Virus record (IMG/VR): IMGVR_UViG_3300036944_001324
Coordinates: 186,001-250,000 of that record
Length of the DNA stretch: 64,000 bases
Strand: one strand, 5' to 3'
Part shown: in pieces, positions 1 through 64,000 of the stretch
Layout: the number at the start of each line of letters is the position of its first letter
Position numbering within the stretch: the stretch's first letter is position 1
The notes under the pieces: model-generated
Told to the model about the DNA's origin: nothing
Seen by the model: the letters and a program-made list of their open reading frames with translations, nothing else
Database searches by the model: none
Position numbers and translations under genes: made by a program

Positions 1-2
1 CA

Positions 3-551
3 AAGTACTTCTACATCAAGGACAATGACACTTCCACCAAGAAAGTAACCGGTAGTCTTCACGACTACTACGTGAACAACGGCGGGAGCGATTTGCTTCT
101 TACGTGGTCGTTGTCTGTTGGTGTGGTTGACGACCACACTACGTGGACACTCGCACTGTACGACCTCAGTAACGGTCTTCAGGTTATTCGATGCGATGCA
201 AAGTGTGTCACGGGTAAACCGGATAGTGATGCTCGTGTCATCCATCCCATCACTACTGACGACGACTTGGGTTACAACTTGATCGATGTCGAGATCTTTA
301 TTCGGCGTGTGGGTGTGCTCCTGAAAAACGGTCGCACAGTTATCGTCCGACGTAAAGATAAGACTGCGTTTACGCTCCACCCGTACGCTCTGGAAGCATT
401 GCCTTACGCTGGTGATAAGGGCGAAGTGACTGATGAACGCATCAAAGCCCAAACGTCCGCATGTTTCACTAACGTTATCGAAGTGGAGCTCAAGCAGAAA
501 CCTACCGATGAAAAACGCGGTTACCAGTTCTTGGCTGAACCGCAACGTTAA
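3..551 (+). CDS. hypothetical protein, 5'-partial
   Basis: Frame +3 is open from the window edge (KYFYIKDND...) into the tracked 72..551 ORF. Confidence 0.75.
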   Translation, partial: KYFYIKDNDTSTKKVTGSLHDYYVNNGGSDLLLTWSLSVGVVDDHTTWTLALYDLSNGLQVIRCDAKCVTGKPDSDARVIHPITTDDDLGYNLIDVEIFIRRVGVLLKNGRTVIVRRKDKTAFTLHPYALEALPYAGDKGEVTDERIKAQTSACFTNVIEVELKQKPTDEKRGYQFLAEPQR

Positions 552-562
552 AGGAAACCATC

Positions 563-829
563 ATGAAAAACTCGATCGACATCGTCGCCTTCATCAAGGC
601 GATCTTCGGTGAGAAGTTCACCGGTCACATCACTGTGCTGGTCGACAAGTACGGCACTGAGATCAAGACGGATAAGTACAAGTCTGACGTGTTTCGCGTC
701 ATTCTGCCTCACCGTGAAGTAGTCGTGTTAGTACAGGGTAAACCGATCCTCACACTGACTAGCGGTCACAACGATCTCACGTTCCACAAGAGCGTATGCG
801 TTGCCGTTACCGCTGTGACTACTGAGTAA
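563..829 (+). CDS. hypothetical protein
   Basis: ATG preceded by AAGGA; followed by a hairpin. Confidence 0.75.
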   Translation: MKNSIDIVAFIKAIFGEKFTGHITVLVDKYGTEIKTDKYKSDVFRVILPHREVVVLVQGKPILTLTSGHNDLTFHKSVCVAVTAVTTE

Positions 830-842
830 TTACCGTAACCAC

Positions 843-879
843 CATAAGCAAGGAGGGAAATCCCCTCCTTGCTCTTATG
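843..879 (+). terminator. hairpin flanked by CATAA/TTATG
   Basis: 11-bp stem agcaaggaggg/ccctccttgct. Confidence 0.65.
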
Positions 880-892
880 TCTGAAAGATAAA

Positions 893-1966
893 ATGAGCCA
901 ACAAGACAAACTCTTCCAAGTGCATTGCTTTGTTCAGCACATGGCAAACTTGACCATGGTCGGTTATACGAACGAAGAACGTATCGCGAAGTTACGTTTT
1001 AACTGGGGGTCAGGCGTTATTCGTGCGCTGTATCCCCCGCGCGTTTCAATCATCAAAGACATCAAACCGCGGGAAACCAAGACGTTTATCGAAACGTGGA
1101 AGATCGAAGACGAAGACTTTAACAAACGCCTTACGGAAGTGCTGTACGAGATTGGCGGCTGGCCAAAGTACGACATTTCTGGTGATTTGGTAGTAGATCC
1201 ACTCACTGAAAATGAAAAGGATCTCCTGTCGTGTTACTTGATGTCTTCACTCACATCAAGTAATGCGGAGATAACACTCCAGTACATCGAGGACATTGGG
1301 AAAATCATTAGCAAGACGCCTTTGACGTCTCAACAAATATCCAGCTATTGGGAAACTGGAATCCTCACTAGCGTCGCTGTGACTGTGTCCATCTTCAGCG
1401 ATAATCCATCGAAGCAGGTTGAAGATTTCGAAAAGAAATACAACATCAAAGCCGCTGCTATTGTTAGTCGTTTGGTTGAGATGATTACGAAACTCAATGG
1501 CTGGCCCGTGCGCGTCGATGGTAAGGTTACGGTGTTGAAATTGAGTCCGAAACAACGGCAAGTCTGTTACGAACATGCACGGCGATCGTCTACTATCATG
1601 TTCGATAAGATGATGGAGGGTCTCAACGAACTTTCGCAAACTGAAGTTCTGGACGATATCAGGGCAAACGATCTCTTGCTACGCAGTCGCCGAATTAGTA
1701 GCTGGATTTCAGACATCGGTGAAATGGAAATCCAGAAATACTTCGGTCCTGAAGTTCTGTTCGCAATTAAAGGGTATCAGCGTTCACTGGATGTGATGTA
1801 CAAAGTCATCGACGAAAGCAAAGATGGACCTGATCTCGAACTGATCAAACCCATCGTCAACAACGCGCGAAGTACGATGGCTACCGTCGTTAGTGTGGTG
1901 CTCAGTCGCCCTGCGTCCGCTGCTTTGAAAGTACGGATTAGTCAAGCGGCTGATCTTCTGCGATAA
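893..1966 (+). CDS. hypothetical protein
   Basis: Long ORF; ATG 893 preferred over TTG 869, which lies inside the upstream hairpin. Confidence 0.75.
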   Translation: MSQQDKLFQVHCFVQHMANLTMVGYTNEERIAKLRFNWGSGVIRALYPPRVSIIKDIKPRETKTFIETWKIEDEDFNKRLTEVLYEIGGWPKYDISGDLVVDPLTENEKDLLSCYLMSSLTSSNAEITLQYIEDIGKIISKTPLTSQQISSYWETGILTSVAVTVSIFSDNPSKQVEDFEKKYNIKAAAIVSRLVEMITKLNGWPVRVDGKVTVLKLSPKQRQVCYEHARRSSTIMFDKMMEGLNELSQTEVLDDIRANDLLLRSRRISSWISDIGEMEIQKYFGPEVLFAIKGYQRSLDVMYKVIDESKDGPDLELIKPIVNNARSTMATVVSVVLSRPASAALKVRISQAADLLR

Positions 1967-1967
1967 A

Positions 1968-2008
1968 TAAACGAGGGAAGGCCAAAAACCTTCCCTCGTT
2001 ATGTCGTC
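1968..2008 (+). terminator. hairpin followed by TTATGTCG
   Basis: 12-bp stem aacgagggaagg/ccttccctcgtt. Confidence 0.65.
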
Positions 2009-2038
2009 TTTTTGTTTTTGAAAAATAAGGACAGTCAA

Positions 2039-2260
2039 ATGGTAAAGCGTTACGATGATCAGACGCCTCAATATCGAGACAGAGATCCTCAACAAACGGC
2101 TGAGTTATCGCAGAAGTTCCGTGAAGAACGTATTAAGCGTATCTGCGCTCAGTACAGCTGCTCGCAAGAAGATGCTATTCGTTTCATCGACTTGCGTGAA
2201 GAAGGCTATTCTGTTTACGAAGCATCGGTAAAGGCAGGTCTTGCTGACCCGCACTTTTAG
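2039..2260 (+). CDS. small hypothetical protein
   Basis: ATG 2039 with upstream AAGGA. Confidence 0.65.
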   Translation: MVKRYDDQTPQYRDRDPQQTAELSQKFREERIKRICAQYSCSQEDAIRFIDLREEGYSVYEASVKAGLADPHF

Positions 2261-2482
2261 ACGACTTTGGACGCTACGAGACAATAGTGTCAGTTATGGT
2301 GGTGATTTATGGAGTACTAACAATACTCTGTAGCGTTGCCCTTTGGAAGACGTCTAGTCTGTATCCCTTCACCTCCAAATGAAGCGGGTGCTACATAAAA
2401 GGGATTATGCGTCTTACCCGAAGAAACCAACAACGCCTTATGAATCAATCATCATTTCAACCTCAAGGATAGATAACAGAAA

Positions 2483-4660
2483 ATGGCTGCCTCTATCAAG
2501 CTGACTGTAGCGTCCCACCACTACAAAGTCGAGCCACGAACTCAGGAAGCAAAGGAAATGCTTTTTGAGTTCACTCGCCGTTTCTTGAAAGTGGACTTTC
2601 AAGGTAACGTTAGATCTATTACCACGTTCGCGGCTGCTAACAAATCGCGGTCGTGGTTCAGATTTCACATCAACAGTCTCACTGAGTTTTACATGTTTGC
2701 GAGAAATCGCAACTACCTGAAAGAACAGATGGAGATTGTGGTTCGGCCTTACATCGAACTAGCCAAGGTCGACCTTCCTGTAAAAGAACACTGGGAGGTT
2801 CGTGTTGATCAAGTACCGATTGTCGACTACCTGACCAAACCCATCGCTGTTGACGAACCCAAAGCCAAGCTAGTGGGACTTCAGACAGGCGGCGGTAAAG
2901 CGATACCGAACGATACGCTCGTTAAAACACCTGATGGTTGGGTGGCTAACAAGGACCTCAAGGTAGGTGATACCATCGTTGCATGGGACGGCACGCACTC
3001 CAAAGTCACTGGTTTGTTCCCTCAGGGTCTGGTTGAAGTCTGCACTATGCGCTTTGACGATGGGCGAGAGCGCGTGTGCTCTTGGGATCACCTCTGGCGC
3101 GTTTACGTTAGCGAGTGTCCTATTCCTCAGGTATTGACGTCCAGGCAAATGGAAAGCCTTCTCTACAGCGGTAAAGGCCTGCGCATCGACTTGCACCTTG
3201 CCGCTACAGAAGAAGACAAAGCCGCTTTCGCAGAAGCCATCAAGGGTAAAGAAGACCCTCACTTGAGCTATCGTTATACCTTGAGACCCAAGTCTCAAGA
3301 AGAGCTGGAACGTCTGACCAAACTAGCCTGGGCTTGTGGCGCCAGAGCTAGCAGTGTCAAGCTTACTGACGAGAAGTTCTTGCTCTACGTTTTCACGAAC
3401 GATGACAGCTTCGCAGCCCGGACTATGTCTGTTGTTGCGATACGCCGCGGTGGTGGATCTAGGGAGATGCAGTGTATCTCCATCGATCATCCTGATCGAC
3501 TCTTCATCATCGAAGACTACATCGTCACTCACAACACGTTCACCGCCATCAAGTCGATCAGTGACATCGGGCACAAAGTAGCTGTCGTGCTCAAGCCAAA
3601 GTACATCGATAAATGGGTGGATGACTTCACCGATGAAACCAAGGGTATTTTGGACATCAGTGAAAAAGAGATCATGACGATCCAAGGTAGCGCAGAGCTC
3701 ATGGCTCTGACTAAACTGGTCGAGATCCCTGGGGCTTTGGACAAGTACAAGATCTTCATCTTCTCTAACCGAACGTTCGACAACTACCTCAAAGCTTACG
3801 AGTTGCTGGGCTCTGACATCACCGCCATGGGTTACATGGTCGAGCCTGACTACCTGTTCGAGCGCATGGGTGTGGGTATTCGCTTGATTGATGAGGTGCA
3901 TGAAGAGTTTCACGCCAACTTCCGGCAGGACTTGTACACACACGTTCACATGTCGATCAGCTTGTCTGCAACGCTGATATCGCGTGATCCTACGCTGATG
4001 CGGATGTATGAGACGGCTTATCCACAGGCAACGCGTTACAAAGCACCGCCTTTGGAGAGGTACACAACGAGTTACGGGGTGTATTACAACTCCAATCCGA
4101 ACTACCGCTTGAAAACTTCCGAGCGAGGTCAGTCCTCCTACAGCCACACGGCTTACGAGAGCTGTATCATGAACAATAAAACGTTCATGAAAGGCTACGG
4201 TGATATGATCAAACACTACCTTGATAAAGGGTTTGTTCAGAACTATGAACCTGGGCACAAAGCTATCGTGTTTGCGGCGACCATCGACATGTGTACCCGG
4301 CTTAAGGATCACTTGTCGGATGCTTACCCGCAGTTCTCTGTGCGGCGCTTTGTAACAGGCGATGATTACCATGCTGACTACCAAGCTCCCGATATTCGTG
4401 TAACGACAATCGGCAAGGGTGGTACGGGTTTGGACATCAAGAACCTCACAGATGCACACATGACTAACGCCTTGGATTCCATTCAGCAAAACATCCAAGC
4501 GTTCGGTCGTCTTCGCAACCTCCTTCCCAAAGAGACAAGGTTCTTTTGGTATACCAATCGACGTGTCCCTAAACACGTCAAGTACCATGCGAAGAAGATG
4601 CAATTGATGAAGGAAAGAGCGCTTAGCGTGTCCAACATCGACTACATGCCACAACTATAG
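2483..4660 (+). CDS. SF2 (DExH-box) DNA/RNA helicase, intein-containing; phiKZ gp75-like
   Basis: Walker A QTGGGK|T split by an intein; motif II LIDEVHE; motif III SLSAT; motif VI QAFGRLR. Position upstream of the RNAP beta' gene matches phiKZ-like synteny as I recall it. Confidence 0.9.
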   Translation: MAASIKLTVASHHYKVEPRTQEAKEMLFEFTRRFLKVDFQGNVRSITTFAAANKSRSWFRFHINSLTEFYMFARNRNYLKEQMEIVVRPYIELAKVDLPVKEHWEVRVDQVPIVDYLTKPIAVDEPKAKLVGLQTGGGKAIPNDTLVKTPDGWVANKDLKVGDTIVAWDGTHSKVTGLFPQGLVEVCTMRFDDGRERVCSWDHLWRVYVSECPIPQVLTSRQMESLLYSGKGLRIDLHLAATEEDKAAFAEAIKGKEDPHLSYRYTLRPKSQEELERLTKLAWACGARASSVKLTDEKFLLYVFTNDDSFAARTMSVVAIRRGGGSREMQCISIDHPDRLFIIEDYIVTHNTFTAIKSISDIGHKVAVVLKPKYIDKWVDDFTDETKGILDISEKEIMTIQGSAELMALTKLVEIPGALDKYKIFIFSNRTFDNYLKAYELLGSDITAMGYMVEPDYLFERMGVGIRLIDEVHEEFHANFRQDLYTHVHMSISLSATLISRDPTLMRMYETAYPQATRYKAPPLERYTTSYGVYYNSNPNYRLKTSERGQSSYSHTAYESCIMNNKTFMKGYGDMIKHYLDKGFVQNYEPGHKAIVFAATIDMCTRLKDHLSDAYPQFSVRRFVTGDDYHADYQAPDIRVTTIGKGGTGLDIKNLTDAHMTNALDSIQQNIQAFGRLRNLLPKETRFFWYTNRRVPKHVKYHAKKMQLMKERALSVSNIDYMPQL
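2900..3535 (+). mobile_element. class 3 intein (212 aa) with a degenerate homing-endonuclease remnant
   Basis: Starts AIPNDTLVKTPDGW (Ala1). Block B HLW, block F MQCISID, block G IVTHN followed by +1 Thr give the Trp-Cys-Thr triplet of class 3 inteins. Confidence 0.9.
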
Positions 4661-4717
4661 CACCACAATGCTTCTGTAAGGCATTTTAAGGGCCCTAGAA
4701 GGCCCTAAAATAACATA

Positions 4718-4790
4718 CGGCATAAATGCCCCACCCTATCAACCAAAGGCCCTTAAAAAGGCTTCTGGCGATAGGGTGGGGTATATGCTG
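4718..4790. terminator. bidirectional hairpin between convergent genes
   Basis: gccccaccctatc ... gatagggtggggt, flanked by cggcataaa and tatgctg. Confidence 0.7.
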
Positions 4791-4797
4791 TCTGTTT

Positions 4798-5262
4798 TTA
4801 TTTTGGTCTCGGTAGCTGGATACTGAGGCCATTCTTTCCAAGACCGGCATTTCTCAAGCTGGTTTGCTCATCTTGGAACCGCTCGATCTTTCGAGCTTCA
4901 CTGATCACCAACATGAACTCTCGCATCTCTCGGGGGAGATTCAAGAATTGTTCGACGCTAAGACCAGGATAGAACTCAGCCATGGAACTCTTGGTGTAGA
5001 GATCCAGGGCTGCAAAGAGTGGACCATTTCGACCGTACTCTTCCAGAGGACTCACCGCAATAGAAGACAACGGACGCATGACCATCGCGTTGCCTGCAGT
5101 CTGTAGACCGTAGTAAAGGTCAAAAAGCATATCCACAGCCACTCTCGTGGAATCTTCGTCATCGAACTTGGGCAGAGTGCGAAACGCATGTTCTACGAAA
5201 GCGTAGTCATCGATCGTTTTGCCATCTGCCTTGTACCGGATGCCAAAGTTGGGAGCGGCCAC
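4798..5262 (-). CDS. tail assembly chaperone-like downstream ORF (T4 gp51/lambda T-like); probably expressed as a -1 frameshift extension of 5271..6860
   Basis: C-terminal SVEQFLNLPREMREFML resembles chaperone T-type tails. GTG start has a weak RBS, and the frame is open back to a slippery site at 5316-5322. Confidence 0.6.
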   Translation of the reverse strand: MAAPNFGIRYKADGKTIDDYAFVEHAFRTLPKFDDEDSTRVAVDMLFDLYYGLQTAGNAMVMRPLSSIAVSPLEEYGRNGPLFAALDLYTKSSMAEFYPGLSVEQFLNLPREMREFMLVISEARKIERFQDEQTSLRNAGLGKNGLSIQLPRPK

Positions 5263-5270
5263 GTGGTTGC

Positions 5271-6860
5271 TTAACCCCGTTTTCGGATCAACGCAACTTT
5301 CTGGAAGAGGAGGGCGAAAAAAGTAGAGATGGCCTCCACCGGAATGATGGCGGGTGCATCTTCGTCGTCGCCGGCGCCTTCGGTCTGGTGTTGAACACCG
5401 TTGCAGTTGGGGCAGCGATAGTTCGGGATACCGATCACACTGATCAGCGTGGAGTTGCTAAAGTCAACCACACCTTGTTCGAACTGCTCGCGCAGGTCGT
5501 CGTTGGCAGATACCACCAACTCGAAGATGTCTTCCAGGCCGTCTTGGGTGTTCACGATGTCACCATCGATGATCACTTCCTTGACCCATTGCAGGTATTG
5601 GCGGGATGTGCTGACCTTGGCCAGGTCTTGCATGTAGCTGTTGCGCTTTTCGAGGTCCGCGTCCACACCCAAAGCTTCCACAACCGCCGAGGAGATGCCG
5701 GTAACCCAGCGATCGCCGGTGTTCAGGAAGTCGTGCAGGGTCGGGACCTTGTACACCACAGTCATGCGTTGACCGGTGCGGTTGTCCACGAGAACACGCT
5801 GATGACCGAAGTTGGCTGCAAAGCCTGCTTGGTACTTCTCGATCTGTTCCATAGAAACAGAGCGGTTCTTTTTGTTGCTCATGAAAACCAGCTGTTCTTG
5901 CGACAGACGGTTTTGGTTCACGCGCAACATGCGGGCTACGTTGATGCGTTCTTCCACCACGTGGCGGCACTTGTCGGGCGAGTTAACGCACGAGCGGCGG
6001 TAGTTGAAGCCGTTGGGGTAGATGGCTGCTGCCAAAGCCCAGACGATCGTCATGATGTCATGAACAGAGATGACCTTGGTGAGATCGATCTTCTCGTCAG
6101 CGGTGCCGTTGTATTCGCACTCAGCCAGCAGCTCAGCGAACAACTCGGCCGTGTAGACCATGTGGTTGCTGAACGACATGCCGTAGGTCATGCGACCCAG
6201 GGTGATCTTGTTGGAGACGATCTGGCGAGCAAACTCGATCAACCGTGCGTCGCCAGGGGCCTTGACGGTGATCCAGACGCCGGAGTGCCACAGAGGGGCG
6301 CGAAAGAGCGTACCCATCTTGAAGTGACTGAGTGCAGTCAGAACAGCGCGTTCGCCGGAGAGGTTCTTGCCCTTGCCGCTTTCCAGAGCGAGCGAAGCAC
6401 CCGTGAGGGTAGCTCCGTTTTCAGCACGGGGAGCGTGCGTCCAGTTGGCGTTGTGGTCGTTCAGTGCCGGAATCACTTCTTCACCGCCGAGATAACCCAG
6501 ACGACGGCCACGCTGCAGAACATCAGCCCACAGCGAGTCTTCACCCTGCTTGAGGGTGCTCATCTTGTTGATGGCTTCGTCGATCGCCAGACCGAACGTA
6601 GAAGGCAACGGCACGACTTCAGCAGTGCCGTCGAAGTTGCTGGATGTTGCGTCCGGAACCTGCAAGACGTTCTGGCGTTTGGCCAGGAAGTAGCTCTGCA
6701 GTGGAATGCCTTCGTCTTCCTTGGGCTTTGCGGCTGCTTCGGTGGGGATTTCCACCGGGTCATTGTCAGGCTGAGCTGCAGCGGTATTGTCAGGAACTTG
6801 TTCCTGTTTGAGGTCTTCAGCGCCGATGATTTCGCGGTCGGGTTGTTCAGGAGTGGTCAT
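5271..6860 (-). CDS. T4 gp26-like baseplate-hub/tail assembly chaperone with Zn-ribbon motifs; phiKZ gp77-like
   Basis: ISVHDIMTIVWAL..IYPNGFNYRRSC..PDKC and IPNYRCPNC motifs; acidic N-terminus. Confidence 0.55.
   Translation of the reverse strand: MTTPEQPDREIIGAEDLKQEQVPDNTAAAQPDNDPVEIPTEAAAKPKEDEGIPLQSYFLAKRQNVLQVPDATSSNFDGTAEVVPLPSTFGLAIDEAINKMSTLKQGEDSLWADVLQRGRRLGYLGGEEVIPALNDHNANWTHAPRAENGATLTGASLALESGKGKNLSGERAVLTALSHFKMGTLFRAPLWHSGVWITVKAPGDARLIEFARQIVSNKITLGRMTYGMSFSNHMVYTAELFAELLAECEYNGTADEKIDLTKVISVHDIMTIVWALAAAIYPNGFNYRRSCVNSPDKCRHVVEERINVARMLRVNQNRLSQEQLVFMSNKKNRSVSMEQIEKYQAGFAANFGHQRVLVDNRTGQRMTVVYKVPTLHDFLNTGDRWVTGISSAVVEALGVDADLEKRNSYMQDLAKVSTSRQYLQWVKEVIIDGDIVNTQDGLEDIFELVVSANDDLREQFEQGVVDFSNSTLISVIGIPNYRCPNCNGVQHQTEGAGDDEDAPAIIPVEAISTFFALLFQKVALIRKRG
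5316..5337 (-). promoter_or_regulatory. putative -1 programmed frameshift signal: internal SD GGAGG, 10-nt spacer, T TTT TTC
   Basis: Minus strand reads GGTGGAGG-CCATCTCTAC-T TTT TTC with the heptamer in the zero frame. The -1 frame is stop-free into ORF 4798..5262. Confidence 0.7.
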
Positions 6861-6862
6861 GT

Positions 6863-7336
6863 TCAGACAGGGGCTGGGGTGGTTTCAGGGACTTCGGCTT
6901 TGCTGGCCAGTTCAGAGGACTTGCGTTCCACTTCCGCCATGATGGACAGCAGGTAGTGATACGTAGGGATCACGATGGCGTTGACCTGCATCTCGTGCTT
7001 GATGTACGCCTCGGACAACTCGATCACTTGCATGATGTCTTCTTCGGGCTTGAGCGCACCGGTGCGACCAGCGTGAGTTGCGTGGATCTTGTTCAGGTCT
7101 TCCATGAAAGCCTTGACGTCTTCGCCCAGGGTGCGGATGGCCGAGATGGTCTTTTGGCGTTCTGCTTGCGGGATGAACGAAGCGACGCCTTCGATCGAGA
7201 AGAACTTGCTGACCTGATCGGTGACCGTACCCAGCAACCCACGGTTGGTGACGTACAGTGCTTCGATGTCAGACCAGGAGGTGTCGTTTTTGCGTGCGGC
7301 GTCGCGGGCTTTGCGAGCAGCGCTTTTCTGGGTCAT
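6863..7336 (-). CDS. hypothetical helical protein
   Basis: ATG 7336 (MTQKSAARK) preceded by AAGAGG. Confidence 0.75.
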   Translation of the reverse strand: MTQKSAARKARDAARKNDTSWSDIEALYVTNRGLLGTVTDQVSKFFSIEGVASFIPQAERQKTISAIRTLGEDVKAFMEDLNKIHATHAGRTGALKPEEDIMQVIELSEAYIKHEMQVNAIVIPTYHYLLSIMAEVERKSSELASKAEVPETTPAPV

Positions 7337-7557
7337 AGTGGCCTCTTGAGAAGAAATAGATGATGATGGAGACAGGGTACTCCGCAGATGATGCGATCGA
7401 GCTGAAAACTTGACATGCGTACTGTATAAAACAACCCGCATATGGCTTTTACTAAAGATTCGTAATCCTTTGATTCTTAGAACCTCTCGTGGTGCTCTCT
7501 ATATGAGTGATTACCACCGCAATAAAAACTCCATACTTCTTTTCACAAGGAAAACGA

Positions 7558-8397
7558 ATGACTTCTGAAGTCGTTGATTATTTGAAACTGGTTGCGACAC
7601 CGGAGTACTGCGCGATAGCCGTGGAAACTCTGCGTGTTTTTAGCGACTTTAGCTATTCGGAGCACGAGCAAGAGCTCTTGAACTGCGCGATGGCGCCCGG
7701 GGTCTCCGAAGAGTCGTCGGTGATGCAAGACATTCATTTCACCATGGTGGAGCATTGTCGCAATCTGCTGAGCATGCACCACATCACGCTGGTGGAAGAC
7801 GCAACGCTGGAGTTGATGACTGGTATCTTGCGCGGTATCTACCAGATGCAAGCTTGGGAAGACAAAATGTCTATCAGTCGCATCCTGGAGCAAGATGCGG
7901 ATTGTGAAGAGATCTTTGCAGATCTGATTCATGAAGTGACTGGCATTTCCACAACGCTGGTGATTGACTCGCTGGTGGACTTTGACGACGCGTTCAACAA
8001 ACGCCTCGGACAGATCCTGCAAGGCACCCTTCCCGAAGACAACATCGAGGAAGAAGAAGTCAGTGAAGAACAACTCATTCGGCTTCGCAACTACCACTCG
8101 TTCGCGAACAGTGAAAAGCTGATCGGTTTGCGCCTTGTGCGTTTGGGCTACCGCATCGGTGCTCCGTTTGAGAACTACTACCGCAAAGTCAAGCGCCATT
8201 TCGATACGATGGCGCCTGAGATGTTTGCGCAAGAGATCATTGTGTTGCTGCTGCTCGGCCGCGATACGTGGACGTCTCCAGCCCAAGCCTTCAACGATCA
8301 CAAAGTCATGTTTGAACTGGAGCTGGATGTGGCGAGCCGGATCGATGTCTTGATCCGTGACCAGTGGAATCAGTTCCAGCGTTTCATCCCGTCTTAA
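7558..8397 (+). CDS. conserved jumbo-phage protein (phiKZ gp79-like by position)
   Basis: ATG 7558 preceded by AAGGA; directly upstream of the RNAP beta' gene. Confidence 0.6.
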   Translation: MTSEVVDYLKLVATPEYCAIAVETLRVFSDFSYSEHEQELLNCAMAPGVSEESSVMQDIHFTMVEHCRNLLSMHHITLVEDATLELMTGILRGIYQMQAWEDKMSISRILEQDADCEEIFADLIHEVTGISTTLVIDSLVDFDDAFNKRLGQILQGTLPEDNIEEEEVSEEQLIRLRNYHSFANSEKLIGLRLVRLGYRIGAPFENYYRKVKRHFDTMAPEMFAQEIIVLLLLGRDTWTSPAQAFNDHKVMFELELDVASRIDVLIRDQWNQFQRFIPS

Positions 8398-8406
8398 ACA
8401 GCCATC

Positions 8407-9723
8407 ATGGATAAACTGACCTATTTTCTCAATGCGCTTAACGCGCAAGCGCATCACCAACGCAGCTGGGTGCTCCGCGCCTTCTCGTTGTTCCAAGAAG
8501 ACCCCGAGAGCTGGAAGAGTTCCTTGGAACCTTTTCGGTTAACACTCAGTCCCACGGGCTACGCCTTTGTGGACCCTTCGTCCAAGGACAAGCTCACCCC
8601 TATCGATCTCCCAGAAGGCAGTGTGGACCTCGCTTCCAGGCCTTTGTTCCATGCTTTCGAGACGGTTACTGCACCTGCAGGGTTTCCCTTCTTTCCTGAA
8701 GGCGGTATCACCACTTACGGTAACTTGTTGTTCAACGCTACCGTGTTCTCGGCAGTCGGTAATCGGCTTGGTGTTTTTAACGACTACGTTGACATCGGGA
8801 AGATCGAGAGCAAGCTTCCTGAAATTCTGGTGGATGATCCTGCGCCTGGTGAAACTGTTCCAGAAGGCAAGCTTTCTATTTCTGATCACATCCGTTTCTG
8901 TGATGCGGTCGGTTATCTCCAAGAATTCACGCAGCTGTTCACCCAGGCTTTGACGGAAAAAGCAATAACTCCGCCAACAGGCCTTGAGCAAAAGAAAGCG
9001 GAGATTCTTGAGAAGTACAAGGACAGCTTGAATGATCCACTCACGCAGACCAAGATCTACAGCGAGTTGGTGGCGTTTGACTCTGAATACTTGCGTGGTG
9101 ACCCAAGTGAGTTGTTCCTCATCTCTGCAAAGTCACGCAGCACCGTGCGGCGCAAGTTGTTCTTGATCCAAGGCGCTGAAGCTGGGTTGTCCAACTCTCA
9201 AGAACTTCCCCTCATTACCAACAGTCTGGTAGAAGGTTGGCAAAAGGAAAGCATCCCACAGATCATCGATGTTCTGCGCGCTGGCTCTTTCGACCGTGGC
9301 AGCGAAACAGAACTCGGTGGCGTGGAAGCCAAGTGGCTGATGCGCTCTACGTCCAACATTCGTGTGGTCTATCAGGACTGCGGAACGAAGATGGGGAAAT
9401 ACACCAAGGTGCTCCCTCACAACGTGCACAAAATGGTTGGACGGTATTACACCGCCAACGATCAGGTTGTTCTCATCGAAACTGCTGAGGATGCTAACAA
9501 GCTGGTGGGTCAAAGCGTCTTGTTGCGTGCTCCTCACTACTGCCGGCTTCCCCACACTGACTACTGCCATGTTTGTCTGGGTGTGAAGTTGTCTGCCAAC
9601 AAAGACGGGGTGTCGATGGCCGCTACTGCACGGGGTGGTGGTTTCCTTTCCATCTTCTTGGGTGCTATGCATGCCAAGGTCATGGAAAGTGCTGCGCTTG
9701 ACCTTGAGACGACCTTGACGTAA
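8407..9723 (+). CDS. multisubunit RNA polymerase beta' subunit, C-terminal part (virion RNAP, phiKZ gp80-like)
   Basis: GSFDRG.ET..GG bridge-helix region; QDCGT and LRAPHYC...YCHVCLG Zn site; trigger-loop-like AATARGGGFLSIFLGAMH; 438 aa. Confidence 0.88.
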   Translation: MDKLTYFLNALNAQAHHQRSWVLRAFSLFQEDPESWKSSLEPFRLTLSPTGYAFVDPSSKDKLTPIDLPEGSVDLASRPLFHAFETVTAPAGFPFFPEGGITTYGNLLFNATVFSAVGNRLGVFNDYVDIGKIESKLPEILVDDPAPGETVPEGKLSISDHIRFCDAVGYLQEFTQLFTQALTEKAITPPTGLEQKKAEILEKYKDSLNDPLTQTKIYSELVAFDSEYLRGDPSELFLISAKSRSTVRRKLFLIQGAEAGLSNSQELPLITNSLVEGWQKESIPQIIDVLRAGSFDRGSETELGGVEAKWLMRSTSNIRVVYQDCGTKMGKYTKVLPHNVHKMVGRYYTANDQVVLIETAEDANKLVGQSVLLRAPHYCRLPHTDYCHVCLGVKLSANKDGVSMAATARGGGFLSIFLGAMHAKVMESAALDLETTLT

Positions 9724-9737
9724 AGCATCCTATGCTC

Positions 9738-9766
9738 GAACCACCTATCGTACTGGTAGGTGGTTC
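9738..9766 (+). terminator. intrinsic terminator-like hairpin
   Basis: gaaccaccta/taggtggttc stem followed by ttt. Confidence 0.6.
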
Positions 9767-9808
9767 TTTCCATTCCTAGTTTTTTATTTTACATCAAGGA
9801 CAATTGTC

Positions 9809-10636
9809 ATGGGTAACAACCACCGCAAATCTTCCAAGAAAGCCGAACCAATGAACTCCGCATCGCAAGAAACCACCAAGGTTGACGACAGCGTCAAGAC
9901 CGACGTGCAAGAACAAGCCGTCACTGGTCAACAGCCAGATTCCGGCGCTCAAGGCGCTGGTGACCAAACCGCCCAACAACAACCCGACCAGTCTGGCGAA
10001 GGCACCGGTGACGTGACGACCGACGGCGACAGCGCCAAGGCCGAGCAGACGCCCGAGCCCACTCCTGAACCTACACCCGAGCCGACCCCTGCACCTACGC
10101 CGGCACCTGCTCTCGAACCTACGTCGGCACCGGCTGCCGCTCCCGTGCAAGCCGCTGACGTCCTGCGTCAAAAGACGGACTTCGAGCAGTACATCGACGC
10201 GGTGCGCGCCAATGCATCCCCTATGCTCCTGGGTGTCCTCGACAATCTGATCAACTATCAGAACGTCATGAGCCAGAACACCGTCATGTCCAATGAAGTC
10301 ATCACGCAGCAGCAGGGCGTTCTGTGGCGCTCCATCCGCACCGTGCTGAACTCGGCCGACGACTTCGAGCACGGCTTCCAATTGCTGATCAACTTCGCTC
10401 GCCAGTACCGTGAAACCGGTGCGTTCCAGCACCACCTGCTGTTCCGCGGCTTTGATTACACCAAGATGAACGCCGAGACCAGCAAGGCGTTCCAGAAGGT
10501 ACTGGCCATCATCACGGCCGCCGCCGAGCACAAGAGTCGCTCCACCGTGACCAAGACCATCGACCTGGCCCGCGCCATGGAAGGCTCGGTGTTCACCGAC
10601 GAAGCACGCTCGCGCGTGATCGGCTTCTTCAACTAA
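9809..10636 (+). CDS. hypothetical (probably virion) protein with a disordered N-terminus and a Pro/Thr linker
   Basis: Q/D/G-rich N-terminus, TPEP repeats and a helical C-domain; strongly C-biased codon usage. Confidence 0.7.
   Translation: MGNNHRKSSKKAEPMNSASQETTKVDDSVKTDVQEQAVTGQQPDSGAQGAGDQTAQQQPDQSGEGTGDVTTDGDSAKAEQTPEPTPEPTPEPTPAPTPAPALEPTSAPAAAPVQAADVLRQKTDFEQYIDAVRANASPMLLGVLDNLINYQNVMSQNTVMSNEVITQQQGVLWRSIRTVLNSADDFEHGFQLLINFARQYRETGAFQHHLLFRGFDYTKMNAETSKAFQKVLAIITAAAEHKSRSTVTKTIDLARAMEGSVFTDEARSRVIGFFN
10049..10144 (+). repeat. 12-bp (4-aa) tandem repeat TPEP/TPAP, about 8 units
   Basis: TPEP TPEP TPEP TPAP TPAP ALEP TSAP AAAP. Confidence 0.85.
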
Positions 10637-10646
10637 ACACCACAAC

Positions 10647-10687
10647 CGGCATAAACGAGAGAAGGCTAAGGCCTTCTCTCTATGCTG
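10647..10687 (+). terminator. CATAA/TATG-flanked hairpin
   Basis: gagagaaggc-taag-gccttctctc. Confidence 0.7.
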
Positions 10688-10710
10688 TCGTTATTTACAG
10701 GAGACAATAA

Positions 10711-11037
10711 ATGGATTTCTCTATCACTGATTTCGTGATTCGGTGGCCACAGACTACCAGGGGTTGGGTGGTATTCATCATGCCGTGGTTTATGTCAACG
10801 ATCACGATCTGGATGACCTATCTTACCGGCATCAAACACCGTAGTACATGGACGGTAGGTCTTTTTGGTCAGGTTTTGTGGACGGCATGGATCGTGATTT
10901 CTAAGTCATGGGAACTCACACCTGTGAACTTAACCCTATGGGTTTTGTACTACCGAAACCACCGCCTGTGGAAGCAAGACGTAACAGCTTCTCGGGATCA
11001 ACTTCAGTTTGTTAATTTGCATCCGCCACATCTGTAA
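10711..11037 (+). CDS. small multi-pass membrane protein (PnuC-like repeat); holin candidate
   Basis: About 3 hydrophobic segments with a W..GL.GQ.LW motif; GGAG RBS; immediately upstream of the endolysin. Confidence 0.55.
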   Translation: MDFSITDFVIRWPQTTRGWVVFIMPWFMSTITIWMTYLTGIKHRSTWTVGLFGQVLWTAWIVISKSWELTPVNLTLWVLYYRNHRLWKQDVTASRDQLQFVNLHPPHL

Positions 11038-11085
11038 GAAAATCGGGTGTGAATCTGAAACCATTTTTGATGAAAGATCATCCCC

Positions 11086-11886
11086 ATGCCTGAACTGTCT
11101 AAAAATGACCGCGTCTTAGCCCAACGCGCTCTCAACGAAATCACCAGCTCGCAACTGAACACGGATGGTGTTTTTGGCCCTATGACCAAACGAGCTATCG
11201 CCAAGCTCTGCCAGCAATACGCCATGCCGGTTGTTGAAGAAATCAACGACAATGTCTGGGCTATCTTGAGCGCTCACATTGCTGATCGCTTCATTCGCAA
11301 CGAAGACATCATTGCTGCAGCTCGCGGTGTTGGTGTTTTGCCATCTATCGTGTTTGCCCTGTACCAGGTCGAGAGCATCGGTGTTGGTTCGCTTCCTGAT
11401 GGTCGGCCAGTGATTCTGTTTGAACGTCACAAGTTCTACCAGTTCGTCAAGTCCCGTCTGGGTGAACGCACTGCTGAAGAATGGAAATCCAAATACCCCA
11501 ACCTGTGCCACCCCACTTGGAGCCAAAACGCTTACAAGGGTGAAGAGGGTGAGTGGACGCGCCTGGAGCAAGCTCGTACACTCGATGCAACGTGCGCTCT
11601 CATGAGTGCGTCGTGGGGTTTGTTCCAGATCATGGGTTTCAACTTTGCGCTGGCTGGGTACAAGGACGTGCAGTCTTTCGTGGAAGCCATGATTGCGTCT
11701 GAACGCAACCACTTGAACGCCGTTGTGATGTTCATCAAGAACCAACCTGCGTTCTTCAATGCATTGAAGTCCCGCGACTACAACACGATCGCTCGTTTGT
11801 ACAACGGCCCTGCGTACGCTACGCACGGCTACCACACACGTCTGCGTAACGCCGACCAGCTCAATCTTCAGTTCAATAATCAGTAA
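11086..11886 (+). CDS. modular endolysin: N-terminal peptidoglycan-binding domain plus DUF3380 N-acetylmuramidase
   Basis: DGVFGPMT (PG-binding); VES, ILFERHKFY, SASWGLFQIMGFN and ARLYNGP motifs. Confidence 0.9.
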   Translation: MPELSKNDRVLAQRALNEITSSQLNTDGVFGPMTKRAIAKLCQQYAMPVVEEINDNVWAILSAHIADRFIRNEDIIAAARGVGVLPSIVFALYQVESIGVGSLPDGRPVILFERHKFYQFVKSRLGERTAEEWKSKYPNLCHPTWSQNAYKGEEGEWTRLEQARTLDATCALMSASWGLFQIMGFNFALAGYKDVQSFVEAMIASERNHLNAVVMFIKNQPAFFNALKSRDYNTIARLYNGPAYATHGYHTRLRNADQLNLQFNNQ

Positions 11887-11937
11887 AGGGAATCTTCTGA
11901 TTCCTTTTTAGTCATTCTCCCATAGGAGCTATTTCTC

Positions 11938-14900
11938 GTGAGTACTATTTATCTCGGAACCATCGATGGTGGTGGTGACGGTAAAGCCTTGTTGCTTGCC
12001 GCTATCAATGCGGCGCAAGGCACCAACTACACACTGGTTGATTGGGATTTTGGCATCCCTGAACTGGTGACAGTTCCGCAGCCTACACACAACTCCAAGG
12101 TGGCGTTTGGCCCCAAGGAAGGCACAGGCGCTTACGGTGTCAAGACCATCTACTACAACCGGATTCACGCCAGTGAACTCGGTAACGTCATTGTTCCGTA
12201 CTCCGGTGAGATGTACATCACTGACGTGCTCGCCAAGATCAATGAGAAGTACGGTATCCTCATCAAGCCCGAGGACATCTACGACGCTGTGATCCCGGTG
12301 CCTGGTGGTGGGCAAAACCAAGTGCAAGTGAACTTGGAATTCCGTCCGGAATCCATCATCTTCTACAACGCGGTTCAAATCCAAATCGGACAGAACGACC
12401 CCACTGGCGACACGGTGCCTACCGCTCCTTTTGAAGCGTACCACACCTTCATGTTCAACCAGGCTCAGAACTTCGAGATTGGTGGGACACCGTACGTGAC
12501 GCTGGAGCCTTTCAGCCTTGCGGTTGATCGCGACCGGACGCGCCAACGGGTGGGTTTGATGCGTGACAACACGTTCACCAACAATGCGTCCGCTCACATT
12601 CGTGAGCGCATGACGCTCGCACAGTTCGAAGCTCGCAAGGATTACCTGCCTTTCGTGGGTATGTGGCTTGACGACGTGAGCAAACGTCACTACGCGGTCA
12701 ACCCCGTCGGTGACGTTTACATGAGTGAGTTGAACGTTGATGGTTGGGAGTTCGTTGCCAATGCGCTCGGTTACGACAGCACCGATCCAACGGTTGTGAG
12801 CAACGGGTTCAACAACCCCTACGTCAAAGCTGTGACCACCGACGCTAACGGCGTGACGTGGTTCTTGGCATTGGGATCAGATGGTCTGCCGCGTGTTTAC
12901 AACACGAGCACCAGCCATTCAGTCTGGACACCTATCGCTACGCAGACGCTGCGCATGATCTCGCTCAAAGCTGCGGCGTGGAATAGCGTGAAGGTGCTCG
13001 ACGCACTTCACATCGACAACAAACTGCATTTGCTCATTCGGGCAGGCGAGCAGTACGACATCCACCCGAACAAGAGCCGTGATACTCCTTCTGTGGAAAT
13101 CATCTCCACCAACGGTGGTGGTGTGGACTACTTCCCTCTGGGTGCAACGCTGGCGCAGTACTCCGGTATCGAGCTCGACACGGCTTCTACCGATGGTCAT
13201 TGGACCTTCGTGTCCCCGCGCGCTGGCGCTACGGTGGTGGACATCGCTGCATTGCTTCCGAGCAAGGTGAACAACAACACTTACGCAGTGTTCTACCGGC
13301 ATGTTGCAGGTAGCGAATACGTGGCTTCCATATTGCCTCATTCCTACCTGGGTGATTCGAGCGTTCGCGGCGAGATGAGCCTGCGTGCTTACCAGCTCCC
13401 TCTGGACGACATCCCTGCAGAAGTCGGTGGTGTTCCCGTGACCAACCACTACTTGGACGTGGTGGAGATTGTGGCACCTACCGAAGTAGCTGACTTCAAT
13501 CACTACTTCTTGAAGACCGGTACTCGCACACAGCTGAACTTCCTGTCCTACGGTGTGAAGGTGTTGACGTCGGTGGCTACTCGCACTGCACGCGCTCCTT
13601 GGTTTGAAAGCCAAGTGAACCTGACCTCGTCGCAACAACCCGTACAAGTGGTTGTACAGTGCAAGGGCCTTCGCAACCATCTGTTGTTCCAGAACGCAGA
13701 TGCAGTGCACCGGTTGTTGTTCCGTCAGAACAACAGTCAAACCACTTTCTCTGCCGAGGTGGATAGTTCCATCAAGTTGGCCGGGCATACGGGGTTCTCC
13801 CATGTTTGCACGAATGCAGCTGGCGTGTACGTACCGCCAGCCGTGATTGACTCTCCGCTATTGACAACAGCCTTGACGGTTGATCAGGACTTCGAATCGG
13901 TGTTTGCGGATATCAACTATTCGTTCACCGCCAAGGATGCTACCGACAACTATCGCTGGTACACAGCGACAGCAACCAACCAGCCTTTGGCCTTGCGTAC
14001 CCCAAGTCGCAATTACGCCTTCATGGGTAACGCGCCATGTTTTGTTGGGTCTGAGAACAACGAGCTGATCTACTGGGCGCCTGGCGGTAACGGCGTGTTC
14101 CGCAGCACCAACAAGGGCAAGAGCTGGCAAGAGTTTGCGGCTGCTCCTTCGTTCTACAGCCAAGAGCGTACTCCAACCTCTTTGCTGAACATCATCGGAG
14201 CTGCCAGTCTGCGTTTGCGCCCTGAGCACTTCCTTGAGAGCACCTACGTCAGTGGTGTTCTGATGGTTGAGACGAAGATCAATGAGCCGGTCGAAGTCTA
14301 CGACGTCAACGCTGAGTTGACAAGTCGTGCTACCACCATGGCTGACCACATTCTCTATCGGGTGCAAGCCGGTGACAAGACCTACGTAGCATCAACACCA
14401 CAGACTGGTTACGGTATCAACGCACTGAGCACGTACTCGCCTCGCCGCATTCTGGGCTGGGATACCGATGCGGCTAACAACTTCGAGACCATCGGTCAGT
14501 ACACGACGACGCCAGCCGCGCCGTACGCTACACCGCACAACCTCGACAACTACATGTTCAACATCACTGGAACACTTCGTGATTTCAGTCGTGATGCCAA
14601 GTACTTGGGCTTCCGTCACTGGGTGCTGGTTGACGATGCTGATGTCTGGAGTCTGCACTTCACCAACGCGGTCCAGCCTGAGAAAACGATCGGGATGTTT
14701 GGTTCTGCCAACATCACACTCACTGCGTTCAAACCTGAAGTGAGTTTCCATCTGTGGGACTACTTGGATGCACCTCAGCAGTACATTCCGTATGTCTTCT
14801 ACGGCGGCAAGCGCATTGTCTTGCTTGAGCGTTTGGATGATTTGCTTGACTTCACTGCCACGCAGCACATCCTGAACATTCCGGGTGACAATGGGAACGC

Positions 14901-15312
14901 TTTGGTTCCTGTCCCGATGCACAATGCCAATCGTCGCGATTACTTGCTGGCTCAGAAGGCCAACGGTATCTTCCGTGTGACTTACGTATGGGACGGTATC
15001 AACAAGGTGTCCACGATCGATCTGGAGAAGATCTTTGACCTGGCAGCTGGTGGTCTCAATACCCTTGATATCATCTCCGGTACTCGCACCGGCGTTGCGT
15101 CTCAGAACGCACCGCTTGAAACCATGATCCCTGATCAACTGCCTGAAGGTACTGAGATCGGCTGGTACTGCGTTGGCGTGGATAAACACACCCGCTTTGC
15201 TGATGGTGCTGGTGGTTACACCGAAACTGTTACTGTCGACAGTGCCGACTGCGGCTTCGTGCAGTCGATGGTGGTGGGTGACGGCTCTGGCATCTCCGGA
15301 GGTGAGGGTTGA
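11938..15312 (+). CDS. large tail/baseplate-associated structural protein (tail-fibre-like)
   Basis: N-terminal LAAINAA..DFGIP..YYNRI anchor typical of jumbo-phage tail proteins; Asp-box FRSTNKGKSW; C-terminal C.G.D...ADGAGG...CG motif. Confidence 0.7.
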   Translation: MSTIYLGTIDGGGDGKALLLAAINAAQGTNYTLVDWDFGIPELVTVPQPTHNSKVAFGPKEGTGAYGVKTIYYNRIHASELGNVIVPYSGEMYITDVLAKINEKYGILIKPEDIYDAVIPVPGGGQNQVQVNLEFRPESIIFYNAVQIQIGQNDPTGDTVPTAPFEAYHTFMFNQAQNFEIGGTPYVTLEPFSLAVDRDRTRQRVGLMRDNTFTNNASAHIRERMTLAQFEARKDYLPFVGMWLDDVSKRHYAVNPVGDVYMSELNVDGWEFVANALGYDSTDPTVVSNGFNNPYVKAVTTDANGVTWFLALGSDGLPRVYNTSTSHSVWTPIATQTLRMISLKAAAWNSVKVLDALHIDNKLHLLIRAGEQYDIHPNKSRDTPSVEIISTNGGGVDYFPLGATLAQYSGIELDTASTDGHWTFVSPRAGATVVDIAALLPSKVNNNTYAVFYRHVAGSEYVASILPHSYLGDSSVRGEMSLRAYQLPLDDIPAEVGGVPVTNHYLDVVEIVAPTEVADFNHYFLKTGTRTQLNFLSYGVKVLTSVATRTARAPWFESQVNLTSSQQPVQVVVQCKGLRNHLLFQNADAVHRLLFRQNNSQTTFSAEVDSSIKLAGHTGFSHVCTNAAGVYVPPAVIDSPLLTTALTVDQDFESVFADINYSFTAKDATDNYRWYTATATNQPLALRTPSRNYAFMGNAPCFVGSENNELIYWAPGGNGVFRSTNKGKSWQEFAAAPSFYSQERTPTSLLNIIGAASLRLRPEHFLESTYVSGVLMVETKINEPVEVYDVNAELTSRATTMADHILYRVQAGDKTYVASTPQTGYGINALSTYSPRRILGWDTDAANNFETIGQYTTTPAAPYATPHNLDNYMFNITGTLRDFSRDAKYLGFRHWVLVDDADVWSLHFTNAVQPEKTIGMFGSANITLTAFKPEVSFHLWDYLDAPQQYIPYVFYGGKRIVLLERLDDLLDFTATQHILNIPGDNGNALVPVPMHNANRRDYLLAQKANGIFRVTYVWDGINKVSTIDLEKIFDLAAGGLNTLDIISGTRTGVASQNAPLETMIPDQLPEGTEIGWYCVGVDKHTRFADGAGGYTETVTVDSADCGFVQSMVVGDGSGISGGEG

Positions 15313-16355
15313 GTTGGAACTTAACTCTTGGTGATTACATCGGGGTGGAACTTCCGTTTACGGAGCCCCCCGAGATCGTGATCCCACTGGATGTACAAGT
15401 AGACTTCCCTGACGCTTCGCCGATGGGGGTCTACGTGTTTCCAGCCCTTTACTATGAACTCTACGGTCCCAGTATTGATCCAGCTCCACGGTTGGTGAAT
15501 CAAAACGGGGCCCTAGGAGGGACCATCAACATCGAGCCAGGTGCGTTGAAGACCCGCATTTATTTGCGGTATTCTGCGCAGCCGGGAGCACTCGGTACGC
15601 TACCGCACGGTGATATTCGAAAGTCACTGTTGACGGTGCGACCTGGTAGTGGTGCTTCCATTCCTTCTCTTGGTGAACGTGTTCACCAATTGATACTGGA
15701 TGTTGGATCTACACGCATCACGTGTATTGATGGTACTGGACTGAGTGTGCCGCACATGACCAATTACACGGAGTTGGAACCAGTTGTTTCTTTAGAGAGT
15801 TTCGTCTATAGGGGGTTCAACGCCAACTATTGGGCTAAATTCGTTCTGACTGAACCACCGGTTACTGATTTGGCTTTGCGAGTGGTGGCGTACACAGCCG
15901 CTAGCACACTCACCCCACAGATATCTACTAACAGCACTAATGCCGCTACAAATGCGGGTACTTTTCATCACGCACATCTTTCATTAGGCGGTAGTAATGG
16001 AACGATAGCGGCGGGTGGTTGGACGTTCACACAAGACGCTAACGGTGTGATTACTCCTTCTGTTACTGTTCCTGGAATGACAATTGTGAACCGGTTGGTA
16101 CCTGCTGGAACTGTGGCAATCTTCCACAAAGGCGTGGCCTCAACTGCTTCGCTGGATACATTCCTTGCAGGTATGGGTACTAACCCAGTCGGTTACAACT
16201 ACTTTCGGTATAATCTGGAATCGGTTAACCAACCGCAAGCCTACCGTGGTAAGAACTGGAGAATTCCAGTTTACACGTTCATGCATTCTTTCTTTGCTGG
16301 ACGTGAGGTGACTGAAGCGCCATGGTTCTCTGAGATCACGGACTACGGTCTTTAA
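15309..16355 (+). CDS. putative tail-associated protein
   Basis: TTG start overlaps the upstream TGA; Thr/Gly/Pro-rich with a beta-type pattern. Confidence 0.55.
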   Translation: MSWNLTLGDYIGVELPFTEPPEIVIPLDVQVDFPDASPMGVYVFPALYYELYGPSIDPAPRLVNQNGALGGTINIEPGALKTRIYLRYSAQPGALGTLPHGDIRKSLLTVRPGSGASIPSLGERVHQLILDVGSTRITCIDGTGLSVPHMTNYTELEPVVSLESFVYRGFNANYWAKFVLTEPPVTDLALRVVAYTAASTLTPQISTNSTNAATNAGTFHHAHLSLGGSNGTIAAGGWTFTQDANGVITPSVTVPGMTIVNRLVPAGTVAIFHKGVASTASLDTFLAGMGTNPVGYNYFRYNLESVNQPQAYRGKNWRIPVYTFMHSFFAGREVTEAPWFSEITDYGL

Positions 16356-16360
16356 AGTGT

Positions 16361-16431
16361 AAAGGTCCTGTTCGAGAGAGCAGGACCTTTATGCCGCCTA
16401 AACGGCATAAAAGCAGGCCGTAGCCTGCCTT
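16361..16431. terminator. back-to-back hairpins terminating convergent genes
   Basis: aaaggtcctg/caggaccttt, then ttatgccg...cggcataa, then gcaggc/gcctgc. Confidence 0.7.
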
Positions 16432-16435
16432 GAGC

Positions 16436-16825
16436 TTATTCAGTCCCTGGTAGGTCTGGAAGTGGCACAGATTGCCCTGCGAGACTGTGAGTGCAATCGG
16501 TGAGGAATTGGATAATTCCATCAGTTACATACGAGTGACAATGGATGCACTCGAATCCATCCTCGGCTTCTTCCGGATGTTCTTTGTTGTACGTGCACCA
16601 GCATGAAGAGCCTGGTTTGTGAGAACTCATGTAATGCCCGGACTTCACATCCACGCTAGGGAAGAACGTAGGTGCGTCTACGTTTTGATTCCATTTCCAG
16701 CTGTCTTTGGTACCTGATTCGATAGGCACAACGTGGAAGTCCTTGCAACCTGGACAGAAGAATGCAAGTGATCTTTGTCCTGAAGGCGACTGTAGGTTTC
16801 TAAGTTTGCTCGAAAGTCTTCCCAT
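16436..16825 (-). CDS. DUF6527-like putative metal-binding protein
   Basis: CPGC..H, W.WN...PTFFPSV, CHSYVTDG.IQF..DC.H.LAG motifs; GGAG RBS. Confidence 0.65.
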   Translation of the reverse strand: MGRLSSKLRNLQSPSGQRSLAFFCPGCKDFHVVPIESGTKDSWKWNQNVDAPTFFPSVDVKSGHYMSSHKPGSSCWCTYNKEHPEEAEDGFECIHCHSYVTDGIIQFLTDCTHSLAGQSVPLPDLPGTE

Positions 16826-16874
16826 GTGTAACTCCTAAAAAGTGAAATCTATTCAGAAGATTCAAAACTTTTGA

Positions 16875-16887
16875 AGTGATACATTAT
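16875..16887 (+). promoter_or_regulatory. putative phage early promoter motif (RGYVAYAYAT)
   Basis: One of 7 similar copies upstream of accessory gene blocks (others at 26495, 30203, 31742, 33585, 38705, 53686). Confidence 0.45.
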
Positions 16888-16957
16888 ATCTTGGTACGGG
16901 TGATGAATCACATGAGGCAAGTTCGTTTTTATACCAACCAAAGACAAGGTGCAAACC

Positions 16958-17521
16958 ATGGGAATGAAAAGAGTTACGGTAGCCAATGTACGCAAGTTCT
17001 CTATCGCAGGTCACATTGTGGATGTACCGATGTACGTCCATCGCAACGTGTCCCAAAGCGGTTGGACAGTCAGTATTGCTGGCATCAAGAAGTACTTTGG
17101 TGATAAGGCATACGGCGGCATGATGCGTGCGCTTGGTGCTGCGAAAGTGTTTCTCGCTGAAGTGGTGCGACAAGACCGTGATACCTTGCTGCAGTACGCT
17201 CAGATCAACGTGATCGCCTACTCGCCCAAGGATGGTAAAAGTGTCGTCCATGCTTCCTTCAAAGACGCCACAACCGGCAAGGATATTATGTATCAACTTG
17301 GTTCAGTAGAACCAGGTATTGATTTCTGGCCGCAGGTGAGCTTTGCTATTCAGGATGTCCCGGTGTGGTTGTCCTGTATCCACGTCAACTATAGCGAAGT
17401 ACTTGATGCATGGTTTTCCATGCATCGCAACCAGATGAACCATATCTACCATCGGGATGACTTCAAGAAATTCCTTGATGAAATTCTCTCTAAGGAACAG
17501 CAAGCTGAGCTTGCGTTCTAA
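16958..17521 (+). CDS. hypothetical protein
   Basis: ATG with AAGG RBS; the W.V.I...KYF.D...G pattern is reminiscent of AP2-like domains. Confidence 0.7.
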   Translation: MGMKRVTVANVRKFSIAGHIVDVPMYVHRNVSQSGWTVSIAGIKKYFGDKAYGGMMRALGAAKVFLAEVVRQDRDTLLQYAQINVIAYSPKDGKSVVHASFKDATTGKDIMYQLGSVEPGIDFWPQVSFAIQDVPVWLSCIHVNYSEVLDAWFSMHRNQMNHIYHRDDFKKFLDEILSKEQQAELAF

Positions 17522-17543
17522 CAACCGCTGAAAGGCAACGATT

Positions 17544-17993
17544 GTGACTGTTACCCGTGCAGACCTCGGACAAAAAGTCTACGAGGTCATGAGCTTGATC
17601 TTTACGCGCTTTACTGCGCCAACAGCGAAGGCTCCTTTGGATCAAGTTGTTGATTCACAAAAACGCTACGATGAGGCTGTGCTCGCTCTGCAGGAACTGT
17701 CGGGCTTTCGCGCTGGTACTCCTCCCTCCATTTCGTCTGAGGATTCGTCGCGTCGCATCAGTGCGCTGAACATGTTGACCAAAGACATCAAGGGCATGCT
17801 GACGCCTTTGATGAAGGGCAAACCCTACGTGATCGGTATTCGCTCTGAACCCGTGAAGATGCGCAACTCCGTGACGTACAAGGAATACGACATCCTTGCC
17901 ACTGTCACGGCCGAGAACAAAACCTTCATGTTCGCGATCAACGATCAAGGTCAGTACATCCTTTCGGACAAGATGTACTGGACAGCTGTTTAA
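17544..17993 (+). CDS. hypothetical protein
   Basis: Packed ORF with AAAGG upstream. Confidence 0.7.
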   Translation: MTVTRADLGQKVYEVMSLIFTRFTAPTAKAPLDQVVDSQKRYDEAVLALQELSGFRAGTPPSISSEDSSRRISALNMLTKDIKGMLTPLMKGKPYVIGIRSEPVKMRNSVTYKEYDILATVTAENKTFMFAINDQGQYILSDKMYWTAV

Positions 17994-18016
17994 CCAACCT
18001 ACTTACAGAAAAAGAA

Positions 18017-18349
18017 ATGACCATCAAGATCACTCTGTCTCTTACCAAGGCTGTTGATAGCGTACCCATCATTGCGCCGTCGGTATTCAAGATGCCTACT
18101 CAGATCGCCAGGCTCAAGCATGGCGAGAGTCGGGCCAATGATTACCACAAGTACTTTTGGGCTCGGCTTGGTCATAAGGACACAGATCTGGAGAGAGGGC
18201 TGAATGAGTTGGCTGACAAAGCCGCTGCAGCTGGTCAGCTGAAGCTCTACTGCGAATGCGGAGAGCTGGAAACCTGTCACGGAAACGTCATCCGCGACTA
18301 CTTGGTCTGGGAACTCGGCAAACGAGGTTTCTCGATCAAGGCAAAATAA
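18017..18349 (+). CDS. DUF4326-like protein
   Basis: C-terminal LYCECGELETCHGNVI matches the L.C.C....CH..v motif. Confidence 0.5.
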   Translation: MTIKITLSLTKAVDSVPIIAPSVFKMPTQIARLKHGESRANDYHKYFWARLGHKDTDLERGLNELADKAAAAGQLKLYCECGELETCHGNVIRDYLVWELGKRGFSIKAK

Positions 18350-18439
18350 GCAATCATAAATCCCCTTCTTGACCGTAATGGTGAGAAGGGGATTTATGTC
18401 GTCAACGTATAGCACCCCATCTAAAGAAAGACATCTGTC

Positions 18440-18859
18440 ATGAAACGCATCCATCGCAAAATCATCGCCCTGCAGGCTCGTGTAGCACGCCGTGCCGCCA
18501 AGGATCTCGTACGCAACGTCAGCAAAGATCGTTTTCGCTACCAGGCGGCCCGTGGTAAGAACTTCGATCTGTTTAAAGCCAGTTATCGTGCCGGTGGCGC
18601 TAAGCCTACGACTTTGGCCAAGATCATCCGCGCAATTGTGAGTGCTGATCGTAAGTTTGGCGCCTTGGCCTGCAGGCGCGGCGAGTCAGGCAGTCACACC
18701 TACAACCGTATTTACGGTTTTGATTTCAACAATCGTTCTGCGTTCATTCGCATTCTTGTAGGACCTTTCAACGAAGGCCTCATAGAAGAGGATGAAAACG
18801 GTGTCATGTACATCCGTGACGAAAGTTATTTCTCTACCATCGCCCAACTCATCTCTTAA
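18440..18859 (+). CDS. basic hypothetical protein
   Basis: Arg/Lys-rich ORF following a hairpin. Confidence 0.7.
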   Translation: MKRIHRKIIALQARVARRAAKDLVRNVSKDRFRYQAARGKNFDLFKASYRAGGAKPTTLAKIIRAIVSADRKFGALACRRGESGSHTYNRIYGFDFNNRSAFIRILVGPFNEGLIEEDENGVMYIRDESYFSTIAQLIS

Positions 18860-18870
18860 GGAGTATTTCC

Positions 18871-19482
18871 ATGTCCACTTCCATGATTGTTATCGATTCT
18901 GACAGCCTGCTCGTCGAACGCAAAGAAGGTGCTGATTGCGCCATCTTCCGTCCATTGCGTGTTGCCTCGGAACACGCTGTTACTCAACCGGTTAATGAAG
19001 AACCCCAAGATCCCGACGCTGAACAGCAAGAGGAAGAAGTGGTTCCACACACCGTCGCGATGACTTTGTACAACAGCGATAAGATGCTCACCCCTAAGCA
19101 GATCGCCGACTGGCTTCAGCACATGAAAGTTTCTGAGGTCGATATCGGGCTGCTCCCGGACATTTGCGATGATCTCTTGATTAGCAAACTCACCGCTGTG
19201 TGCTTGTTGTCTGACAACGCTGGCTTTGTGATCCATTCTGTTGTTCGCACTGCCTCTGGTGACTGGGAGTGTGTGACAAAGAAAGGCAGCGTCGACAAGT
19301 ACGCTGTGATCACCAGCGACGGTGTCGTCAATATGAACGACCGTACCCATCAAGCGGATTCTCCAGAAGAACACGCCATCGTGAGCTACGCAACGTATGC
19401 GCGTTACAACGACGAGCTGTCCAACAACTTCGACCACTACGTCGCGATGATCGATGAGATCATCGAAAACGCCCACATCTGA
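18871..19482 (+). CDS. acidic hypothetical protein
   Basis: AAGGAG RBS. Confidence 0.75.
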   Translation: MSTSMIVIDSDSLLVERKEGADCAIFRPLRVASEHAVTQPVNEEPQDPDAEQQEEEVVPHTVAMTLYNSDKMLTPKQIADWLQHMKVSEVDIGLLPDICDDLLISKLTAVCLLSDNAGFVIHSVVRTASGDWECVTKKGSVDKYAVITSDGVVNMNDRTHQADSPEEHAIVSYATYARYNDELSNNFDHYVAMIDEIIENAHI

Positions 19483-19499
19483 AGAAAGACTTCGCAACT

Positions 19500-19970
19500 A
19501 TGTCACTCCAACGCGACACTAAGCCGATGCGTCCTTACGACGAGCAGTACGAAACCAAGGCTTGCAACGACAAGGAAATCAAGTCTCTGAAGTTCATCAA
19601 TCCACGTGACATGGACTTCAAGTTTGCCGAAGACGAAGACATTCGTGGCGTGGCTTTCGTGATCCATGCCAATGAAGGCCCTCACGAAGGCCTCAAAGGC
19701 GTCTATTTCGGCAAGGGCCCCGTCACCCATGAACTCATGCGACAGTGGGCTTCTGGGCAGGGCAAATACGTGCCAGGACCCAAGCGCATGGAAGACCCGA
19801 ACTACACGTTCGGCTTCTACACGAACAAGGGCCATTTCTTCACACGGCGGGATACCATCTGGCTCGTGGAAGAAAACGGTATCAAGCTGGCCATCCCAAT
19901 GAGCCAAGTGAACTATCGCGACGGCTTGTTGTCTACGGACATCTGGGAAAACGCTAACTCCAGACGCTAA
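19500..19970 (+). CDS. hypothetical protein
   Basis: Packed ORF; GF.T.KG.F.TR motif common in phage proteins. Confidence 0.7.
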   Translation: MSLQRDTKPMRPYDEQYETKACNDKEIKSLKFINPRDMDFKFAEDEDIRGVAFVIHANEGPHEGLKGVYFGKGPVTHELMRQWASGQGKYVPGPKRMEDPNYTFGFYTNKGHFFTRRDTIWLVEENGIKLAIPMSQVNYRDGLLSTDIWENANSRR

Positions 19971-20176
19971 TGTCTCAACGACAAACTGCCAAGGAGAAGT
20001 TCATCGAAGTCTCGACTGACTCTTACGTCGGTCCTGACTCGATGACCATGACGCGAGAGCGCTACCGCGGTAGCGCTCTTTATGGCCTCTGGGTTCTCAG
20101 AGATGCCGATAACGAAGTCCTGGACCAGGACAGCAATCGCCACGATTTAATGGAACGCAACAACTTCCGCATTTGA
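19970..20176 (+). CDS. hypothetical protein
   Basis: TAATG translational coupling. Confidence 0.7.
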   Translation: MSQRQTAKEKFIEVSTDSYVGPDSMTMTRERYRGSALYGLWVLRDADNEVLDQDSNRHDLMERNNFRI

Positions 20177-20187
20177 AGGTAACCGCC

Positions 20188-20511
20188 ATGACAACCGAAA
20201 GCCTGAAGTCGATCGTAAAGACCGGCTGCAACGCATTTGCAGTGGGGGCCTTCGTCGTATTTTCAGATGTAACCAGTGGTCGTCTGACTATCCGAGAAGA
20301 TCAGATGGGTAAGTCCATTATCCTGAACGATACCATGCATCGTCTTTTGAACTCGGCGCTGAGGATGTGCGCCATCCTCAATCCCGGTGAGCGTTTTAAT
20401 ACCGATGATCTTCCCGATGGTTTTGTGGAAGCACTCGCATCTAAAGATCTGATTTTTGATGAAGCTCAAAGTCAAAACGGCTTGATAGTCGTAACCAAAA
20501 AAAGGGTGTGA
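20188..20511 (+). CDS. hypothetical protein
   Basis: ATG with GAAGG upstream. Confidence 0.65.
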   Translation: MTTESLKSIVKTGCNAFAVGAFVVFSDVTSGRLTIREDQMGKSIILNDTMHRLLNSALRMCAILNPGERFNTDDLPDGFVEALASKDLIFDEAQSQNGLIVVTKKRV

Positions 20512-20570
20512 CTACCGCCTTGAGTTCTGGTATGGAAAATACCTGCAATAATTCAACTGAAAGAAAAACA

Positions 20571-20912
20571 ATGGCAACGAAAGCAAGTGATCCTGCAATG
20601 GCGGCGTTTGTTCAGACGCTCAAAGCCATGTTCCAAGAAGCGGCTGCTGGTAAACGTCTCGTCTTTAATCCGCTGGGTACTCAGCAAGGCAGCATCTTCA
20701 TCGGTAAGGACTACAAGGTGCTGACGCAGATGTCTCACCCGCACCTGACTGCCGGCATGGGACAGAACTATTACCCCAAGCCAGGGCTGGTGGACGCCCT
20801 CAAAGCAGCGGGTCTTACACTGCAAGAAGAGTTCCTAAAACAACGTTTCTTCTGTGTGACCAAAGCTGGTTGCGAATACCGTCTCATTTTCTGGATTAAC
20901 TCTGACAACTAA
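20571..20912 (+). CDS. hypothetical protein
   Basis: Packed ORF. Confidence 0.65.
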   Translation: MATKASDPAMAAFVQTLKAMFQEAAAGKRLVFNPLGTQQGSIFIGKDYKVLTQMSHPHLTAGMGQNYYPKPGLVDALKAAGLTLQEEFLKQRFFCVTKAGCEYRLIFWINSDN

Positions 20913-20922
20913 GGAGTCTGTC

Positions 20923-21669
20923 ATGCGAGTTCTTGTTTCTAACACCCCTGTTCAAAAACCATTGTTGGCTGACATCGCTCTGCACAGCTTCATCAACGGT
21001 TCCCTGTTCCTCACGACAGGGATTCAAGTGGAGCACGGAAAGATTCACTTGAGTGACCGCACCATCGTTGAAGACGGCGTTGGCGGCTGGATCAAAAACT
21101 ACAGCCCTGATTCGTGGTGTGCTGTGCTCGGTTACAAGAGCACCAACATCATCCTCGGCGTAGGGATATTCGACAGCTGGTATCTCGATCGCTTGAAAGA
21201 TCAACTCGAGTCCATCCTTGGAAACGAGACCGTCACTATTGAGACGGAGCGGATCTTCTACACCGAAGACGACAAGCTGGAAGCAAGCTTGAAGACATCG
21301 ATCGTCGTTCCCAGCAAACGACTCACGGTTTTGTTGTCCCCGTACAACTACGACCATTCTGAAGGTCAGGACATCGCCGAAGTCGGTGAAGTGGTGACCC
21401 ATCTGGATGGAGTGGAAGATCCTCGTGACAAAAAGGTTTCTGACACTCGCCTGATTATGAAACTTGCTCAGCCTCTTGATCCAGAAGCCGTCAAGAAGGT
21501 GATCGAGGAAAACCCGCACCGGATCTCGCTCGATCCTGATAACGAGAACTTCCATATCCGTCACAGTCCCGGCGGTAAGAAGGAGCGCGGAGTTCTGGAT
21601 GCAGACGGGCAGTTCATTCCACTCCCTGACGATCAACAACCCTGGAAGGATCAAGATGGAACTGTTTAA
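20923..21669 (+). CDS. hypothetical protein
   Basis: AAGGAG RBS. Confidence 0.75.
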   Translation: MRVLVSNTPVQKPLLADIALHSFINGSLFLTTGIQVEHGKIHLSDRTIVEDGVGGWIKNYSPDSWCAVLGYKSTNIILGVGIFDSWYLDRLKDQLESILGNETVTIETERIFYTEDDKLEASLKTSIVVPSKRLTVLLSPYNYDHSEGQDIAEVGEVVTHLDGVEDPRDKKVSDTRLIMKLAQPLDPEAVKKVIEENPHRISLDPDNENFHIRHSPGGKKERGVLDADGQFIPLPDDQQPWKDQDGTV

Positions 21670-23215
21670 ACCAAGGGATCTTGGTAACTGGTCAGCTATG
21701 CGATTCGCTCATCTTTCTTGTGGGGCTCAATTTGCTTTGGCTGAGTGGCTCTGGTGTTTTTCAGTTTTAAGACACTATCGTGAAAAAAGAGTTGCAGAAC
21801 TCTACGAATCTCCAACTCTACGCTATTTCTTCGAAGATGGTTTTTACAGGCCAGCTGATCCCGTTAGCGTCGATATCGCTACGCCTCGTGAGTACGGATT
21901 TTCTAACAGATTTACTAGACGATCCCGAGAAATGCGCACGGAGTTTGTAGGGCAACATTTTTCCATCGTGCCGAAACTGCGAAATCCAGATTTTGATAAA
22001 GGATGGGCATCGTCTACTGAAGACGATACCGAAACCTACGCCACGTACGCATACAGAACTGAAATATTTCACAACGCCATAAAGAAAATGACAAATCAAG
22101 CACCTCAAGCGCAAAACAACAACCTGACGACCGACGAACTTTACGTTCTGGCCATCATCCGACCTAACATCATGACGTCGGAAAACTACGCTTCGACGTT
22201 CATCCGTGACAACGATGTGTTTTTCACGTATGAACACATGGACCCTTCCAAAAAGGTCATGTTATCCAATGTGGACGGCTGGAAGGCTTTCTATGCCGAT
22301 CGTTTCCCAGGTTGCACAGTCAGCGTAGAGAAAGGCGTTCACAAGGGCGATGAAGTGCATTCACTGCGGTTTGTAGTGATGACGTCAGAACGAAAAATGG
22401 TATTGGTCTGGCTGGTGGCTGGGGATACCTATTCCCTCCACTACAAAAATCTGAAAGACGTCGAGGACCTGGTTAAATACATGCAAGGTATGCATGTGCC
22501 TAAAAAGCGAACCATCGTCCGCTGCTACTCAGGTGGCGACAAACTGATCACCAGCTCGGTGACTGTTGATGGTAAGTACCAAATTCATGATGAGTTCTAC
22601 CCGATGGTGGAACATATCGGCGGTATGAACGCTGTTCTGGACGGGTTCAAGAAGTCTTCCAGCAACCTGATGATCTTGGCGGGTCAATGGGGTGGTGGTA
22701 AGAGCGCTTTGTTCCAAGCATTGTGCTACAGCGACGAAAACGAAGCCAACAAGTACTACCTCATAGACGACCCCGCGGTGTATTCCGACTCTGCTTTGTT
22801 TTCTTCATTGATCGGTAAGATCGAAACTAACACCCGTGAGGGCGTTACGTCGTATCTGTTCCTGGAGGAAGCAGACGACTACATCCGCAGCAAGAAGAAC
22901 AACCCCTTCTTGTCTCGTCTGGCCGCCTTGACGGCCGGTGCGGCGCCTCTCAAGCTCAAGATCATGACCGCCACTAACGACAGCAGCGAAAGCGAGATCG
23001 ACAGCGCTCTCACGCGCGGCGGGCGCCTCTACGCGATGATCAAGTTCGGTCTGTTGACGCCCGAGCAAGCCAACACTTCTCGTGCAGTTTTGGATCTGAA
23101 ACCACGTGAGTTCGACAAGAACGTTACGTTGGCTGAGGCGCTGACAGAAGCTCCGATCATCACCGGCGCTGGAACCACCAAGTCCAACCGCATTGCTGTG
23201 GGTTTCACATCGTGA
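21656..23215 (+). CDS. AAA+ ATPase
   Basis: Walker A GQWGGGKS, Walker B LFLEEAD, sensor TATN and arginine-finger region DSALTRGGR. Confidence 0.85.
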   Translation: MELFKPRDLGNWSAMRFAHLSCGAQFALAEWLWCFSVLRHYREKRVAELYESPTLRYFFEDGFYRPADPVSVDIATPREYGFSNRFTRRSREMRTEFVGQHFSIVPKLRNPDFDKGWASSTEDDTETYATYAYRTEIFHNAIKKMTNQAPQAQNNNLTTDELYVLAIIRPNIMTSENYASTFIRDNDVFFTYEHMDPSKKVMLSNVDGWKAFYADRFPGCTVSVEKGVHKGDEVHSLRFVVMTSERKMVLVWLVAGDTYSLHYKNLKDVEDLVKYMQGMHVPKKRTIVRCYSGGDKLITSSVTVDGKYQIHDEFYPMVEHIGGMNAVLDGFKKSSSNLMILAGQWGGGKSALFQALCYSDENEANKYYLIDDPAVYSDSALFSSLIGKIETNTREGVTSYLFLEEADDYIRSKKNNPFLSRLAALTAGAAPLKLKIMTATNDSSESEIDSALTRGGRLYAMIKFGLLTPEQANTSRAVLDLKPREFDKNVTLAEALTEAPIITGAGTTKSNRIAVGFTS

Positions 23216-23520
23216 AAACATACCATCGAGAAAAACTGACTGGTAAAACTTCTTACCGGGAAGGTATTTTCGGTGGTTTGGTACTGACTGTGGAAGTAAA
23301 AGAGCAGACTGCAACAGGTACGCTCTTTTACGGCCTCGTGCCAGCCCCGCCGCCGTTTCATTACACCAATGAGCAAAAAGCTCAATGGAATCGAGAACAG
23401 TACGTCAAGACAGAAGACTCCTGGACTACTGTTCGAACTTTCTATCGGGATGCCAAGAAATCCGACATGGTTTTCTTGGAGCAACTAAAGAACCAAGGGC
23501 AAGAAAATGCAGATCAATAA
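23212..23520 (+). CDS. hypothetical protein
   Basis: GTGA overlap with the ATPase stop codon. Confidence 0.65.
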   Translation: MKTYHREKLTGKTSYREGIFGGLVLTVEVKEQTATGTLFYGLVPAPPPFHYTNEQKAQWNREQYVKTEDSWTTVRTFYRDAKKSDMVFLEQLKNQGQENADQ

Positions 23521-24238
23521 AGTGGCTCAGCGCCGTAAGCGACACCTGGCAGCTCGTCAAGTATCGCTGTTCAAACATTCGTATGTTTTGTACGATAACG
23601 CTCCTGAGGTGAAGTACGACACAAAACGCGGACCCGTCATCATTGCTGGTGAACGCCAAACAGGTAAAACAGTAGCACTGATGCAGATGGCTATCGATCT
23701 CGTGCGAAACACACCGCATCCAGTAAGGGGAAAACGAAACCTGATTGTTATCTCTGTTAGTAACGAGGTCGTTGATAGCATTTGGTGTTTGCTCTACTCG
23801 CTGATGCTCACAGGTGTTCCTGGCAAACAGATCACAGGACCACGTACTTCTGAAATGCTGTTGAAACAATGGCTCAAGAGTTTCAAGATTGACGTTGTGA
23901 TTGGGTCAGAGCGCGCACTCAACATAGAGCCAACTAATTACGAAGTCATCCACAGACTCAACGACGCGCCAGAGCAGCACGGCACGATGTGGCCCGGGAT
24001 GGGGTATTTCGTTCCGGGTGTACGCTGTACGACTATAGCGAAATACAAGCGCGAACAAGCGTTCTCTTACGAATGTTCGATGAGATTCTTGTTCGCTTCT
24101 CAAATCGTAATCGAGACTTCAATAATCGGTAACGATGAAATCGGACACATGGTCAGAGGCACGCTTGCACGCGCGCAGACTATGCCGACTGGTCATAGTT
24201 TCACCATTGGCTTCCTTCCCAAGAAGACCAATGGCTGA
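23507..24238 (+). CDS. P-loop NTPase-like protein
   Basis: VIIAGERQTGKT Walker A after a beta strand; no clear Walker B. Confidence 0.55.
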   Translation: MQINKVAQRRKRHLAARQVSLFKHSYVLYDNAPEVKYDTKRGPVIIAGERQTGKTVALMQMAIDLVRNTPHPVRGKRNLIVISVSNEVVDSIWCLLYSLMLTGVPGKQITGPRTSEMLLKQWLKSFKIDVVIGSERALNIEPTNYEVIHRLNDAPEQHGTMWPGMGYFVPGVRCTTIAKYKREQAFSYECSMRFLFASQIVIETSIIGNDEIGHMVRGTLARAQTMPTGHSFTIGFLPKKTNG

Positions 24239-24318
24239 TCCCTCCACATGGGTATACAGACCCCGTTACGGCGGGCTCTTAGATGACATCACACATCAAC
24301 TCAAGCAAAGGAATGAAG

Positions 24319-24621
24319 ATGCCCATACGCGATCACGAATCGAATCGTCAACGCCAACCACGGCGTTTCAGTCGCAAGGTCCGCAAGACGCTGCAAAACG
24401 CTTACCGGAAGTACCTCAATGATTCCCGGGCAAAGATCCGTGAAGATATCCGACGACTGATGCAGTTGAACCGTACCATCGTCCTGAAGAATCGCAAGCG
24501 TTCCAACAAGATCGGCATAGCCGCACAACCTTGCTCTTCTTATCGCGAGAAGAATCCCGAGTTTGGTAACATCGTCATCATTGACTGTCACGGCAGTCAC
24601 ATGATCAGCAAAGCGGGATAA
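24319..24621 (+). CDS. basic hypothetical protein
   Basis: AAGGA 6 nt upstream of the ATG; Arg/Lys-rich. Confidence 0.55.
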   Translation: MPIRDHESNRQRQPRRFSRKVRKTLQNAYRKYLNDSRAKIREDIRRLMQLNRTIVLKNRKRSNKIGIAAQPCSSYREKNPEFGNIVIIDCHGSHMISKAG

Positions 24622-24679
24622 CCATGTCAAAATGACCATCAATGAACTGTTGGTCCAAGAAATAAACGGGTAAAAATCA

Positions 24680-25066
24680 ATGACATCAAATTTACTGATT
24701 GTTTGGGTATTCCTAGTATCGATTACAGCCGTCGTTGCTGCTGTCAGTGCGGTGAAGTTCAAGCTGGACGTTGCAGAGTTTTTTGCCGTGGGGTTTGTCG
24801 CTCTGATTTTGATGCCTGCTCTTTACTTACAACTAATGGCGCTGTATCAGTCACTGACTGTTCAAGAATACAGGATGTTTATCGATGCTTCCATATTCCC
24901 TGCACAGGCCGTGTGGTTCGGGTTCATGCTGGGGGTCATGGCGGTTTGGATGCTCTGGATATTCACCGGTAAACATTCACAAAAAGCCCTCTTCATCTCA
25001 CTTGCCATCGTTACGGTGATTGGTGTCGTTTCGGCGTCAATTATTCATTTTGTTCTCACTAAGTAA
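24680..25066 (+). CDS. membrane protein (about 4 TM)
   Basis: Four hydrophobic segments. Confidence 0.7.
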   Translation: MTSNLLIVWVFLVSITAVVAAVSAVKFKLDVAEFFAVGFVALILMPALYLQLMALYQSLTVQEYRMFIDASIFPAQAVWFGFMLGVMAVWMLWIFTGKHSQKALFISLAIVTVIGVVSASIIHFVLTK

Positions 25067-25071
25067 CTCCC

Positions 25072-25281
25072 ATGGAAAAACATATCAAATTCCTGCGCTT
25101 CATCGCCTTTATCCTGTTCATGGGGTTTCTTTACTTCGTGTTCAGAGCCTATGACACCGGATGGATTTTCAACGTGAGTATTGGAACGTTCTTCCTGCTC
25201 GCTTTGGCGATCTCTACCGTTGTTTACTTCTTCATCGGGCCTGCACTCAAGTGGCTCTTCCCAACCAAGGACAAAAAGTGA
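25072..25281 (+). CDS. small membrane protein (2 TM)
   Basis: Two hydrophobic segments. Confidence 0.7.
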   Translation: MEKHIKFLRFIAFILFMGFLYFVFRAYDTGWIFNVSIGTFFLLALAISTVVYFFIGPALKWLFPTKDKK

Positions 25282-25994
25282 TCAAAACTTTGAAACTGTT
25301 TTCTCTGCTGCTGGTTGCAGCTTTTCTGGTGGCTTGTAACAAGGCGCCCAGCAACGTACACGTGATCAACACCACGGACTGTGGGGTCACTTGGAAGCAG
25401 ATCCCTACGGGGTCTGCGGTGCCCAAGACCCCGATGCATTGCGAGTACAACGTCGCGTTGCCTAACTGGCCGATGGCCGGTGATGCCGAGTTCCGAACAC
25501 AGTTCCAAAAGAACGTGATGGCCAAGGTACGCATCAGCTACACGTACGAGATCGATGATCCTGTTATGTACGTGAAGGAAGCACGCTACCTCGGCAAAAT
25601 GGGCGGGTCTCTCGAACTGTCGGCCAGCAGCGTTGGTGATCAGTACGAGCTGGCCGAGAACATCATCATCGACAAACGCTTTCGTGAGATCATGACCGAG
25701 ATCACACGCAACATCGATGTGATCACGTTTGACTCAGCCAAGCTCGAAGCCCAGGTGGAAAAAGAAATCACCGATCACCTGAAGAAGAACGGCATCAGTA
25801 TGGGTGACATCGCTATGGTGATCGAGCTCGATGAGTTGACGCGTCTTTCCATCGATACGGTGACGGCCATTCGTTTGTTCGAATCGGCTGGTGCTGCGGA
25901 AGTGGGGCGTGAAGTTCTCAAAGGTCGCGCTAGCGCTACCCGCATCATCGTCAGCAACGATCAACCGTCCAAACAAGCTAGTTCCAAAGACTAG
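25278..25994 (+). CDS. SPFH/band-7-like lipoprotein
   Basis: GTG overlapping the upstream stop; lipobox FLVA-C; SPFH-like core (ISYTYEI.DP ... FDSAKLE ... GISMGDI). Confidence 0.6.
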   Translation: MIKTLKLFSLLLVAAFLVACNKAPSNVHVINTTDCGVTWKQIPTGSAVPKTPMHCEYNVALPNWPMAGDAEFRTQFQKNVMAKVRISYTYEIDDPVMYVKEARYLGKMGGSLELSASSVGDQYELAENIIIDKRFREIMTEITRNIDVITFDSAKLEAQVEKEITDHLKKNGISMGDIAMVIELDELTRLSIDTVTAIRLFESAGAAEVGREVLKGRASATRIIVSNDQPSKQASSKD

Positions 25995-26146
25995 CGTTTC
26001 CCGAAAGAAGTTTCGCATGAATCCTCAAGGAATGCCATTCGCTTCGTACATGATCGAAAGACTCATGAACGCGGTGTACAACAGCAAAGGTGCCGTGATG
26101 GCGCAGAAGGGGTCCACCGGACCTCCTGCAGCCCAGGAGAAGCATC

Positions 26147-26416
26147 TTGCAAAAACATCATCGCGGCGAACGCCGCTTCCAAACTGAACGCCTGAAAAAG
26201 AAGCGTCAGTTCTATTGGGGTTATAGTCCAGATAGCCCTTTTGAAGAAACGCGAGTTATGTCTATTATCCAATTGTCACGAGTGGTACAGAATCCTGCTA
26301 TCTGCTCGTGTGGTCTTTGTGGTCACGCAGCCCGTGGTTACTATGGAAATGGTTGGGAAGGCAAAACTGTGCAAGAACTGTCAGATCTGGAAGTGATTCG
26401 TAAACATCTGGTCTGA
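26147..26416 (+). CDS. small basic protein with a CSCxxC motif
   Basis: R...RLKKKR..YWG and CSCGLCG...KT.QE pattern seen in many phages. Confidence 0.65.
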   Translation: MQKHHRGERRFQTERLKKKRQFYWGYSPDSPFEETRVMSIIQLSRVVQNPAICSCGLCGHAARGYYGNGWEGKTVQELSDLEVIRKHLV

Positions 26417-26426
26417 TTACACTAGC

Positions 26427-26466
26427 AGCATAAAACGAGGTGGGGAAACCCACCTCGTATGCCGTC
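26427..26466 (+). terminator. CATAA/TATGCCG-flanked hairpin
   Basis: acgaggtggg/cccacctcgt stem. Confidence 0.7.
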
Positions 26467-26552
26467 TGTAAATGCTTGCTAATAAATAAATCTTGGTCAT
26501 ATATGATCGCTGTGCGTTAAGTCGCCATTCACTATTTTTAAAGGAAGTCGTT

Positions 26553-27839
26553 ATGACAAAAGTAGGACAAAAGAAAGCCGATAAGACTGAAGCGGTAACC
26601 AGTGCAGCAACTGGTCCAGAACTGACCACAGCAGCAACGCTGGGCAGTGAATTCAAAATGAGTGGTGCGAGCGTTACCAAGCATCTCGAAAATGCCAAGG
26701 TGCCAGTCGCATCTACCATGGTGTCCGGCAAGCGTAACTTTGTCTTCTACGACAAGGCCAAAGCCACAGCCGCTATCAAAGCACAGATCGCTGAGAAGGC
26801 CAGGATCGAAGCTGAGAAGGCACGGGCTAAGGAAGCTGCAAAACAGCGTACAGCTGAAAAGTCCGAGTCGAAGCCTGCAGAACAAACAGCAATAGCTGTT
26901 CCGGGTGACGTCAGCAGAATTGCGGCCAACGTTGGCGCTCTGCAGGATCTGGTAATGCTGCATCAGGACATCGCGACCAAGCAGTTCGATCTCCTGAACA
27001 TGAAGGCGGACCGCCTGGAAAAGAAGCAAGTCAACCTCGACAAGGACGTGTTGGCCGCTGCTGTGAAAACGGCAATGGGTGACGGTCTGGCAACTGTGAC
27101 TTCTGCTATTCGCCGTCAGCGCGAAGATGCTGACAAGGAGTTCAATGCTCAGCGTTTGGCTGTCGAGGCGCAGTTTGTGAAAGTCACCAGCCAGCTCGAT
27201 AACTTGCTTCAGCGGGTTTCGGCCTTGACAGATGTTGTTGGTGCGTTGGAAAACACCATCCTCGCCATTCACACAGCTCCGGAGCCACAAGCTCCTATTG
27301 CTGAGTCCAACAAGAGCGGGGAGGCGAATCAGGAACAACATTTTTTTCAAAGCGGCCAGGGCGACAAGCCAGAAGTACCAAAGGATCAAAACTCCTCGCA
27401 TAAAGACGCGGACGTTGTTCCTGCAGGTTCTGGTAAAGCTCGGCGCCAACTTGAACAGGTCCTACGTGATGGACAGTTCGGCAAAGGCACAGACGCGATT
27501 AGTGGCGATTATCAAAAATCACCAAGCGATGAAAAAGCTGTTACGGATGCCGGACCAAAGCCTCGAGTCCTGATCTTGGGTCTGCACGACAATAAGGTCC
27601 GTCATATCGCTAGCTTTAAAAGCAAGCTCGATATGACGATTTTCAACCCTGATGAAGCAACCACTCGGATGGGTAAGACACCTCCAAAGGCGGACTACAT
27701 TATCCAGATGATCGATTACATCTCTCACACCGTCAGCAACAAAGTTGACGCTGGATTGGAGAGCATTCTGATCAGTGGTGGATTGTCGACGCTGCGTCGT
27801 GAGCTCAACAAGATCGTGAAAAAGCACCAGCCGGCATAA
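26553..27839 (+). CDS. coiled-coil protein with a C-terminal DUF2325-like alpha/beta domain
   Basis: AAGGA RBS; Ala/Glu/Lys-rich coiled coil; C-terminal RVLILG...ADYII...YISH...GGLS.L motif. Confidence 0.6.
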   Translation: MTKVGQKKADKTEAVTSAATGPELTTAATLGSEFKMSGASVTKHLENAKVPVASTMVSGKRNFVFYDKAKATAAIKAQIAEKARIEAEKARAKEAAKQRTAEKSESKPAEQTAIAVPGDVSRIAANVGALQDLVMLHQDIATKQFDLLNMKADRLEKKQVNLDKDVLAAAVKTAMGDGLATVTSAIRRQREDADKEFNAQRLAVEAQFVKVTSQLDNLLQRVSALTDVVGALENTILAIHTAPEPQAPIAESNKSGEANQEQHFFQSGQGDKPEVPKDQNSSHKDADVVPAGSGKARRQLEQVLRDGQFGKGTDAISGDYQKSPSDEKAVTDAGPKPRVLILGLHDNKVRHIASFKSKLDMTIFNPDEATTRMGKTPPKADYIIQMIDYISHTVSNKVDAGLESILISGGLSTLRRELNKIVKKHQPA

Positions 27840-27874
27840 AAGGTAGCTAGGGAAGCTTTTGCTTCCCTAGCCTT
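27832..27874 (+). terminator. hairpin after CGGCATAA
   Basis: gctagggaagc/gcttccctagc stem. Confidence 0.7.
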
Positions 27875-27912
27875 CTATTCAATTTTTTGTTTCAAAGATA
27901 GTGAGAATCGCA

Positions 27913-28746
27913 ATGAATCAAGAAGTTAAAATTACTGTTCTCAAAGCAGTACGTCAGCCTAAGCCACTTACCGCAAGAGCACCCGCATCTTCTCTACAAG
28001 AACACCGACTGGCTTTCTTGGCAGCGAATAACAAGAGTGGCTTTGCACTAGATGAACTAGGTTCAGATGTACAGAAAGTTGACAGTCTCTTCGACGTCTT
28101 CTTTTTGGTGCGAAGCGTTCAGACGTTAGACAAACCTTTTATAGATCTCTTGATAAAAAGAATCAAGTGTATTTTGAACAGCAACAGTTTAGACTGCGGA
28201 AGAAACGACGCTCGGACGATTATCTACAGGACGCTTGGTTTTCCATCTAAAAAAGCGTTTGACGCCGCCTGCGTCAAGAAAAACTACCAAGAGTTCTGGG
28301 TAAACCCCAAGTACATGGCACCAATGTCTGACTTCAACCTGGAAAAGGAAATCGTTAGATCAGATCCAAATACAGAGGCTTTCCTTGGTCGTATAAATGA
28401 CGGCTTTAAGAAGTCTGGAGAGAGGGCCTTTTACCCGGATCTGCCTTGGAAACAAGTTCTATCATTAATCGAGCTGTTATTGGAACACCAGGGTAAGGTG
28501 CCGCAGCAGAAAGTTCGAAACGTGAGTCGGGTGATTACTCAACAGAGTAAAAATGTAATTCACCACACTGAGGCGCTGACGATTCTTGCGAGGCTTTTAG
28601 GCTACGAAACGTGGCCCAAAGCGTTCAATTCGACTGCAGGCGGTTTCATCAAGTGTCGCCGGTATCCTCACTTCTATACCAAGCTTCTTGAGGAGTTTGG
28701 TCATCTAAGCATGAAAAATCAGTACAAAGAAAATGACAGCAAATAA
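27913..28746 (+). CDS. hypothetical protein
   Basis: Long ORF; C-terminal H.EAL.ILARLLGYETW motif. Confidence 0.65.
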   Translation: MNQEVKITVLKAVRQPKPLTARAPASSLQEHRLAFLAANNKSGFALDELGSDVQKVDSLFDVFFLVRSVQTLDKPFIDLLIKRIKCILNSNSLDCGRNDARTIIYRTLGFPSKKAFDAACVKKNYQEFWVNPKYMAPMSDFNLEKEIVRSDPNTEAFLGRINDGFKKSGERAFYPDLPWKQVLSLIELLLEHQGKVPQQKVRNVSRVITQQSKNVIHHTEALTILARLLGYETWPKAFNSTAGGFIKCRRYPHFYTKLLEEFGHLSMKNQYKENDSK

Positions 28747-28999
28747 AACTGTTAAAGCACTAGTCATTGTTCGTCACTGGATCACCGACCATGTTGTTCG
28801 AGACACCGTCGAATTCGATACAGAGATTGACACGACAGACGAGACCCTGGCGGTTGCCAAGGTTATCGATAATTACACAGCTTTCTTGTGTAATGAGACC
28901 AAGGTCAAGAAGAACCCCGAGTACGACTGGGCGCAAGCCTACGTCAAGGCCAAGACAGATGAGTTGACCCGCTGCTACCTTGAAGTGGTCATTGTTTAG
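28733..28999 (+). CDS. hypothetical protein
   Basis: Packed ORF. Confidence 0.7.
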   Translation: MTANKTVKALVIVRHWITDHVVRDTVEFDTEIDTTDETLAVAKVIDNYTAFLCNETKVKKNPEYDWAQAYVKAKTDELTRCYLEVVIV

Positions 29000-29017
29000 T
29001 TAAAGGAAGAATGAGTT

Positions 29018-29632
29018 ATGAAAAACGCTGTAAAAATATATCCTGTCTTCAAAGACACCGGATCGTCTCCTACTGCTGATGCGTTTGTAGACGCATCTGT
29101 GCTGTGCCCTTGGCCGTTCCTGCTCCCTGATGGAAGCAGCGGGCTTACCAGCGCCCTGAAGGTTAACAAGGCTGTCGATCTGATTGGCATTTCACAAAGT
29201 GAAGACATGCTGAAGTCAGGTCTGACGAGGATTAGTGACTGTATTGCTCCTGATATCTACATCGGGAGCATTGTCGCGAACCTTCGCACCATCGACGCCT
29301 TCGGGGTGTACATCATCGACACGTCCGAAAACCCTCAAAGGAACTTTGTTGCCCATCCCGACAGCAACGACAAAATACGGCATCTCAAGATGCGCGCTAA
29401 CCACATTGTCAACTTGAAAGGACATCTTGTTGAATTTGCTGTCTTGTTGTCCGGGCAGGTTAAGTTGGACACGGGTGAGTTCGAAGTTACACCCCTTGGT
29501 ATCGAATTAGTGGGTGTTACCAATAGCGACGGAGATGGCGTTAGTGACGCCACCAAAGCCAATTTCGAACAGCTCGTAAAACGAATCCAAATTCTGGGCG
29601 TCGTACCCGTTTTCTCGTTGGTCGACGCCTAG
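29018..29632 (+). CDS. stand-alone paralog of an internal domain of the phiKZ-type major capsid protein
   Basis: F...SV..P....G....TSAL.V.K.VDLIGISQ ... D.I...I.I..I ... LSG....G.....P..IE....N.DG ... ILG..P matches, collinearly, my recollection of the mid-region of phiKZ gp120. Confidence 0.55.
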   Translation: MKNAVKIYPVFKDTGSSPTADAFVDASVLCPWPFLLPDGSSGLTSALKVNKAVDLIGISQSEDMLKSGLTRISDCIAPDIYIGSIVANLRTIDAFGVYIIDTSENPQRNFVAHPDSNDKIRHLKMRANHIVNLKGHLVEFAVLLSGQVKLDTGEFEVTPLGIELVGVTNSDGDGVSDATKANFEQLVKRIQILGVVPVFSLVDA

Positions 29633-29655
29633 CCTTACGTTTGTGAAAGGTTAAA

Positions 29656-30132
29656 ATGTCTAATCAAACTAAGACGGGTCGAACGTTTAATGACCTTGAC
29701 ATCGGTTCCATGTATGCTTACGCGGCGCCTTCTCCAGAAATAGCTGCGCGTGATAAGGAAAACAAAACACGCAAGACGTGTGACATTCACCTTAAACGCA
29801 TCGCAGATGAACGCAAGGAATACTTCAGTCAAAACGGCCTGGAGGAAACTTATACCCACTCTGACGCCCCTGAGGTCACGATCATTTCTTGGAGCGCATA
29901 CGCCGGTCGCTACCAAGAGATGCTGCTGACAGAGTGCCTGAAGGCTGGCATAACACTGTCTTGGGACGAATCTATCGCCATCATCGACGAGCTAGTGGCT
30001 AATACCAGCGATATCCCCGGAATGGATGCCGATCCGAAGGAATGGGTAGCTAACGCCATGAAGCTCAACAAACTCATGAAGGCAGGCGTTGAGCTTGTTG
30101 TTAACTTTCTTTCACCACGCGCCGCAAAATAA
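29656..30132 (+). CDS. hypothetical protein
   Basis: AAAGG RBS. Confidence 0.7.
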   Translation: MSNQTKTGRTFNDLDIGSMYAYAAPSPEIAARDKENKTRKTCDIHLKRIADERKEYFSQNGLEETYTHSDAPEVTIISWSAYAGRYQEMLLTECLKAGITLSWDESIAIIDELVANTSDIPGMDADPKEWVANAMKLNKLMKAGVELVVNFLSPRAAK

Positions 30133-30133
30133 T

Positions 30134-30204
30134 GGGTCAGCTTTGACGCCATACAGGAGGACCTTTCGGGGTCCTCCTTTTATGTCGATTCTATTTTTTC
30201 TTGG
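30134..30204 (+). repeat. 71-bp direct repeat, copy 1 (hairpin plus TTATGTCG plus T-tract)
   Basis: 67/71 identical to 31673..31743. Confidence 0.9.
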
Positions 30205-30307
30205 TCACATATGCTTTCTGGGAGATAGAGAGAAAAAATCTTTAAAGCATAGTTGAGTGTTGGTCGCATCAACTGTGTTCCCCTTTCACAGACTACAGGA
30301 GACAGTC

Positions 30308-30595
30308 ATGGCTACAATCGCATCCCTTATCGATACCGTGGGTAATGGTATCGGCGCCTTGAATAAGGATCTCGCATGGCGAGACTCTATTCATACGCGT
30401 GTATATGCAGCTGTCAAGGCTGACTTATACTTCCCCATCTTTAGCCACCCTAATTCCAAGGGTGCTATGGATTGTGCTGACTTCGTTCTGCGCGGTCAGG
30501 GCGGTATCGTGGAAATCGACCATAATCGCAAGATGGCCGAACACCACGTCCAAGTGCTGGAATGCGAAATGGCTGTCAGAGCCGTCGCAGCATAA
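30308..30595 (+). CDS. hypothetical protein
   Basis: CAGGAG RBS. Confidence 0.7.
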   Translation: MATIASLIDTVGNGIGALNKDLAWRDSIHTRVYAAVKADLYFPIFSHPNSKGAMDCADFVLRGQGGIVEIDHNRKMAEHHVQVLECEMAVRAVAA

Positions 30596-30676
30596 CCAGT
30601 ACAGCTCACACCACTAGAGCATATTAGTGGTATAAACTTCATTCATTTTTAACTGTCCACTTTAAGGAGTATCCTC

Positions 30677-31003
30677 ATGTTCGAATCTTTCAATGCCGAT
30701 TTCTTCGGCATGTGTCTTTTGTTCGGCTTGGCTTGTCAGCTGAGTATCGAAGTCCTGGTCTTTGGTTGGGAACGAGGTTCGCGGCGGCTGAATAAGGAAA
30801 TCTGGGTGGACTTGCTCAAAACCCAGAAAAACAAACGCCGCATTAGTTGCGCGTTTGTTTTGTCGTTTGCAGCTGTGTGGGTGTTTGGGTTCTTCATGTT
30901 CCCATTGGAAATAGCAGTAGCGACCTTGATTTGTAGTTTGTCTTGGGTTGTCAGCTTGTACTTCACCTACTGCGGCGGTGCTGAGTCATTCGCCGAACGC
31001 TAA
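30677..31003 (+). CDS. membrane protein (about 3 TM)
   Basis: AAGGAG RBS; hydrophobic segments. Confidence 0.7.
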   Translation: MFESFNADFFGMCLLFGLACQLSIEVLVFGWERGSRRLNKEIWVDLLKTQKNKRRISCAFVLSFAAVWVFGFFMFPLEIAVATLICSLSWVVSLYFTYCGGAESFAER

Positions 31004-31093
31004 CTTCAGCGTTCATTCACAGCTTTTTTCCTGCCCTGCTATTAAAGGGATTAGGCATGGAATACCTCCAGCCATTTTCTAAAGGAAAAATAT

Positions 31094-31654
31094 ATGCTCG
31101 ACTCTAAGACCATCGCCCGCGCCGCCGCCGAAGGGTACACACTCAGAGACGTCATCGCAGCGGGTCGCGTTCAAGCCAAGCGTAATGTCTCGGACGGTTG
31201 CTGCCCGGGTTTTGGCAACCGCATAAACGTCAACCACCAAGAACTCGCTGAAGAAATTTACGGACACTGCCAATACGTAGGTGGCTACATCTACTCAGGC
31301 ACTACTTGGCGCCTGGACAAGCAGAGGCTTGATGTTTACGGCTATAGAAACTCTAGCCGAGTGGGCGAGAGTGTCGACCCACTCCGCACACTGGAAGAAC
31401 TTGTAAGAGTTCTTCAATCCGCTCCTGTCGGAGCACGTATTGAAAGTAGTCATAGCTCCATCAATAACCGTTCGTCTGAAACGCTGGTAAAAACGGCGAC
31501 TGGGTGGAAATCCATTCATGCTCACGACAGCGGGTGGGAATGCGGGGAAGAATTGCACTGGCACAACTTCCACGAAGTGGCGGCCATCATGGGTGTGGCT
31601 CCATCGAACACCTTTATCGCAGTATTCGACGAAGCGCGGAAGAGGTGCTACTGA
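31094..31654 (+). CDS. hypothetical protein
   Basis: AAGGA RBS. Confidence 0.7.
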   Translation: MLDSKTIARAAAEGYTLRDVIAAGRVQAKRNVSDGCCPGFGNRINVNHQELAEEIYGHCQYVGGYIYSGTTWRLDKQRLDVYGYRNSSRVGESVDPLRTLEELVRVLQSAPVGARIESSHSSINNRSSETLVKTATGWKSIHAHDSGWECGEELHWHNFHEVAAIMGVAPSNTFIAVFDEARKRCY

Positions 31655-31672
31655 ATAAGAGGCTCCCGTGCG

Positions 31673-31743
31673 GGGTCAGCTTTGACATCATATAGGAGGA
31701 CCCTTCGGGGTCCTCCTTTTATGTCGATTCTATTTTTTCTTGG
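31673..31743 (+). repeat. 71-bp direct repeat, copy 2
   Basis: 67/71 identical to 30134..30204. Confidence 0.9.
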
Positions 31744-31823
31744 CGATATATACCAGTTGTGAGATACAGGAAGAGTGGTTCTTCCTGGTCTCTTTGTTCA
31801 AACCCTTAAGGAGTATCCTCATC

Positions 31824-32309
31824 ATGACTACAGTAAACAAATTCTCGTTCGAGAACCAAAACCGCGCAAACAACTTGCGTGATAATATGATTGACGCCAT
31901 CATTGATGCTGTCGATTTCTCTCCTTTCGCTACGGCTGGGGAGATTGTTGCTGAGTACCTGGGCAACAAGGGCTTGCGCGATTACGCGCATTCTCAAGTA
32001 GGTGGTATTGCGTATTTTGAAGGTGGTAATGCGCTGGAGCGTCTGAGTAAACTGGTGGACCCAGAACTCGTGACACAAAACTTGGCAATGTTCGCCAGTG
32101 CTCTTCGTGACGCCGACAATGCAACAGTCGCTAAAGTTGCCGCCGAAATGTCTGATGACAATCATGACAGTTCGGAAGGTGTGTTTGGTGGGTATTTGTC
32201 GGTGAAAGGCTTCGAGGCCGAGTTGCTGGAAGTGCTGAGCACTGATGTCATCGGATCGATTCGTAACGGTTTGATCACCAAGCAACACCAAGAAGAATTC
32301 GCCAAGTAA
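31824..32309 (+). CDS. hypothetical protein
   Basis: AAGGAG RBS. Confidence 0.75.
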   Translation: MTTVNKFSFENQNRANNLRDNMIDAIIDAVDFSPFATAGEIVAEYLGNKGLRDYAHSQVGGIAYFEGGNALERLSKLVDPELVTQNLAMFASALRDADNATVAKVAAEMSDDNHDSSEGVFGGYLSVKGFEAELLEVLSTDVIGSIRNGLITKQHQEEFAK

Positions 32310-32319
32310 TTCCATCTAG

Positions 32320-32347
32320 GGGATCAGGCATCTGCCTGATCCTTTTT
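32320..32347 (+). terminator. intrinsic terminator
   Basis: ggatcaggc/gcctgatcc stem plus T-tract. Confidence 0.75.
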
Positions 32348-32368
32348 CTATTTCAATAAGGGTTTTCC

Positions 32369-33121
32369 ATGTTTTCCAAAATGAAAGTTTTGTTGGTTGT
32401 GTTGTTTGCTTCTGTTATGACTGCTTGCGGTGGTGGCGGAAGTCCTGAGGTGGAAGCTGAACTCAGTAGCTCCAAGTCGTATTCTTACGTAACTGCTTCT
32501 GTGGATGTCGTTGGTGATTCCATCTCCATTGGTGTGAATACGGAAGTGTCACCCATCATGCGTTTGACTGAATACCGTCCTAACTGGGCGGTTGTTCACC
32601 ATTCAGCTGGTGGGTTGCAACTCGACACCATGATTGCTGGTTACTCGGAACCAACACCTGGCGCTCATCCGATCTATTTCCCGATGGGTCCTCAACTGCC
32701 ATTCCCGCAAGTGCAGCGCAGCAGCCGCTATGTTGTGATTGCTTTGGGTGTGAATGATGCTTTGAACAACAGCACGATGCAAGAGGCTGTGCGGTTTGAA
32801 CACAACATGCGTTACGTTATCCGTACGTTGGTTGCAGAAAACCGTGTGCCTGTTCTCACTGGTGTTCCCAATCTGGCTGTGAACCCTGTGTTTCTGAAGC
32901 ATTACAACAACGTCACGTTGATGCTGGCTCAGGAATACGGTTTGGTGCACGCTGGCTGGGGTGAAGCTTACGGGATCGAAGGCGTAGGTAGTGACGGCAT
33001 CCACCCCCACCAAGGTGGCTCTGACATGCTCGCTGGTCGCCTCATCCGCGCTATCGACCAAGCTATCGAGCTTGACAACGCTGGTGTCTACGCCAACATC
33101 CAAATGTTGGCCATGAAGTAA
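32369..33121 (+). CDS. SGNH/GDSL-family esterase lipoprotein
   Basis: Lipobox MTA-C; blocks VVGDSIS, AGG, LGVND and DGIHP. Confidence 0.85.
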   Translation: MFSKMKVLLVVLFASVMTACGGGGSPEVEAELSSSKSYSYVTASVDVVGDSISIGVNTEVSPIMRLTEYRPNWAVVHHSAGGLQLDTMIAGYSEPTPGAHPIYFPMGPQLPFPQVQRSSRYVVIALGVNDALNNSTMQEAVRFEHNMRYVIRTLVAENRVPVLTGVPNLAVNPVFLKHYNNVTLMLAQEYGLVHAGWGEAYGIEGVGSDGIHPHQGGSDMLAGRLIRAIDQAIELDNAGVYANIQMLAMK

Positions 33122-33196
33122 ATGATGATGGCTCTGAACACATCCAGTCTTAGGACTGGGTGTGGGCAGCTATCTTCTTTTTCTTTTGAGGTGACT

Positions 33197-33481
33197 ATGC
33201 ATGGATTTGACTTGACACCGCTTTGGTGGTGGTTTGGTTTCTTGGGGATCTACATCGTTCTTTTTGTGATGCGGAAACTACCACCTCTCAAAGACAAGCC
33301 TTTGTTGTACTACTTCTTGCTGCTCGGTAGCTACGGCTTCATTACCTTGGCGTTCTACGTAAAGTTCAACTACAACTTCACAGTGATCGCCGTGTCGTTT
33401 TTGGCGTGGTTCATCATCACTGGCTTTAAGCTCGCACTACGCGCTTATGTGAACCATCAGGCACGGAACTATCGTCGCTAG
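33197..33481 (+). CDS. membrane protein (3 TM)
   Basis: GAGG RBS; three hydrophobic segments. Confidence 0.65.
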   Translation: MHGFDLTPLWWWFGFLGIYIVLFVMRKLPPLKDKPLLYYFLLLGSYGFITLAFYVKFNYNFTVIAVSFLAWFIITGFKLALRAYVNHQARNYRR

Positions 33482-33633
33482 TAAAAGAATATCACCAAGA
33501 GGGTAGCACCTCTTGGTTTTATGCCGTCTATTTCTTTTTTGGTTTGCTATCAGCATCCAAGCCCTATTTAGATCAAGTTTTTTCAGTGATATATCATCGT
33601 TAGGATAGGTACCCACTATTGAAAGATCAATCA

Positions 33634-34008
33634 ATGTCTACATTTACTCTTCACGGCTACCAAGTGGCCGTTGCTTCTTGGCTTCGCAAATGCTTCGGTG
33701 TACAACTGGCCGCCGATAAAGAAGAACGCAACCAGCGCTTCTTCGAAGAGGCCTGTGAGCTGGTCCAAGCCAACGGAATGAGTCAGAGTGCAGCGCACCG
33801 GCTCGTCGATTACGTCTACGGTCGTGAAGTTGGCGAAGTCTCTCAGGAGATTGCGGGCGTGATGGTTTCGTTGTCGGCTTTGGCCGAGACAGCCGGCGTT
33901 AGCGTCAGTGAGGCAGCCAATACAGAACTGGAACGCATCAATCGTCCCGAGATGATCGTGAAGATCAACGAAAAGCAAAAGCTCAAACCGCGTTTCTTGA
34001 ATCAGTAA
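33634..34008 (+). CDS. MazG-like nucleoside triphosphate pyrophosphohydrolase
   Basis: RFFEEACELVQA and EVSQEIAGVMVSL (EExxE ... ExxD-like) helices; the usual Asp is replaced by Gly/Ala. Confidence 0.65.
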   Translation: MSTFTLHGYQVAVASWLRKCFGVQLAADKEERNQRFFEEACELVQANGMSQSAAHRLVDYVYGREVGEVSQEIAGVMVSLSALAETAGVSVSEAANTELERINRPEMIVKINEKQKLKPRFLNQ

Positions 34009-34030
34009 TAAACAAAACTAAGGAGGTCCG

Positions 34031-34909
34031 ATGAATATATCTTTAGACTGGGATGGGACAGTTACAGCGGAATCGACTGGTTTCGCCAACTTTGTCAACG
34101 ACATGAGGGCACTTGGTCACAAGGTCTATATCGTGACCATGCGGTACCCTTCGGAATGTGTTCGTGACCCCATGATGCGCAGATGGGCCCACGGTGTGGA
34201 TGGAATCATCCCCACTTCGCGACGTGCGAAAAAAGAAGTTCTGGACGAGCTGAATATTAAAGCTCATATTTACATCGACGACCATCCCGAAGCTGTGAAT
34301 AAGAGCGCTGCAGAGCTTTGGGATAAGCCAAGTCCTGAAGGTACTGTTTTCATCGTTGACCAAGTCACTGGTGAGAACGTCCTGATGGAACTGGATGACC
34401 CTGAAGATGAAAGCTTGATCGATGCGATGGAAAAAGTCCGGGAAAAGCTGCTGCTTCCTCCACCCCCCAAGCTCTCGCCGGCTATTGCGGTGAACAACAC
34501 CAGTTCCGTCCCATCAAGCCTGGATGGAAAGGGCTACCGTGTCAAGCTGGGTGTGTTTGGCGTCACTGGTTCCCAGGGTAACTTCATACCGCCGTTGACT
34601 GAAGAAACGTTGCAGAATAAAAAGCAATGGCCAGTTGTAGAGTCTGGCGTGTGTAGCTTGCGCGCTATGAAGGATTTCTCTATTCCGTTTGACCTGGTTG
34701 TTGGTCGCGTCAGTAACCTTACTGCAACGATGGTTGAAGGTGTGCAAGAGGTCTACGGCGATCTGGTTGTTTTCAACAACGACAGCTTCTTGAATAAGGC
34801 GCTGCAAGAAGAAAATCTGGAGTTGCAGTTCGGACCTTACTACCTTAAGGATGCTAACGGCGTTTTCCACAGTTTGATCGGTTGGGGCGTTAGCGTCGTT
34901 ACCCCTTAA
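34031..34909 (+). CDS. HAD-superfamily phosphatase domain fused to an unknown C-terminal domain
   Basis: N-terminal ISLDWDGT (motif I), IVTMR (motif II), K and YIDD (motif IV). Confidence 0.8.
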   Translation: MNISLDWDGTVTAESTGFANFVNDMRALGHKVYIVTMRYPSECVRDPMMRRWAHGVDGIIPTSRRAKKEVLDELNIKAHIYIDDHPEAVNKSAAELWDKPSPEGTVFIVDQVTGENVLMELDDPEDESLIDAMEKVREKLLLPPPPKLSPAIAVNNTSSVPSSLDGKGYRVKLGVFGVTGSQGNFIPPLTEETLQNKKQWPVVESGVCSLRAMKDFSIPFDLVVGRVSNLTATMVEGVQEVYGDLVVFNNDSFLNKALQEENLELQFGPYYLKDANGVFHSLIGWGVSVVTP

Positions 34910-34917
34910 ACTTTAAC

Positions 34918-34950
34918 CGGCATAAGAGCCTTGCACGACGCAAGGCTCTG
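34918..34950 (+). terminator. hairpin after CGGCATAA
   Basis: agagccttgc/gcaaggctct stem. Confidence 0.7.
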
Positions 34951-34984
34951 TGTATTTTTCATTGACAAGTAAAGGAAATTCATC

Positions 34985-35386
34985 ATGTTGATCATTCAAA
35001 ACATCTCGATCAAAGACAAGGTTCTGATCGTCGGTGCCAGCAGCCGTGAGATCATCTCCAGCAAAGCAGACTTTGTCTCTGCTCAGCCAGAACCTATCTT
35101 GGTTTTGCAACTTGACTTCGGTAACGGTGACCCACTGACGTCAATGGGCATCACCAAGGAGTTGGTGGAAAAGCTTGATACTCCTTGCCAGGTATTTCTG
35201 GGCATCGCGCAGAACACGTGGAGTGATCTGCCGGTCACCATCAATGAGTTGAACGTAATGATCAGCGAACTTGTCGTTAACGACGACAAAGTGGTTTTCA
35301 ATAAGTACACTGGTATTCTGGCGGAAGCCAATCCATTCCACAAGTACCGTGTTGCTACGCCTGAATTCATTTCTGAACCAAATTAG
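34985..35386 (+). CDS. hypothetical protein
   Basis: AAGGA RBS. Confidence 0.7.
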   Translation: MLIIQNISIKDKVLIVGASSREIISSKADFVSAQPEPILVLQLDFGNGDPLTSMGITKELVEKLDTPCQVFLGIAQNTWSDLPVTINELNVMISELVVNDDKVVFNKYTGILAEANPFHKYRVATPEFISEPN

Positions 35387-35394
35387 GAGTAGTC

Positions 35395-35619
35395 ATGGAA
35401 GCGTTTGTTTTGGTCTGGATGATTGCGGTTGGTAACTCAACGAACACCAACACCTACAAGGTGGACTCAGGCACTGCCCCCTTCCCATCCGAGGTAGCTT
35501 GCCTGACAGCCCAAAAGAACATACTGACTGACATGGATAAATACAACAAAATGACTGAACGCAAATTCAGTATCCACGTCATTTCCATGGACTGTTACGG
35601 AAATAAGAGGACCAAGTAA
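35395..35619 (+). CDS. small exported protein with a Cys pair
   Basis: AGGAG RBS; hydrophobic N-terminus; C..A and C-terminal C. Confidence 0.65.
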   Translation: MEAFVLVWMIAVGNSTNTNTYKVDSGTAPFPSEVACLTAQKNILTDMDKYNKMTERKFSIHVISMDCYGNKRTK

Positions 35620-36002
35620 TGAGCACGCAAAATTCTGTCACTTTGTCTGCTGAAGAAGCCAGGGTTGTCTTTGTGCAACACGTAGCTGGTGTTGTCGAAT
35701 ACTGGGAAAACGAAAAGGGTTCACTCACCAACCGTGAAAGACTCGAAGGTGTAGCATTCAGTATTCTCACTGCCTTGGATGGTAGTGGATTAACGATGCC
35801 GCCTTTTACCGTACGACCCATTCCTGACGAAAAAGGCGGTTTTGATTTCTTTGGAACTGTCTGGCCGGATAAAGACCTCGGTGGAGGTCTGCACGATATC
35901 TTTGATCGGGAGCTTAAAAAGAAACCGGAAGAAAGAACCGAGCTGCAGGGTGTTCTGAAAAGATTCCGGGCCGAGATGGATAACTTTCGCGAAACGCTGT
36001 AA
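35619..36002 (+). CDS. hypothetical protein
   Basis: TAATG coupling; YW ... RLEG.AFSIL.ALDG motif common in phage proteins. Confidence 0.7.
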   Translation: MSTQNSVTLSAEEARVVFVQHVAGVVEYWENEKGSLTNRERLEGVAFSILTALDGSGLTMPPFTVRPIPDEKGGFDFFGTVWPDKDLGGGLHDIFDRELKKKPEERTELQGVLKRFRAEMDNFRETL

Positions 36003-36017
36003 CTAGGAAAAGTCAAA

Positions 36018-36500
36018 ATGAACATAGCCAAACTGCACCGCGTCTACCCTCTGACGAACGTTTTTATCAACGACGGTTGTCTTACGCTGGAGTCAACCTA
36101 TCGGATGCGTTTCAATCGTACTTCGGGAAGTCTGGATCTTCCCGATTACGACGTAACACCGTCCACAAAACAGTTGCGTCTGAACCTGGAGCCCATCGGT
36201 GACAACGAAGTACTGGTTGTTGTTGACACCTCTAACAGACAGCTGGCGGGTATTGAGGGTTTCTACGGGTTTTGCTTTTCGGTTGATCTTTCTGCAATCA
36301 CTGAAGAACAATGCAAAATCTTGTTCAGTATCTCTCATGGCGGGAAATACCCCTCAGTTCTTGCAAAGTTCGGATACAAAAGTGTCCAACTGGTCGTGCA
36401 CGAAATCCATGAAAAGGATTCTGGTGTTGATTACAACAGCCGGATCTGCACAATCAGCAACAACGCATATATCGCATTCATAGGTGCTTCAAATGGCTGA
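36018..36500 (+). CDS. hypothetical protein
   Basis: AGGA RBS. Confidence 0.7.
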   Translation: MNIAKLHRVYPLTNVFINDGCLTLESTYRMRFNRTSGSLDLPDYDVTPSTKQLRLNLEPIGDNEVLVVVDTSNRQLAGIEGFYGFCFSVDLSAITEEQCKILFSISHGGKYPSVLAKFGYKSVQLVVHEIHEKDSGVDYNSRICTISNNAYIAFIGASNG

Positions 36501-36714
36501 AAAGAATAAGGCTGATATGCCGCAAATTCAACCAGTCGAACGCAATGAATTGCTCGAAGCTCTTAGCGAGATGGTTCGCAAGGGTGAGCCGGTTAATATT
36601 CACGAGGCCATTGCAGTGGCTGAATACCAATCACGGTTTCAGCAAGCACGTGAAGCCAAGAAGACCCAGACCCTCTGGGGTCGTTTCTTGGCGTTCTTCA
36701 ATCACCAGAAATAA
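36493..36714 (+). CDS. hypothetical protein
   Basis: Overlapping start. Confidence 0.6.
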   Translation: MAEKNKADMPQIQPVERNELLEALSEMVRKGEPVNIHEAIAVAEYQSRFQQAREAKKTQTLWGRFLAFFNHQK

Positions 36715-36726
36715 CAAGGACAAGAC

Positions 36727-37140
36727 ATGAGAAACGTTGTAATGAGAAGGCTTGGTAAAGAAGGTATGTCCAACTTGCGGACATACTGGAACCATTCTGA
36801 CTTCCCTTCTGTATTGAAACAAGTGCAAAAGGACTTTCTGGACATGACAGCCATGAAGTCCGTGAGCGGCAAACCGTACGTTGTACTGTGTCTGTTGTTC
36901 ATCCATGCCATTCAAAAACTGATCGCGTTTGAGGCTGGCAAAGACGTCGATGAGTGTTTGCTGCATGAAGCAGTGGCTATCGCTGTTTACGTCACGTCTG
37001 TAAAACCAAGATCCGTTACACCTAATCGGTACTACACGTTGGTAACGACAATGATGGATCTGCAACGACACGATGAAACTTTCAACAAACTCATCGATGC
37101 TTTTCTAACCTGGGATGAAACTGAAGGAAGAAGACCGTGA
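36727..37140 (+). CDS. hypothetical protein, paralog of 37476..37880
   Basis: YW...F..VL..V.KDFL..T.....SG.PYVV.CLL shared with the paralog. Confidence 0.75.
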   Translation: MRNVVMRRLGKEGMSNLRTYWNHSDFPSVLKQVQKDFLDMTAMKSVSGKPYVVLCLLFIHAIQKLIAFEAGKDVDECLLHEAVAIAVYVTSVKPRSVTPNRYYTLVTTMMDLQRHDETFNKLIDAFLTWDETEGRRP

Positions 37141-37207
37141 AACACAAGGGCTGAACGCGAATAAGTCGTTCTATTCCATATACAACATCTGTTTCAACTA
37201 CTGAACA

Positions 37208-37453
37208 ATGTCGACTGAAAACAAAGAAAAGCGTTTTATCGCTGGAAGCAGATCTGAGTTTTTTAACGGTCTTCAAGGACCGTCAGTATTTTATCCGTTA
37301 AAGCAACACATCGTGAGAGAGAATCTCACGATCGTTGAGCAGGAGAACAGACTAATACTCAGAGCAAGAGATGCTACTGGCGGTTACTACAGTGGGGACG
37401 ACTTCACGATGTACGTCGGAAAGCCGTATAAAGGTACCGTTGGCGATAGCTAA
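37208..37453 (+). CDS. hypothetical protein
   Basis: Packed ORF. Confidence 0.6.
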   Translation: MSTENKEKRFIAGSRSEFFNGLQGPSVFYPLKQHIVRENLTIVEQENRLILRARDATGGYYSGDDFTMYVGKPYKGTVGDS

Positions 37454-37475
37454 ACAAACACGAGGAAAACAAAAC

Positions 37476-37880
37476 ATGAGAAAAGAAGCAGTTGATAAAA
37501 ACTTTGGCTCGGCCCTGGAGGCATATTGGACCAGGCCTGTATTCCAGTCTTTACTTCGAGATGTTCGCAAAGACTTCCTCGAAGCGACAGGTCTATCTAC
37601 CCTTGCCGGCGTACCTTTCGTAGTTGCGTGCCTTTTGTTGGCTTCAACCATGGATCGTCTGGCCGCCGGGTACAGTGGATCATCAACCCGTGATGATAGC
37701 CTGCTGTACGAAGCTATCGGCATTGGTGGTTTCTACTGGGGCGGTAACCCACGGCACCCACAAGGGACACGCTATGGTTCGTTGGTATATGCTGTCAGCT
37801 CTGCGCAGTCTGCTAACAAGGATTTCCGGGCGTTTTGTGACTCTTTCATTGCTGAAGTCTTTCAGGACATAAAACCATGA
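37476..37880 (+). CDS. hypothetical protein, paralog of 36727..37140
   Basis: GAGGA RBS; shared motif. Confidence 0.75.
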   Translation: MRKEAVDKNFGSALEAYWTRPVFQSLLRDVRKDFLEATGLSTLAGVPFVVACLLLASTMDRLAAGYSGSSTRDDSLLYEAIGIGGFYWGGNPRHPQGTRYGSLVYAVSSAQSANKDFRAFCDSFIAEVFQDIKP

Positions 37881-38254
37881 CGTTCACCTGGTCCCGTAAA
37901 GGCGGTTACGAGTGCTCTAGCACTGGTGACAAACGCTTCTCTGCTTTCCATGCCAAAATGCCAGATGGTCGCACGATCGAGCATCACTACCAATGTGATG
38001 TAAAAGGATACCAACCTGGCGGTCGTGACTGGAAACTTGGTAAAGGCAAGCCACCACTGACACCAATGACTCCTGAAGCCCTCTACGAGGCCTACAAGGC
38101 CTTGTGGGTGACGTGGGCTAAGGCTAACCCTCACCTGATGATGGAACTGCGTTCTAAGGCCTTAGAGCACAACTGCCTTCTCAGCGACATGTACGCTACT
38201 ACATCGGTCAATCAGGCTCATGCCTTGGCCGACTTACTCAACGAAGGATACTGA
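37877..38254 (+). CDS. conserved phage protein, possibly NADAR-like
   Basis: YE.SS.GDKRFSAF.A...DGRTIE..YQ..KG...KGK.P motif widespread in large phages; fold assignment is tentative. Confidence 0.5.
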   Translation: MTFTWSRKGGYECSSTGDKRFSAFHAKMPDGRTIEHHYQCDVKGYQPGGRDWKLGKGKPPLTPMTPEALYEAYKALWVTWAKANPHLMMELRSKALEHNCLLSDMYATTSVNQAHALADLLNEGY

Positions 38255-38255
38255 C

Positions 38256-38681
38256 ATGCCTCAAGAAAAAGAAATAGAAGAAGCCAACGCACGTTTGTCC
38301 GTTAATGTTAGCGTACTTCTCGCAAAGAGAATACTGGTCACGCGTGACAACACGTCGTTCAATCCCGAAATAACCCACGACAGTGTGTACGACTTTCTGG
38401 ACGACATTCTTACCGTATTCAACTTCATACCTAATCTTGGTACCTCCGGCATCAAGAAAATGCAGGTCGGTGTGCTCGAAGGTAACACCGGATTTGAATG
38501 GATCTTCCTTTTAAACAACGGGGAAAAGTGCGGCACTGTCATGAAAGCTGATCCGGAGTTCTTTGTGAGTGTGCTGGAAAATTGGTGTAACTGGGGTAAC
38601 TGGGGAAAACCAGAAGACAAAGATTACCTCATCTCTGAACTCGGTAACTTCCATAAGCAGTTGCTTAGAGTTGATTTCTGA
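38256..38681 (+). CDS. hypothetical protein
   Basis: AAGGA RBS. Confidence 0.7.
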   Translation: MPQEKEIEEANARLSVNVSVLLAKRILVTRDNTSFNPEITHDSVYDFLDDILTVFNFIPNLGTSGIKKMQVGVLEGNTGFEWIFLLNNGEKCGTVMKADPEFFVSVLENWCNWGNWGKPEDKDYLISELGNFHKQLLRVDF

Positions 38682-38770
38682 GATTGGTGATTTAAAGAAA
38701 GCCTGGCGACATATCATCGTTTGGAGGAACAGCACATCCTCCAAACATCCTCAACTTCCAACTTCCTCAG

Positions 38771-39409
38771 ATGAACGCTAAACGTCAACGTCACAACACG
38801 AAATCCAAGGAAAGCGCCTCGCAAGAGCGAATGGCGCATTTCGCTTTCCTCTATGGTGACATCCGAGAGCAGGTGAACTCGGTGGGTTACGAGAGTAACC
38901 TTGCAGGTAAGGAGCTTGCACGTTTTTGCGTGCGTGCTGGGTTAGGTGGTCATGAGCGCGATCAGGCAGTGTTCCTGTACACCACGTTGTGCCACGTGGG
39001 CGTCTGGGTCAAGCAAGCTATTGAATCCGCCGAGATCAATGCCAATAGCAAGGTGCGGCATCTGAAGGCTTTGCGGCACAACTTGTCAGTGGTAACGATT
39101 CCGTATCCACCCATGCTGAACATGGAGCCCTACATCGCGAATCTGCGTGGGTTCTACGAGGCAGCGGATTTTTACGGGCGTGAGAAGTTAAAGCGGATCT
39201 ATCTGATCCAGCATCCGAAAGAAATCAAGACGCGTGTAGTGTTCGACGAGCATCGCACGTTTCAAACGGACGAGTTGATCCAGGGTGTTATTACCCTGGA
39301 GATGGCTCGTCACGCCGGTCACCGCATCAAACTCGGTGACTTCGATGACAAGGTGCAATGGTTCAACGCATTGCTCGAATCTATCAAACCTAAGGAAAGA
39401 AAGAACTAA
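38771..39409 (+). CDS. hypothetical protein
   Basis: Long packed ORF. Confidence 0.7.
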   Translation: MNAKRQRHNTKSKESASQERMAHFAFLYGDIREQVNSVGYESNLAGKELARFCVRAGLGGHERDQAVFLYTTLCHVGVWVKQAIESAEINANSKVRHLKALRHNLSVVTIPYPPMLNMEPYIANLRGFYEAADFYGREKLKRIYLIQHPKEIKTRVVFDEHRTFQTDELIQGVITLEMARHAGHRIKLGDFDDKVQWFNALLESIKPKERKN

Positions 39410-39456
39410 TGCTCGTACTCCTGTTGTGGTTCGGGTTGGTTCCTAAGGGACAAGCT

Positions 39457-40065
39457 ATGAAAATGAATCCAGTTAAATTGGTGATCGGAACCATGATAGG
39501 AGTTTTGCTCTTCGTGATGGTGTTTCCGTTCATCTTGATGTTTGAGTTGTTCTGGAGAATGACGCCACACGTCAAGACGTCTAAGCGTGTTATTGCTTTG
39601 GCTGCTCAGTTTGAGTCAGAGGTAACCAAGATCAATCTGAGCACGACAAGCAACACGGCAGCGTTTGAAGCTGTGACTGCTTTGGCTAGACAGCCGCATT
39701 ACAAAGAACTGGTGCAGCGTAGATCGTTGTACCTAGGCATCATGACTATTGCAAGCTACCTTCTTCCTCCCGAGAAGTTCAAGAAGGATGAGTTTGTAGT
39801 AGGTTATTTTGCGCAGATGGGTGCAGGGTTACTTACTGGCAAACCCAAAGAGCTACACATCGCGAACATGTTCGCCAGGGCTCGCAGCGCCAGTGATGTG
39901 GCGGTAGCTTTGATCTACTCTGGATCGCTTGTGGAAGAAGACTTCCGTAGGCATTTTGCAGGCACAAATCCGCAGCATGTGTGTGACTTCCTTGCAGCCA
40001 GCATCGATGAAGTTCTCGCGATGCCTAACGTGGAAAAATACAAAGAGCCGGGACCATGTGGTTGA
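39457..40065 (+). CDS. membrane-anchored hypothetical protein
   Basis: AAGGGA RBS; N-terminal TM helix. Confidence 0.7.
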   Translation: MKMNPVKLVIGTMIGVLLFVMVFPFILMFELFWRMTPHVKTSKRVIALAAQFESEVTKINLSTTSNTAAFEAVTALARQPHYKELVQRRSLYLGIMTIASYLLPPEKFKKDEFVVGYFAQMGAGLLTGKPKELHIANMFARARSASDVAVALIYSGSLVEEDFRRHFAGTNPQHVCDFLAASIDEVLAMPNVEKYKEPGPCG

Positions 40066-40496
40066 AGTTTGTTGACTGGTTGAAGACCAGCGTACTGCGT
40101 GTCGAAGAGCTCCATTGGATCGAGCGACCTAACTCGTTCGCCAAAACGCTCAAGAAAATCATCACGGAACAAGCCAGTGGTTACATGCGTGATGTTCACT
40201 TCCAGGTGAACCACGTGAACAACCGGACACTGATCAAGGGTTCGGCAACCATGACGCTCTTCGACGGTGAATACACTTTCGAGGACATCGTCTATTTTGA
40301 TGGTGTGCTCGGTAGGACGAGCTTACACATGACCATCAAATGCGAAGCCATTTACCACGGAGTGATACCGTCGATGAATGTGAAGCTTCGTGTGAACGAC
40401 AAGGTTTTCAGTGGTGTAGTGGGTCTTACCATGCGTTTCAAACGCGGGCTTGATGTACTGCATTTGAAACATTCTCGAAATAGCACTTCCCACTAA
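40056..40496 (+). CDS. hypothetical protein
   Basis: Overlapping start. Confidence 0.65.
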   Translation: MWLKFVDWLKTSVLRVEELHWIERPNSFAKTLKKIITEQASGYMRDVHFQVNHVNNRTLIKGSATMTLFDGEYTFEDIVYFDGVLGRTSLHMTIKCEAIYHGVIPSMNVKLRVNDKVFSGVVGLTMRFKRGLDVLHLKHSRNSTSH

Positions 40497-40565
40497 CCTA
40501 AAGCAATCAGGAGAGGCTATCTGCGGCCTCTCCTTTTATGCCGACTACAAAGAAAGGCTAACGCC

Positions 40566-41072
40566 ATGCACAACTTCCTGAACTTTCCTCGTCTGGTTTT
40601 CGACGCTGTTTTCAGCAACAACCTTAAAGACGACAAACCAGGTTACTGGACAACCACCAAGATGGGTGTAGTGACGATGGATGTCACTAACGAGGATTTC
40701 TTGGCATCTCTGAAAAAACAGTTGATCCAAAAAGAGCTCATCGACCATGAACAATCGGTTAACGTCGAATACTCATTCCTCAGTAGTGAACAAGCGGTTG
40801 TCAAGCCAGACGTCGGGCCTGAAAACTTCAGATGGTCAGGCTTCATTCGACTGGACATTCGGGCCGGCGGTAAGTACGCTACTATCACGTTCTTACCGGG
40901 ATTAGATGTAGCGGTGAACGTTCCGTTCTATTATCACTGGTTCCACGAGGGGGTAGTCACTGGTGACACATGTCTTTACTTCGGACAAGAGGACATGGAT
41001 GATCCAGAAGAGCTGCGGGCTTTACTGGCAGAACACATCGCCCATTACATCGCGCAATCTCACGACGTATAA
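40566..41072 (+). CDS. hypothetical protein, paralog family A copy 1
   Basis: G...LDIRAGGKY.T..F motif. Confidence 0.75.
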   Translation: MHNFLNFPRLVFDAVFSNNLKDDKPGYWTTTKMGVVTMDVTNEDFLASLKKQLIQKELIDHEQSVNVEYSFLSSEQAVVKPDVGPENFRWSGFIRLDIRAGGKYATITFLPGLDVAVNVPFYYHWFHEGVVTGDTCLYFGQEDMDDPEELRALLAEHIAHYIAQSHDV

Positions 41073-41077
41073 AAATC

Positions 41078-41560
41078 ATGAATCAAGAAGCATTGAATAA
41101 ACTCACTCCTGGTTTCTTCTTCCAGCGTTTTCTTCAGGACATCGATCCTGATAAACAAACTCCCACAACTCGGCACTGCACGAGACTGATGACTGCTCAA
41201 GTCACCGAACCGTTTTTTCTGAACGAACTCAGGACCAAGATTAACGCCAGAAGTAAGACGCCAGTAGGTGCACTGGAAGTCGGGTTTACTTTCTACGATG
41301 TTCCTACGGAAACTCCGTTTTGTGAAAACGGTGGATTTGTCATTTCTGTAAGAGTGAATAACAAGTACGCCATGCTTAGTTTTTCTTCAAACATGGACTG
41401 GTACGATCATTCGTTAGGGAATTTGAAATCTGAACCTAGTTTCGCAATTATGCGATATGACTTAGTTACTGACGACCCTAACAGGCTTCGTTCCAAGCTA
41501 GCTGAATACATTGCTACTCATTTGGTGGAGTATGTCTTTATTGATTGGGTGCAATCATGA
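41078..41560 (+). CDS. hypothetical protein, paralog family A copy 2
   Basis: GGFVISVRVNNKYAMLSF ... LAEYIA.H. Confidence 0.7.
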   Translation: MNQEALNKLTPGFFFQRFLQDIDPDKQTPTTRHCTRLMTAQVTEPFFLNELRTKINARSKTPVGALEVGFTFYDVPTETPFCENGGFVISVRVNNKYAMLSFSSNMDWYDHSLGNLKSEPSFAIMRYDLVTDDPNRLRSKLAEYIATHLVEYVFIDWVQS

Positions 41561-41772
41561 CTTTTCACTACACCTACAACGAGATCAATGTCCAACGTCA
41601 CGACGTTGGTTTCATCGTCAAACAAGTCAAGTCTGTTTTGGCCAGTAAACGTGTCCGATCCATCTGTCTGAACCAGCTGCCGGACGACAACGGCCAGTTG
41701 TACACCACTGAGCAAGCTTCGAGAATCATTGACGCCGTCGTTAACGATTCACTTTACTACCACTACCCGTAA
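41557..41772 (+). CDS. hypothetical protein
   Basis: ATGA overlap. Confidence 0.65.
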   Translation: MTFHYTYNEINVQRHDVGFIVKQVKSVLASKRVRSICLNQLPDDNGQLYTTEQASRIIDAVVNDSLYYHYP

Positions 41773-41782
41773 AAGACAAATC

Positions 41783-42250
41783 ATGAACAACGAATTCAAC
41801 TACGCTGCGCAATTTCACAGGCTGTTTCTGCATGATCCTGATGTTGCTCTGGTCGGTCACACTTCAGTGATGGGTGTGCGGTCTGTTCCCGTGACCAGTG
41901 AAATGATCGTCTCGAAACTCCAAAAGAAACTGGTTGATCTGAAAGTGATCAAACCTGAAGACACAGTCCAAATGGAGCTGTCCTACTTCGACCATCGCTA
42001 CACCGCTGTCACGCCCGAGAAATTCGAAGAAGGTGGTGGAATGGTGCTGGATATTCGTGCCGGTGGTATTTATCACACTTTCAAGTTTAACCCACGTCAA
42101 GAGCATGATCGTGATTTTGTGTTCTGGTGTTTGCGCAGGCGGCTGGACGCTGATCCAATGGAGATCGAACTCAACAAAATGCACAACGCCGATCGCGAAT
42201 CAATGCACGAAAGCATTGTCAATTTGATCGTCGAGTATTTCACCGATTGA
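41783..42250 (+). CDS. hypothetical protein, paralog family A copy 3
   Basis: GGGMVLDIRAGGIYHTFKF. Confidence 0.75.
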   Translation: MNNEFNYAAQFHRLFLHDPDVALVGHTSVMGVRSVPVTSEMIVSKLQKKLVDLKVIKPEDTVQMELSYFDHRYTAVTPEKFEEGGGMVLDIRAGGIYHTFKFNPRQEHDRDFVFWCLRRRLDADPMEIELNKMHNADRESMHESIVNLIVEYFTD

Positions 42251-42257
42251 AAAACAA

Positions 42258-44330
42258 ATGACAAACGAAGAACAAGAGTATCTCAAGATCAACGAGAAGC
42301 TGCGTGAGGCCGCGCCAGCGTACTACGTTGAAGACAAGCCCATCATGACCGATGCCGAATACGATCAATTGATCGTTCGTGCTCGCGAATTGGAAAAGCG
42401 TGTTGATAAAGCGATCGTCGATGCTGAACGCCTGAAGGGTACGCCACTGTACGACGTGGTTGGATCTGTTGCCAAGGGTCTTAAGCCTGCTAAGCATGAG
42501 ACACCTATGCTCAGTTTGCGTACTGAGACGAATACTTCCGATGAACCCATCCGTAATTTCCTGCTGAAAGTGGGAAAGCGGCTGGACGAACTTGGTTTTC
42601 CACCGAATTGTACCAGTTACTGTGCTGAGTACAAATTTGACGGACTGGCTTTGAGCCTCAAGTACAGGGATGGAAAACTTCTCCGTGCAGTTACCCGTGG
42701 CGACGGTTACGAAGGTGAAAACGTTACGCATAACGCTCTCGTCGTTAAAGGCATACCTACGACTATCGGTCTGAAGCGGGATCTGGAAGTTCGTGGTGAA
42801 GTGATGATGACTAAAGAGATGTTTGCTAGTTTGAATAAGCAAGCATTGATAAGCGGAAGTCGTGTCTTTGTAAACCCGCGTAACGCTGCCGCTGGTTCCA
42901 TGCGACTTCTCGATTCGAATGAATGCAAACGACGCGGACTAATCTTTGTTGCTTACAGCGCCATAGGGCCTGCGGTTGATATGGAAACCGACAGCCATCT
43001 CTATCGCATATTGACCTTGGAAAACCTGGGTTTTGAAATCGGGCTTACACCTCTACGTACTAAAACACCAGAGCGACTAGCGGAGTTCTACCAAAAGACT
43101 CTCAATGAACGGACCACAATACCGTTTGAAATCGATGGGGTAGTCTACAAAGTCGACTCTATCGAGCAACAAGAAAAGCTTGGTGTCATCGGTAAAGAAC
43201 CTGTCTGGGCAATTGCTCACAAGTTCCCACCGGAGGAAGCCACCACCAGACTCGAGAGCATCGACATCCAAGTCGGGCGCACTGGCAAGTTCACTCCCGT
43301 CGCCAAGTTGAAGCCTATCTTCGTGGGTGGCGTTACTGTATCGAGCGTGACGCTCAGTAACATCTTCGACGTGCGTCGCAAGGACATCCGTCCAGGCGAT
43401 ACGGTGTTCGTTCGTCGTGCTGGTGACGTGATCCCTGAGATCACGACACGAGCCAACCGTAAGCGTGATGGTTACGTTCCTAACTTCCAGATGCCTCCCC
43501 AGTGTCCGGTTTGCGGCGGACTTGCTATCCGTTTCAAAGGCGAAAGCAACTACCAATGCACCAACAAGTACGAGTGTCCGGCGCAACTCTCTGGCTCCAT
43601 CTTGCATTACGTCAGTCGTGCCTGTATGGACATCGAGGGTTTTGGTGAAGAGACGGTTGACCTGTTGACGAAAGAAGGCTACGTGCGTTCATTCGTTGAC
43701 TTGTACCGCTTGACACCACAGATCCTTACAGAAGTAGGATTGGGTCCGAAGAAAGGACAGAACCTGCTCGACGCCATCGATGGTTCTCGTGTGAACTCTC
43801 TAGCTCGTTTCATCTACGGGCTGGGTATTCGCTATGTGGGTGCCAACACTTCCAAGATTCTTGCTAATCGTTTCAAGACGATCGGTGCGCTCTTTGAAGC
43901 CAAGCGGGAAGAACTCATCAACCTGCCTGACATGGGGCCCGTTACAACGGACTCCGTGGTTTCCTACATCGGCAACGCGCACAGGCGAGCGTTGGTGTTT
44001 GAGACCATTGCGGTGGGTAAGTTGATTCTGACCACCGTAGAGCAACCTCCAAAGCCCGTAGGACCGCTCACAGGCCAATCTTTCGTGGTGTCTGGACGGT
44101 TGACACACTACGAAGCGATAGAGCCTTCTAAGACCCGTGAAGCCTTCATTGATGTTTTGGAGGATCTGGGTGCTTCTGTCACCGATAAGGTGAATAAAGA
44201 TACAACGGCACTTATCATAGGTGAGAAACCTTCGAGCAAGTTAGCCAAAGCGAAAGCTCTGGGCATCCGTGTTATGACAGACAAGGAAGCCATGGAACAG
44301 TTCATGAACCTGGAAGTCTCCACGTTCTAA
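42258..44330 (+). CDS. ligA: NAD-dependent DNA ligase
   Basis: TDAEYD, HETPMLSL, motif I EYKFDG, EVRGEV, NPRNAAAGS, WAIAHKF, OB fold, C4 Zn finger (CPVC...C...C), HhH repeats and C-terminal BRCT. Confidence 0.97.
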   Translation: MTNEEQEYLKINEKLREAAPAYYVEDKPIMTDAEYDQLIVRARELEKRVDKAIVDAERLKGTPLYDVVGSVAKGLKPAKHETPMLSLRTETNTSDEPIRNFLLKVGKRLDELGFPPNCTSYCAEYKFDGLALSLKYRDGKLLRAVTRGDGYEGENVTHNALVVKGIPTTIGLKRDLEVRGEVMMTKEMFASLNKQALISGSRVFVNPRNAAAGSMRLLDSNECKRRGLIFVAYSAIGPAVDMETDSHLYRILTLENLGFEIGLTPLRTKTPERLAEFYQKTLNERTTIPFEIDGVVYKVDSIEQQEKLGVIGKEPVWAIAHKFPPEEATTRLESIDIQVGRTGKFTPVAKLKPIFVGGVTVSSVTLSNIFDVRRKDIRPGDTVFVRRAGDVIPEITTRANRKRDGYVPNFQMPPQCPVCGGLAIRFKGESNYQCTNKYECPAQLSGSILHYVSRACMDIEGFGEETVDLLTKEGYVRSFVDLYRLTPQILTEVGLGPKKGQNLLDAIDGSRVNSLARFIYGLGIRYVGANTSKILANRFKTIGALFEAKREELINLPDMGPVTTDSVVSYIGNAHRRALVFETIAVGKLILTTVEQPPKPVGPLTGQSFVVSGRLTHYEAIEPSKTREAFIDVLEDLGASVTDKVNKDTTALIIGEKPSSKLAKAKALGIRVMTDKEAMEQFMNLEVSTF

Positions 44331-44340
44331 ACGTCATATC

Positions 44341-44370
44341 GCCAGCAGCTTATCGGGCTGCTGGCTTTTT
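44341..44370 (+). terminator. intrinsic terminator
   Basis: gccagcagc/gctgctggc stem plus T-tract. Confidence 0.75.
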
Positions 44371-44407
44371 CTATCTCTCTCCAACCAAAGCAAAGGAAAC
44401 TATCATC

Positions 44408-45514
44408 ATGGAAACCAACATCATCACCACCGCAGGACATATGGCTCTGGATGCAGCCATGGAGCATGTTGCGGAACACCACCCAGTTCGCACCGGTCCT
44501 GTCACGGACGCAACCATTAAGTCTGAGACCATCATCAAAAAGGCAACGCCCCACGTGGCGATTGCTTACAACCCCTATTCGCTCGACAGCCTGATGGGTG
44601 CGGCGCAAGCCATTTTCCATCCAGACTACCACAAGGCAAGGCTGGTTCCTTACAACCAGTTCGCATCGACCGACACGCTGATGAACTACACCAAGATCCT
44701 GTTCGTTGGTGTGGAAATCACGCAACTGGATTTCGCCGCCCTGATGTCTGGTACGCAGATGAGTGTGCAGTTGGTCGCTTACCGTGACAGCTATTCCTGG
44801 ATGGACGAGAAGTCCCTCAAGAAACTGGGCGACCGTGTAACGTTCTTGCGTCCCAGTGACGAGTTTGTCAACGAACTGTTGGCCCGTACTGATAACACGG
44901 CGACAAAGATCGTTCAGTTCTGGGTGGACAAGTCCGGTGAAGGCCGGGTGCCGGGCGTTCTGTACAACCTGACGTCGTTGGTATCACGGATGGTGAGCCA
45001 AAGCTATCCTATCCTTTCGTTCCATGTGGACCTCAATGAAGGTACGATGGAATCCGAAGAAGAGATGTCCAACAAGGCACGCATTCACGATGCGGTTGCC
45101 AAGCTGCGCACAGCTCTGGGATCGGTAGAGCCCATGAACGAAGTCCTCGGCCTGACTTTCAAGGCCGATGTCGACGCTTACCTGTCGCACTTTCGCCATG
45201 TCCGCTACACGCTCACGCGTTCACTGCGGATGATGGCGTTTCGTCAGGCTACTGGTGCGTTGTCGTCTACCGTGATCGAGTTGCCAGTCGTCCCAGCCAG
45301 TGAGATGACGCACAGCGACATTTTGCACGCTGCTTTGCAACACTATAAGGAAGTGGTGACTTATGAAGATGTTCGTGAGTATCGCATCTGGCGCATTTAT
45401 TCGGAGAAAGCGCAAGACCGTCAAAAGCTCGTGCACATCTTCAAGCCTGTGATGGTGTGGAGTGAAGGCGCTGTGCTTTGTGCGCTGACACACACCACTA
45501 CGTCAACTGCGTGA
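44408..45514 (+). CDS. hypothetical protein, possibly a degenerate DHH-phosphoesterase fold
   Basis: AAGGA RBS; the order of strands and helices loosely resembles DHH proteins, but the DHH motif is absent. Confidence 0.55.
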   Translation: METNIITTAGHMALDAAMEHVAEHHPVRTGPVTDATIKSETIIKKATPHVAIAYNPYSLDSLMGAAQAIFHPDYHKARLVPYNQFASTDTLMNYTKILFVGVEITQLDFAALMSGTQMSVQLVAYRDSYSWMDEKSLKKLGDRVTFLRPSDEFVNELLARTDNTATKIVQFWVDKSGEGRVPGVLYNLTSLVSRMVSQSYPILSFHVDLNEGTMESEEEMSNKARIHDAVAKLRTALGSVEPMNEVLGLTFKADVDAYLSHFRHVRYTLTRSLRMMAFRQATGALSSTVIELPVVPASEMTHSDILHAALQHYKEVVTYEDVREYRIWRIYSEKAQDRQKLVHIFKPVMVWSEGAVLCALTHTTTSTA

Positions 45515-45569
45515 TTGTTGCAAGGGGGTTACTCCCCTTGCACGTTACGACTTACTTGGATAAAATAAA

Positions 45570-46154
45570 ATGCAACCTAATTTGATGAATCTGAGTAACG
45601 ATCAAACGTGCCGACTCTTCACCGGCATTATGAGTGAAGGCGCTGCTCAAGACCCCGGCTTGGTTCATTCCATGGCTGACTTCTTCTGGAAGACCACCGA
45701 TAACTACCAAATGTTCTCAGGTGGGGTGTACTTTCGGGATGTGGTTGGTAATGCGTTGTGCTCCAGCTTTGCTATCAGTGTTCTCAAGAACACCATGCTG
45801 ATCACCAATTGTCACTTTGTTGATCCCTTAGAGCTCCCAACTCCCACCGGCGTGGTGACCATTGACCATCGGATGGTGCCTTGCTTTTTGGAAAAGCGAC
45901 ATGAAGAAGATCCCCGCACTGCAACGCGGATTTACTTCAACCCAGAAAGCAAGCATTTCGTATCGGTGAACATTGTCTACGAAGGTGATGCTGCACCAGG
46001 GCCTTTTTCAGACACTGCTAAATTCAAGTTCTATCGGGTCTATCCAGCGTGCATCCATGCACCTTACGAGATCTTCGAGGTCCTGTCTACGTTACTGTGT
46101 CCCGATATTGAACCACCTGAAATCTTGCAGTCCATGTATCGACCCCTTCACTGA
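45570..46154 (+). CDS. hypothetical protein
   Basis: Follows a hairpin at 45519-45542. Confidence 0.7.
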   Translation: MQPNLMNLSNDQTCRLFTGIMSEGAAQDPGLVHSMADFFWKTTDNYQMFSGGVYFRDVVGNALCSSFAISVLKNTMLITNCHFVDPLELPTPTGVVTIDHRMVPCFLEKRHEEDPRTATRIYFNPESKHFVSVNIVYEGDAAPGPFSDTAKFKFYRVYPACIHAPYEIFEVLSTLLCPDIEPPEILQSMYRPLH

Positions 46155-46279
46155 TGTTATTTGAGTAGTCATGCACGGCGAAACAGGAAGAATCCTTTGA
46201 CTCTTTCATACCCAACTACTTGCTCCTTCAATGGGGTGAGTAGTTGGGTTATTCCCTGTTTCTTTTTTGGTCCTCAATA

Positions 46280-47482
46280 ATGCCTTATCCAACCCCCAAC
46301 TATAGCTTGGCCGTTATGGCTAAGACGGCGATTCAGTTCTTTGAACAGAATACCGTACTGGCCGATTTGCAAATTGGTCAAGAGACTGACACCAAACGTT
46401 TCAAAATTGGTGATGGTGTCACTGCGTGGAATACGCTCCCCTACGCTGTACAGGGCAACGAGAACAGCATCTGGGTAGGGTTGTCTCCTGATGTAGGCAA
46501 CCTGCTGGAGCTCACGCTCGCTCGCAATGGCTTCTACCTGAACCCAGTTACGTTCGACGGCACGACGGTGCTCAACCAATCCATCGATGGAACGCTGACA
46601 GACATCACGCCGTACTTGACGGCTAACCAACAGCTGGCTGGCTTCGTAGCGGCTGGTTTGATGATTCGCAAAGTCGTCCTGGCTCTGGGTGCTGACTGGA
46701 ATCTGAATACCACTGACCCCATTCCCGCAACAACCGTCACGCAAGCCATTGACTCCGTCTCTGATGCTTTGACTTCGCTTGCGGGAACTGTTAGTGGTTT
46801 GATCAACGACTCTGCTGTTAGCGCTTCGACCACCTACTCTTCGACCAAGATCGGTACGCTGGTAAATGATGCCATCGCTGCGATCATTGGTGCCGCACCT
46901 GAAGCTCTGAACACAGTCTACGAACTAGCTGCCGCTCTCGGTAACAATCCCGATCTGGTGACGAACATCGTTACTGAGTTGGGACAGACTGTGAAGATCA
47001 CAGCGCAAACCCTGACGGCCCCGCAACAAGCCCAGGCTCGAACCAATATCGGCGCAGCTTCTGCAGCTGATCTGGGTAGCCCGGATGAGAACACTTTGAC
47101 TCTGGAAGCAAAGTACCTGTACGAAAAGTCAATCGCTACAGGCGGTATCGAGATCACAATCGAACCCAATCCATTGGTCATTGTGAAGACCGCTCCATTT
47201 GTGGCTAAAGTCATCTCTGATGGAAGTGTTCATCGAGAAGGTATTTACGCACTGGATACTTCTGGCGGGTCCTTCATCACACAAATGCCTGCAAACCCAC
47301 TGCCGGGTGATGAGGTGGAATACCTCGACTACAACGGGACTTTCGATACGGGACCTGCTGAGCTCTCTCCTAACGGGAAGAAGTTCATGGGACTTAACGA
47401 GAGTTACATTCTCAATCAAAAGAACCGAGGCCGCCGCTTCAAGTTCGTTGATGAGGACAAAGGTTGGATGCCAATGGCCTAA
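46280..47482 (+). CDS. tail fibre/adaptor protein
   Basis: N-terminal GQETDT.RFKIGDG...WN.LPY (hyaluronidase/Mtd-type N-domain); GAAPEALNT..ELAAALGNNP; C-terminal DTSGG...MPANP..GD.V...D..G...GW, a T4 gp34-type domain. Confidence 0.8.
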   Translation: MPYPTPNYSLAVMAKTAIQFFEQNTVLADLQIGQETDTKRFKIGDGVTAWNTLPYAVQGNENSIWVGLSPDVGNLLELTLARNGFYLNPVTFDGTTVLNQSIDGTLTDITPYLTANQQLAGFVAAGLMIRKVVLALGADWNLNTTDPIPATTVTQAIDSVSDALTSLAGTVSGLINDSAVSASTTYSSTKIGTLVNDAIAAIIGAAPEALNTVYELAAALGNNPDLVTNIVTELGQTVKITAQTLTAPQQAQARTNIGAASAADLGSPDENTLTLEAKYLYEKSIATGGIEITIEPNPLVIVKTAPFVAKVISDGSVHREGIYALDTSGGSFITQMPANPLPGDEVEYLDYNGTFDTGPAELSPNGKKFMGLNESYILNQKNRGRRFKFVDEDKGWMPMA

Positions 47483-47521
47483 CGACATAAAGAGCCTCCC
47501 TTTTGGGAGGCTCTTATGCTG
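47483..47521. terminator. bidirectional hairpin flanked by CATAA/TTATG
   Basis: agagcctccc-tttt-gggaggctct between convergent genes. Confidence 0.8.
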
Positions 47522-47522
47522 C

Positions 47523-48869
47523 TTATCCACCAAACCGCATTCCGATGGGTGCTTTCATACGGACGTACTCATCGAATTGCTTCTGAAGCTTTTCATGCTT
47601 CTCTGTCAGTTCTTGGAGAGCTTTCACCAAGACAGGAACAATAGAAGATTCGTTGATCTTCAATTTCTCCAATTGACTGGTGTCAACGATCACTGGTTTG
47701 TCGCCTTCGAGTTCCAGGATGTCTTGGGCAAGCCATCCGTAACGAACTACCCCGACACCAATGTCTGAATCACGGTTCTCGCGATAACGATAAGCGACAG
47801 GCTTGAGCTTCATCACAAAGTCAAGGCCGTGTTGAACGTCAGTGATGTCTGTCTTGTCGCGTTTGTCAGACACAATGGTCCAGGAGACCTTGACGTAAGC
47901 GTGCTCCACCGAAGAGGAACCAACCACGACACGGTTGTTCTCACTGGTCACGTCCATGACAGGGGAGTAAACACCCGCGTTGTTGACACCACCGAGGATG
48001 ATGTTGCCACTACCTGTCGACAAACGAGCACCCGCAGACGAGCCCAGACCGATGTTGTTGTTGCCGCCAATCAAAGAACGAAGTGCTTGGGCACCGACAG
48101 CTGTGTTGCCGTTACCAGTACCGCTAGCGAGTAGAGCTTCGAAGCCGAAGGCTACGTTGTAACTACCCATGTAGTTAAACCGCATGGAATGGTAACCGGA
48201 CGCAACGTTACCAACACCTTGCAGGTTGTTGTGCATGGACTCTTTACCAACCGCTACGTTAAAGCGACCAGTGCTGTTGTCCCGCAATGCAAGAGAGCCA
48301 ATGGCTGTGTTGTCGGAACCCGTGGTGTTGCGACCAAGGGACAAATTACCAATAGCGGTATTGTCATCACCCGTAGTCAGTTTGCCAAGAGCACCATTTC
48401 CAACAGCTGTAGTGTTGGAGGCTTCGGATGAAGATCCGATAGCGCGGGCACCAACGGCGGTGTTGTTGTTACCGGTGGTGTTGAGTGTGAGAGCACGTGC
48501 ACCCAATGCCGTATTGTTGTTCCCGGTGACGTTCAGAGTCAAACTGGAGTAGCCGAGCGAAGTGTTGTAACTGCCGGTGGTATTCTCACGAAGAGAAGCA
48601 AAACCAACCGCAGAGTTCTCTTTGCCGACGGTGGATTCTTTGAGCGCTGCGAAACCAATAGCCGTTTGGCCATGAATGTTTATTGCCGACGACAAAGTAA
48701 AATGACCCACGGCAACGTTGCCGTCACCGAATGAGTTATTCATCAGGGCGCAGCGCCCGATAGCCGTGTTGTTGTTCCCGGTAGTCAGAGCTGCAAGGGA
48801 TGCATAACCGAAGGTTGTATTTGTTCCTGCAGTTGGCGTGCTACTCGTTTGTTGATTGCTATCAGCCAT
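47523..48869 (-). CDS. tail fibre/spike with 17-aa beta-helix repeats and a C-terminal peptidase S74 chaperone
   Basis: About 17 copies of G..NTA.G..AL..NTT; SDKRDKTDI autocleavage motif; C-terminal coiled coil. Confidence 0.85.
   Translation of the reverse strand: MADSNQQTSSTPTAGTNTTFGYASLAALTTGNNNTAIGRCALMNNSFGDGNVAVGHFTLSSAINIHGQTAIGFAALKESTVGKENSAVGFASLRENTTGSYNTSLGYSSLTLNVTGNNNTALGARALTLNTTGNNNTAVGARAIGSSSEASNTTAVGNGALGKLTTGDDNTAIGNLSLGRNTTGSDNTAIGSLALRDNSTGRFNVAVGKESMHNNLQGVGNVASGYHSMRFNYMGSYNVAFGFEALLASGTGNGNTAVGAQALRSLIGGNNNIGLGSSAGARLSTGSGNIILGGVNNAGVYSPVMDVTSENNRVVVGSSSVEHAYVKVSWTIVSDKRDKTDITDVQHGLDFVMKLKPVAYRYRENRDSDIGVGVVRYGWLAQDILELEGDKPVIVDTSQLEKLKINESSIVPVLVKALQELTEKHEKLQKQFDEYVRMKAPIGMRFGG
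47990..48830 (-). repeat. 17-aa tandem repeat array
   Basis: Periodic NTAxG motif every 17 residues. Confidence 0.85.
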
Positions 48870-48888
48870 TGATATTTCTCTTAATGGG

Positions 48889-49233
48889 TTAGATCAGCAC
48901 TTCATCAACCAACTGGTCGAAACCGTTGTAGGTCAAGGTGAATGTGCGTTGAACCAGCATGGTAGTTCCATCCACGTCGTAGATGGTGTCAGTGCGACGC
49001 GTGTAACGGTTGCTACCGTCTGGCAGAGAAAACACTGCTGTTTTCGCAGTGGTTCCATCAGTACGTTTCCACGTCGTGGTAACAAAGATACCATTGGCAT
49101 CACGACCGGTACGGTAGACCGACAAACCATCAGTTACAACACCCAGCGAAAGGGCGTTGACTTTCTTACTGACAAGACCAACGTCTCGCCCGACGGAACC
49201 AATGCGATTCGAAAGTTCAGTCCAAAGAGACAT
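48889..49233 (-). CDS. tail-fibre-associated protein
   Basis: DANGIF......DGT...S...Y..RT.T.Y..DGT motif seen in tail-fibre loci. Confidence 0.6.
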   Translation of the reverse strand: MSLWTELSNRIGSVGRDVGLVSKKVNALSLGVVTDGLSVYRTGRDANGIFVTTTWKRTDGTTAKTAVFSLPDGSNRYTRRTDTIYDVDGTTMLVQRTFTLTYNGFDQLVDEVLI

Positions 49234-49247
49234 GATTTATTTTTCCT

Positions 49248-49931
49248 TTACCAGACGATGGCACGAATAGCCTCAATGGTGGCTGCTTGTGCGATTTGTT
49301 GTTTGAGGGTTTGGGCCTTGGAGAAGTTGTACAAGCCCTGCATATACATGGCACTGTAGAACTCTGTCCAGTCCGCAAGGGTTGCTACTTGAACGTAGCT
49401 GTCATCCATGGCCTTCCAACCACCAGGCCAGCCAGGTGGAAGGGCGTTGCGCAGCAAGATGCTTCCGTTAGTTCCATCGATGTCCGAACGAGACAAAGGA
49501 TCGCATGCGATCTTCTTGCCTTTGAACATGAAGAACGAATTGTTGGCAGCAAGGCGCTGCGCGTTGATTTCTTTGTCTTTGGTATTGCGAAGATCGGTCA
49601 GGTACGCATCGAGTTCTTCGAGGGTAGGTTGTCGGTTACCCCACGGATACTCAGAGGGCATCTCTGGTGGGGTTGCGATGTCTTCAACGGGTGGCAGTTC
49701 AAGAGCCAGCCAAGCGAGACCTTGTTCAATGGCATTGTTAAGGGGAGTCAAATCTTCGTTTGTCCAGATGGGGCGTGCTACCACGTTTTGCAAGTGGGTC
49801 ACGTTGTTCTTGAGAGATGCAATGTCTGCTTCTGACTTGGTCTCATCCGCAAGAATGCGGTTGATGGTCGAGACACTAAAGAGTGCCGATGTCAGTTCTT
49901 GAGCAGCACTGCGTTGAATATTGGGCAACAT
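49248..49931 (-). CDS. DUF4376-containing tail fibre assembly protein
   Basis: GAGGA RBS before ATG 49931; K..EINA.RL.AN...F...G....D..SR.DI ... W...D..Y ... F.KAQ.LK..I..A.T...I.AI.W. Confidence 0.75.
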   Translation of the reverse strand: MLPNIQRSAAQELTSALFSVSTINRILADETKSEADIASLKNNVTHLQNVVARPIWTNEDLTPLNNAIEQGLAWLALELPPVEDIATPPEMPSEYPWGNRQPTLEELDAYLTDLRNTKDKEINAQRLAANNSFFMFKGKKIACDPLSRSDIDGTNGSILLRNALPPGWPGGWKAMDDSYVQVATLADWTEFYSAMYMQGLYNFSKAQTLKQQIAQAATIEAIRAIVW

Positions 49932-50218
49932 AACAGGGGATTCCTCGTATGCGGTTAAAGGTTGGAACGCTTGAAGCAAATAGGTCGAACTATAGCAGTG
50001 CGTTCGCTGCAGCACATAAAACGCTTGGGCTGAACATTCTAGAGATGCAGGTGGTGATGTGAGTTCGGGAGAAGGTGTGTGGCGTCTATGACTGAAGTCA
50101 TAAAATACAAGAACAAATGGAGTGCTTGGTCTAAAATTATATCTGGCTTCTAATGGTTGTTATCATTGGAACTTTTATGAGATCAATCTTAACCAAACAC
50201 TAATTAGAGGTTTTTCAA

Positions 50219-50809
50219 GTGAAACTCTTGTCCTACAAAGTCATTCGCCCTGGCTTTCAAGCGCTCGGAAGCATCAGCGTACGCATTCGTCTTCGCAGCC
50301 CATTGTCGCACACTGAAGTGATGTATGAGCCTGGTGATGGCGTGGACCATCTGATGCCGGACGGTACCTGTGATCCTGATGAAAACGGTGCTTACTGGTG
50401 CGCGTCTTCGACGGCAGCTGAAAAGCTGCCTCACTATGACAATCTGAAGTTCACCAATCGCCGCGCTGGTAAGTTCGGCGGTGTGCGCTTCAAGCGTATC
50501 GTTCCAAAGCCAGACCACTGGCTGATCCAAGACGTGTTGGGATTTGATCCTGTCAAATCCGCTCAATGGTTCTTCAACAACCTCGGCATGGCCTACGACT
50601 GGAAACACATTCTGTCGTTCATCGCTGTGGGTTGGAACTGGGTGTTCCGTCAAAGTCACGACAAGGTTACCTGTACAGAAGCGTGCGCTGCATCTTTCGG
50701 GTTTCCCGAGGCAGACAACTTCGATCCCAAGAATCTGCCGCCGGTTGTTGAGCGTGTCAATCGCTTGATGGCGGAGTTGTTCAACCAAATGAAAAAGTCT
50801 GGTGAGTAA
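50219..50809 (+). CDS. permuted papain-like NlpC/P60 (YiiX/YebB-like) protein
   Basis: SHTE (His) precedes G.AYDW and CTEAC (Cys), the permuted catalytic order. Confidence 0.7.
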   Translation: MKLLSYKVIRPGFQALGSISVRIRLRSPLSHTEVMYEPGDGVDHLMPDGTCDPDENGAYWCASSTAAEKLPHYDNLKFTNRRAGKFGGVRFKRIVPKPDHWLIQDVLGFDPVKSAQWFFNNLGMAYDWKHILSFIAVGWNWVFRQSHDKVTCTEACAASFGFPEADNFDPKNLPPVVERVNRLMAELFNQMKKSGE

Positions 50810-50841
50810 GAACTGGACGTTCAATCTAAACGGAACAAGCA

Positions 50842-51702
50842 ATGTTCGATAATTTGATTTTTCGTTACGGCACTGTAACAGGTCCCGGTACGTCCACCAA
50901 CAATGCGCTTGTACTGTGGGATGGGACCAGTGGAACGCTGATCAAAAACAGTACCGTGACGGTCCCGACCAGTGGCTTTCTGGGTGACGTCGTTGGGCCG
51001 GCGAGTACTACCAACAACGCGGTGGCACTCTGGGACGGTACCAGCGGTAGGCTGTTGAAGAACGGGACGCTAACTCTTCCAACCAGCGCTATCGTCGGTA
51101 TCAGCGACACACAAGCACTCACTAACAAAACGGTAAGAGTCGCCGACAATACTAGCGCATGGTCTGGTGCAGCTTTTCTAGAGGTAAAGTCAACACCAGC
51201 GACGGAAGCAGCAGGCGGCACCGGCGGGGCTTTCATGAGCTTTCACCGGTCAAGTGCTCATGCTGTTAACCTTGGTCTGGACGCTAACAACGTCTTTAAG
51301 ATCTCCGGATGGTCACTTGGTAGTCTAGTCCCGTGGTCAGTTACGCACTCAGGTGTCATGCAAGTGTACCGGGCAGTTTATTTCGGTATGTATAATAGCG
51401 TGATTGCAAATACTGCTGCAACTACTGTTGACTTTTCACTGGGTCAAAAAGCTCACTTGACTTTGCAAGCTAGTACCACTATATCGTGCACTTTCCCAGG
51501 CATAGGTAATTACCAGATCCTGATGATTCAAGACGGTACTGGAAACCGAACGATAACATGGGGTGCCGGTCTCGCACCTTTGTACGTTGGTAGTGCCTCA
51601 GCACCGGCTATAAATCTAGCCGCAAACACTATTACGCTGGTGTCAATTTATTGGTCATCCGCTAATGCATTTATCGCTGTCAGCAAAGTGAATGCTGCGT
51701 AA
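50842..51702 (+). CDS. tail fibre protein
   Basis: N-terminal 2x38-aa GP.STNNA..WDGTSG.L.KN repeat; FMSFHR...A..LGLD.NN.F..GWS fibre motif; C-terminal QDGTG.RTITW domain. Confidence 0.75.
   Translation: MFDNLIFRYGTVTGPGTSTNNALVLWDGTSGTLIKNSTVTVPTSGFLGDVVGPASTTNNAVALWDGTSGRLLKNGTLTLPTSAIVGISDTQALTNKTVRVADNTSAWSGAAFLEVKSTPATEAAGGTGGAFMSFHRSSAHAVNLGLDANNVFKISGWSLGSLVPWSVTHSGVMQVYRAVYFGMYNSVIANTAATTVDFSLGQKAHLTLQASTTISCTFPGIGNYQILMIQDGTGNRTITWGAGLAPLYVGSASAPAINLAANTITLVSIYWSSANAFIAVSKVNAA
50872..51099 (+). repeat. 2 x 38-aa tandem repeat
   Basis: TVTGPGTSTNNALVLWDGTSGTLIKNS... / DVVGPASTTNNAVALWDGTSGRLLKNG... Confidence 0.8.
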
Positions 51703-52193
51703 TGGCTTCCGCAACTCTTACCTTAACAGTTAGTTCTTCCACTGGTTGGGTCAATCCCACCAATGCGTTTGTATCTAACAACGCTTACGCCTCGTACAGC
51801 AGCGTTACTACATCAGGTACTAATTTTTATTTTCGGTTCACCACGAACGCCGCTACTCTTTTACCGGCGAATGCAGTTATAACTGGTGTTCGGATGGATG
51901 TCGAGTACAGGACAAATAACGCGACGCCTCAACCTCGTTTCTGTGCAGGTCCCGGTGATTTTGGCGGTACTGCAAACCCAGTCGTGGTGACAACCACCGA
52001 TGTTGTGTATGTTTTTGGCGGACCAGGTAATACTCTTGGTGCTGTAACGCGTGACGACGTCTCCACCGCTAGTATTCAATTCGGAAACAACGCTGCGGGC
52101 ACCTCTGTTCACTACATCGACAACGTTGTCATGTACGTGGACTGGGAACTACCTAAAGCCGGCAACACTCTTTTTCATGGAGAGAACTTTTGA
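51702..52193 (+). CDS. putative tail-fibre-associated beta-sandwich protein
   Basis: TAATG coupling; Thr/Asn-rich beta pattern ending in YIDNVVMYVDW. Confidence 0.6.
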   Translation: MASATLTLTVSSSTGWVNPTNAFVSNNAYASYSSVTTSGTNFYFRFTTNAATLLPANAVITGVRMDVEYRTNNATPQPRFCAGPGDFGGTANPVVVTTTDVVYVFGGPGNTLGAVTRDDVSTASIQFGNNAAGTSVHYIDNVVMYVDWELPKAGNTLFHGENF

Positions 52194-52723
52194 TGTTCTA
52201 CGAACCATCCTCTAAAAAGACCTATGCAAGTATCCAGGACTTCAAACTGGAATACAGGAACACTTCGTTCGGTGAACTCGACACAGAAGAAGAACGCAAT
52301 GTCTTCGGTCTGTTCACCCTTCACGACGTTCGCCCGACTTACGACAGCAAGCTTCAAGTCATTGAAGAAGGCGGTATTGTTAACCGGTCGGGTCTGTGGT
52401 ATAAAAACTACACGGTTAAAGACAAGCAGCTCAGTCACGAAGATCGAGCTCGTATTTTCAACCAGCGTTTTAATGGCGCGTTGATTGCTTTGTTCGATGA
52501 AACTGCAAATGAGCGTGACTACGACACACATACGACCTGTTTGATGCGAGCCGGTTATCCCAACCCGTGGCAAAAGGAAGCTCAAGCCTTCGGTACATGG
52601 ATGGACGGCTGTAACGAAGCTGCGTACAAGATCATGAATCAGATCACTGTTGGTGAAAAGGCAATCCCCAAGGATGTCAAAGAACTGATCAGTAGTTTTC
52701 CCAAGATGGTCTGGCCTGACTAA
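52193..52723 (+). CDS. tail fibre assembly/chaperone protein
   Basis: TGATG coupling; L.D.TA.ER.YD....C..RAGYPNPWQ.EA.AF..W.D...and P..VWP motifs. Confidence 0.7.
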   Translation: MFYEPSSKKTYASIQDFKLEYRNTSFGELDTEEERNVFGLFTLHDVRPTYDSKLQVIEEGGIVNRSGLWYKNYTVKDKQLSHEDRARIFNQRFNGALIALFDETANERDYDTHTTCLMRAGYPNPWQKEAQAFGTWMDGCNEAAYKIMNQITVGEKAIPKDVKELISSFPKMVWPD

Positions 52724-52732
52724 GACAGCACT

Positions 52733-53680
52733 GTGTTCATTCTCAGTGGAAGGCAACGCATCTTTGTCTCGATAGCGGCTTATCGAGATAGTGAAGCGCC
52801 TGCCACGGTACGTGATTTACTGGAGAAGGCCGACAGACCTCATCTGGTCAAGATCGGCATTCTCAATCAGATTTGTCCCAAAGAAGACATCCGCTGCAAA
52901 GTAGGTGGCTGGACAAATGTTCAAGAGCGTATCGTTGACTACACGGAGTCCAAAGGAGCGTGCTGGGCACGCTCCTACATATGGACGAATCTCCTTGAAG
53001 ACGAAGACTTCGTTCTTCAGATAGACAGCCATAGTCGCTTTGACCATGGCTGGGACACAACGCTGCTTAAAACTTTCGAGAAGCTTCAAGACGCTTCAGC
53101 GGTACTTACCCATTACCCGATGCGGTACGACCCCTTGACGAACGTTAAGAGCGCTCAGATGTACACTCGCTTTGACATCCAGAGTTTCAACCAATACGGG
53201 TTCCCTGTTATTAGCTCGGCGGCGTTGGCACTGAAAGACGCACCGGTAACACCTGCTAAAACAGCTTTCATAGCTGGTGGTTGTTTGTTCACACGGGCAA
53301 GAACCATCAAGAACGTTCCGTACGATCCCCATCTATACTTCCAAGGTGAGGAGATCAACTACGCAATCCGGTTGTGGACACATGGTCACAACCTGTACTT
53401 GCCTAACAAGCCCTTCATGTACCATGACTACGGTAATGGTCGTGCAAGGCGTATGCATTGGCAGGATGTACAGCGATGGAAGCAGATGAACGATCTGTCC
53501 ATCATGCGAAACAAGCATGTTCTTGATCTTGGTATTGCTACTGACCCAGCTTCGTTGATTGATATCGACAAGTACAGTCTTGGTAAACACCGCACCCTGT
53601 CAGATTGGGAGCGATTCTCTGGCGTCTATTTGAGAGCCCAGACCTTGACTGAAAAAGCCAAGACTGGTTCATTCCAGTGA
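52733..53680 (+). CDS. GT60/Gnt1-like alpha-GlcNAc transferase (Pfam 'GlcNAc' family)
   Basis: IFVSIAAYRD.E, GACWAR, LQIDSHSRF (DxH), FIAGGCLF, YDP.LYF.GEEI...RLWTHG. Confidence 0.85.
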   Translation: MFILSGRQRIFVSIAAYRDSEAPATVRDLLEKADRPHLVKIGILNQICPKEDIRCKVGGWTNVQERIVDYTESKGACWARSYIWTNLLEDEDFVLQIDSHSRFDHGWDTTLLKTFEKLQDASAVLTHYPMRYDPLTNVKSAQMYTRFDIQSFNQYGFPVISSAALALKDAPVTPAKTAFIAGGCLFTRARTIKNVPYDPHLYFQGEEINYAIRLWTHGHNLYLPNKPFMYHDYGNGRARRMHWQDVQRWKQMNDLSIMRNKHVLDLGIATDPASLIDIDKYSLGKHRTLSDWERFSGVYLRAQTLTEKAKTGSFQ

Positions 53681-53710
53681 TTTTCAGCAATACATTATCT
53701 ATAGGACGAA

Positions 53711-53753
53711 AGCATAAGAAGCCCAGGCTTTGCGGCCTGGGCTCTATGCCGTC
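53711..53753 (+). terminator. CATAA/TATGCCG-flanked hairpin
   Basis: agcccaggc/gcctgggct stem; no U-tract. Confidence 0.55.
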
Positions 53754-53780
53754 TTGTCAATCAAAGCGAAAGAAAGTAAC

Positions 53781-54308
53781 ATGAAAGATAAATTTCAACC
53801 CCTGTCAACTGCCGGATATTTGCTAGCAGTTGTTGTTCATAACTGGCACATTCTCTTCGGGAAAATGCAGCTGATGTTTTATAAGCTCTTCGACCAAATG
53901 GAGTGCTTTTGGTACGTTCGGGTTCGGCGGTTTGGTAGTAAGAGTGATTACCATCTCGGCAAGATGGCTTCCAACATAAAGAACGACCCTCAGGCAAGTA
54001 AAGAGCTTCAGCGTCAGTCTATGATCTTCTCGTTGGTCTCGTTGCTTTACGCACATCCTCACGACATTCACAAAGTAATGCGGGTTTTCTATCCACTGAT
54101 GTACATGCGTTTTGCATGGCGGAAATGGTTCTTCCAACGAATGGAGATCGTGTTTGCTGTTGAAGATGAGAAAGATTTGTTGCGGGCTGGTGATCTTTTG
54201 GGATTTGGCTTCCGTGCCAAAATCCAAAGCCGTTATGGTCTTGACATCCTCAACGAATACGAATCCAAAGGAAACCTTCATGAACTTCTCAGTCAAAAAA
54301 CTCAATGA
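53781..54308 (+). CDS. hypothetical protein
   Basis: Packed ORF. Confidence 0.65.
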   Translation: MKDKFQPLSTAGYLLAVVVHNWHILFGKMQLMFYKLFDQMECFWYVRVRRFGSKSDYHLGKMASNIKNDPQASKELQRQSMIFSLVSLLYAHPHDIHKVMRVFYPLMYMRFAWRKWFFQRMEIVFAVEDEKDLLRAGDLLGFGFRAKIQSRYGLDILNEYESKGNLHELLSQKTQ

Positions 54309-54720
54309 TGCCTCCGTTCTCGTTCTGATGGAGTGCGACACTCCACACTTCAAAGGACTGATGCTCTATCCGTTGCCGTTCCTCGGTGAGAACGATGATG
54401 ATGACGTCTGTAAGTTGGTAGCTGAACATCCAACTAAAAAAGTAGATGATTCACATAAAGGCGATCTCGACTATCACGTTATATTTAACCTGACGCCGTA
54501 TAGCGAGTCTGTTGCTCAACTGTTTATGGTGTTTGGTATTCGAACATCTACTGGATTGCTGGCCTTGGCCTGCAATAGCAACGTTCACGATTACATCGTT
54601 CAAAACGCCGGTATTGCAGATTACAAAGTCCTGCCAGCTACTGACCAAATTCACGGTATATTCGATACCATCGATCCGCTGAAGATCGCCAAGTTCGCGT
54701 CGATAATCCGAACAGTCTGA
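54280..54720 (+). CDS. hypothetical protein
   Basis: AAGGA RBS before ATG 54280. Confidence 0.7.
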   Translation: MNFSVKKLNDASVLVLMECDTPHFKGLMLYPLPFLGENDDDDVCKLVAEHPTKKVDDSHKGDLDYHVIFNLTPYSESVAQLFMVFGIRTSTGLLALACNSNVHDYIVQNAGIADYKVLPATDQIHGIFDTIDPLKIAKFASIIRTV

Positions 54721-54754
54721 TCATCCGCATAACCAATGAAAAAGAGAGATTAAC

Positions 54755-55411
54755 ATGCCCTTCGAATTGACTTTCGTGTTGCCAAAGATCGCTTTGTTTT
54801 ACAGTGGGGTCACGGTGTATCATACCTACATTGGGAACATGTTGCGAGGTGGGGAATCTTCCCGGATGTTCACTCTGCACCCCAAAAACCATAAGCACAA
54901 GTTCTCTGCCGTGGTGAATTCCAGCCAGATAGGTAAAGACCCCATCACTTGCATCAAGGAGATGATCGATTACGGTATCGAGACCTATACCACATTCGAT
55001 ACCGAAAGCGGTGAGTACCTCATCTATCGCACTTACGAAGTGCTGGTGGCTAACGATCAGTTGCTCGGCAAATTCTTCTCGAGTATGCATCGCAATTTCT
55101 ACCATCGAAAAGACTCCAACATCTCTAACATGGCTCAGGAAATCATGGATGACAATGAAATGTCGGACATGCTGCGCCAGCTCGGCGGCTTGTACGGCCT
55201 GAAGGACAAAAGCATCGAGGAGATCCTGCAGTTCCTCGCAAGGAACCGAATTGTGCATTTGCTGTTGCTGATGTATTACGACAGCGGAGCCAGCGTTGTC
55301 GACATTTGCGCTAAGTTCGACTTGGAGCATTACGACAAAGCGCAAACCGTTATCGACGCATGGCGAGTTCTTATGCAGGTTCTCGAAAAGCTTGCTGGGA
55401 GTACCGAATGA
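54755..55411 (+). CDS. hypothetical protein
   Basis: Packed ORF. Confidence 0.7.
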   Translation: MPFELTFVLPKIALFYSGVTVYHTYIGNMLRGGESSRMFTLHPKNHKHKFSAVVNSSQIGKDPITCIKEMIDYGIETYTTFDTESGEYLIYRTYEVLVANDQLLGKFFSSMHRNFYHRKDSNISNMAQEIMDDNEMSDMLRQLGGLYGLKDKSIEEILQFLARNRIVHLLLLMYYDSGASVVDICAKFDLEHYDKAQTVIDAWRVLMQVLEKLAGSTE

Positions 55412-55983
55412 CCACACAGTCGAAGATGCTGCAAGCCGGCAAGAACATGGCTTTCCTGTGTAAGAAAGACCTTGTACGCATCTACTTGCCGTTGATGGTT
55501 AACATCCATTCCTGGAAAGTAGGTGAGTCTTGGAAAAGGACCGCCCTTACCACATGCACGAGCCAACTCATTGATGAGTTTGGAATGGAGTTGATGATGA
55601 TTGCTGAGCAGTGTGGATGGAAGAATTGGCATCAAGCCGATTTTGTCCATTATCTGACAAGTGGTGATCTCGGTTGGTACATCGCTAGTTGGATACTGGA
55701 AACCTCTCCAGCGGTCAGTCGTTTTGATTACGAAGATAACCAGCTCGTATGCTACAGCAAACATTATCAGATAGATACACGGTCTGAGGAGTATGGTCTT
55801 GGATCATTTCAGTTTGCCTGTGCCGTCTACGCAGGCATGTTTGCTGACAACCTCAAAAACAAGGAGGCTCAAAAAGCCAAGTTGTTCGGCGGTGGTCACA
55901 CACACTACATGAAGCTTTGGCCGGGTATGTCACAGCGCAACATTTTGGAAGAAATGACTAACGCTACTCCAACGCTGATTTGA
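55408..55983 (+). CDS. hypothetical protein
   Basis: GGGAG RBS; ATGA overlap. Confidence 0.7.
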   Translation: MTTQSKMLQAGKNMAFLCKKDLVRIYLPLMVNIHSWKVGESWKRTALTTCTSQLIDEFGMELMMIAEQCGWKNWHQADFVHYLTSGDLGWYIASWILETSPAVSRFDYEDNQLVCYSKHYQIDTRSEEYGLGSFQFACAVYAGMFADNLKNKEAQKAKLFGGGHTHYMKLWPGMSQRNILEEMTNATPTLI

Positions 55984-56057
55984 CATTCATTCATCATAAA
56001 AGGCAAGGGTTCATTCCCTTGCCTTATGTCGTTTAATCTACCATCGAAAGAATTACC

Positions 56058-56921
56058 ATGTCCACGTTACACGCCGAAATGAGTTACGCACTCACAACAG
56101 CTTCAGTAGCTCTTGATGATTTTACCGGTGCCGGAGGTAATTATCAAAACTACATATCGGCTCTTAAAGAAGTAGAGCGTCTGATTCGGCTTGAGATGCA
56201 AACATCAAGGTTTATTTCAGAAAACGCTACTCTGAAAAATACAGAATCTCTTTGTAGTGAGTTGGAACTCACTACAGAACAAAAGGGGATTTTGTGGACA
56301 GCCATGAAATCCAATTACGTTCAATTGGAAAAGGATGGTGTCTTTTGGAACATCGACGGTGTTGATGTTGTTATGGGAACGTTGACGCTGACACCTTTGT
56401 ACGGCGTCGGTGGCGATGTGGTGAAACCATTCACGTTCAGTGTTGCGAGCATGAGCGTTCCAAACATGACTTTCTGCGCCATTGTTAAGTTTGAAGTGGG
56501 TGGAACTCCCAACGGACTGATACACCTGGTAGATCGGCTCGAGATGCTTGATAACAATCTGAAGAAGATCTACGAGCACGCGCGCGTTGTGCAAAACGAC
56601 CCCGTCAATACGGAAGTCTGTGAACTTTTCAAAGAAACTCTTGCGGCTATTCCTCGTGTGTTGACCGGGCCGACTGACGGTACCAACCACGCCATTCGTA
56701 TCTGGTACAACGAGCAAGGTTGGAACGATAATTTCGTCATGCAACTTTTTAACTATTGCGGGAAATGCAGTGGCTGGAGCAGCATGATTGAAGATCACAT
56801 GCGGGGAGGGCGTGTTTACAACATGGCAGAATTGTGTCGTCAAGAGCTCCGGCAAATCCTGAGCATGATGAAAGAACGAGTTGAACAACTGGCAAAGGAA
56901 CACAACCATGACCACCTCTGA
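56058..56921 (+). CDS. hypothetical protein with the shared W.xI..VD beta module
   Basis: SNYVQL...FWNIDGVD....LTL.P. Confidence 0.7.
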   Translation: MSTLHAEMSYALTTASVALDDFTGAGGNYQNYISALKEVERLIRLEMQTSRFISENATLKNTESLCSELELTTEQKGILWTAMKSNYVQLEKDGVFWNIDGVDVVMGTLTLTPLYGVGGDVVKPFTFSVASMSVPNMTFCAIVKFEVGGTPNGLIHLVDRLEMLDNNLKKIYEHARVVQNDPVNTEVCELFKETLAAIPRVLTGPTDGTNHAIRIWYNEQGWNDNFVMQLFNYCGKCSGWSSMIEDHMRGGRVYNMAELCRQELRQILSMMKERVEQLAKEHNHDHL

Positions 56922-57351
56922 AACCAAACAAAACCCGATCACCACTCTGGCCGCAGCCTGCACTGCATTCAAAAATGCAGTTCTTACATATGACCTCTCT
57001 ATGGTAGACGGCGGTAACGTCCAAGGTGCCATCAGTGGCGTTATTGGACATGCTGAGAATGTTCGTCATGCTGCTGATACTCTTTGCGCTGAATTCGAGC
57101 GTAATGACAATCCGACGACAGATGACGTCTTTCAGGCAGCCAACAATGCTGCGTTCATTCGTACCAAAGACGGTGAACCTTGGTTGCGCATTGACGCCGT
57201 TGACGGTGGTGTGGATGGTGATGTGGTGTATCCACTCACCATCTTGGCCCACGATGAGAACACCGAAGCAGGAGGTGCGCAGCGCTTGTTGATCGACGAG
57301 ATCGATCCCAAGGCGGTGAGCTTCCAGCGCCTCGTGGAATTCAAACTCTAA
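56908..57351 (+). CDS. hypothetical protein with the shared beta module
   Basis: AAFIRT...PWLRIDAVD...LTILAHD. Confidence 0.7.
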   Translation: MTTSETKQNPITTLAAACTAFKNAVLTYDLSMVDGGNVQGAISGVIGHAENVRHAADTLCAEFERNDNPTTDDVFQAANNAAFIRTKDGEPWLRIDAVDGGVDGDVVYPLTILAHDENTEAGGAQRLLIDEIDPKAVSFQRLVEFKL

Positions 57352-57366
57352 CAACTGGGTAAAACA

Positions 57367-57768
57367 ATGAGTGAACAAACAGCGCAAATGAGAGCTTTTA
57401 GTGAGCTTCTGCCGGTTGTGAATGAAACGATAGAACAGTTTCGCTACCGCGGTGTGATTGCACCCAAATACAAGGTTGTTATTAACGACCTTATTGTCTT
57501 CATGGAAGCAGCAGTTGTCCTGGATGAAACTGGGCTCGGGCTGAACACCCATGCAAGCTCTAAACGTTTCACAGAACTGGGACTGAAAGAGTCATTCTTG
57601 CGGTTCTACTGGGAGGCATTGCAGTTCTTCACCAACTGGAAGTACTCTCGCGAGCGCGGTGTGTTGGTGACTGAAGAAGAAACTGAATCGCAAATGCGAC
57701 TGGCTTTCGTCTACCTGAACCACATCGTCAGTGTGTTGGGTGAAATCCCATCTATCCGTCCTGCTTAA
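57367..57768 (+). CDS. hypothetical protein
   Basis: Packed ORF. Confidence 0.7.
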   Translation: MSEQTAQMRAFSELLPVVNETIEQFRYRGVIAPKYKVVINDLIVFMEAAVVLDETGLGLNTHASSKRFTELGLKESFLRFYWEALQFFTNWKYSRERGVLVTEEETESQMRLAFVYLNHIVSVLGEIPSIRPA

Positions 57769-57846
57769 AAGCAGAAAATCATTCATCATTACTTACGCAT
57801 GCAATTGTTTCAATTGCATGCGTTTATAATCAACGTAAAGAAAATC

Positions 57847-58500
57847 ATGGCACAAATTCGCATGTCTCCTGAAAATGTTAAACGTGTTCTAGCTACGGCC
57901 AAACTCGCCACGCATTGCCGATTGAGTAATGACCCGATGTGGTACAAAATCGTTTCTGTGGATGACAAAGTTCACGGTGACATCCATCTGGCTCATCCTC
58001 TTGATCCCTCCAACCAAGCCACAAACATAATTTACGTGAAGATGAACACAGACCCGTCTCAGATCCTCTTTTGCAACATTGCAGAAGTTCCTCTGGTTGG
58101 TCCAGCACTTACACCAGCGCAAGAGCTTTTCCAAAAGCTCTTCGATCTCAAACAAGAGATGTTGGGAATTACCAAAAGCATTTCATCCATTAAACACCTC
58201 GACAAAGAGTCTTACAAAGAGTGCCTTTTTGGGATGTACCAGGCGTTGGCTGTGCCAACTAAGCGGATTGGTGTTACCGATAACAAGGCAGCCTACGACT
58301 GGTTTGTTTCTCAGGGTTGTTCTCTAACCACCACCGCTGTGGCCATTGCTTTGTGTGATGAAATCTATTCACACTGGCGAGCCATGGTTACAAAGACAAT
58401 GCTATTCCAAGTAAAACAATCTGGTTACGACGATTGGGAACGTCGATTCAAGCTGATAGACCTCATTATGGAAGATCTGAATAAGCCTCACACAGCATAA
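57847..58500 (+). CDS. hypothetical protein, tandem paralog of 58555..59208
   Basis: SP..VKRVLATAK.ATHC...W.KIVSVD...W..RFKLIDLIMEDL.K shared over the full length. Confidence 0.8.
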   Translation: MAQIRMSPENVKRVLATAKLATHCRLSNDPMWYKIVSVDDKVHGDIHLAHPLDPSNQATNIIYVKMNTDPSQILFCNIAEVPLVGPALTPAQELFQKLFDLKQEMLGITKSISSIKHLDKESYKECLFGMYQALAVPTKRIGVTDNKAAYDWFVSQGCSLTTTAVAIALCDEIYSHWRAMVTKTMLFQVKQSGYDDWERRFKLIDLIMEDLNKPHTA

Positions 58501-58554
58501 GAGCAGAGGGCGCAACGCCCTCTGCTTTACTGCGCAACTTATCCAAATAAAGTC

Positions 58555-59208
58555 ATGAATCAAACTGCCATCTCCCCCAAAGACGTAAAGCGTGTGCTGG
58601 CTACTGCTAAAGTAGCGACCCATTGCAAACCGGCCAACACTACTGTCTGGAACAAGATCGTTAGTGTTGATGAAGAGGACTACTTCATCTACCTTGCTGA
58701 CCCACTCGATCGGTCGAATCAAATCACTTCGTCTATTGAAGTGCGTTTGTTGTATGGTCCAGACCAGTTGGTGTTTGCAAACATTCAAGAAGTTGAATTA
58801 GTGACCCCGGACACCAAGCCCGGCGAAGTGTTGCTTTTTCAATTGCATGAAATCAAACGTGATATGAGCGCCATCATTACCAACGTGACTCGTTTCGATA
58901 AAGTGAAGCGCAAAGATTACCACGAATGTATTGATCGCTTGTACTACGCGTTGATGTCGACGGTAAAGGTCGGTGTTTTTGAGAAAGAGACTTACAGCTG
59001 GTTTCGAAGTCAGCGTTGCTCTTTCACGACTGCAAGTCTGGCTGTCTTGCTTTATAAAGAGACGAACACTCACCGAAATACGCTCTATAACAAGAACGTG
59101 AGCAATTACTCACTGCAGGAAGGGTTCAGCAACTGGGGCCGCTGGTTCAAGTTGATCGACCTAATCATGGAAGACTTGAAAAAGGCTTTCCCACTCACAC
59201 AACTGTAA
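58555..59208 (+). CDS. hypothetical protein, tandem paralog of 57847..58500
   Basis: Same shared motifs as 57847..58500. Confidence 0.8.
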   Translation: MNQTAISPKDVKRVLATAKVATHCKPANTTVWNKIVSVDEEDYFIYLADPLDRSNQITSSIEVRLLYGPDQLVFANIQEVELVTPDTKPGEVLLFQLHEIKRDMSAIITNVTRFDKVKRKDYHECIDRLYYALMSTVKVGVFEKETYSWFRSQRCSFTTASLAVLLYKETNTHRNTLYNKNVSNYSLQEGFSNWGRWFKLIDLIMEDLKKAFPLTQL

Positions 59209-59269
59209 GCATAAAAGCAAGGGGCGTAAAGCTCCTTGCTATGCCGTTAATCCATCGAAAGACTGTCAA

Positions 59270-59818
59270 ATGAAAATACCTGGACTCAAACACTACCAGT
59301 TCGACCCTGAGGTCGTCTGTGCGTATTACTTCTCGGCAGCCGCTCACGCTTCCGTCAAGCAAAAGCGCAACTACACAGGCGAGCCTTACATCGTCCATCC
59401 AGCCGGCGTGCTGGAGATACTGATGCAGGCATGCCCTGACAAGGTCACTAACGCGGTCGCTAAGGCCGCTTTGTTGCACGATACAACAGAAGATACCGGG
59501 GTGACTCCTGAATTGATTCTGCAGCTGTTTGGTCAACAGGTGCATGGTTTCGTGAAGTACCTGAGCAAGGCTACTACTTCCAGCTTCGGCAATCGTGCCG
59601 AACGCCAAGCTGTTGAAGTGGCACGTATGCATAAGGCGCCTGAAGAAGTGCAGAACGTCAAAGCCTCTGACCTCATCCACAACCGCCGCAGTATTGCGCT
59701 GCATGATCCAGGCTTCTTGCAAGTGTTCGACTACGAAGCTCACCAGTTGTTTGCTGCTATGCAGTTGGTGGATCGACGCTTGGTTGCACTGTGGGAGAAG
59801 GAAACATCCACCGAATAA
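59270..59818 (+). CDS. HD-domain small alarmone hydrolase-like protein (RelA/SpoT/Mesh1 family)
   Basis: AH..Q.R.YTGEPYI.HP, AALLHDT.EDT, VK.SD..HN. Confidence 0.88.
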   Translation: MKIPGLKHYQFDPEVVCAYYFSAAAHASVKQKRNYTGEPYIVHPAGVLEILMQACPDKVTNAVAKAALLHDTTEDTGVTPELILQLFGQQVHGFVKYLSKATTSSFGNRAERQAVEVARMHKAPEEVQNVKASDLIHNRRSIALHDPGFLQVFDYEAHQLFAAMQLVDRRLVALWEKETSTE

Positions 59819-59833
59819 CGGAGATACAAAACA

Positions 59834-60574
59834 ATGACTCATTCCCTCAAAGTACGTTGGGCTATTGCTGCGGCTATCGCTAAGGCGACTCACATTCGCA
59901 TAGACGACCAAAAGGAGTTGCGCATTACAAGCAACAGTTCCGACGGCACGAGCGTTACTGTCCAAGACCCCAATTACCCGGACAAGATCATCAAGATCGA
60001 TCTGGATAATCGCAGTCTTGACAGTCTGAAGTTCTGGACTATGACTCCTGTCGTCATTCCTAATAACGAGCCGCTGGTGGCCTACTACGAGCTCCTATGT
60101 TTTAATCTGGCCGTCGGGTTCTCCGACAAGCAAGGTATCGTGGAGCTTAAGGAATCTGTGTTTCAGGTTTGGGAAGACGACATCGAACTGCGCGGCATGC
60201 CCAAGAACGGTGCCAAGATACAGATGGCTTATCACGGCTTACCAGACAGTGTCTACTCCGCCAGCCACCAGATGCGCGACATCTTGGATGATCCCAACTT
60301 CTTGAAGCACAACCAAGCCTACGTGCTGACCATCTGCGTGTTCACAGTAGCCCGTGCATTGCGTGAGCTGCTGCGTAACAAGGGCTTTAATCTTTCCAAC
60401 CTCCATCCCGAGATGCCGCTCATCCTGGACATCCCCGCCGATTGGGAAGCCTGTCGCATCCACAACCTGTGGTGTGGGATCTCTGGTGCTGAGGAGAAAG
60501 TGGTCGAACGTGGTCAACTGTTCGAATCCAAAATGGAAAAAGTCGTGGAGGGGGTTGGGGGGAGGACTCTCTAA
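59834..60574 (+). CDS. hypothetical protein; N-terminus related to the 57847/58555 module
   Basis: AKATHIRI...RI......V.V.DP. Confidence 0.65.
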   Translation: MTHSLKVRWAIAAAIAKATHIRIDDQKELRITSNSSDGTSVTVQDPNYPDKIIKIDLDNRSLDSLKFWTMTPVVIPNNEPLVAYYELLCFNLAVGFSDKQGIVELKESVFQVWEDDIELRGMPKNGAKIQMAYHGLPDSVYSASHQMRDILDDPNFLKHNQAYVLTICVFTVARALRELLRNKGFNLSNLHPEMPLILDIPADWEACRIHNLWCGISGAEEKVVERGQLFESKMEKVVEGVGGRTL

Positions 60575-61328
60575 CGCTTCGCTAGTAACTGTCGCTTTTA
60601 CGTTACCACGTAAAAGCTCTTTCAATCTCTTAGATTTCTAATTGAGTTATGAACGTTAGTTCATGATTCTCTTAGGAACTTTGAGGTATCTACTCAGGGG
60701 TTCCTATACCCCTGAGAGTTCGTATAAGGCCTTATAAAGCCGACATAAAAGCAGGAGGGTACACTGACCCTCCTGCTGTAGGTAATAACGCCTTATACGA
60801 GCTTTACAGTAGAGACTCGTAGACGAAGTCTACAGTCTCATATCCAGCATGGACAAAAATGTCCATGCTCTCTTTATATCTTATGCGCAAGTCGTCGAGC
60901 TTTTTCGGCGACTGAGAGAGTACACGGAACATGGACAGCCCGCAGGGATGGACAGTGGAGAGTACGAACGAAGGAGCATACCAGGGAGAGAGCGTAAGCG
61001 ATCACACTGAGATACTTCGCCGGGTAGCTACGTATCTCAGATAAGGGGCGTTAGCCCCTTTTTTATTCTTATTCTTATTCTCCATATGATTGTTTACTTA
61101 GTAAACCTAATTAGACATTCGGTGGAGAATAATATCTATCCAGCGTTGGAGAGCTTATAAACGCTGTTACAATGACCCTTGTTTACAAGAGAATGACTAT
61201 TGGATCGACATTAAGTCGACAGATCGAGCAGGTGTGCTACGTTACACCTGCGCTGTAACCCTAGCCTAAGAGCTTGGAGAGCAGTAGATCAAAAAAGTTC
61301 TTATGTTCAACAAACGAGAGAGTCAAAC
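60575..61328. other. ORF-free, hairpin-dense non-coding region (structured RNA or DNA cis-element)
   Basis: At least 12 inverted repeats of 5-14 bp in about 750 bp, with a terminator-like hairpin plus T-tract at 61043-61064. Confidence 0.7.
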
Positions 61329-62003
61329 ATGACAAACAACCAACACGCCAACGCTGAGAAGATTGAAGTTCAAATTCAAGGTATTTATTTCATAGCGGGC
61401 TTGATCAAAGATCAGTGCCAGAAGCTGTACATGCAAGACCCTCAGGTGTTCTTGGATGACATGCCCACTACGTTCAGCGTATTGGATCTCCTGCAGACCG
61501 CTATGGATTCAGTGAGTAACAACCTGGATAGGTACTTCGGTCCTTATGCGGCGTTTAACGAGCCTCAGCTGACTGATATCGTTTTGGAAACAACTGAAGC
61601 GGTTAACCGCTGCCGCGCTGCGTTCATTGTGGACGAATACCCTGTGGACATGCTGGAGTACCGTGAAACGATGTTGTACAAGCTGCCGCACGTGTACGCT
61701 GGTTTGATAGGGTATGCTGAGCAGCTCAAGTACATGCTCGAAGCTGGTAAGGATCGGGGTCGTATTAGTCCTCGCAGTGTTTCTCGTGTAGTGTTCGATT
61801 TTTATCTGGATGCTATCTTCGAGAAGATCAAGACCAACACCCATGTGTTCATGCATGGTCGTTGGTGGAAGATTGAGAAGTGCGAGATCGATCCTACCGA
61901 TCGTAGCTTGTTTGAGTTGCATCTGGACTTCGATCCTTTGAAGAAGGTTGTGAGTTCTGCTCATAGCTTGCCTTTGATCTATAAGGCTGCTTTCAAGCGT
62001 TAA
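61329..62003 (+). CDS. hypothetical protein with a C-terminal shared beta module
   Basis: NTHVF..GRWWKIEKCE...LHL.FDP. Confidence 0.7.
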   Translation: MTNNQHANAEKIEVQIQGIYFIAGLIKDQCQKLYMQDPQVFLDDMPTTFSVLDLLQTAMDSVSNNLDRYFGPYAAFNEPQLTDIVLETTEAVNRCRAAFIVDEYPVDMLEYRETMLYKLPHVYAGLIGYAEQLKYMLEAGKDRGRISPRSVSRVVFDFYLDAIFEKIKTNTHVFMHGRWWKIEKCEIDPTDRSLFELHLDFDPLKKVVSSAHSLPLIYKAAFKR

Positions 62004-62009
62004 ACTGGT

Positions 62010-62050
62010 AGCCCTAGGGAGTTGGCGCTCCCTAGGGCTTTTATGCCGTC
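62010..62050 (+). terminator. hairpin followed by TTATGCCG
   Basis: agccctagggag/ctccctagggct stem. Confidence 0.75.
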
Positions 62051-62122
62051 TACGGGGCTTTTAGAGGCCTTGTAGGTATGTATGTGAGTGTTATTTTTAA
62101 ATTGTAAAAAGGAAATGAAATC

Positions 62123-63334
62123 ATGAGCGCACATATGCAAATCGCTGAACTTCATATGCTGGGTCTTTACCTGAAGGTAGTGCGAGACCGGATTGATGCT
62201 TCTGCGTCTTCAGATCAACTCTTCCATCCTAAAGCGGAGCTGTATATCCGTAACACGATGATCTTGCTTCACGAGGTTGGTTACAAGAGACTGTTTGACT
62301 GGATGAACGACGACGATAAACAGATCGTTGTTCAAACAGCAAAAGAGTTGGAGTTGTGGTTCGATCCATCAACGGATAAGAAACTCAGGCACGTTTGGTT
62401 CAAACTCACGATGACTGCATGCTTGACTTACATAAAGGACAAAATCGAGACTTACCTGGAAGATCTGATACGTTCAACTGTGTTCTTCGGTAATCGACAC
62501 GTTGCTGAAGAAGCACAAGAAGTGAAAGAACCTTCTATCGAAGAAAAGGTAGCTGAGTTCCTCGAACAAGCTCAGGACCACAAGTACCTTGTTCTGAAAC
62601 ACAACAACTCCACACAGGTCTATGAAATCGACCATGTGTGTAGAACCATGGACGGCGGCCAACCCAGTGTTATAGCTGTGCGTAGTGTTGAAAGTGATGG
62701 GAAAACAGCTAACGCAATTACTTTCTTTATAGCGGCTGTGTTGCTTGGCTCTTATGAGATCAGCTTTTTGGACTCACTACCGTCAGGCAAGATCGATGGT
62801 GAAGCATTGAGCAAATCAATCACTTCACTGGGTAAAACGTGGGATGATGCAAAAACGACATCTTTCATGGAGGAACTCAAACACGCCATGTACGTTGAGA
62901 TGCCGAGTTCGGACGGGCTTCGTTTGGTCTGGAAGAAAATACGCCAAATTGAAGGTATTGAGAAAGGCGTTCGTGCGACTGTTATTCACCTGTCGTCATT
63001 TGACCCGTTGGATACACACGTGGATGCTTATCCACTGATTAGTCTTCCTGTTCCAAAGCTGCGGTTAAAAAGGCACGCACCTGTTGACGAAGACATTCTC
63101 AAAAAGTGGAGTGAGTTTATTGGCGACATTACACGAACCAGCGATAACAACGCGTTGGTGAGCGTGTACAAACCTACCGCTCAGCGCTTTCTGCATATAG
63201 TGGATGTATCGCATCCTGACGCGGTAAACGAGCGTTCTCTTGGAATACTTGATCCAATCACCAAAACATCACTTGTGTGTAGTTTGTCTGATCTCATCTT
63301 GTCTGGGTGGGTCTTACCAGTGGAGCCCAAGTAA
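62123..63334 (+). CDS. hypothetical protein with about 3 tandem copies of the shared beta module
   Basis: VYEIDHV / VWKKIRQIE...IHL..FDP / FLHIVDVS...LGILDP. Confidence 0.7.
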   Translation: MSAHMQIAELHMLGLYLKVVRDRIDASASSDQLFHPKAELYIRNTMILLHEVGYKRLFDWMNDDDKQIVVQTAKELELWFDPSTDKKLRHVWFKLTMTACLTYIKDKIETYLEDLIRSTVFFGNRHVAEEAQEVKEPSIEEKVAEFLEQAQDHKYLVLKHNNSTQVYEIDHVCRTMDGGQPSVIAVRSVESDGKTANAITFFIAAVLLGSYEISFLDSLPSGKIDGEALSKSITSLGKTWDDAKTTSFMEELKHAMYVEMPSSDGLRLVWKKIRQIEGIEKGVRATVIHLSSFDPLDTHVDAYPLISLPVPKLRLKRHAPVDEDILKKWSEFIGDITRTSDNNALVSVYKPTAQRFLHIVDVSHPDAVNERSLGILDPITKTSLVCSLSDLILSGWVLPVEPK

Positions 63335-63441
63335 ATGAAAGCTAGTCACATGCGTAGAGTTCTTTTATGTACGTGACTAGCTTATTTCACAGTTCAAAAA
63401 CAATCGTTTGCTATCCCAAACAATCCGTTAAGGAATCCATC

Positions 63442-64000
63442 ATGGAAAACATCAACTTCCCCGCTCTTCGTTCTTTTCTGCTAGCTCTCATCGAGTTGAC
63501 GTTTTTGCCTTCCAAACGTACAGACTTGATTTTTGAAGCACGCCGGATGCGTGAAATGCTCGGTGACATGATCAACAAGCTGACGCCACAACCCACACAA
63601 CAAGAGCTGGACAAACGCATCGATGCATTGCGTAAAGTCGCTAAAGACTCATCGCATTACAGTACCGACGGAAACCTGGTACTGAAAATCATGTTGGTCA
63701 CCGAAACCGGCATTACGGTGCGTGCTAACCCAGTTAGCACAGAACAGACCATCGACTACAAAGACATGGACATCGCAACTACCAAGTTCTACAAGACCAA
63801 CATGGTGGAAGTAACGTTCAACGACATGACCATCCAACCTAACCAGGAAGGTCCTTCAGCGATTGATCAATTGCGCGGACTTGCTGAAACGCAGTTCGAT
63901 CCTGTCCAAGCCAGGAAAGTTGAGTTGCCTCAGGCATGCGAACTTCTCACAGACAAAAAGCTAGCCATGCTCGACCAGTTGTCTGCTACCGTGTCGGACT
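63442..64000 (+). CDS. hypothetical protein, 3'-partial
   Basis: ATG 63442 with AAGGA RBS (MENINFPALR...); the frame stays open to the window end, so it is absent from the ORF track. Confidence 0.75.
   Translation, partial: MENINFPALRSFLLALIELTFLPSKRTDLIFEARRMREMLGDMINKLTPQPTQQELDKRIDALRKVAKDSSHYSTDGNLVLKIMLVTETGITVRANPVSTEQTIDYKDMDIATTKFYKTNMVEVTFNDMTIQPNQEGPSAIDQLRGLAETQFDPVQARKVELPQACELLTDKKLAMLDQLSATVSD

What the first reader, a model, noticed from the sequence alone, without database searches (positions are those of the whole stretch)
843..62050. Genome-wide intergenic element: variable hairpin framed by a conserved CATAA ... TTATG(C/T)CG inverted pair
Seen: about 18 intergenic hairpins with unrelated stems carry (C/A)G(G/A)CATAA on the 5' side and/or (T)TATG(C/T)(C/T)G on the 3' side. 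Sites include 843, 1968, 4718, 10647, 16361-16431, 18355, 26427, 27832, 30155, 31694, 33494, 34918, 40509, 47483, 53711, 55995, 58494, 59208, 60741 and 62010. Several lack the U-tract of a normal intrinsic terminator (53711, 10647, 26427). Known: phiKZ late promoters have a short TATG consensus read by the non-virion RNAP. Inferred: a phage-RNAP-specific punctuation signal (terminator plus promoter, RNA processing site, or mRNA handling/export mark) rather than a host-type terminator.
Basis: partly seen in the sequence, partly recalled or inferred. Interest (0 to 1): 0.6.

Follow-up and report, generated by a model that had tools for sequence, protein, structure and literature searches.

The report
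Jumbo-phage terminators with conserved TTATG box
The repeated hairpins framed by CATAA and TTATGYYG are real and are this uncultured phiKZ-like giant phage's version of a transcription terminator already mapped in phages phiKZ and 201phi2-1; its conserved tail contains the same TATG that the phage's own RNA polymerase reads at promoters.

Summary
The window is part of a 271.7-kb metagenome-assembled phiKZ-like jumbo phage with a chimallin-like ORF and orthologs of phiKZ gp55, gp80 and gp123. (T)TTATG[CT][CT]GT[CT]T is the dominant intergenic word. It follows GC-rich hairpins with unrelated stems: 100 of 165 box copies do so, against 7-16% for permuted controls. It lies at gene 3' ends. It is dense in convergent gaps, at background in divergent gaps and nearly absent from coding hairpins.

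The 5' CRRCATAA is the same box on the other strand. The two halves do not covary to pair, so they are sequence-specific boxes and not stem extensions. In four syntenic relatives (47-68% RNAP identity) the stems are replaced but the sense-strand 3' box stays.

The same motif was published in 2024 as the conserved terminator of phiKZ (…YTTATKYYGT, 61 mapped 3' ends) and of 201phi2-1. I also found it in FLC9, RP12, LucasX and Eowyn, so this is a new member of a known kind.

Promoter, processing and export roles are untested. One open lead remains: the box contains the nvRNAP promoter core TATG, and this phage keeps 11 of 16 residues of the gp123 TATG pocket.

The parts
840..882 (+). Terminator element after gene 563-829. 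5' CACCATA (1 mismatch), hairpin 847-873, 3' box TATGTCT (1 mismatch).
1968..2006 (+). Terminator element after gene 869-1966. Hairpin plus exact 3' box TATGTCG at 2000-2006, followed by a T-rich tract.
4718..4790 (.). Two-sided element between convergent genes 2483-4660 (+) and 4798-5262 (-). CGGCATA at 4718, long hairpin, TATGCTG at 4784. A further hairpin lies at 4685-4710. Orthologous elements with different stems occur in L001, L003 and L004.
10647..10687 (.). Element after gene 9809-10636. CGGCATA, hairpin, TATGCTG, no U-tract. All four relatives keep the 3' box at this position with unrelated stems.
16361..16396 (+). Terminator of + gene 15309-16355. Hairpin then TATGCCG at 16390.
16403..16431 (-). 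Terminator of the minus-strand BubE-like gene 16436-16825. Its box reads TATGCCG on the - strand (CGGCATA at 16403). It sits back to back with the previous element. The same layout occurs in L001 and L004.
18352..18401 (+). Element after gene 18017-18349. Partial 5' ATCATAAAT, hairpin, TATGTCG at 18395. Conserved in L001.
26426..26464 (.). Element after gene 26147-26416. CAGCATA, hairpin, TATGCCGTCT. A TTGGTCATATAT promoter-like word follows at 26493.
27832..27871 (-). Hairpin with the box on the - strand only (CGGCATA at 27832). The TAA inside the box is the stop codon of gene 26553-27839. The sense-strand tail is T-rich.
30147..30187 (+). Element after gene 29656-30132. Hairpin plus TATGTCG at 30181, then a T-rich tract and TTGGTCACATAT at 30201.
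31686..31726 (+). Near-duplicate of the previous element, after gene 31094-31654. TATGTCG at 31720, TTGGCGATATAT at 31740.
33494..33526 (+). Element after gene 33197-33481. Hairpin plus TATGCCGTCT at 33520, no 5' box.
34918..34950 (-). CGGCATA plus hairpin. The sense 3' side reads TGTGTAT here but TATGTAT in the close relative L013, so this is a decayed two-sided element.
40509..40543 (+). Element after gene 40056-40496. Hairpin plus TATGCCG at 40537. Conserved in L013.
47483..47521 (.). Two-sided element between convergent genes 46280-47482 (+) and 47523-48869 (-). CGACATA, hairpin, TATGCTG.
53710..53751 (+). Element after gene 52733-53680. AAGCATA, hairpin, TATGCCGTCT, no U-tract.
55992..56031 (+). 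Element after gene 55408-55983. Hairpin plus TATGTCG at 56025, 33 nt before the next ATG.
58493..58530 (-). CAGCATA plus hairpin, with the box on the - strand only. The sense tail reads TTTACTGCG.
59207..59246 (+). Element after gene 58555-59208. Hairpin plus TATGCCG at 59240. A strain contig diverges exactly after 59246.
60741..60780 (-). CGACATA plus hairpin, with the box on the - strand only. It lies inside the 750-bp gene-free stretch 60575-61328.
62010..62048 (+). Element after gene 61329-62003. Hairpin plus TATGCCGTCT at 62042, no 5' box.

Best explanation
These are the factor-independent transcription terminators of a phiKZ-like (chimallin-encoding) jumbo phage that transcribes its genome with its own split multisubunit RNA polymerases.

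Each unit is a GC-rich hairpin of arbitrary sequence followed, in the direction of transcription, by a conserved box (T)TTATG-Y-Y-G-T-Y-T. This box takes the place of the long U-tract of a bacterial terminator. The 5' CRRCATAA is the same box on the opposite strand. It makes the element work in both directions, as needed between convergent genes. Inside co-directional arrays it may also stop antisense transcripts or lengthen the stem.

What is shown: the anatomy, the statistics, the placement at gene 3' ends, the retention of the box while stems turn over, and identity with the motif at mapped 3' ends in phiKZ.

What is inferred: the weak UUUAU(G) hybrid together with sequence-specific contacts of the phage polymerase to TATG and the downstream YYGT slows the enzyme just as the hairpin forms, and the RNA is released.
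For: 1. Enrichment and hairpin association.
2. Placement by type of intergenic gap:
- 30 boxes in 1.7 kb of convergent gaps.
- 50 sense and 31 antisense boxes in 24.4 kb of co-directional gaps.
- 5 boxes in 5.2 kb of divergent gaps, which is about background.
3. Back-to-back hairpins with TATGCCG-N6-CGGCATA between them at convergent pairs. Each transcript therefore meets a hairpin and then a box. This layout is conserved in L001 and L004.
4. At the orthologous gap after the 275-aa gene, five genomes have five unrelated stems, yet all keep TATG[CT][CT]GT[CT]T on the sense strand. The 5' box is kept in only 2-3 of them.
5. The halves do not covary for pairing at the Y/R positions (7 Watson-Crick, 12 G-U and 7 A-C of 26), so the boxes are read as sequence.
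6. In phiKZ, 61 terminators mapped by ONT-cappable-seq share ...YTTATKYYGT (PMC10914365). In 201phi2-1, motif A resembles it, and a co-occurring motif B lengthens the stem and goes with stronger termination in reporter assays (PMC11512511).
7. I found the same hairpin plus TATG(Y/A)YG, often with a 5' CATAA, in phiKZ, FLC9, RP12, LucasX and Eowyn.
8. The genome has orthologs of phiKZ gp80, gp55 and gp123 and a chimallin-like ORF. Sigma70-type promoters are depleted.
Against: - There are no RNA data for this phage. It is known only from metagenomes, and no infection transcriptome exists. Termination here therefore rests on analogy with phiKZ and 201phi2-1.
- In co-directional arrays the antisense box is nearly as common as the sense box: 39 against 40 hairpins at one mismatch or fewer. 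A pure sense-strand terminator model does not predict this.
- 37 of 93 co-directional intergenic hairpins have no box at all, so it is not the only terminator type.
- The mechanism by which the box acts is not established even in phiKZ.
Confidence: 0.8

Rival explanations
1. Stop-start punctuation. The box is both a terminator tail and an nvRNAP promoter core. The polymerase releases the RNA at the hairpin, and the still-open non-template TATG is caught by the beta-like subunit's pocket. A new transcript then begins at the G, giving mRNAs with a common 5' GYYGU. This does not exclude the terminator reading.
For: - The phiKZ late promoter is (-3)TATG(+1). It is necessary but not sufficient, and the main extra determinant lies downstream of +1 (PMC4666361).
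- This phage's gp123 ortholog keeps 11 of 16 pocket residues at 28% overall identity.
- Many boxes lie 25-40 nt upstream of the next start codon, with no room for another promoter.
- A hairpin-less CCTATGCY is conserved in five genomes upstream of one gene, so TATGYY also occurs where only a promoter makes sense.
Against: - The box is not enriched in divergent promoter-only gaps.
- Hairpin-less TATG is not enriched upstream of genes: 94 hairpin-less copies out of 150 in total, against about 140 copies expected from composition.
- The box is kept between convergent genes, where initiation would only give antisense RNA.
- Several boxes are followed by a separate promoter-like word, TTGGYSAYATAT.
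- The phiKZ promoter P119L has no upstream hairpin.
- The published TSS and TTS tables could not be obtained to test whether they coincide.
Confidence: 0.25
2. RNA-level mark. The hairpin plus UAUGYYGU is a site for an RNase or an RNA-binding protein (processing, 3'-end protection, or handling and export of mRNA from the phage nucleus), and not the site where the polymerase stops.
For: - The phage encodes a chimallin-like shell, so its mRNAs must leave a compartment.
- The box is conserved well past the point where a canonical terminator would release the RNA.
Against: - Nothing in the sequence points to a specific nuclease or binding protein.
- The ends in phiKZ were classed as intrinsic terminators, and 201phi2-1 terminators of this type worked in a host reporter without phage proteins.
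- Conservation of bases downstream of the likely 3' end fits DNA contacts better than contacts to the released RNA.
Confidence: 0.1
3. DNA-level palindrome. The CATAA...TTATG pair is a binding site for a dimeric DNA-binding protein, or a recombination or module-exchange hotspot, and is unrelated to transcription.
For: - Many elements are strand-symmetric.
- Strain mosaics break exactly at boxes.
Against: - The spacing between the half-sites varies from 25 to 59 bp, which no dimeric binder tolerates.
- Many elements have only one half.
- Placement follows gene ends and orientation.
- Breakpoints at boxes are equally explained by short shared homology between otherwise different cassettes.
Confidence: 0.04
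4. Not a specific signal. The flanks are just A/T-rich stem extensions of ordinary terminators, or copies of a small mobile repeat.
For: CATAA and TTATG are complementary and extend the stem in 16 of 26 two-sided elements.
Against: - G, Y, Y, G and T after TTAT are conserved without pairing partners.
- There is no covariation between the two halves.
- The box is kept across orthologs whose stems are unrelated.
- Permuted controls show 7-16% hairpin association against 61% for the box.
- The stems are unrelated to each other, so these are not copies of a mobile element.
Confidence: 0.01

Closest known systems
Conserved intrinsic terminator motif of Pseudomonas phage phiKZ (5'-BCCYCCCCHWWDGGGRRGGBYTTATKYYGT-3'; Putzeys et al. 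2024, PMC10914365)
   Same: - GC-rich hairpin followed by TTAT-G/T-Y-Y-G-T.
- Located at gene 3' ends.
- Bidirectional forms between convergent genes.
- The genome is transcribed by split phage RNAPs.
- I confirmed the motif in phiKZ DNA itself, including partial 5' CATAA partners.
   Different: - In phiKZ the stems themselves resemble each other (CCYCCCC...GGGRRGG). Here the stems are unrelated.
- The box here is more strictly TATG[CT][CT]GT[CT]T, and the 5' CGGCATAA partner is far more prominent.
- Here there is no transcript mapping.
- The phages are only about 28-33% identical in RNAP subunits.
Terminator motifs A and B of Pseudomonas phage 201phi2-1 (PMC11512511)
   Same: - One motif like that of phiKZ, plus a second, co-occurring motif that lengthens the hairpin.
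- Two-motif terminators were stronger in vivo.
- 15 bidirectional terminators were found.
- This matches the two-box and one-box classes seen here.
   Different: The logos are not given as text, so I infer rather than show that motif B is the CATAA arm.
phiKZ late (nvRNAP) promoter, (-3)TATG(+1) (PMC4666361, PMC7618050, PMC12809450)
   Same: - The same tetranucleotide.
- The pocket residues of gp123 that read it are largely kept in this phage.
   Different: - Late promoters need no hairpin (P119L has none).
- No conservation after +1 was reported for them, whereas the box here has conserved YYGT.
- The box follows gene ends, not gene starts.
Canonical bacterial intrinsic (Rho-independent) terminator
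   Same: A GC-rich hairpin close to the stop codon, with a run of 1-4 T directly after the stem.
   Different: - There is no 7-9 nt U-tract. Instead there is a specific, G/C-containing box.
- Most elements fail a standard hairpin plus T-run scan on the sense strand.

Membership tests
phiKZ-type boxed intrinsic terminator | GC-rich stem-loop of roughly 8-13 bp | tested here: met
   stems of 8-18 pairs, loops of 3-9 nt.
phiKZ-type boxed intrinsic terminator | Stem followed by YTTAT-K-Y-Y-G-T | tested here: met
   Position matrix of 100 sites, unbiased 6-mer enrichment and permutation control.
phiKZ-type boxed intrinsic terminator | Lies at gene 3' ends, with two oppositely oriented copies between convergent genes | tested here: met
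phiKZ-type boxed intrinsic terminator | Transcript 3' ends map to it | not testable with these tools
   No RNA run of an infection exists. The holders are environmental metagenomes kept as contigs.
phiKZ-type boxed intrinsic terminator | Genome encodes phiKZ-type virion and non-virion multisubunit RNAPs | tested here: met
   gp80 ortholog in the window at 8407-9723. gp123 and gp55 orthologs and a chimallin-like ORF elsewhere in the genome.
Canonical bacterial intrinsic terminator | U-tract: at least 5 T in the 8 nt after the stem | tested here: not met
   flags only a few elements on the sense strand. The typical tail TTTATGCC has 4 T.
phiKZ late promoter (TATG at -3..+1) | TATG present | tested here: met
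   By definition of the box.
phiKZ late promoter (TATG at -3..+1) | Located upstream of genes irrespective of terminators, and enriched in promoter regions | tested here: not met
   Background density in divergent gaps. No excess of hairpin-less TATG upstream of genes.
phiKZ late promoter (TATG at -3..+1) | Primary 5' ends start at the G | not testable with these tools
   No RNA data here. The published phiKZ TSS tables are not held.
REP/MITE-like dispersed repeat | Copies share their internal sequence | tested here: not met
   Stems are unrelated within the genome and between orthologous sites.
Neisseria-type DNA uptake sequence (ATGCCGTCTGAA) | Full core GCCGTCTGAA over-represented | tested here: not met
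   0 copies on either strand. The shared ATGCCGTCT is a coincidence.

The most novel reading that the evidence does not exclude
The terminator box and the nvRNAP promoter core are one and the same signal, read by one pocket. The beta-like subunit (the gp123 ortholog) recognises non-template TATG(YYGT) not only to start transcription but also during elongation. There it pauses the enzyme at the foot of a hairpin and causes release. The open bubble left behind can be used at once to start the next mRNA. Jumbo-phage genomes would then be punctuated by stop-start gene junctions, somewhat like those of non-segmented negative-strand RNA viruses. This would also explain how a 4-bp promoter can be specific.
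Probability: 0.2. Interest if true: 0.7.

Novelty: new member of a known kind. Interest (0 to 1): 0.35.

Why it matters
For annotation, the box gives a simple and specific way to mark operon ends in uncultured phiKZ-like phages, where standard terminator finders miss most sites.

For mechanism, the comparison adds three points that I did not find stated in the papers read:
1. The box is shared by phages of Pseudomonas, Burkholderia, Ralstonia, Xanthomonas and Klebsiella, and by an uncultured lineage, even though their RNAP subunits are only about 30% identical.
2. The box persists while the hairpin stems are replaced, and it is read as sequence, not as pairing.
3. The box contains the TATG that the nvRNAP beta-like subunit binds at promoters. 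The pocket residues track the presence of the box in the seven genomes compared. Only one of those genomes lacks the box, so this is a lead and not a result.

If the polymerase's promoter pocket also drives termination, that would be a new termination mechanism for a multisubunit RNAP.

Tried and rejected
- Neisseria DNA uptake sequence. The box shares ATGCCGTCT with it, but the genome has no copy of GCCGTCTGAA. Rejected.
- Mobile repeat (REP or MITE). The stems are unrelated. Rejected.
- Stem extension only. There is no covariation between the halves. Rejected.
- Known RNA family. No Rfam hit at gathering score in the window.
- Close phage relatives. Nucleotide search of the phage collection found nothing. 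A large window protein gave one weak protein-level hit. IMG/VR found nothing. Relatives were reached only through the protein word search and contig look-ups.
- RNA evidence. The only holders are environmental metagenomes, and the 'RNA-Seq' wastewater runs are probably DNA and are kept as contigs. Nothing can be said about transcript ends. Among the 40 best-supported of 252 strain differences on 53600-59400, none falls inside the four elements, but the list is truncated, so I draw no conclusion from it.
- Published TSS and TTS tables of phiKZ and 201phi2-1. The supplements are not held, and Ceyssens et al. 2014 is not held. The test of whether TSS and TTS coincide could therefore not be run.
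- Stand-alone promoter use of TATG or TATGYYG. No enrichment outside hairpin contexts.

Full report
**What the window is**

The window is bases 186001-250000 of a single 271,654-bp contig with 51% GC. The contig was assembled from an environmental metagenome and recurs in aquifer, wastewater and freshwater runs.

It is a phiKZ-like jumbo phage.
- Window gene 8407-9723 is the ortholog of phiKZ gp80, a virion-RNAP subunit.
- Elsewhere the genome has orthologs of the non-virion RNAP subunits gp123 (E 2e-60) and gp55 (E 7e-66).
- The gp55 ortholog lies next to a 689-aa ORF with weak similarity to the nuclear-shell protein gp54, as in phiKZ.
- The nearest named phages are Burkholderia FLC9 and Ralstonia RP12/RP31, only about 36-37% identical in this subunit.
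- Sigma70-type promoter matches are fewer than in shuffles: 10 against 19 ± 4.8.

Yes. All 21 listed sites have a stable hairpin and at least one box.

Without any prior motif, the most over-represented intergenic hexamers of the whole genome are all slices of TTTATGCCGTC and its complement, with z up to 17. TATGCCG is the second most over-represented heptamer genome-wide.

Of 165 copies of TATG[CT][CT]G on both strands, 100 sit directly after a strong hairpin. For the eleven other orderings of the same four letters the figure is 7-16%. Among hairpins of at least 8 bp, 53 of 112 intergenic ones carry a box, against 1 of 266 in coding sequence.

T-rich positions precede it (72% T at -1). After it come Y, Y, G, then T (74%), C/T, T (66%).

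**Anatomy**

CGGCATAA is the reverse complement of TTATGCCG, so the '5' flank' is the same box on the other strand. I tested whether the two halves are merely an extension of the stem.

In 26 elements with both exact halves, the variable Y/R positions do not covary to keep pairing. There are 7 Watson-Crick, 12 G-U and 7 A-C combinations, and only 16 of 26 fold in register. Each half is therefore conserved as a sequence in its own right.

**Where the elements lie**

Using my own codon-usage gene calls, the box density is as follows.

| Gap type | Total length | Boxes |
|---|---|---|
| Convergent | 1.7 kb | 30 |
| Co-directional | 24.4 kb | 50 sense + 31 antisense |
| Divergent (promoters but no gene ends) | 5.2 kb | 5 (about chance) |

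None of the four strong hairpins in divergent gaps has a box.

At the convergent pair 15309-16355 (+) and 16436-16825 (-), two different hairpins stand back to back with TATGCCG-N6-CGGCATA between them. Each transcript therefore meets its hairpin first and then the box. This is terminator logic. A promoter at that spot would only produce antisense RNA.

**Comparison with relatives**

Protein search and contig look-ups gave four syntenic contigs whose gp80 orthologs are 68, 62, 58 and 47% identical.

At the gap after the 275-aa gene (window 10647), five genomes have five unrelated stems. All keep TATG[CT][CT]GT[CT]T on the sense strand, while the 5' box is present in only two or three. The convergent back-to-back layout is also kept in two relatives with different stems.

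So the hairpin sequence is free, the box is constrained, and the sense-strand box is the more constrained half. One '5'-only' element (34918) reads TGTGTAT on its 3' side, where an 84%-identical relative reads TATGTAT. At least some one-sided elements are therefore decayed two-sided ones.

**What is already known**

- Putzeys et al. 2024 mapped transcript ends in phiKZ by ONT-cappable-seq. They report that 61 intrinsic terminators share 5'-BCCYCCCCHWWDGGGRRGGBYTTATKYYGT-3', a stem-loop followed by a 'TTAT region', and they found six bidirectional terminator regions between convergent genes (PMC10914365). That tail is the box found here.
- The 201phi2-1 study found a very similar motif A (n=59). 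It also found a motif B that co-occurs with A, lengthens the hairpin and goes with stronger termination in a reporter assay, plus 15 bidirectional terminators (PMC11512511).
- I checked the DNA directly. phiKZ (100-150 kb) shows hairpin plus TATG[CT][CT]G with partial 5' (A)CATAA partners.
- TATG is the first or second most common tetramer flanking strong hairpins in phiKZ, FLC9, RP12, LucasX and Eowyn, but not in Vibrio phage pVa-21, where T-rich tails dominate.

The element is thus a clade-wide, already described type of terminator. This phage is a new and rather clean example, with an especially prominent second box.

**How it probably works**

Shown here or in the literature: a hairpin followed by the box marks transcript ends in the model phages, and the box replaces a canonical U-tract. 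The standard hairpin plus T-run scan misses most elements on the sense strand.

Inferred: the short UUUAU(G) hybrid is weak, and the conserved G-Y-Y-G-T, part of which lies beyond the likely release point, suggests contacts of the polymerase with DNA rather than with the released RNA.

A concrete candidate for such a contact exists. [quoted passage not shown]

| Phage | Pocket residues kept (of 16 named) | Overall identity to phiKZ gp123 |
|---|---|---|
| This phage | 11 | 28% |
| Four other box-bearing phages | 6-10 | 28-31% |
| pVa-21 (no box enrichment) | 4 | 24% |

S144, F151 and H331 are invariant, and Y406 is always aromatic. pVa-21 has lost H185, K158, S334 and Q466.

With a single negative genome this is a lead and not a test. 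One caution: a boxed terminator also ends the operon that contains the gp123 ortholog (genome 71515-71551). If that operon is early, as in phiKZ, the virion RNAP must respond to the box too.

**Promoter, processing or export?**

The box contains the phiKZ late-promoter core (-3)TATG(+1), which is necessary but not sufficient. The unexplained extra determinant lies downstream of +1 (PMC4666361). A stop-start arrangement, with termination at the hairpin and re-initiation at the G, is therefore conceivable.

In favour:
- Many boxes lie 25-40 nt before the next start codon.
- A hairpin-less CCTATGCY is conserved upstream of one gene in five genomes.

Against:
- No enrichment in divergent gaps.
- No excess of hairpin-less TATG upstream of genes.
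- The box is retained between convergent genes.
- Several boxes are followed by a separate promoter-like word.

I rate stop-start as possible but unproven, at about 0.2-0.25. The published TSS and TTS tables that could settle it for phiKZ are not available here. For RNA processing or export there is no evidence either way.

**The unexplained part**

Inside co-directional gene arrays the antisense box is almost as frequent as the sense box. Among 93 hairpins, at one mismatch or fewer, 23 have both boxes, 17 have the sense box only, 16 have the antisense box only and 37 have neither.

Three readings fit this: termination of antisense transcripts, a stem-lengthening role as for motif B of 201phi2-1, or decay of two-sided elements. 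I cannot separate them.

**Verdict**

The element is a phage-polymerase terminator of a kind already published for phiKZ and 201phi2-1, so novelty is 'new member of a known kind' and interest is moderate to low. The residual interest lies in the shared TATG between terminator box and promoter core, and in the conserved polymerase pocket.

Noticed in passing
window 26493, 30201, 31740; genome 57155, 60115, 129033: Six + strand intergenic sites share a T-rich run, then TTGG(T/C)(C/G)A(T/C)ATAT, then about 8 nt, then GGGAGATA-like. Each lies just downstream of a boxed terminator. This is probably a separate promoter class, possibly early (virion-RNAP) promoters.
   Followed up: partly
window 9713-9819; L001 11295-11402; L003 11289-11432; L004 6599-6712; L005 11077-11173: Between the gp80-like gene and the next gene, a hairpin-less C(C/G)TATG(C/T)(C/T) is conserved in all five genomes and is followed by a variable hairpin. 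It is a candidate TATG-type promoter with a 5'-UTR hairpin or attenuator.
   Followed up: no
window 56940-57837 and 59246: Contigs from other metagenomes replace 56940-57837 with other sequence that enters through another hairpin arm plus TATGTCG. One contig diverges exactly after the last G of the box at 59246. Gene-cassette swaps between strains seem to be bounded by the terminator boxes.
   Followed up: no
window 60575-61328: A 750-bp stretch has no called gene but many hairpins, one of them boxed. No Rfam family matches. It could hold a small RNA or a replication or packaging feature.
   Followed up: no
window 30147-30260 and 31686-31800: Two nearly identical terminator-plus-promoter-like modules lie 1.5 kb apart (same stem AGGAGGACC..GGTCCTCCT, same tail). 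This suggests a local duplication of the regulatory cassette.
   Followed up: no
window 27832-27839: The TAA inside the box CGGCATAA serves as the stop codon of gene 26553-27839.
   Followed up: no
genome 16177-16229, 146850-146900, 163490-163540, 179680-179711, 141847-141875, 270355-270397: Several terminators in different places share the stem word CCTACCC/GGGTAGG, which also shows up among enriched intergenic hexamers. A subfamily of related stems therefore exists among otherwise unrelated ones.
   Followed up: no
window 16436-16825 (-): The minus-strand gene matches Pfam BubE (PF20137) in the relatives' annotation. It is one of the few reverse-strand genes in this block.
   Followed up: no

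What the first reader, a model, noticed from the sequence alone, without database searches (positions are those of the whole stretch)
4798..6860. Hidden -1 ribosomal frameshift fusing two core jumbo-phage genes (lambda G/G-T-like tail chaperone far from any tape-measure gene)
Seen: on the minus strand, near the end of the 529-aa ORF, the text is GGTGGAGG CCATCTCTAC T TTT TTC. This is an X XXY YYZ heptamer (5322-5316) in the correct zero frame, with a Shine-Dalgarno-like GGAGG exactly 10 nt upstream. The -1 frame reads FFRPPLPESCVDPKTGLSNHV with no stop and runs straight into the GTG of ORF 4798..5262, giving a predicted 687-aa fusion; that GTG has only a weak RBS. Known: an internal SD about 10 nt upstream stimulates -1 frameshifting in E. 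coli dnaX, and a -1 frameshift joins tail assembly chaperones G and G-T in many long-tailed phages. Inferred: this pair (T4 gp26-like Zn-ribbon protein plus gp51-like tail) is the jumbo-phage tail chaperone, here placed between the helicase and the RNAP gene. I do not recall this recoding being described for phiKZ-like phages.
Basis: partly seen in the sequence, partly recalled or inferred. Interest (0 to 1): 0.85.

Follow-up and report, generated by a model that had tools for sequence, protein, structure and literature searches.

The report
Conserved frameshift in jumbo-phage core gene
A run of T's near the end of a core gene of phiKZ-like (nucleus-forming) jumbo phages very probably makes ribosomes slip back one base part of the time, producing a second, about 160-residue-longer form of the protein that current annotations of these phages, phiKZ included, miss.

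Summary
The 529-aa ORF (5271..6860, minus strand) carries T_TTT_TTC in phase at 5322-5316, with GGAGG 10 nt upstream. The -1 frame runs without a stop into ORF 4798..5262 and predicts a 687-aa fusion.

The frameshift reading is strongly supported by comparison. In 39 distinct relatives (phiKZ gp77, 201phi2-1-like, RAY, SPN3US, Goslar, Ralstonia, Xanthomonas, Vibrio and Bacillus phages, and metagenomes) a T-run sits at the same spot. It is a strict T_TTT_TTN heptamer in 35 and G_TTT_TTY in 4. The amino acid before the run varies, but its third base is T. The downstream ORF is always in the -1 frame. No -1 stop lies between the heptamer and the ORF1 stop (49 expected in the 33 loci counted). In many genomes the conserved start of ORF2 has no start codon; in phiKZ the first one is 219 nt downstream.

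The functional reading is only partly supported. ORF1 is Chimalliviridae core gene cg18. It has a distant structural resemblance to T4 gp26-family hub-assembly chaperones. It is not a lambda G/G-T homologue. ORF2 shows no similarity to gp51. The GGAGG is not conserved (4 of 33). Goslar virions contain the ORF1 orthologue.

I found no paper and no GenBank record that annotates this recoding.

The parts
5271..6860 (-). ORF1, 529 aa. It is the orthologue of phiKZ gp77 / RAY gp267 / Goslar gp081 (Chimalliviridae core gene cg18). The N-terminal ~130 residues are disordered. The core is folded, with two Cys pairs (C291/C298 and C483/C486) and a C-terminal helix.
5316..5322 (-). Slippery heptamer T_TTT_TTC in the ORF1 zero frame (ACT TTT TTC = T513 F514 F515). 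This is the proposed site of the -1 shift.
   Evidence: conserved in relatives:
5333..5337 (-). GGAGG, 10 nt 5' of the heptamer (within codons GTG GAG GCC). It may enhance the shift in this lineage but is not conserved in the family.
   Evidence: 4 of 33 loci
5271..5322 (-). Dual-coding stretch. The zero frame encodes the ORF1 C-terminal helix (FFALLFQKVALIRKRG*). The -1 frame encodes the start of the extension (FFRPPLPESCVDPKTGL).
4798..5322 (-). Trans-frame (-1) reading frame from the heptamer to its stop: 174 codons including the two Phe, that is 172 aa added after F515. It contains the conserved motifs H-V-x4-F-G, Y/F-D-x3-G and L-S-x2-E-F-L-x-L-P.
4798..5262 (-). ORF2 as a mechanical ORF (GTG at 5262-5260, 154 aa). 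The GTG is the Val codon of the conserved H-V motif and has little Shine-Dalgarno sequence in front of it.
5458..5460 (-). Nearest upstream stop (TAG) in the -1 frame. Any shift into ORF2 must occur 3' of it.
6863..7441 (-). Upstream co-oriented gene (192 aa, in the position of phiKZ gp78). It is tightly linked to ORF1 in all relatives and is probably in the same operon.
4729..4781 (.). Long inverted repeat (arms 4781-4770 and 4740-4729) between ORF2 and the convergent helicase gene. It is a likely bidirectional transcription terminator that ends the operon.

Best explanation
ORF1 and ORF2 are one recoded gene. Most ribosomes translate ORF1 to its own stop and make the 529-aa protein. At T_TTT_TTC (5322-5316) a fraction of ribosomes slip back one base, with the Phe-tRNAs in the P and A sites re-pairing on UUU UUU. 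They then continue in the -1 frame through the ORF1 stop and through 'ORF2' to 4798. The product is a 687-aa isoform in which the last 14 residues (a C-terminal helix) are replaced by a 172-aa, partly helical domain.

The signal appears to be essentially the heptamer alone. No conserved 3' structure was found, and the 5' GGAGG is lineage-specific.

This arrangement is ancestral to the phiKZ-like (Chimalliviridae) phages. What is annotated as phiKZ gp076.4, Goslar gp082, RAY gp266 and so on is the 3' part of the trans-frame region.

Function (inferred, lower confidence). ORF1 is a very divergent structural relative of the T4 gp26/gp51 baseplate-hub assembly chaperone family. Making two C-terminal isoforms at a fixed ratio would let one form bind a second partner, as lambda G/G-T does. 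This would be a parallel in logic, not homology.
For: Shown by tools.

1. Anatomy in the window.

2. The same T-run sits at the same aligned position in 39 distinct genomes with 17-73% ORF1 identity. It is a strict T_TTT_TTN heptamer in 35 and G_TTT_TTY in 4.

3. Nucleotide-level constraint, counted in the 33-locus survey:
- The first Phe codon is TTT in 33 of 33, although TTT makes up only 0-53% of Phe codons elsewhere in the same genes (sum log10 P = -28 if loci are treated as independent).
- The preceding residue varies (T, L, V, I, A, G, Y, N, S), yet its third base is T in 31 of 33.

4. The downstream ORF is in the -1 frame in every genome, and that frame stays open 123-163 aa past the ORF1 stop. 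The +1 frame stays open only 0-67 codons, 20 or fewer in 24 of 33 loci.

5. There are 0 stops in the 661 -1-frame codons between heptamer and ORF1 stop, against 49 expected (P about 5e-22). In 10 genomes a -1 stop lies just 12 nt 5' of the heptamer, which brackets the shift site.

6. Conserved ORF2 motifs lie upstream of any start codon in many genomes. The first ATG/GTG/TTG is +219 nt in phiKZ, +216 nt in AgentSmith and +120 nt in pEa54, and no ORF2 was called at all in L010. The phiKZ start-less 216 nt aligns with three relatives only in the -1 frame (score 80 against 40 or less).

7. None of the 148 best family representatives read, each standing for a cluster at 50% identity, is an in-frame fusion (lengths 403-645 aa), so both isoforms appear to be maintained.

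8. Goslar virion mass spectrometry detects gp081 (24 peptides) and, about 7-fold lower, a peptide of gp082 (loci checked).

Function: an AF2 model (pTM 0.71) matches BFVD proteins named T4-like baseplate hub assembly protein or hub subunit (E 5e-5 to 3e-3, target-normalised TM 0.45-0.49). ORF1 shares the pattern of two Cys pairs plus a C-terminal FFxLL with T4 gp26. The DT01 and AgentSmith annotators cite gp26. gp26 and gp51 are listed as hub assembly chaperones in PMC3004832.
Against: - No protein or ribosome-profiling data show the junction.
- No conserved stimulatory RNA structure lies 3' or 5' of the site. The SD-like element occurs in only 4 of 33 loci. Efficiency may therefore be low and cannot be estimated here.
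- Four genomes lack the strict heptamer (G_TTT_TTY).
- In the window and its closest relatives a GTG or ATG sits at or next to the ORF1 stop, so ORF2 could also be made on its own there.
- The P values treat related genomes as independent.

On function:
- There is no Pfam PF12322 hit.
- Profile-profile comparison with the gp26/gp51 family is not significant (probability 2.4%).
- The gene lies beside virion-RNA-polymerase genes, not tail genes.
- The Goslar orthologue is in virions at an estimated 15-35 copies, which does not fit a purely transient chaperone.
Confidence: 0.75

Rival explanations
1. Transcriptional slippage. The phage (or host) RNA polymerase stutters on the T6-T8 run and adds one U to a fraction of the mRNAs. 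Standard translation of those mRNAs then gives the same fusion protein.
For: - The site is a homopolymer run of 6-8 T.
- No ribosomal stimulator is conserved.
- Four genomes keep a T-run but not the strict heptamer phase.
- In the window a weak hairpin precedes the U-run.
- These phages transcribe with their own unusual multisubunit RNA polymerases, whose slippage behaviour is unknown (general knowledge).
Against: - Runs of 6-7 are short for efficient polymerase slippage; from memory, known bacterial cases use about 9 or more.
- The run is always in the X_XXY_YYZ phase, and the base kept at the preceding codon's third position is exactly the one needed for P-site re-pairing.
- The upstream hairpin is not conserved (mean z -0.45).
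Confidence: 0.12
2. No recoding. ORF2 is an ordinary separate gene, started by coupling or re-initiation at the GTG (5262) or at unusual start codons in other phages. The T-run is conserved only because the protein needs Phe-Phe there.
For: - A GTG or ATG lies at or near the ORF1 stop in the window clade, and ATGA/TAATG-type overlaps naturally give a -1 relation.
- F514 and F515 are conserved residues, and T4 gp26 also ends in FFELL.
- All GenBank records annotate two genes.
Against: - Many genomes have no ATG/GTG/TTG for 100-219 nt although the conserved ORF2 motifs lie in that stretch.
- The choice of the TTT codon and the T at the preceding third position is not explained by the amino acids.
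- The -1 frame is stop-free back to the heptamer in all genomes, although its background stop density is 7% per codon.
- T4 gene 26 encodes its FF as TTC TTT, with no run.
Confidence: 0.06
3. The pair is the jumbo-phage member of the lambda G/G-T (P2 E/E', Mu gp41/42) tail assembly chaperone family. It would coat the tape measure protein and recruit tube subunits.
For: - It shares the expression logic: a -1 shift near the 3' end yields a C-terminally extended isoform.
- Several proteins named tail assembly or tape-measure chaperone appear among the non-significant fold hits (E 0.5-1.9).
- No G/G-T-type chaperone pair is annotated in any of the loci inspected.
Against: - There is no Pfam, NCBIfam or PDB match to such chaperones, and the fold hits to them are not significant.
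- ORF1 is 490-670 aa, against about 100-150 aa for G-like proteins.
- The locus is flanked by helicase and virion-RNAP genes in all relatives.
- The Goslar orthologue is present in purified virions, whereas G/G-T are absent from mature particles (textbook knowledge).
Confidence: 0.1

Closest known systems
Lambda G / G-T (and P2 E/E+E', Mu gp41/42) programmed -1 frameshift in tail assembly chaperone genes
   Same: - A -1 shift on a heptamer a few dozen nt before the stop of a phage morphogenesis-type gene.
- Two products share the N-terminus and differ at the C-terminus.
- The signal seems to need little beyond the slippery site.
- The arrangement is conserved across a large phage group while the protein sequence diverges.
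   Different: - There is no sequence or significant fold homology.
- ORF1 is about four times larger.
- The heptamer is U_UUU_UUN rather than G_GGA_AAG.
- The locus is not between tube and tape-measure genes.
- The orthologue is detected in virions.
T4 gp26 / gp51 (Pfam PF12322, 'gp26 family baseplate hub assembly chaperone')
   Same: - Foldseek links the ORF1 model to PF12322-type proteins.
- Both have two Cys pairs, the second being CPxC just before a C-terminal FFxLL helix.
- T4 gene 26 also yields two products that share one end, gp26 and the internally initiated 26'.
   Different: - HMM and profile-profile tests are negative.
- ORF1 is 2.5 times longer.
- T4 makes its second product by internal initiation, not frameshifting, and has no T-run.
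- ORF2 has no detectable relation to gp51.
E. coli dnaX (tau/gamma) -1 frameshift
   Same: A heptamer with an internal Shine-Dalgarno-like GGAGG exactly 10 nt upstream in the window and three close relatives.
   Different: - dnaX also uses a strong 3' stem-loop, and the shift truncates the protein.
- Here no 3' structure is found, the SD is not conserved, and the shift extends the protein.
HIV-1 gag-pol slippery site U_UUU_UUA
   Same: The same class of heptamer, an all-U run read by Phe/Leu tRNAs (PMC4373837, seen).
   Different: It is a eukaryotic retroviral context with a 3' stem-loop stimulator and unrelated proteins.

Membership tests
Programmed -1 ribosomal frameshift site (X_XXY_YYZ class) | Slippery heptamer in the zero-frame phase | tested here: met
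   T_TTT_TTC at 5322-5316. A strict heptamer is present in 35 of 39 distinct relatives and G_TTT_TTY in 4.
Programmed -1 ribosomal frameshift site (X_XXY_YYZ class) | Open, protein-coding -1 frame from the site onward, conserved in orthologues | tested here: met
   The -1 frame is open 123-163 aa past the ORF1 stop in all genomes. There are 0 stops in 661 codons against 49 expected. Conserved motifs are present, and similarity is seen only in the -1 frame.
Programmed -1 ribosomal frameshift site (X_XXY_YYZ class) | Conservation of the site at synonymous positions, beyond the amino-acid constraint | tested here: met
   The first Phe codon is TTT in 33 of 33. The preceding third base is T in 31 of 33 even though 9 different residues occur there.
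Programmed -1 ribosomal frameshift site (X_XXY_YYZ class) | Stimulatory element (3' hairpin or pseudoknot, or 5' SD-like sequence) | tested here: not met
   No conserved 3' structure and no covariation were found, and z-scores are near 0. The 5' GGAGG occurs in only 4 of 33 loci. Upstream folding is not significant. This feature is not obligatory for the class; from memory, lambda G-T lacks one.
Programmed -1 ribosomal frameshift site (X_XXY_YYZ class) | Trans-frame protein actually made | not testable with these tools
   Only indirect evidence exists. Goslar virion mass spectrometry finds one gp082 peptide at about one seventh of the gp081 signal.
Lambda G/G-T-type tail assembly chaperones | Sequence or fold membership in a tail-assembly-chaperone family | tested here: not met
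   No hits in Pfam, NCBIfam or PDB. Foldseek hits to proteins named as such chaperones have E 0.5-1.9.
Lambda G/G-T-type tail assembly chaperones | Gene pair located between the tail tube and tape-measure genes | tested here: not met
   In all relatives the pair is flanked by the helicase gene, the gp78-like gene and the gp79/gp80 (virion RNAP) genes.
Lambda G/G-T-type tail assembly chaperones | -1 frameshift near the 3' end giving a C-terminally extended second product | tested here: met
Lambda G/G-T-type tail assembly chaperones | Absent from the mature virion | tested here: not met
   The Goslar orthologue gp081 has 24 peptides in CsCl-purified virions, an estimated 15-35 copies. This was seen in one phage only.
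T4 gp26/gp51 family (PF12322, baseplate hub assembly chaperone) | Match to the family HMM | tested here: not met
   PF12322 matches T4 gp26 and gp51 but none of 17 ORF1 family members, even at E up to 1.
T4 gp26/gp51 family (PF12322, baseplate hub assembly chaperone) | Profile-profile similarity | tested here: inconclusive
   hhalign of A3 against A7 gives probability 2.4%. A1 against T4 gp26 alone aligns the CPxC...FFxLL C-terminus at probability 28%.
T4 gp26/gp51 family (PF12322, baseplate hub assembly chaperone) | Shared fold | tested here: met
   The Foldseek/BFVD hits form a graded series. Orthologues come first (E 1e-32), then intermediates, then 'Baseplate hub assembly protein, bacteriophage T4-like' at E 5e-5 and 'baseplate hub subunit' proteins at E 3e-4 to 3e-3. 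For these last two, target-normalised TM is 0.45-0.49. The model has pTM 0.71.
T4 gp26/gp51 family (PF12322, baseplate hub assembly chaperone) | Role in baseplate hub assembly | not testable with these tools
   This needs genetics or biochemistry.
dnaX-type SD-stimulated frameshift | Conserved internal SD about 10 nt 5' of the heptamer, plus a 3' stem-loop | tested here: not met
   The SD at 10 nt occurs only in the window and three close relatives. No 3' stem-loop was found.

The most novel reading that the evidence does not exclude
Every nucleus-forming jumbo phage encodes a hidden trans-frame protein of about 650-820 aa (687 aa in this window), made from core gene cg18 (phiKZ gp77) and the 'small gene' after it. 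The short and long isoforms would be kept at a fixed ratio by a bare U-run. Together they would act as the giant-tail counterpart of lambda G/G-T, evolved independently from a gp26/gp51-type hub chaperone and partly retained in the virion. A further unexcluded twist is that the slip is made by the phage's own non-canonical RNA polymerase rather than by the ribosome.
Probability: 0.3. Interest if true: 0.75.

Novelty: new member of a known kind. Interest (0 to 1): 0.66.

Why it matters
phiKZ-like (Chimalliviridae) phages are intensively studied for their phage nucleus and for therapy, and cg18/gp77 is one of their 68 core genes with no assigned function.

If the frameshift is real, the following holds:
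- Every genome annotation in the family is wrong at this locus. The downstream 'gene' is truncated, mis-started or missing.
- A protein of roughly 75-80 kDa has been absent from the search databases used for proteomics, interaction and localisation screens.
- Knock-outs or transposon hits in the 'small gene' really hit the long isoform.

It would also add a second, independent case of phages using a -1 shift to set the ratio of two isoforms of a morphogenesis-type protein. This case sits in a family related by fold to the poorly understood T4 gp26/gp51 hub chaperones, and it gives a direct handle (heptamer mutants, fused or unfused alleles) for finding out what that protein does.

Tried and rejected
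- Pfam, NCBIfam, PHROGs and PDB sequence searches of ORF1, ORF2 and the gp78-like gene gave only unnamed PHROGs.
- Foldseek against PDB gave nothing for either model. The ORF2-extension model is of low confidence (pLDDT 68).
- hhalign against T4 gp26, gp51 and a gp26/gp51 family alignment was not significant. I therefore do not file ORF1 as a PF12322 member.
- I looked for a 3' stimulatory structure with RNAalifold on 9 relatives and per-sequence folds with shuffles on 33. I also looked for a 5' hairpin and an Rfam match. None was found.
- I checked whether T4 gene 26 uses the same trick. It does not: its codons are TTC TTT, and genes 26 and 51 are divergently transcribed.
- The search for related loci with the full alignment failed because no block was conserved enough.
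- A profile query to the search for homologous proteins returned only the same 11 proteins.
- The representative search lists only the best 150 hits, so I could not test whether its weakest hits are PF12322 proteins.
- Literature searches for any description of this frameshift found nothing.
Full report
**1. What is in the window**

On the minus strand, ORF1 runs 6860..5271 (529 aa) and ORF2 runs 5262..4798 (GTG start, 154 aa).

- ORF2 is in the -1 frame of ORF1.
- The ORF1 codons ACT TTT TTC (T513 F514 F515) place T_TTT_TTC (5322-5316) in the X_XXY_YYZ phase, 51 nt before the ORF1 stop.
- GGAGG (5337-5333) lies exactly 10 nt upstream.
- The -1 frame is open from 5457 to 4798. A shift at the heptamer gives 515 + 172 = 687 aa.

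As a chance control, the window holds 44 in-phase heptamers in its 94 six-frame ORFs of at least 150 aa. Only two are followed by a -1 frame that stays open at least 50 codons past the stop.

**2. Where the window comes from and what ORF1 is**

- The window is part of IMG/VR UViG 3300036944_001324 (271.6 kb).
- ORF1 has about 236 homologues in GenBank phages, all phiKZ-like jumbo phages and all below 35% identity.
- The phiKZ orthologue is gp77. It is core gene cg18 of the nucleus-forming family, equal to Goslar gp081 and RAY gp267 and listed as 'hypothetical protein' (supplement of PMC10299810).
- A full-library HMM search found 1741 cluster representatives (clusters at 50% identity).

**3. 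Comparative test of the frameshift**

I collected the locus from three sources:
- eight metagenomic relatives with 44-73% identity;
- 25 GenBank/RefSeq phage records;
- further IMG/VR contigs.

Together with the window these make 39 distinct genomes. Results:

- **T-run.** All 39 have a T-run at the same aligned position, 33-120 nt before the ORF1 stop. It is a strict T_TTT_TTN heptamer in 35 and G_TTT_TTY in 4 (FLC9, Noxifer, L038, L039).
- **Codon choice.** In the 33-locus survey, the first Phe codon is TTT in all 33, while TTT is only 0-53% of Phe codons elsewhere in the same genes. The residue before it varies (T, L, V, I, A, G, Y, N, S), yet its third base is T in 31 of 33. This is a nucleotide-level constraint, not an amino-acid one.
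- **Frame relation.** The downstream ORF is in the -1 frame in every genome. The -1 frame runs 123-163 aa past the ORF1 stop. The +1 frame runs only 0-67 codons, 20 or fewer in 24 of 33 loci.
- **Stop codons.** Background -1-frame stop density inside ORF1 is 7.2% per codon. Between the heptamer and the ORF1 stop there are none in 661 codons, against 49 expected. In 10 genomes a -1 stop sits 12 nt upstream of the heptamer, so the shift window is tightly bracketed.
- **Extension length and motifs.** From the slip site the trans-frame extension is 151-180 aa everywhere. It carries shared motifs: FF(R/Y)P, H-V-x4-F-G, Y/F-D-x3-G-I and L-S-x2-E-F-L-x-L-P.
- **Missing start codons.** In many genomes these motifs lie upstream of the first possible start codon: +219 nt in phiKZ, +216 in AgentSmith, +120 in pEa54, +117 in L012. 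In L010 no gene was called at all.
- **The phiKZ gap.** The 216-nt start-less 'intergenic' stretch after phiKZ gp77 is similar to 201phi2-1-like loci only in the -1/-1 frame comparison (score about 80 against 40 or less).
- **Annotator behaviour.** Annotators truncated the gene (phiKZ gp076.4, Goslar gp082), pushed its start back into ORF1 (RAY gp266 overlaps gp267 by 136 nt), or missed it. None of the 25 records joins the CDSs.
- **No natural fusions.** None of the 148 best family representatives read (clusters at 50% identity) is an in-frame fusion (403-645 aa), and 146 of 148 keep F-[FL] near the C-terminus. This argues that both isoforms are needed.

**4. Stimulators**

- RNAalifold on nine relatives found no conserved or covarying 3' structure.
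- Single-sequence folds of the 70 nt after the heptamer have z-scores around zero.
- The 5' GGAGG at 10 nt is present only in the window and three close relatives, where it is the codons GTG GAG GCC.
- Upstream hairpins are not consistently present.
- There is no Rfam match.

So the conserved signal is the U-run itself. The dnaX-like SD may be a local enhancer at best.

**5. Independent hint of expression**

In the supplement of the Goslar structure preprint (10.64898/2026.04.21.720040), LC-MS/MS of CsCl-purified virions lists two relevant proteins:
- gp081 (62,588 Da): 24 peptides, 49% coverage, estimated 15-35 copies per virion.
- gp082 (12,933 Da): one peptide, estimated 2-5 copies.

I confirmed that these are the ORF1 and truncated-ORF2 orthologues, with CTT TTT TTT 57 nt before the stop and a 159-aa -1 extension.

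This shows that the ORF2 region is translated and travels with ORF1 at roughly a tenth of its level. That is compatible with a low-efficiency frameshift product, but it does not prove a covalent fusion.

**6. Function**

- ORF1 has no Pfam, NCBIfam or PDB sequence match.
- An AF2 model (pTM 0.71) has a disordered N-terminal ~130 residues and a confident core. It has no PDB fold match.
- In BFVD it matches its orthologues, then intermediates. It then matches a 'Baseplate hub assembly protein, bacteriophage T4-like' at E 5e-5 and several 'baseplate hub subunit' proteins at E 3e-4 to 3e-3, with target-normalised TM 0.45-0.49.
- T4 gp26 and gp51 both belong to PF12322. Both are listed as hub assembly chaperones in the T4 tail review (PMC3004832).
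- ORF1 shares with gp26 the layout of two Cys pairs, the second a CPxC just before a C-terminal FFxLL helix. Profile-profile comparison is nevertheless not significant.
- I therefore call ORF1 a distant structural relative of the gp26/gp51 family, not a demonstrated member.
- The ORF2 extension has no detectable relative outside the family. Its model is confident only for a helical C-terminal half.
- T4 gene 26 has no T-run. It makes its second product (26') by internal initiation.

**7. Mechanism proposed**

Shown:
- the slippery site;
- the open, coding -1 frame;
- the lack of start codons in many genomes;
- family-wide conservation.

Inferred:
- Tandem -1 slippage of Phe-tRNAs on U_UUU_UUN.
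- A minority long isoform in which the ORF1 C-terminal helix (14 aa here) is replaced by a domain of about 170 aa.
- A fixed short:long ratio that serves an assembly role, by analogy with lambda G/G-T.

Rivals:
- Transcriptional slippage on the T-run gives the same protein and is not excluded.
- Purely independent initiation of ORF2 is poorly compatible with the start-less genomes and the synonymous-site pattern.
- True membership in the G/G-T chaperone family is rejected on homology, size, locus and virion presence.

**8. Novelty**

The kind of mechanism is well known. This instance is a family-wide recoding event in a core gene of the nucleus-forming jumbo phages, including phiKZ itself. I could not find it in the searchable literature or in any GenBank annotation inspected.

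**Caveats**

- There are no direct protein data for the junction.
- The P values treat related genomes as independent.
- The functional assignment rests on one predicted structure and a remote fold match.

Noticed in passing
window 21599-23215 (+), heptamer about 16 nt before the stop at 23215: A second in-phase heptamer, G_GGT_TTC, whose -1 frame stays open 100 codons beyond the ORF stop. The downstream gene has a GTG overlapping the TGA (GTGA), so this is probably ordinary translational coupling.
   Followed up: partly
window 4729-4781: A 12-bp inverted repeat (arms 4781-4770 and 4740-4729) with an inner small hairpin. It lies between the convergent helicase gene (ends 4660) and ORF2 (ends 4798) and is a likely bidirectional terminator.
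   Followed up: no
L046 (Goslar) 30832-32918; supplement of preprint 10.64898/2026.04.21.720040: The ORF1 orthologue gp081 is detected in purified Goslar virions at an estimated 15-35 copies, about the same as the virion RNAP subunit gp078 encoded next door. It is not among the modelled structural proteins. A head-packaged or vRNAP-linked role is therefore not excluded.
   Followed up: partly
L035 (T4) 2303-3729: T4 gp26 and gp51 both match Pfam PF12322 over about 200 residues, so the two hub-assembly chaperones are paralogues. Their genes are divergently transcribed.
   Followed up: yes
L006 4758-6608 (-): In one metagenomic relative the neighbouring helicase-position gene encodes 864 aa with a LAGLIDADG_3 hit, against 724-725 aa in the window and other relatives. 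This suggests a homing-endonuclease or intein insertion.
   Followed up: no
L016 (RAY) 3936-4484, L014 (phiKZ) 3443-3685, L010: The downstream ORF is annotated inconsistently. In RAY gp266 it starts 136 nt inside gp267. In phiKZ gp076.4 it starts 219 nt after gp77. In L010 it is not called at all. These are symptoms of a gene without its own start.
   Followed up: yes
window 5322-5340 (-): A weak hairpin with G-U pairs (GGTGGAGG..CTCTACT) lies directly before the U-run and was flagged as terminator-like. Similar stems exist in some relatives, including a 6-bp palindrome in phiKZ, but overall they are not significant.
   Followed up: partly

What the first reader, a model, noticed from the sequence alone, without database searches (positions are those of the whole stretch)
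29018..29632. Stand-alone copy of a major-capsid-protein domain among early genes: a possible capsid decoy
Seen: a 204-aa ORF inside a block of accessory genes that starts near a putative early promoter, far from any head genes. From memory of phiKZ major capsid protein gp120, its middle segment (..NFVATSVVAP..TTSALAVGKTINLFGLGQ..EALDRNIGIDAIY..DTKGLP..F..LTGTADVERGTININP..VEV..IINAQG..VIGWWP) aligns collinearly with the whole ORF (..AFVDASVLCP..LTSALKVNKAVDLIGISQ..DCIAPDIYIGSI..DTSENP..F..LSGQVKLDTGEFEVTP..IEL..VTNSDG..ILGVVP). Inferred: an inserted capsid domain was excised as a free-standing gene. It could titrate a host capsid-sensing defence, act as a capsid decoration or assembly modulator, or be a duplication relic.
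Basis: inference. Interest (0 to 1): 0.8.

Follow-up and report, generated by a model that had tools for sequence, protein, structure and literature searches.

The report
Stand-alone capsid insertion-domain paralogue
A jumbo phage carries a small, conserved gene encoding only the outer "insertion" domain of the phiKZ-type capsid protein; such free copies are widespread and unstudied, were not detected in virions in two cultured phages, and in some phages are fused to an immune-signal sponge, hinting at a counter-defence role.

Summary
The ORF is real: 29018-29632 (+), 204 aa, with a good RBS. Its whole length is homologous to the insertion (I) domain of phiKZ-type major capsid proteins: Pfam PhiKZ_MCP 61 bits against a cut-off of 27; AF2 pLDDT 93; Foldseek TM 0.80-0.82 only to the phiKZ and phiKp24 MCPs. 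It has no HK97 core, and no other MCP fragment lies in the window. The gene is functional: five syntenic orthologues are all 204 aa, with dN/dS of 0.23-0.38. It belongs to an old, fast-diverging family of free I-domain proteins in many jumbo phages, including cultured ones (201phi2-1 gp106, RP12 ORF214, an RTH11 protein). In three genomes that carry both forms, the free copy is not closest to its own MCP. These genes mostly sit among non-structural genes. Two cultured homologues are absent from virion proteomes. A sister subclade is fused to a Tad1-like sponge domain, with or without a cyclophilin. Function is untested. The best guess is a soluble capsid-surface mimic working in host interaction or counter-defence (about 0.4). 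A role binding the phage's own MCP is the main rival. A relic and a split gene are rejected.

The parts
29018..29632 (+). ORF204: free-standing paralogue of the I (insertion) domain of the phiKZ-type major capsid protein; 204 aa, 21.9 kDa, pI 5.1
29003..29009 (+). Shine-Dalgarno-like AAGGAAG, 8 nt before the ATG. Only 18 nt separate the ORF from the upstream gene, and there is no hairpin or motif of its own.
   Evidence: read directly from the sequence
27846..27871 (+). GC-rich hairpin (11-12 bp stem) after the preceding 448-aa gene; 5' boundary of the four-gene unit that holds ORF204
27901..28746 (+). First gene of the unit, 281 aa; no family match
28733..28999 (+). Second gene of the unit, 88 aa; no family match; conserved upstream in relatives L005, L006 and L007
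29656..30132 (+). Fourth gene of the unit, 158 aa; no family match; conserved directly downstream in relatives (89% identity in L004)
30155..30178 (+). GC-rich hairpin followed by TTTATGTCG; 3' boundary of the unit

Best explanation
Shown. ORF204 is a complete, independently folding copy of the I (insertion) domain of a phiKZ-type major capsid protein. It lacks the N-arm, the linkers and the P and A domains that build capsomers, so it cannot be a capsid subunit. It is a functional gene under purifying selection. It belongs to an old, widespread and fast-diverging family of free I-domain proteins in jumbo phages. These genes mostly lie away from the MCP gene, among non-structural genes.

Inferred. 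The protein is made as a soluble, non-virion protein that displays the same fold the capsid protein exposes on its outer surface. It acts by protein-protein binding as a capsid-surface mimic.

Most likely role (about 0.4, speculative). It is an accessory host-interaction or counter-defence factor. It would occupy or misdirect a host factor that recognises the exposed I domain of the abundant cytoplasmic capsid protein. Alternatively it would serve as the recognition module of composite anti-defence proteins, as in relatives where the same module is fused to a Tad1-like nucleotide sponge.
For: Identity and fold:
- Pfam, PHROG and MCP-profile matches.
- The whole ORF aligns to MCP residues of about 215-445, which is the I domain, residues 248-472 in gp120 (PMC11297242).
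- AF2 pLDDT 93.3, pTM 0.88.
- The only significant PDB folds are the phiKp24 and phiKZ MCPs, TM 0.80-0.82.

Functional gene:
- Four orthologue clusters at 80-94% identity, all 204 aa, syntenic.
- dN/dS 0.23-0.38.
- Short identical contigs occur in two wastewater metatranscriptomes, one of them inside the ORF (weak evidence).

Old family:
- About 20 short (177-239 aa) homologues on contigs of 127-327 kb.
- The in-MCP I domains form one clade, SH-aLRT 96.
- Same-genome pairs are not sisters, and the AU test does not reject one clade of all free forms, p=0.26.
- Cultured members exist.

Accessory and non-structural character:
- RTH11's copy lies next to RNR genes, 34 kb from its MCP.
- RP12 ORF214 lies among Tmk, ThyA, RtcB, Prs and NAMPT genes.
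- 201phi2-1 gp106 lies between chimallin and an nvRNAP subunit.
- L012's copy lies beside an NAD ligase gene.
- 201phi2-1 gp106 has no BLAST relative in 50,697 phage records.
- Free forms have long branches.

Not virion-associated:
- RP31 ORF211 is absent from the 32-protein virion proteome, which does detect other 23-25 kDa proteins.
- 201phi2-1 gp106 has no virion mass-spectrometry flag.

Link to counter-defence:
- At least 15 proteins have the layout [I-domain]-[Tad1-like] or [cyclophilin]-[I-domain]-[Tad1-like].
- The C-terminal domain matches Tad1 structures at E about 3e-18 and phiKZ gp184 (Tad1) at 3e-24.
- Tad1 is the one described jumbo-phage anti-defence protein.
Against: - There is no direct evidence for any host partner.
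- ORF204 has no Tad1 domain, and none lies in the window.
- The fused proteins belong to a different subclade, at about 25-30% identity to ORF204.
- In phiKZ, the N-terminal part of gp184/Tad1 is a capsid anchor. The fused I-domain module could equally be a capsid-binding anchor, which favours the rival explanation.
- From my own knowledge, no known defence system senses a phiKZ-type I domain. A faithful mimic of a trigger might activate a sensor and not block it.
- dN/dS indicates plain purifying selection, with no arms-race signal at this sampling depth.
- No columns are conserved only in the free forms.
- The virion absence rests on two distant homologues and on negative mass-spectrometry results.
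- Expression timing is unknown.
Confidence: 0.38

Rival explanations
1. It binds the phage's own capsid protein. The free I domain would use the natural I-domain contacts: the I-I dimer at two-fold axes, or docking on the neighbouring subunit's A/P junction. It would bind MCP or procapsids transiently, either to modulate assembly or as a capsid anchor that recruits cargo.
For: - In capsids the I domain packs on neighbouring subunits and forms symmetric I-I dimers (PMC11297242; Goslar preprint).
- The fold and the conserved signature columns are fully retained in the free forms.
- In fused relatives the module sits N-terminal to a Tad1-like domain. That is the position of the capsid-anchoring N-terminus of phiKZ gp184/Tad1.
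- Some fusions also carry a cyclophilin foldase.
- A transient binder would be missing from virion proteomes.
Against: - The gene is not encoded with the head genes in most genomes.
- It was not found in the roughly 125 kb of phiKZ that I scanned.
- 201phi2-1 gp106 carries no phiKZ-homologue note in its annotation.
- The free forms diverge faster than the MCP I domains they would have to match.
- The published dimer-interface residues vary even among MCPs, so retention cannot be judged.
- The cyclophilin also occurs fused to the Tad1-like domain alone (P0212), so the foldase link is to the sponge and not to the I domain.
Confidence: 0.3
2. The I-domain fold has been re-used as a generic binding or oligomerisation module for a purpose unrelated to capsids or defence, for example a function at the phage nucleus or in nucleotide metabolism.
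For: - Its neighbours are heterogeneous: chimallin and nvRNAP in 201phi2-1, RNR in RTH11, nucleotide and NAD metabolism genes in RP12, a ligase in L012.
- No partner gene is conserved across lineages.
- The module occurs in several architectures, including a tandem duplication in P0019.
Against: Nothing positive points to any particular alternative function. The only annotated fusion partners are a Tad1-like sponge and a cyclophilin.
Confidence: 0.15
3. It is a low-copy decoration protein or minor capsid protein.
For: It is homologous to the outermost capsid domain, which self-associates on the capsid surface. phiKZ-type capsids carry many minor proteins.
Against: - RP31 ORF211 and 201phi2-1 gp106 were not detected in virions.
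- No I-domain-like minor protein is listed among the minor capsid proteins named in the phiKZ capsid paper.
- By PDB fold search the model matched only the MCP chains of that capsid entry.
- The gene is encoded away from the head genes.
Confidence: 0.1
4. It is a non-functional duplication relic, or a fragment of a split or disrupted MCP gene.
For: It covers only part of an MCP.
Against: - dN/dS is 0.23-0.38, and the 204-aa length and the start and stop are conserved in five lineages.
- It has its own RBS.
- Its boundaries coincide with the structural domain, and the model is confident and compact.
- No other MCP fragment lies in the 64 kb.
- Full-length MCPs coexist with free copies in L013, RP12 and RTH11.
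Confidence: 0.03

Closest known systems
I (insertion) domain of the phiKZ major capsid protein gp120 (residues 248-472; PDB 8Y6V), and of the phiKp24 (8BFL) and Goslar MCPs
   Same: Same fold and homologous sequence over the whole ORF. Domain boundaries match. Conserved signature columns are shared: P9, F23, T44, L55, G68, D74 and G146 in ORF numbering.
   Different: It is a separate gene without the N-arm, the I-domain linkers, the P domain, the A domain or the C-arm. It is only 25-30% identical to MCP I domains, belongs to a distinct lineage, and was not detected in virions in the two homologues that could be checked.
phiKZ gp184 / Tad1: a capsid-anchored, injected sponge for Thoeris and CBASS signalling nucleotides
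   Same: Relatives of ORF204 carry a C-terminal domain homologous to gp184/Tad1 (E 3e-24 and 3e-18). Their I-domain module lies N-terminal, in the position of gp184's capsid-anchoring part.
   Different: ORF204 has no Tad1-like domain. gp184's N-terminus is not related to the I domain.
Independently folding insertion domains and decoration proteins of other tailed phages (P22 coat I-domain, T4 gp23 insertion domain, Soc, Hoc, gpD). This comparison rests on my own knowledge and was not tested here.
   Same: An accessory beta-rich domain on the outside of an HK97-fold capsid that stabilises contacts between subunits.
   Different: Those are either parts of the MCP or true virion components. No natural free-standing, non-virion paralogue of an MCP insertion domain turned up in the literature searches I could run.
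Full-length MCP paralogues such as the T4 gp24 vertex protein (from my own knowledge)
   Same: Duplication of capsid-protein sequence within one phage genome.
   Different: gp24 keeps the whole HK97 fold and is built into the capsid. ORF204 keeps only the inserted domain.

Membership tests
PhiKZ-type major capsid protein (Pfam PF25620) | Sequence match above the curated threshold | tested here: met
   61.1 bits against a cut-off of 27
PhiKZ-type major capsid protein (Pfam PF25620) | HK97 core: N-arm, P domain, A domain (about 720 aa) | tested here: not met
   Only profile positions 142-268 of 635 (Pfam) and 220-429 of 721 (MCP profile) are covered. The ORF is 204 aa, and no other fragment lies in the window.
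Free-standing I-domain paralogues of jumbo phages (family defined here) | Whole protein collinear with the MCP I domain and predicted to fold alone | tested here: met
Free-standing I-domain paralogues of jumbo phages (family defined here) | Separate gene that coexists with a full-length MCP in the same genome | tested here: inconclusive
   Met for the relatives L013, RP12 and RTH11. The window phage's own MCP lies outside the window and was not recovered.
Capsid decoration / minor capsid protein | Present in purified virions | tested here: not met
   The homologues RP31 ORF211 and 201phi2-1 gp106 are absent from published virion proteomes. Not testable for ORF204 itself.
Tad1/Acb2 nucleotide sponge | Acb2_Tad1 hairpin domain | tested here: not met
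   No match of the Tad1-like profile to ORF204 or to any ORF in the window. The domain is present only in fused relatives.
Anti-defence decoy (mimic of an immune trigger) | Binds and neutralises a host sensor of the mimicked protein | not testable with these tools
   Needs host genetics or biochemistry.
Early gene class | Early promoter or early transcription | tested here: inconclusive
   No sigma-70 enrichment. The hairpin-linked motifs look like terminators. Metatranscriptome contigs carry no timing information.

The most novel reading that the evidence does not exclude
Jumbo phages encode free copies of the exposed surface domain of their capsid protein as anti-immunity tools. These would act either as decoys that blind host sensors of the abundant cytoplasmic capsid protein, or as targeting modules that bring nucleotide sponges (Tad1-like) and foldases to the site where capsid-triggered immune signalling starts. 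That would be the first structural-protein-domain mimic known in phage counter-defence.
Probability: 0.2. Interest if true: 0.9.

Novelty: new variant of a known kind. Interest (0 to 1): 0.65.

Why it matters
Insertion domains of HK97-fold capsid proteins are normally thought of only as parts of the shell. This gene shows that the phiKZ-type I domain also exists as an independent, selected gene family across jumbo phages, including tractable models (201phi2-1 gp106, RP12 ORF214, an RTH11 protein). None of these has been named or studied. The recurrent fusion of this module to a Tad1-like sponge, and to a cyclophilin, links a capsid-derived fold to the only anti-defence protein so far described in jumbo phages. 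It gives concrete experiments on how nucleus-forming phages, whose DNA is hidden, deal with immunity that could sense their cytoplasmic proteins. It also bears on how capsid insertion domains arise: by capture of a free protein, or by release of a domain.

Tried and rejected
- The small gene directly upstream of MCP genes (phiKZ gp119, CF8_0115, FLC9 gp93, AgentSmith_56) is not related to ORF204.
- phiKZ gp125, which lies in a position syntenic with the L013 copy, is not related.
- No free I-domain was found in phiKZ at 40-62 kb or 112-215 kb. The rest of phiKZ was not scanned.
- I looked for the window phage's own MCP by searching with an MCP profile for a hit on a 271,654-bp contig. None appeared among the best 120 hits.
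- No partner gene is conserved across distant phages.
- A neighbour of about 155-162 aa is shared by L004, L005 and L012. AF2 gave pLDDT 60 and Foldseek gave no hit below E=3.
- The ESM Atlas gave only noise-level scores.
- Pfam and PHROG scans of the unit's other genes gave nothing.
- The dimer-interface residues R296, D366, K415 and D424 are not conserved even among MCPs, so they cannot discriminate.
- I tried to classify the promoter. The hairpin+TTATG(C/T)CG element occurs on both strands and between convergent genes, so it looks like a terminator and cannot date the unit.
- The literature holds nothing on 201phi2-1 gp106. The 'gp106' in PMC10643120 is a PhiPA3 protein.

Full report
THE OBSERVATION

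An ORF of 204 aa lies at 29018-29632 on the + strand. It starts at an ATG that is preceded by AAGGAAG at 29003-29009. Only 18 nt separate it from the stop codon of an upstream 88-aa gene.

The quoted alignment was not real.

The conclusion nevertheless holds on real data:
- Pfam PhiKZ_MCP (PF25620): E=7.9e-17, 61 bits against a cut-off of 27.
- PHROG 3231 'major head protein': 1.4e-16.
- blastp to the real gp120: E=8e-8 over residues 250-322.
- Three solved jumbo-phage MCPs by sequence search.
- A 721-position profile of full-length MCPs: 110 bits to ORF204 at profile positions 220-429, and to nothing else in the 64-kb window.

WHICH DOMAIN IT IS

An iterated family profile aligns the whole ORF (positions 1-203) collinearly with MCP residues of about 215-445 in some 40 MCPs. 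The phiKZ capsid paper defines gp120 residues 248-472 as the I (insertion) domain. This domain is an elaboration of the HK97 E-loop. It sits on the outer surface over the neighbouring subunit and forms I-I dimers between capsomers (PMC11297242; the same is reported for Goslar).

AlphaFold2 with a 70-sequence alignment gives a compact, beta-rich model with pLDDT 93.3 and pTM 0.88. In the PDB, the only significant Foldseek matches are the phiKp24 and phiKZ MCPs (E 1e-11 to 1e-13; TM 0.80-0.82 normalised to the query; about 225 aligned columns). ORF204 is therefore an I domain and nothing else. It has no N-arm, linkers, P domain or A domain, and so cannot be a capsomer subunit.

IS IT A LIVE GENE?

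The window is part of a 271,654-bp contig. That contig has no close relative among 50,697 phage records. Four orthologue clusters from other metagenomes are 80-94% identical and all exactly 204 aa. They are syntenic with the downstream 158-aa gene and the GDSL-lipase gene. Pairwise dN/dS is 0.23-0.38 at dS of 0.11-0.43. Two genuine wastewater metatranscriptome libraries hold short, 99-100% identical contigs scattered over this gene block, one of them at 29322-29473 inside the ORF. This is compatible with transcription, but DNA carry-over cannot be excluded. A relic, a pseudogene and a piece of a split MCP gene are all rejected.

THE FAMILY

An exhaustive profile search of 1.84 billion representative proteins found 74 hits.
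- About 40 are MCPs of about 700-750 aa, matched at positions of about 220-440.
- About 20 are short proteins of 177-239 aa that match end to end. Several lie on contigs of 127-327 kb, so they are complete genes of other jumbo phages.
- Others carry the module at the N-terminus of longer proteins, and one carries it twice (P0019).

The BFVD fold search adds small uncharacterised proteins of cultured jumbo phages: 201phi2-1, Phabio, RP12, pEt-SU, Psa21, PhiEaH1 and PhiPA3 gp326. I confirmed three cultured members by profile: RTH11 WJJ55076 (77 bits), RP12 ORF214 / RP31 ORF211 (50 bits) and 201phi2-1 gp106 (49 bits).

In a maximum-likelihood tree, the I domains that sit inside MCPs form one clade (37 of 39 MCP segments; SH-aLRT 96). 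Nearly all free and fused forms fall on the other side. Three genomes carry both forms: L013, RP12 and RTH11. In each, the free copy is 25-34% identical to its own MCP's I domain and is never its nearest relative (ranks 15, 32 and 38 of 77). An AU test does not reject a single clade of all non-MCP forms (p=0.26). The free forms are therefore an old paralogous lineage. Whether the ancestor was free or inserted cannot be decided without a root. The free forms have long branches. 201phi2-1 gp106 finds only itself by tblastn in the phage collection.

CONTEXT

In the window, two strong hairpins (27846-27871 and 30155-30178) bracket four tightly spaced + strand genes of 281 aa, 88 aa, 204 aa (ORF204) and 158 aa. 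None of the other three has a family match.

The window also holds:
- a phiKZ-type RNAP beta subunit gene (8407-9720);
- a DUF7941 virion-protein gene (11938-15312);
- an NAD-ligase gene (42258-44330);
- tail-fibre-like genes.

No MCP gene is present.

In other genomes the free I-domain gene lies:
- next to RNR genes in RTH11, 34 kb from the MCP;
- among thymidylate kinase, thymidylate synthase, RtcB, PRPP synthetase and NAMPT genes in RP12, about 97 kb from the MCP;
- between chimallin and an nvRNAP subunit in 201phi2-1;
- beside an ACP-like gene and an NAD-ligase gene in L012;
- 6 kb downstream of the MCP only in L013.

No partner gene is conserved across distant lineages.

The 'early promoter' claim could not be tested. 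Sigma-70-like sites are not enriched. The recurrent hairpin+TTATG(C/T)CG element (16 copies against about 4 expected) occurs on both strands, and back to back between convergent genes, like a terminator.

VIRION OR NOT

The RP31 virion proteome lists 32 proteins, including the MCP and several of 23-25 kDa. It does not contain ORF211. The 201phi2-1 annotation flags the proteins identified in virions by mass spectrometry, and gp106 has no such flag. These are negative results on distant homologues. Even so, they argue against an abundant decoration role.

THE FUSION LEAD

Searching with the N-terminally fused member P0014 found about 15 proteins built as [I-domain module]-[linker]-[C-terminal domain]. 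Two further proteins (P0210 from JGI; P0211 on a 326,711-bp contig, L023:8001-9593) are built as [cyclophilin PPIase, Pfam E about 1e-43]-[I-domain module]-[the same C-terminal domain]. One (P0212) is [cyclophilin]-[C-terminal domain].

The precomputed Pfam name for the C-terminal domain is Acb2_Tad1_hairpin. My local Pfam scan did not report this family, so I checked independently. A profile of 13 such domains hits phiKZ gp184 (8y6v chain I, E=3e-24) and five Tad1 crystal-structure sequences (E about 3e-18) over nearly their full length.

phiKZ gp184 is Tad1. It is a minor capsid protein of the inner vertex-binding complex. Its N-terminus is reported to be wedged in the capsid, and its C-terminus is reported to be released by the head protease and injected (preprint 10.1101/2025.11.23.690004). 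A 2026 review calls it the only anti-defence protein described in jumbo phages.

gp184's N-terminus is not I-domain-like, and the window encodes no Tad1-like domain. The fusion link is therefore a family-level clue from a sister subclade, not a property of ORF204.

INTERPRETATION

Shown: identity, fold, selection, age, distribution and the fusions.

Inferred: the protein is soluble and non-virion, and acts by protein-protein binding as a mimic of the capsid's exposed domain.

Two readings fit the data.

(a) Host interaction or counter-defence (about 0.4). This is supported by the accessory and patchy character of the family, its fast divergence, its non-structural neighbourhoods, its absence from two virion proteomes, and its fusion to a bona fide anti-defence domain.

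(b) Binding of the phage's own MCP or procapsid, as an assembly modulator or a capsid anchor for cargo (about 0.3). This is supported by the natural I-I and I-to-A/P contacts of the domain. It is also supported by the analogy with gp184, whose N-terminal part anchors Tad1 in the capsid.

I give (a) the edge. An assembly factor would be expected to be a core gene, linked to the head genes, and to evolve as slowly as its partner. The difference between the two readings is modest and there is no direct evidence for either.

NOVELTY

Literature searches found no description of free-standing I-domain paralogues or of capsid-domain decoys in jumbo phages. All database members are 'hypothetical protein'. 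I rate the finding a new variant of a known kind: a domain-level paralogue of a capsid protein. The anti-defence reading, if true, would be categorically new.

Noticed in passing
window, 16 sites, e.g. 1999, 16389 (+) / 16410 (-), 18394, 27839 (-), 30180, 31719, 33519, 34925 (-), 40536, 56024, 62041: A GC-rich hairpin immediately followed by TTATG(C/T)CG recurs 16 times against about 4 expected. It occurs on both strands and back to back between convergent genes at about 16.4 kb. It looks like a phage-specific terminator-type signal and not a promoter.
   Followed up: partly
window 30133-30200 and 31672-31739: Two nearly identical intergenic elements of about 65 nt (GGGTCAGCTTTGAC..AGGAGGACC.TTCGGGGTCCTCCTTTTATGTCGATTCTATTTTTTCTTG) lie downstream of two different genes.
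   Followed up: partly
L023:8001-9593 (326,711-bp contig), also P0210; P0212: Composite proteins: [cyclophilin PPIase]-[MCP I-domain module]-[Tad1-like sponge], and [cyclophilin]-[Tad1-like sponge]. About 15 further proteins are [I-domain]-[Tad1-like] (P0014, P0041, P0069, P0202-P0209, P0040, P0045, P0046).
   Followed up: partly
L019:5727-6293 (201phi2-1 gp106): The 201phi2-1 member of the family is encoded directly downstream of the nuclear-shell gene chimallin (gp105) and upstream of the nvRNAP subunit gp107. phiKZ has only a 394-bp unannotated gap at the same place.
   Followed up: partly
P0019 (645 aa): One protein carries two I-domain-like modules in tandem (residues 1-194 and 235-459). 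Both group with the non-MCP forms.
   Followed up: no
L004:199-666, L005:6611-7090, L012:10658-11146: Close relatives of the window phage have an extra gene of about 155-159 aa between the 88-aa gene and the I-domain gene. The window lacks it. A homologue at 41-45% identity lies just downstream of the I-domain gene in the distant phage L012. The fold prediction was poor and nothing matched it.
   Followed up: yes
window 11938-15312 (+): A 1124-aa protein has an N-terminal DUF7941 domain (E=3e-22). This is the family of Goslar gp22/gp23, which are reported as among the most abundant virion proteins.
   Followed up: no
window 25161-25994 (+) and 32369-33121 (+): Two predicted lipoproteins, with lipobox-like LVAC and MTAC motifs after hydrophobic N-termini. 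The second is a GDSL-family lipase/acylhydrolase that is conserved in relatives (L004).
   Followed up: no
L001:3660-4313 (Bacillus phage AgentSmith gene 56): The 217-aa gene upstream of the real MCP is annotated 'putative major capsid protein'. It shows no similarity to MCPs or to the I-domain family. The real MCP (gene 57) is annotated 'hypothetical protein'.
   Followed up: partly
window as a whole: The best DNA holder of this stretch is a shale-gas metagenome, which may be the source sample. Close relatives (85-95% nucleotide identity) occur in wastewater, biofilm, river, soil and freshwater runs.
   Followed up: no
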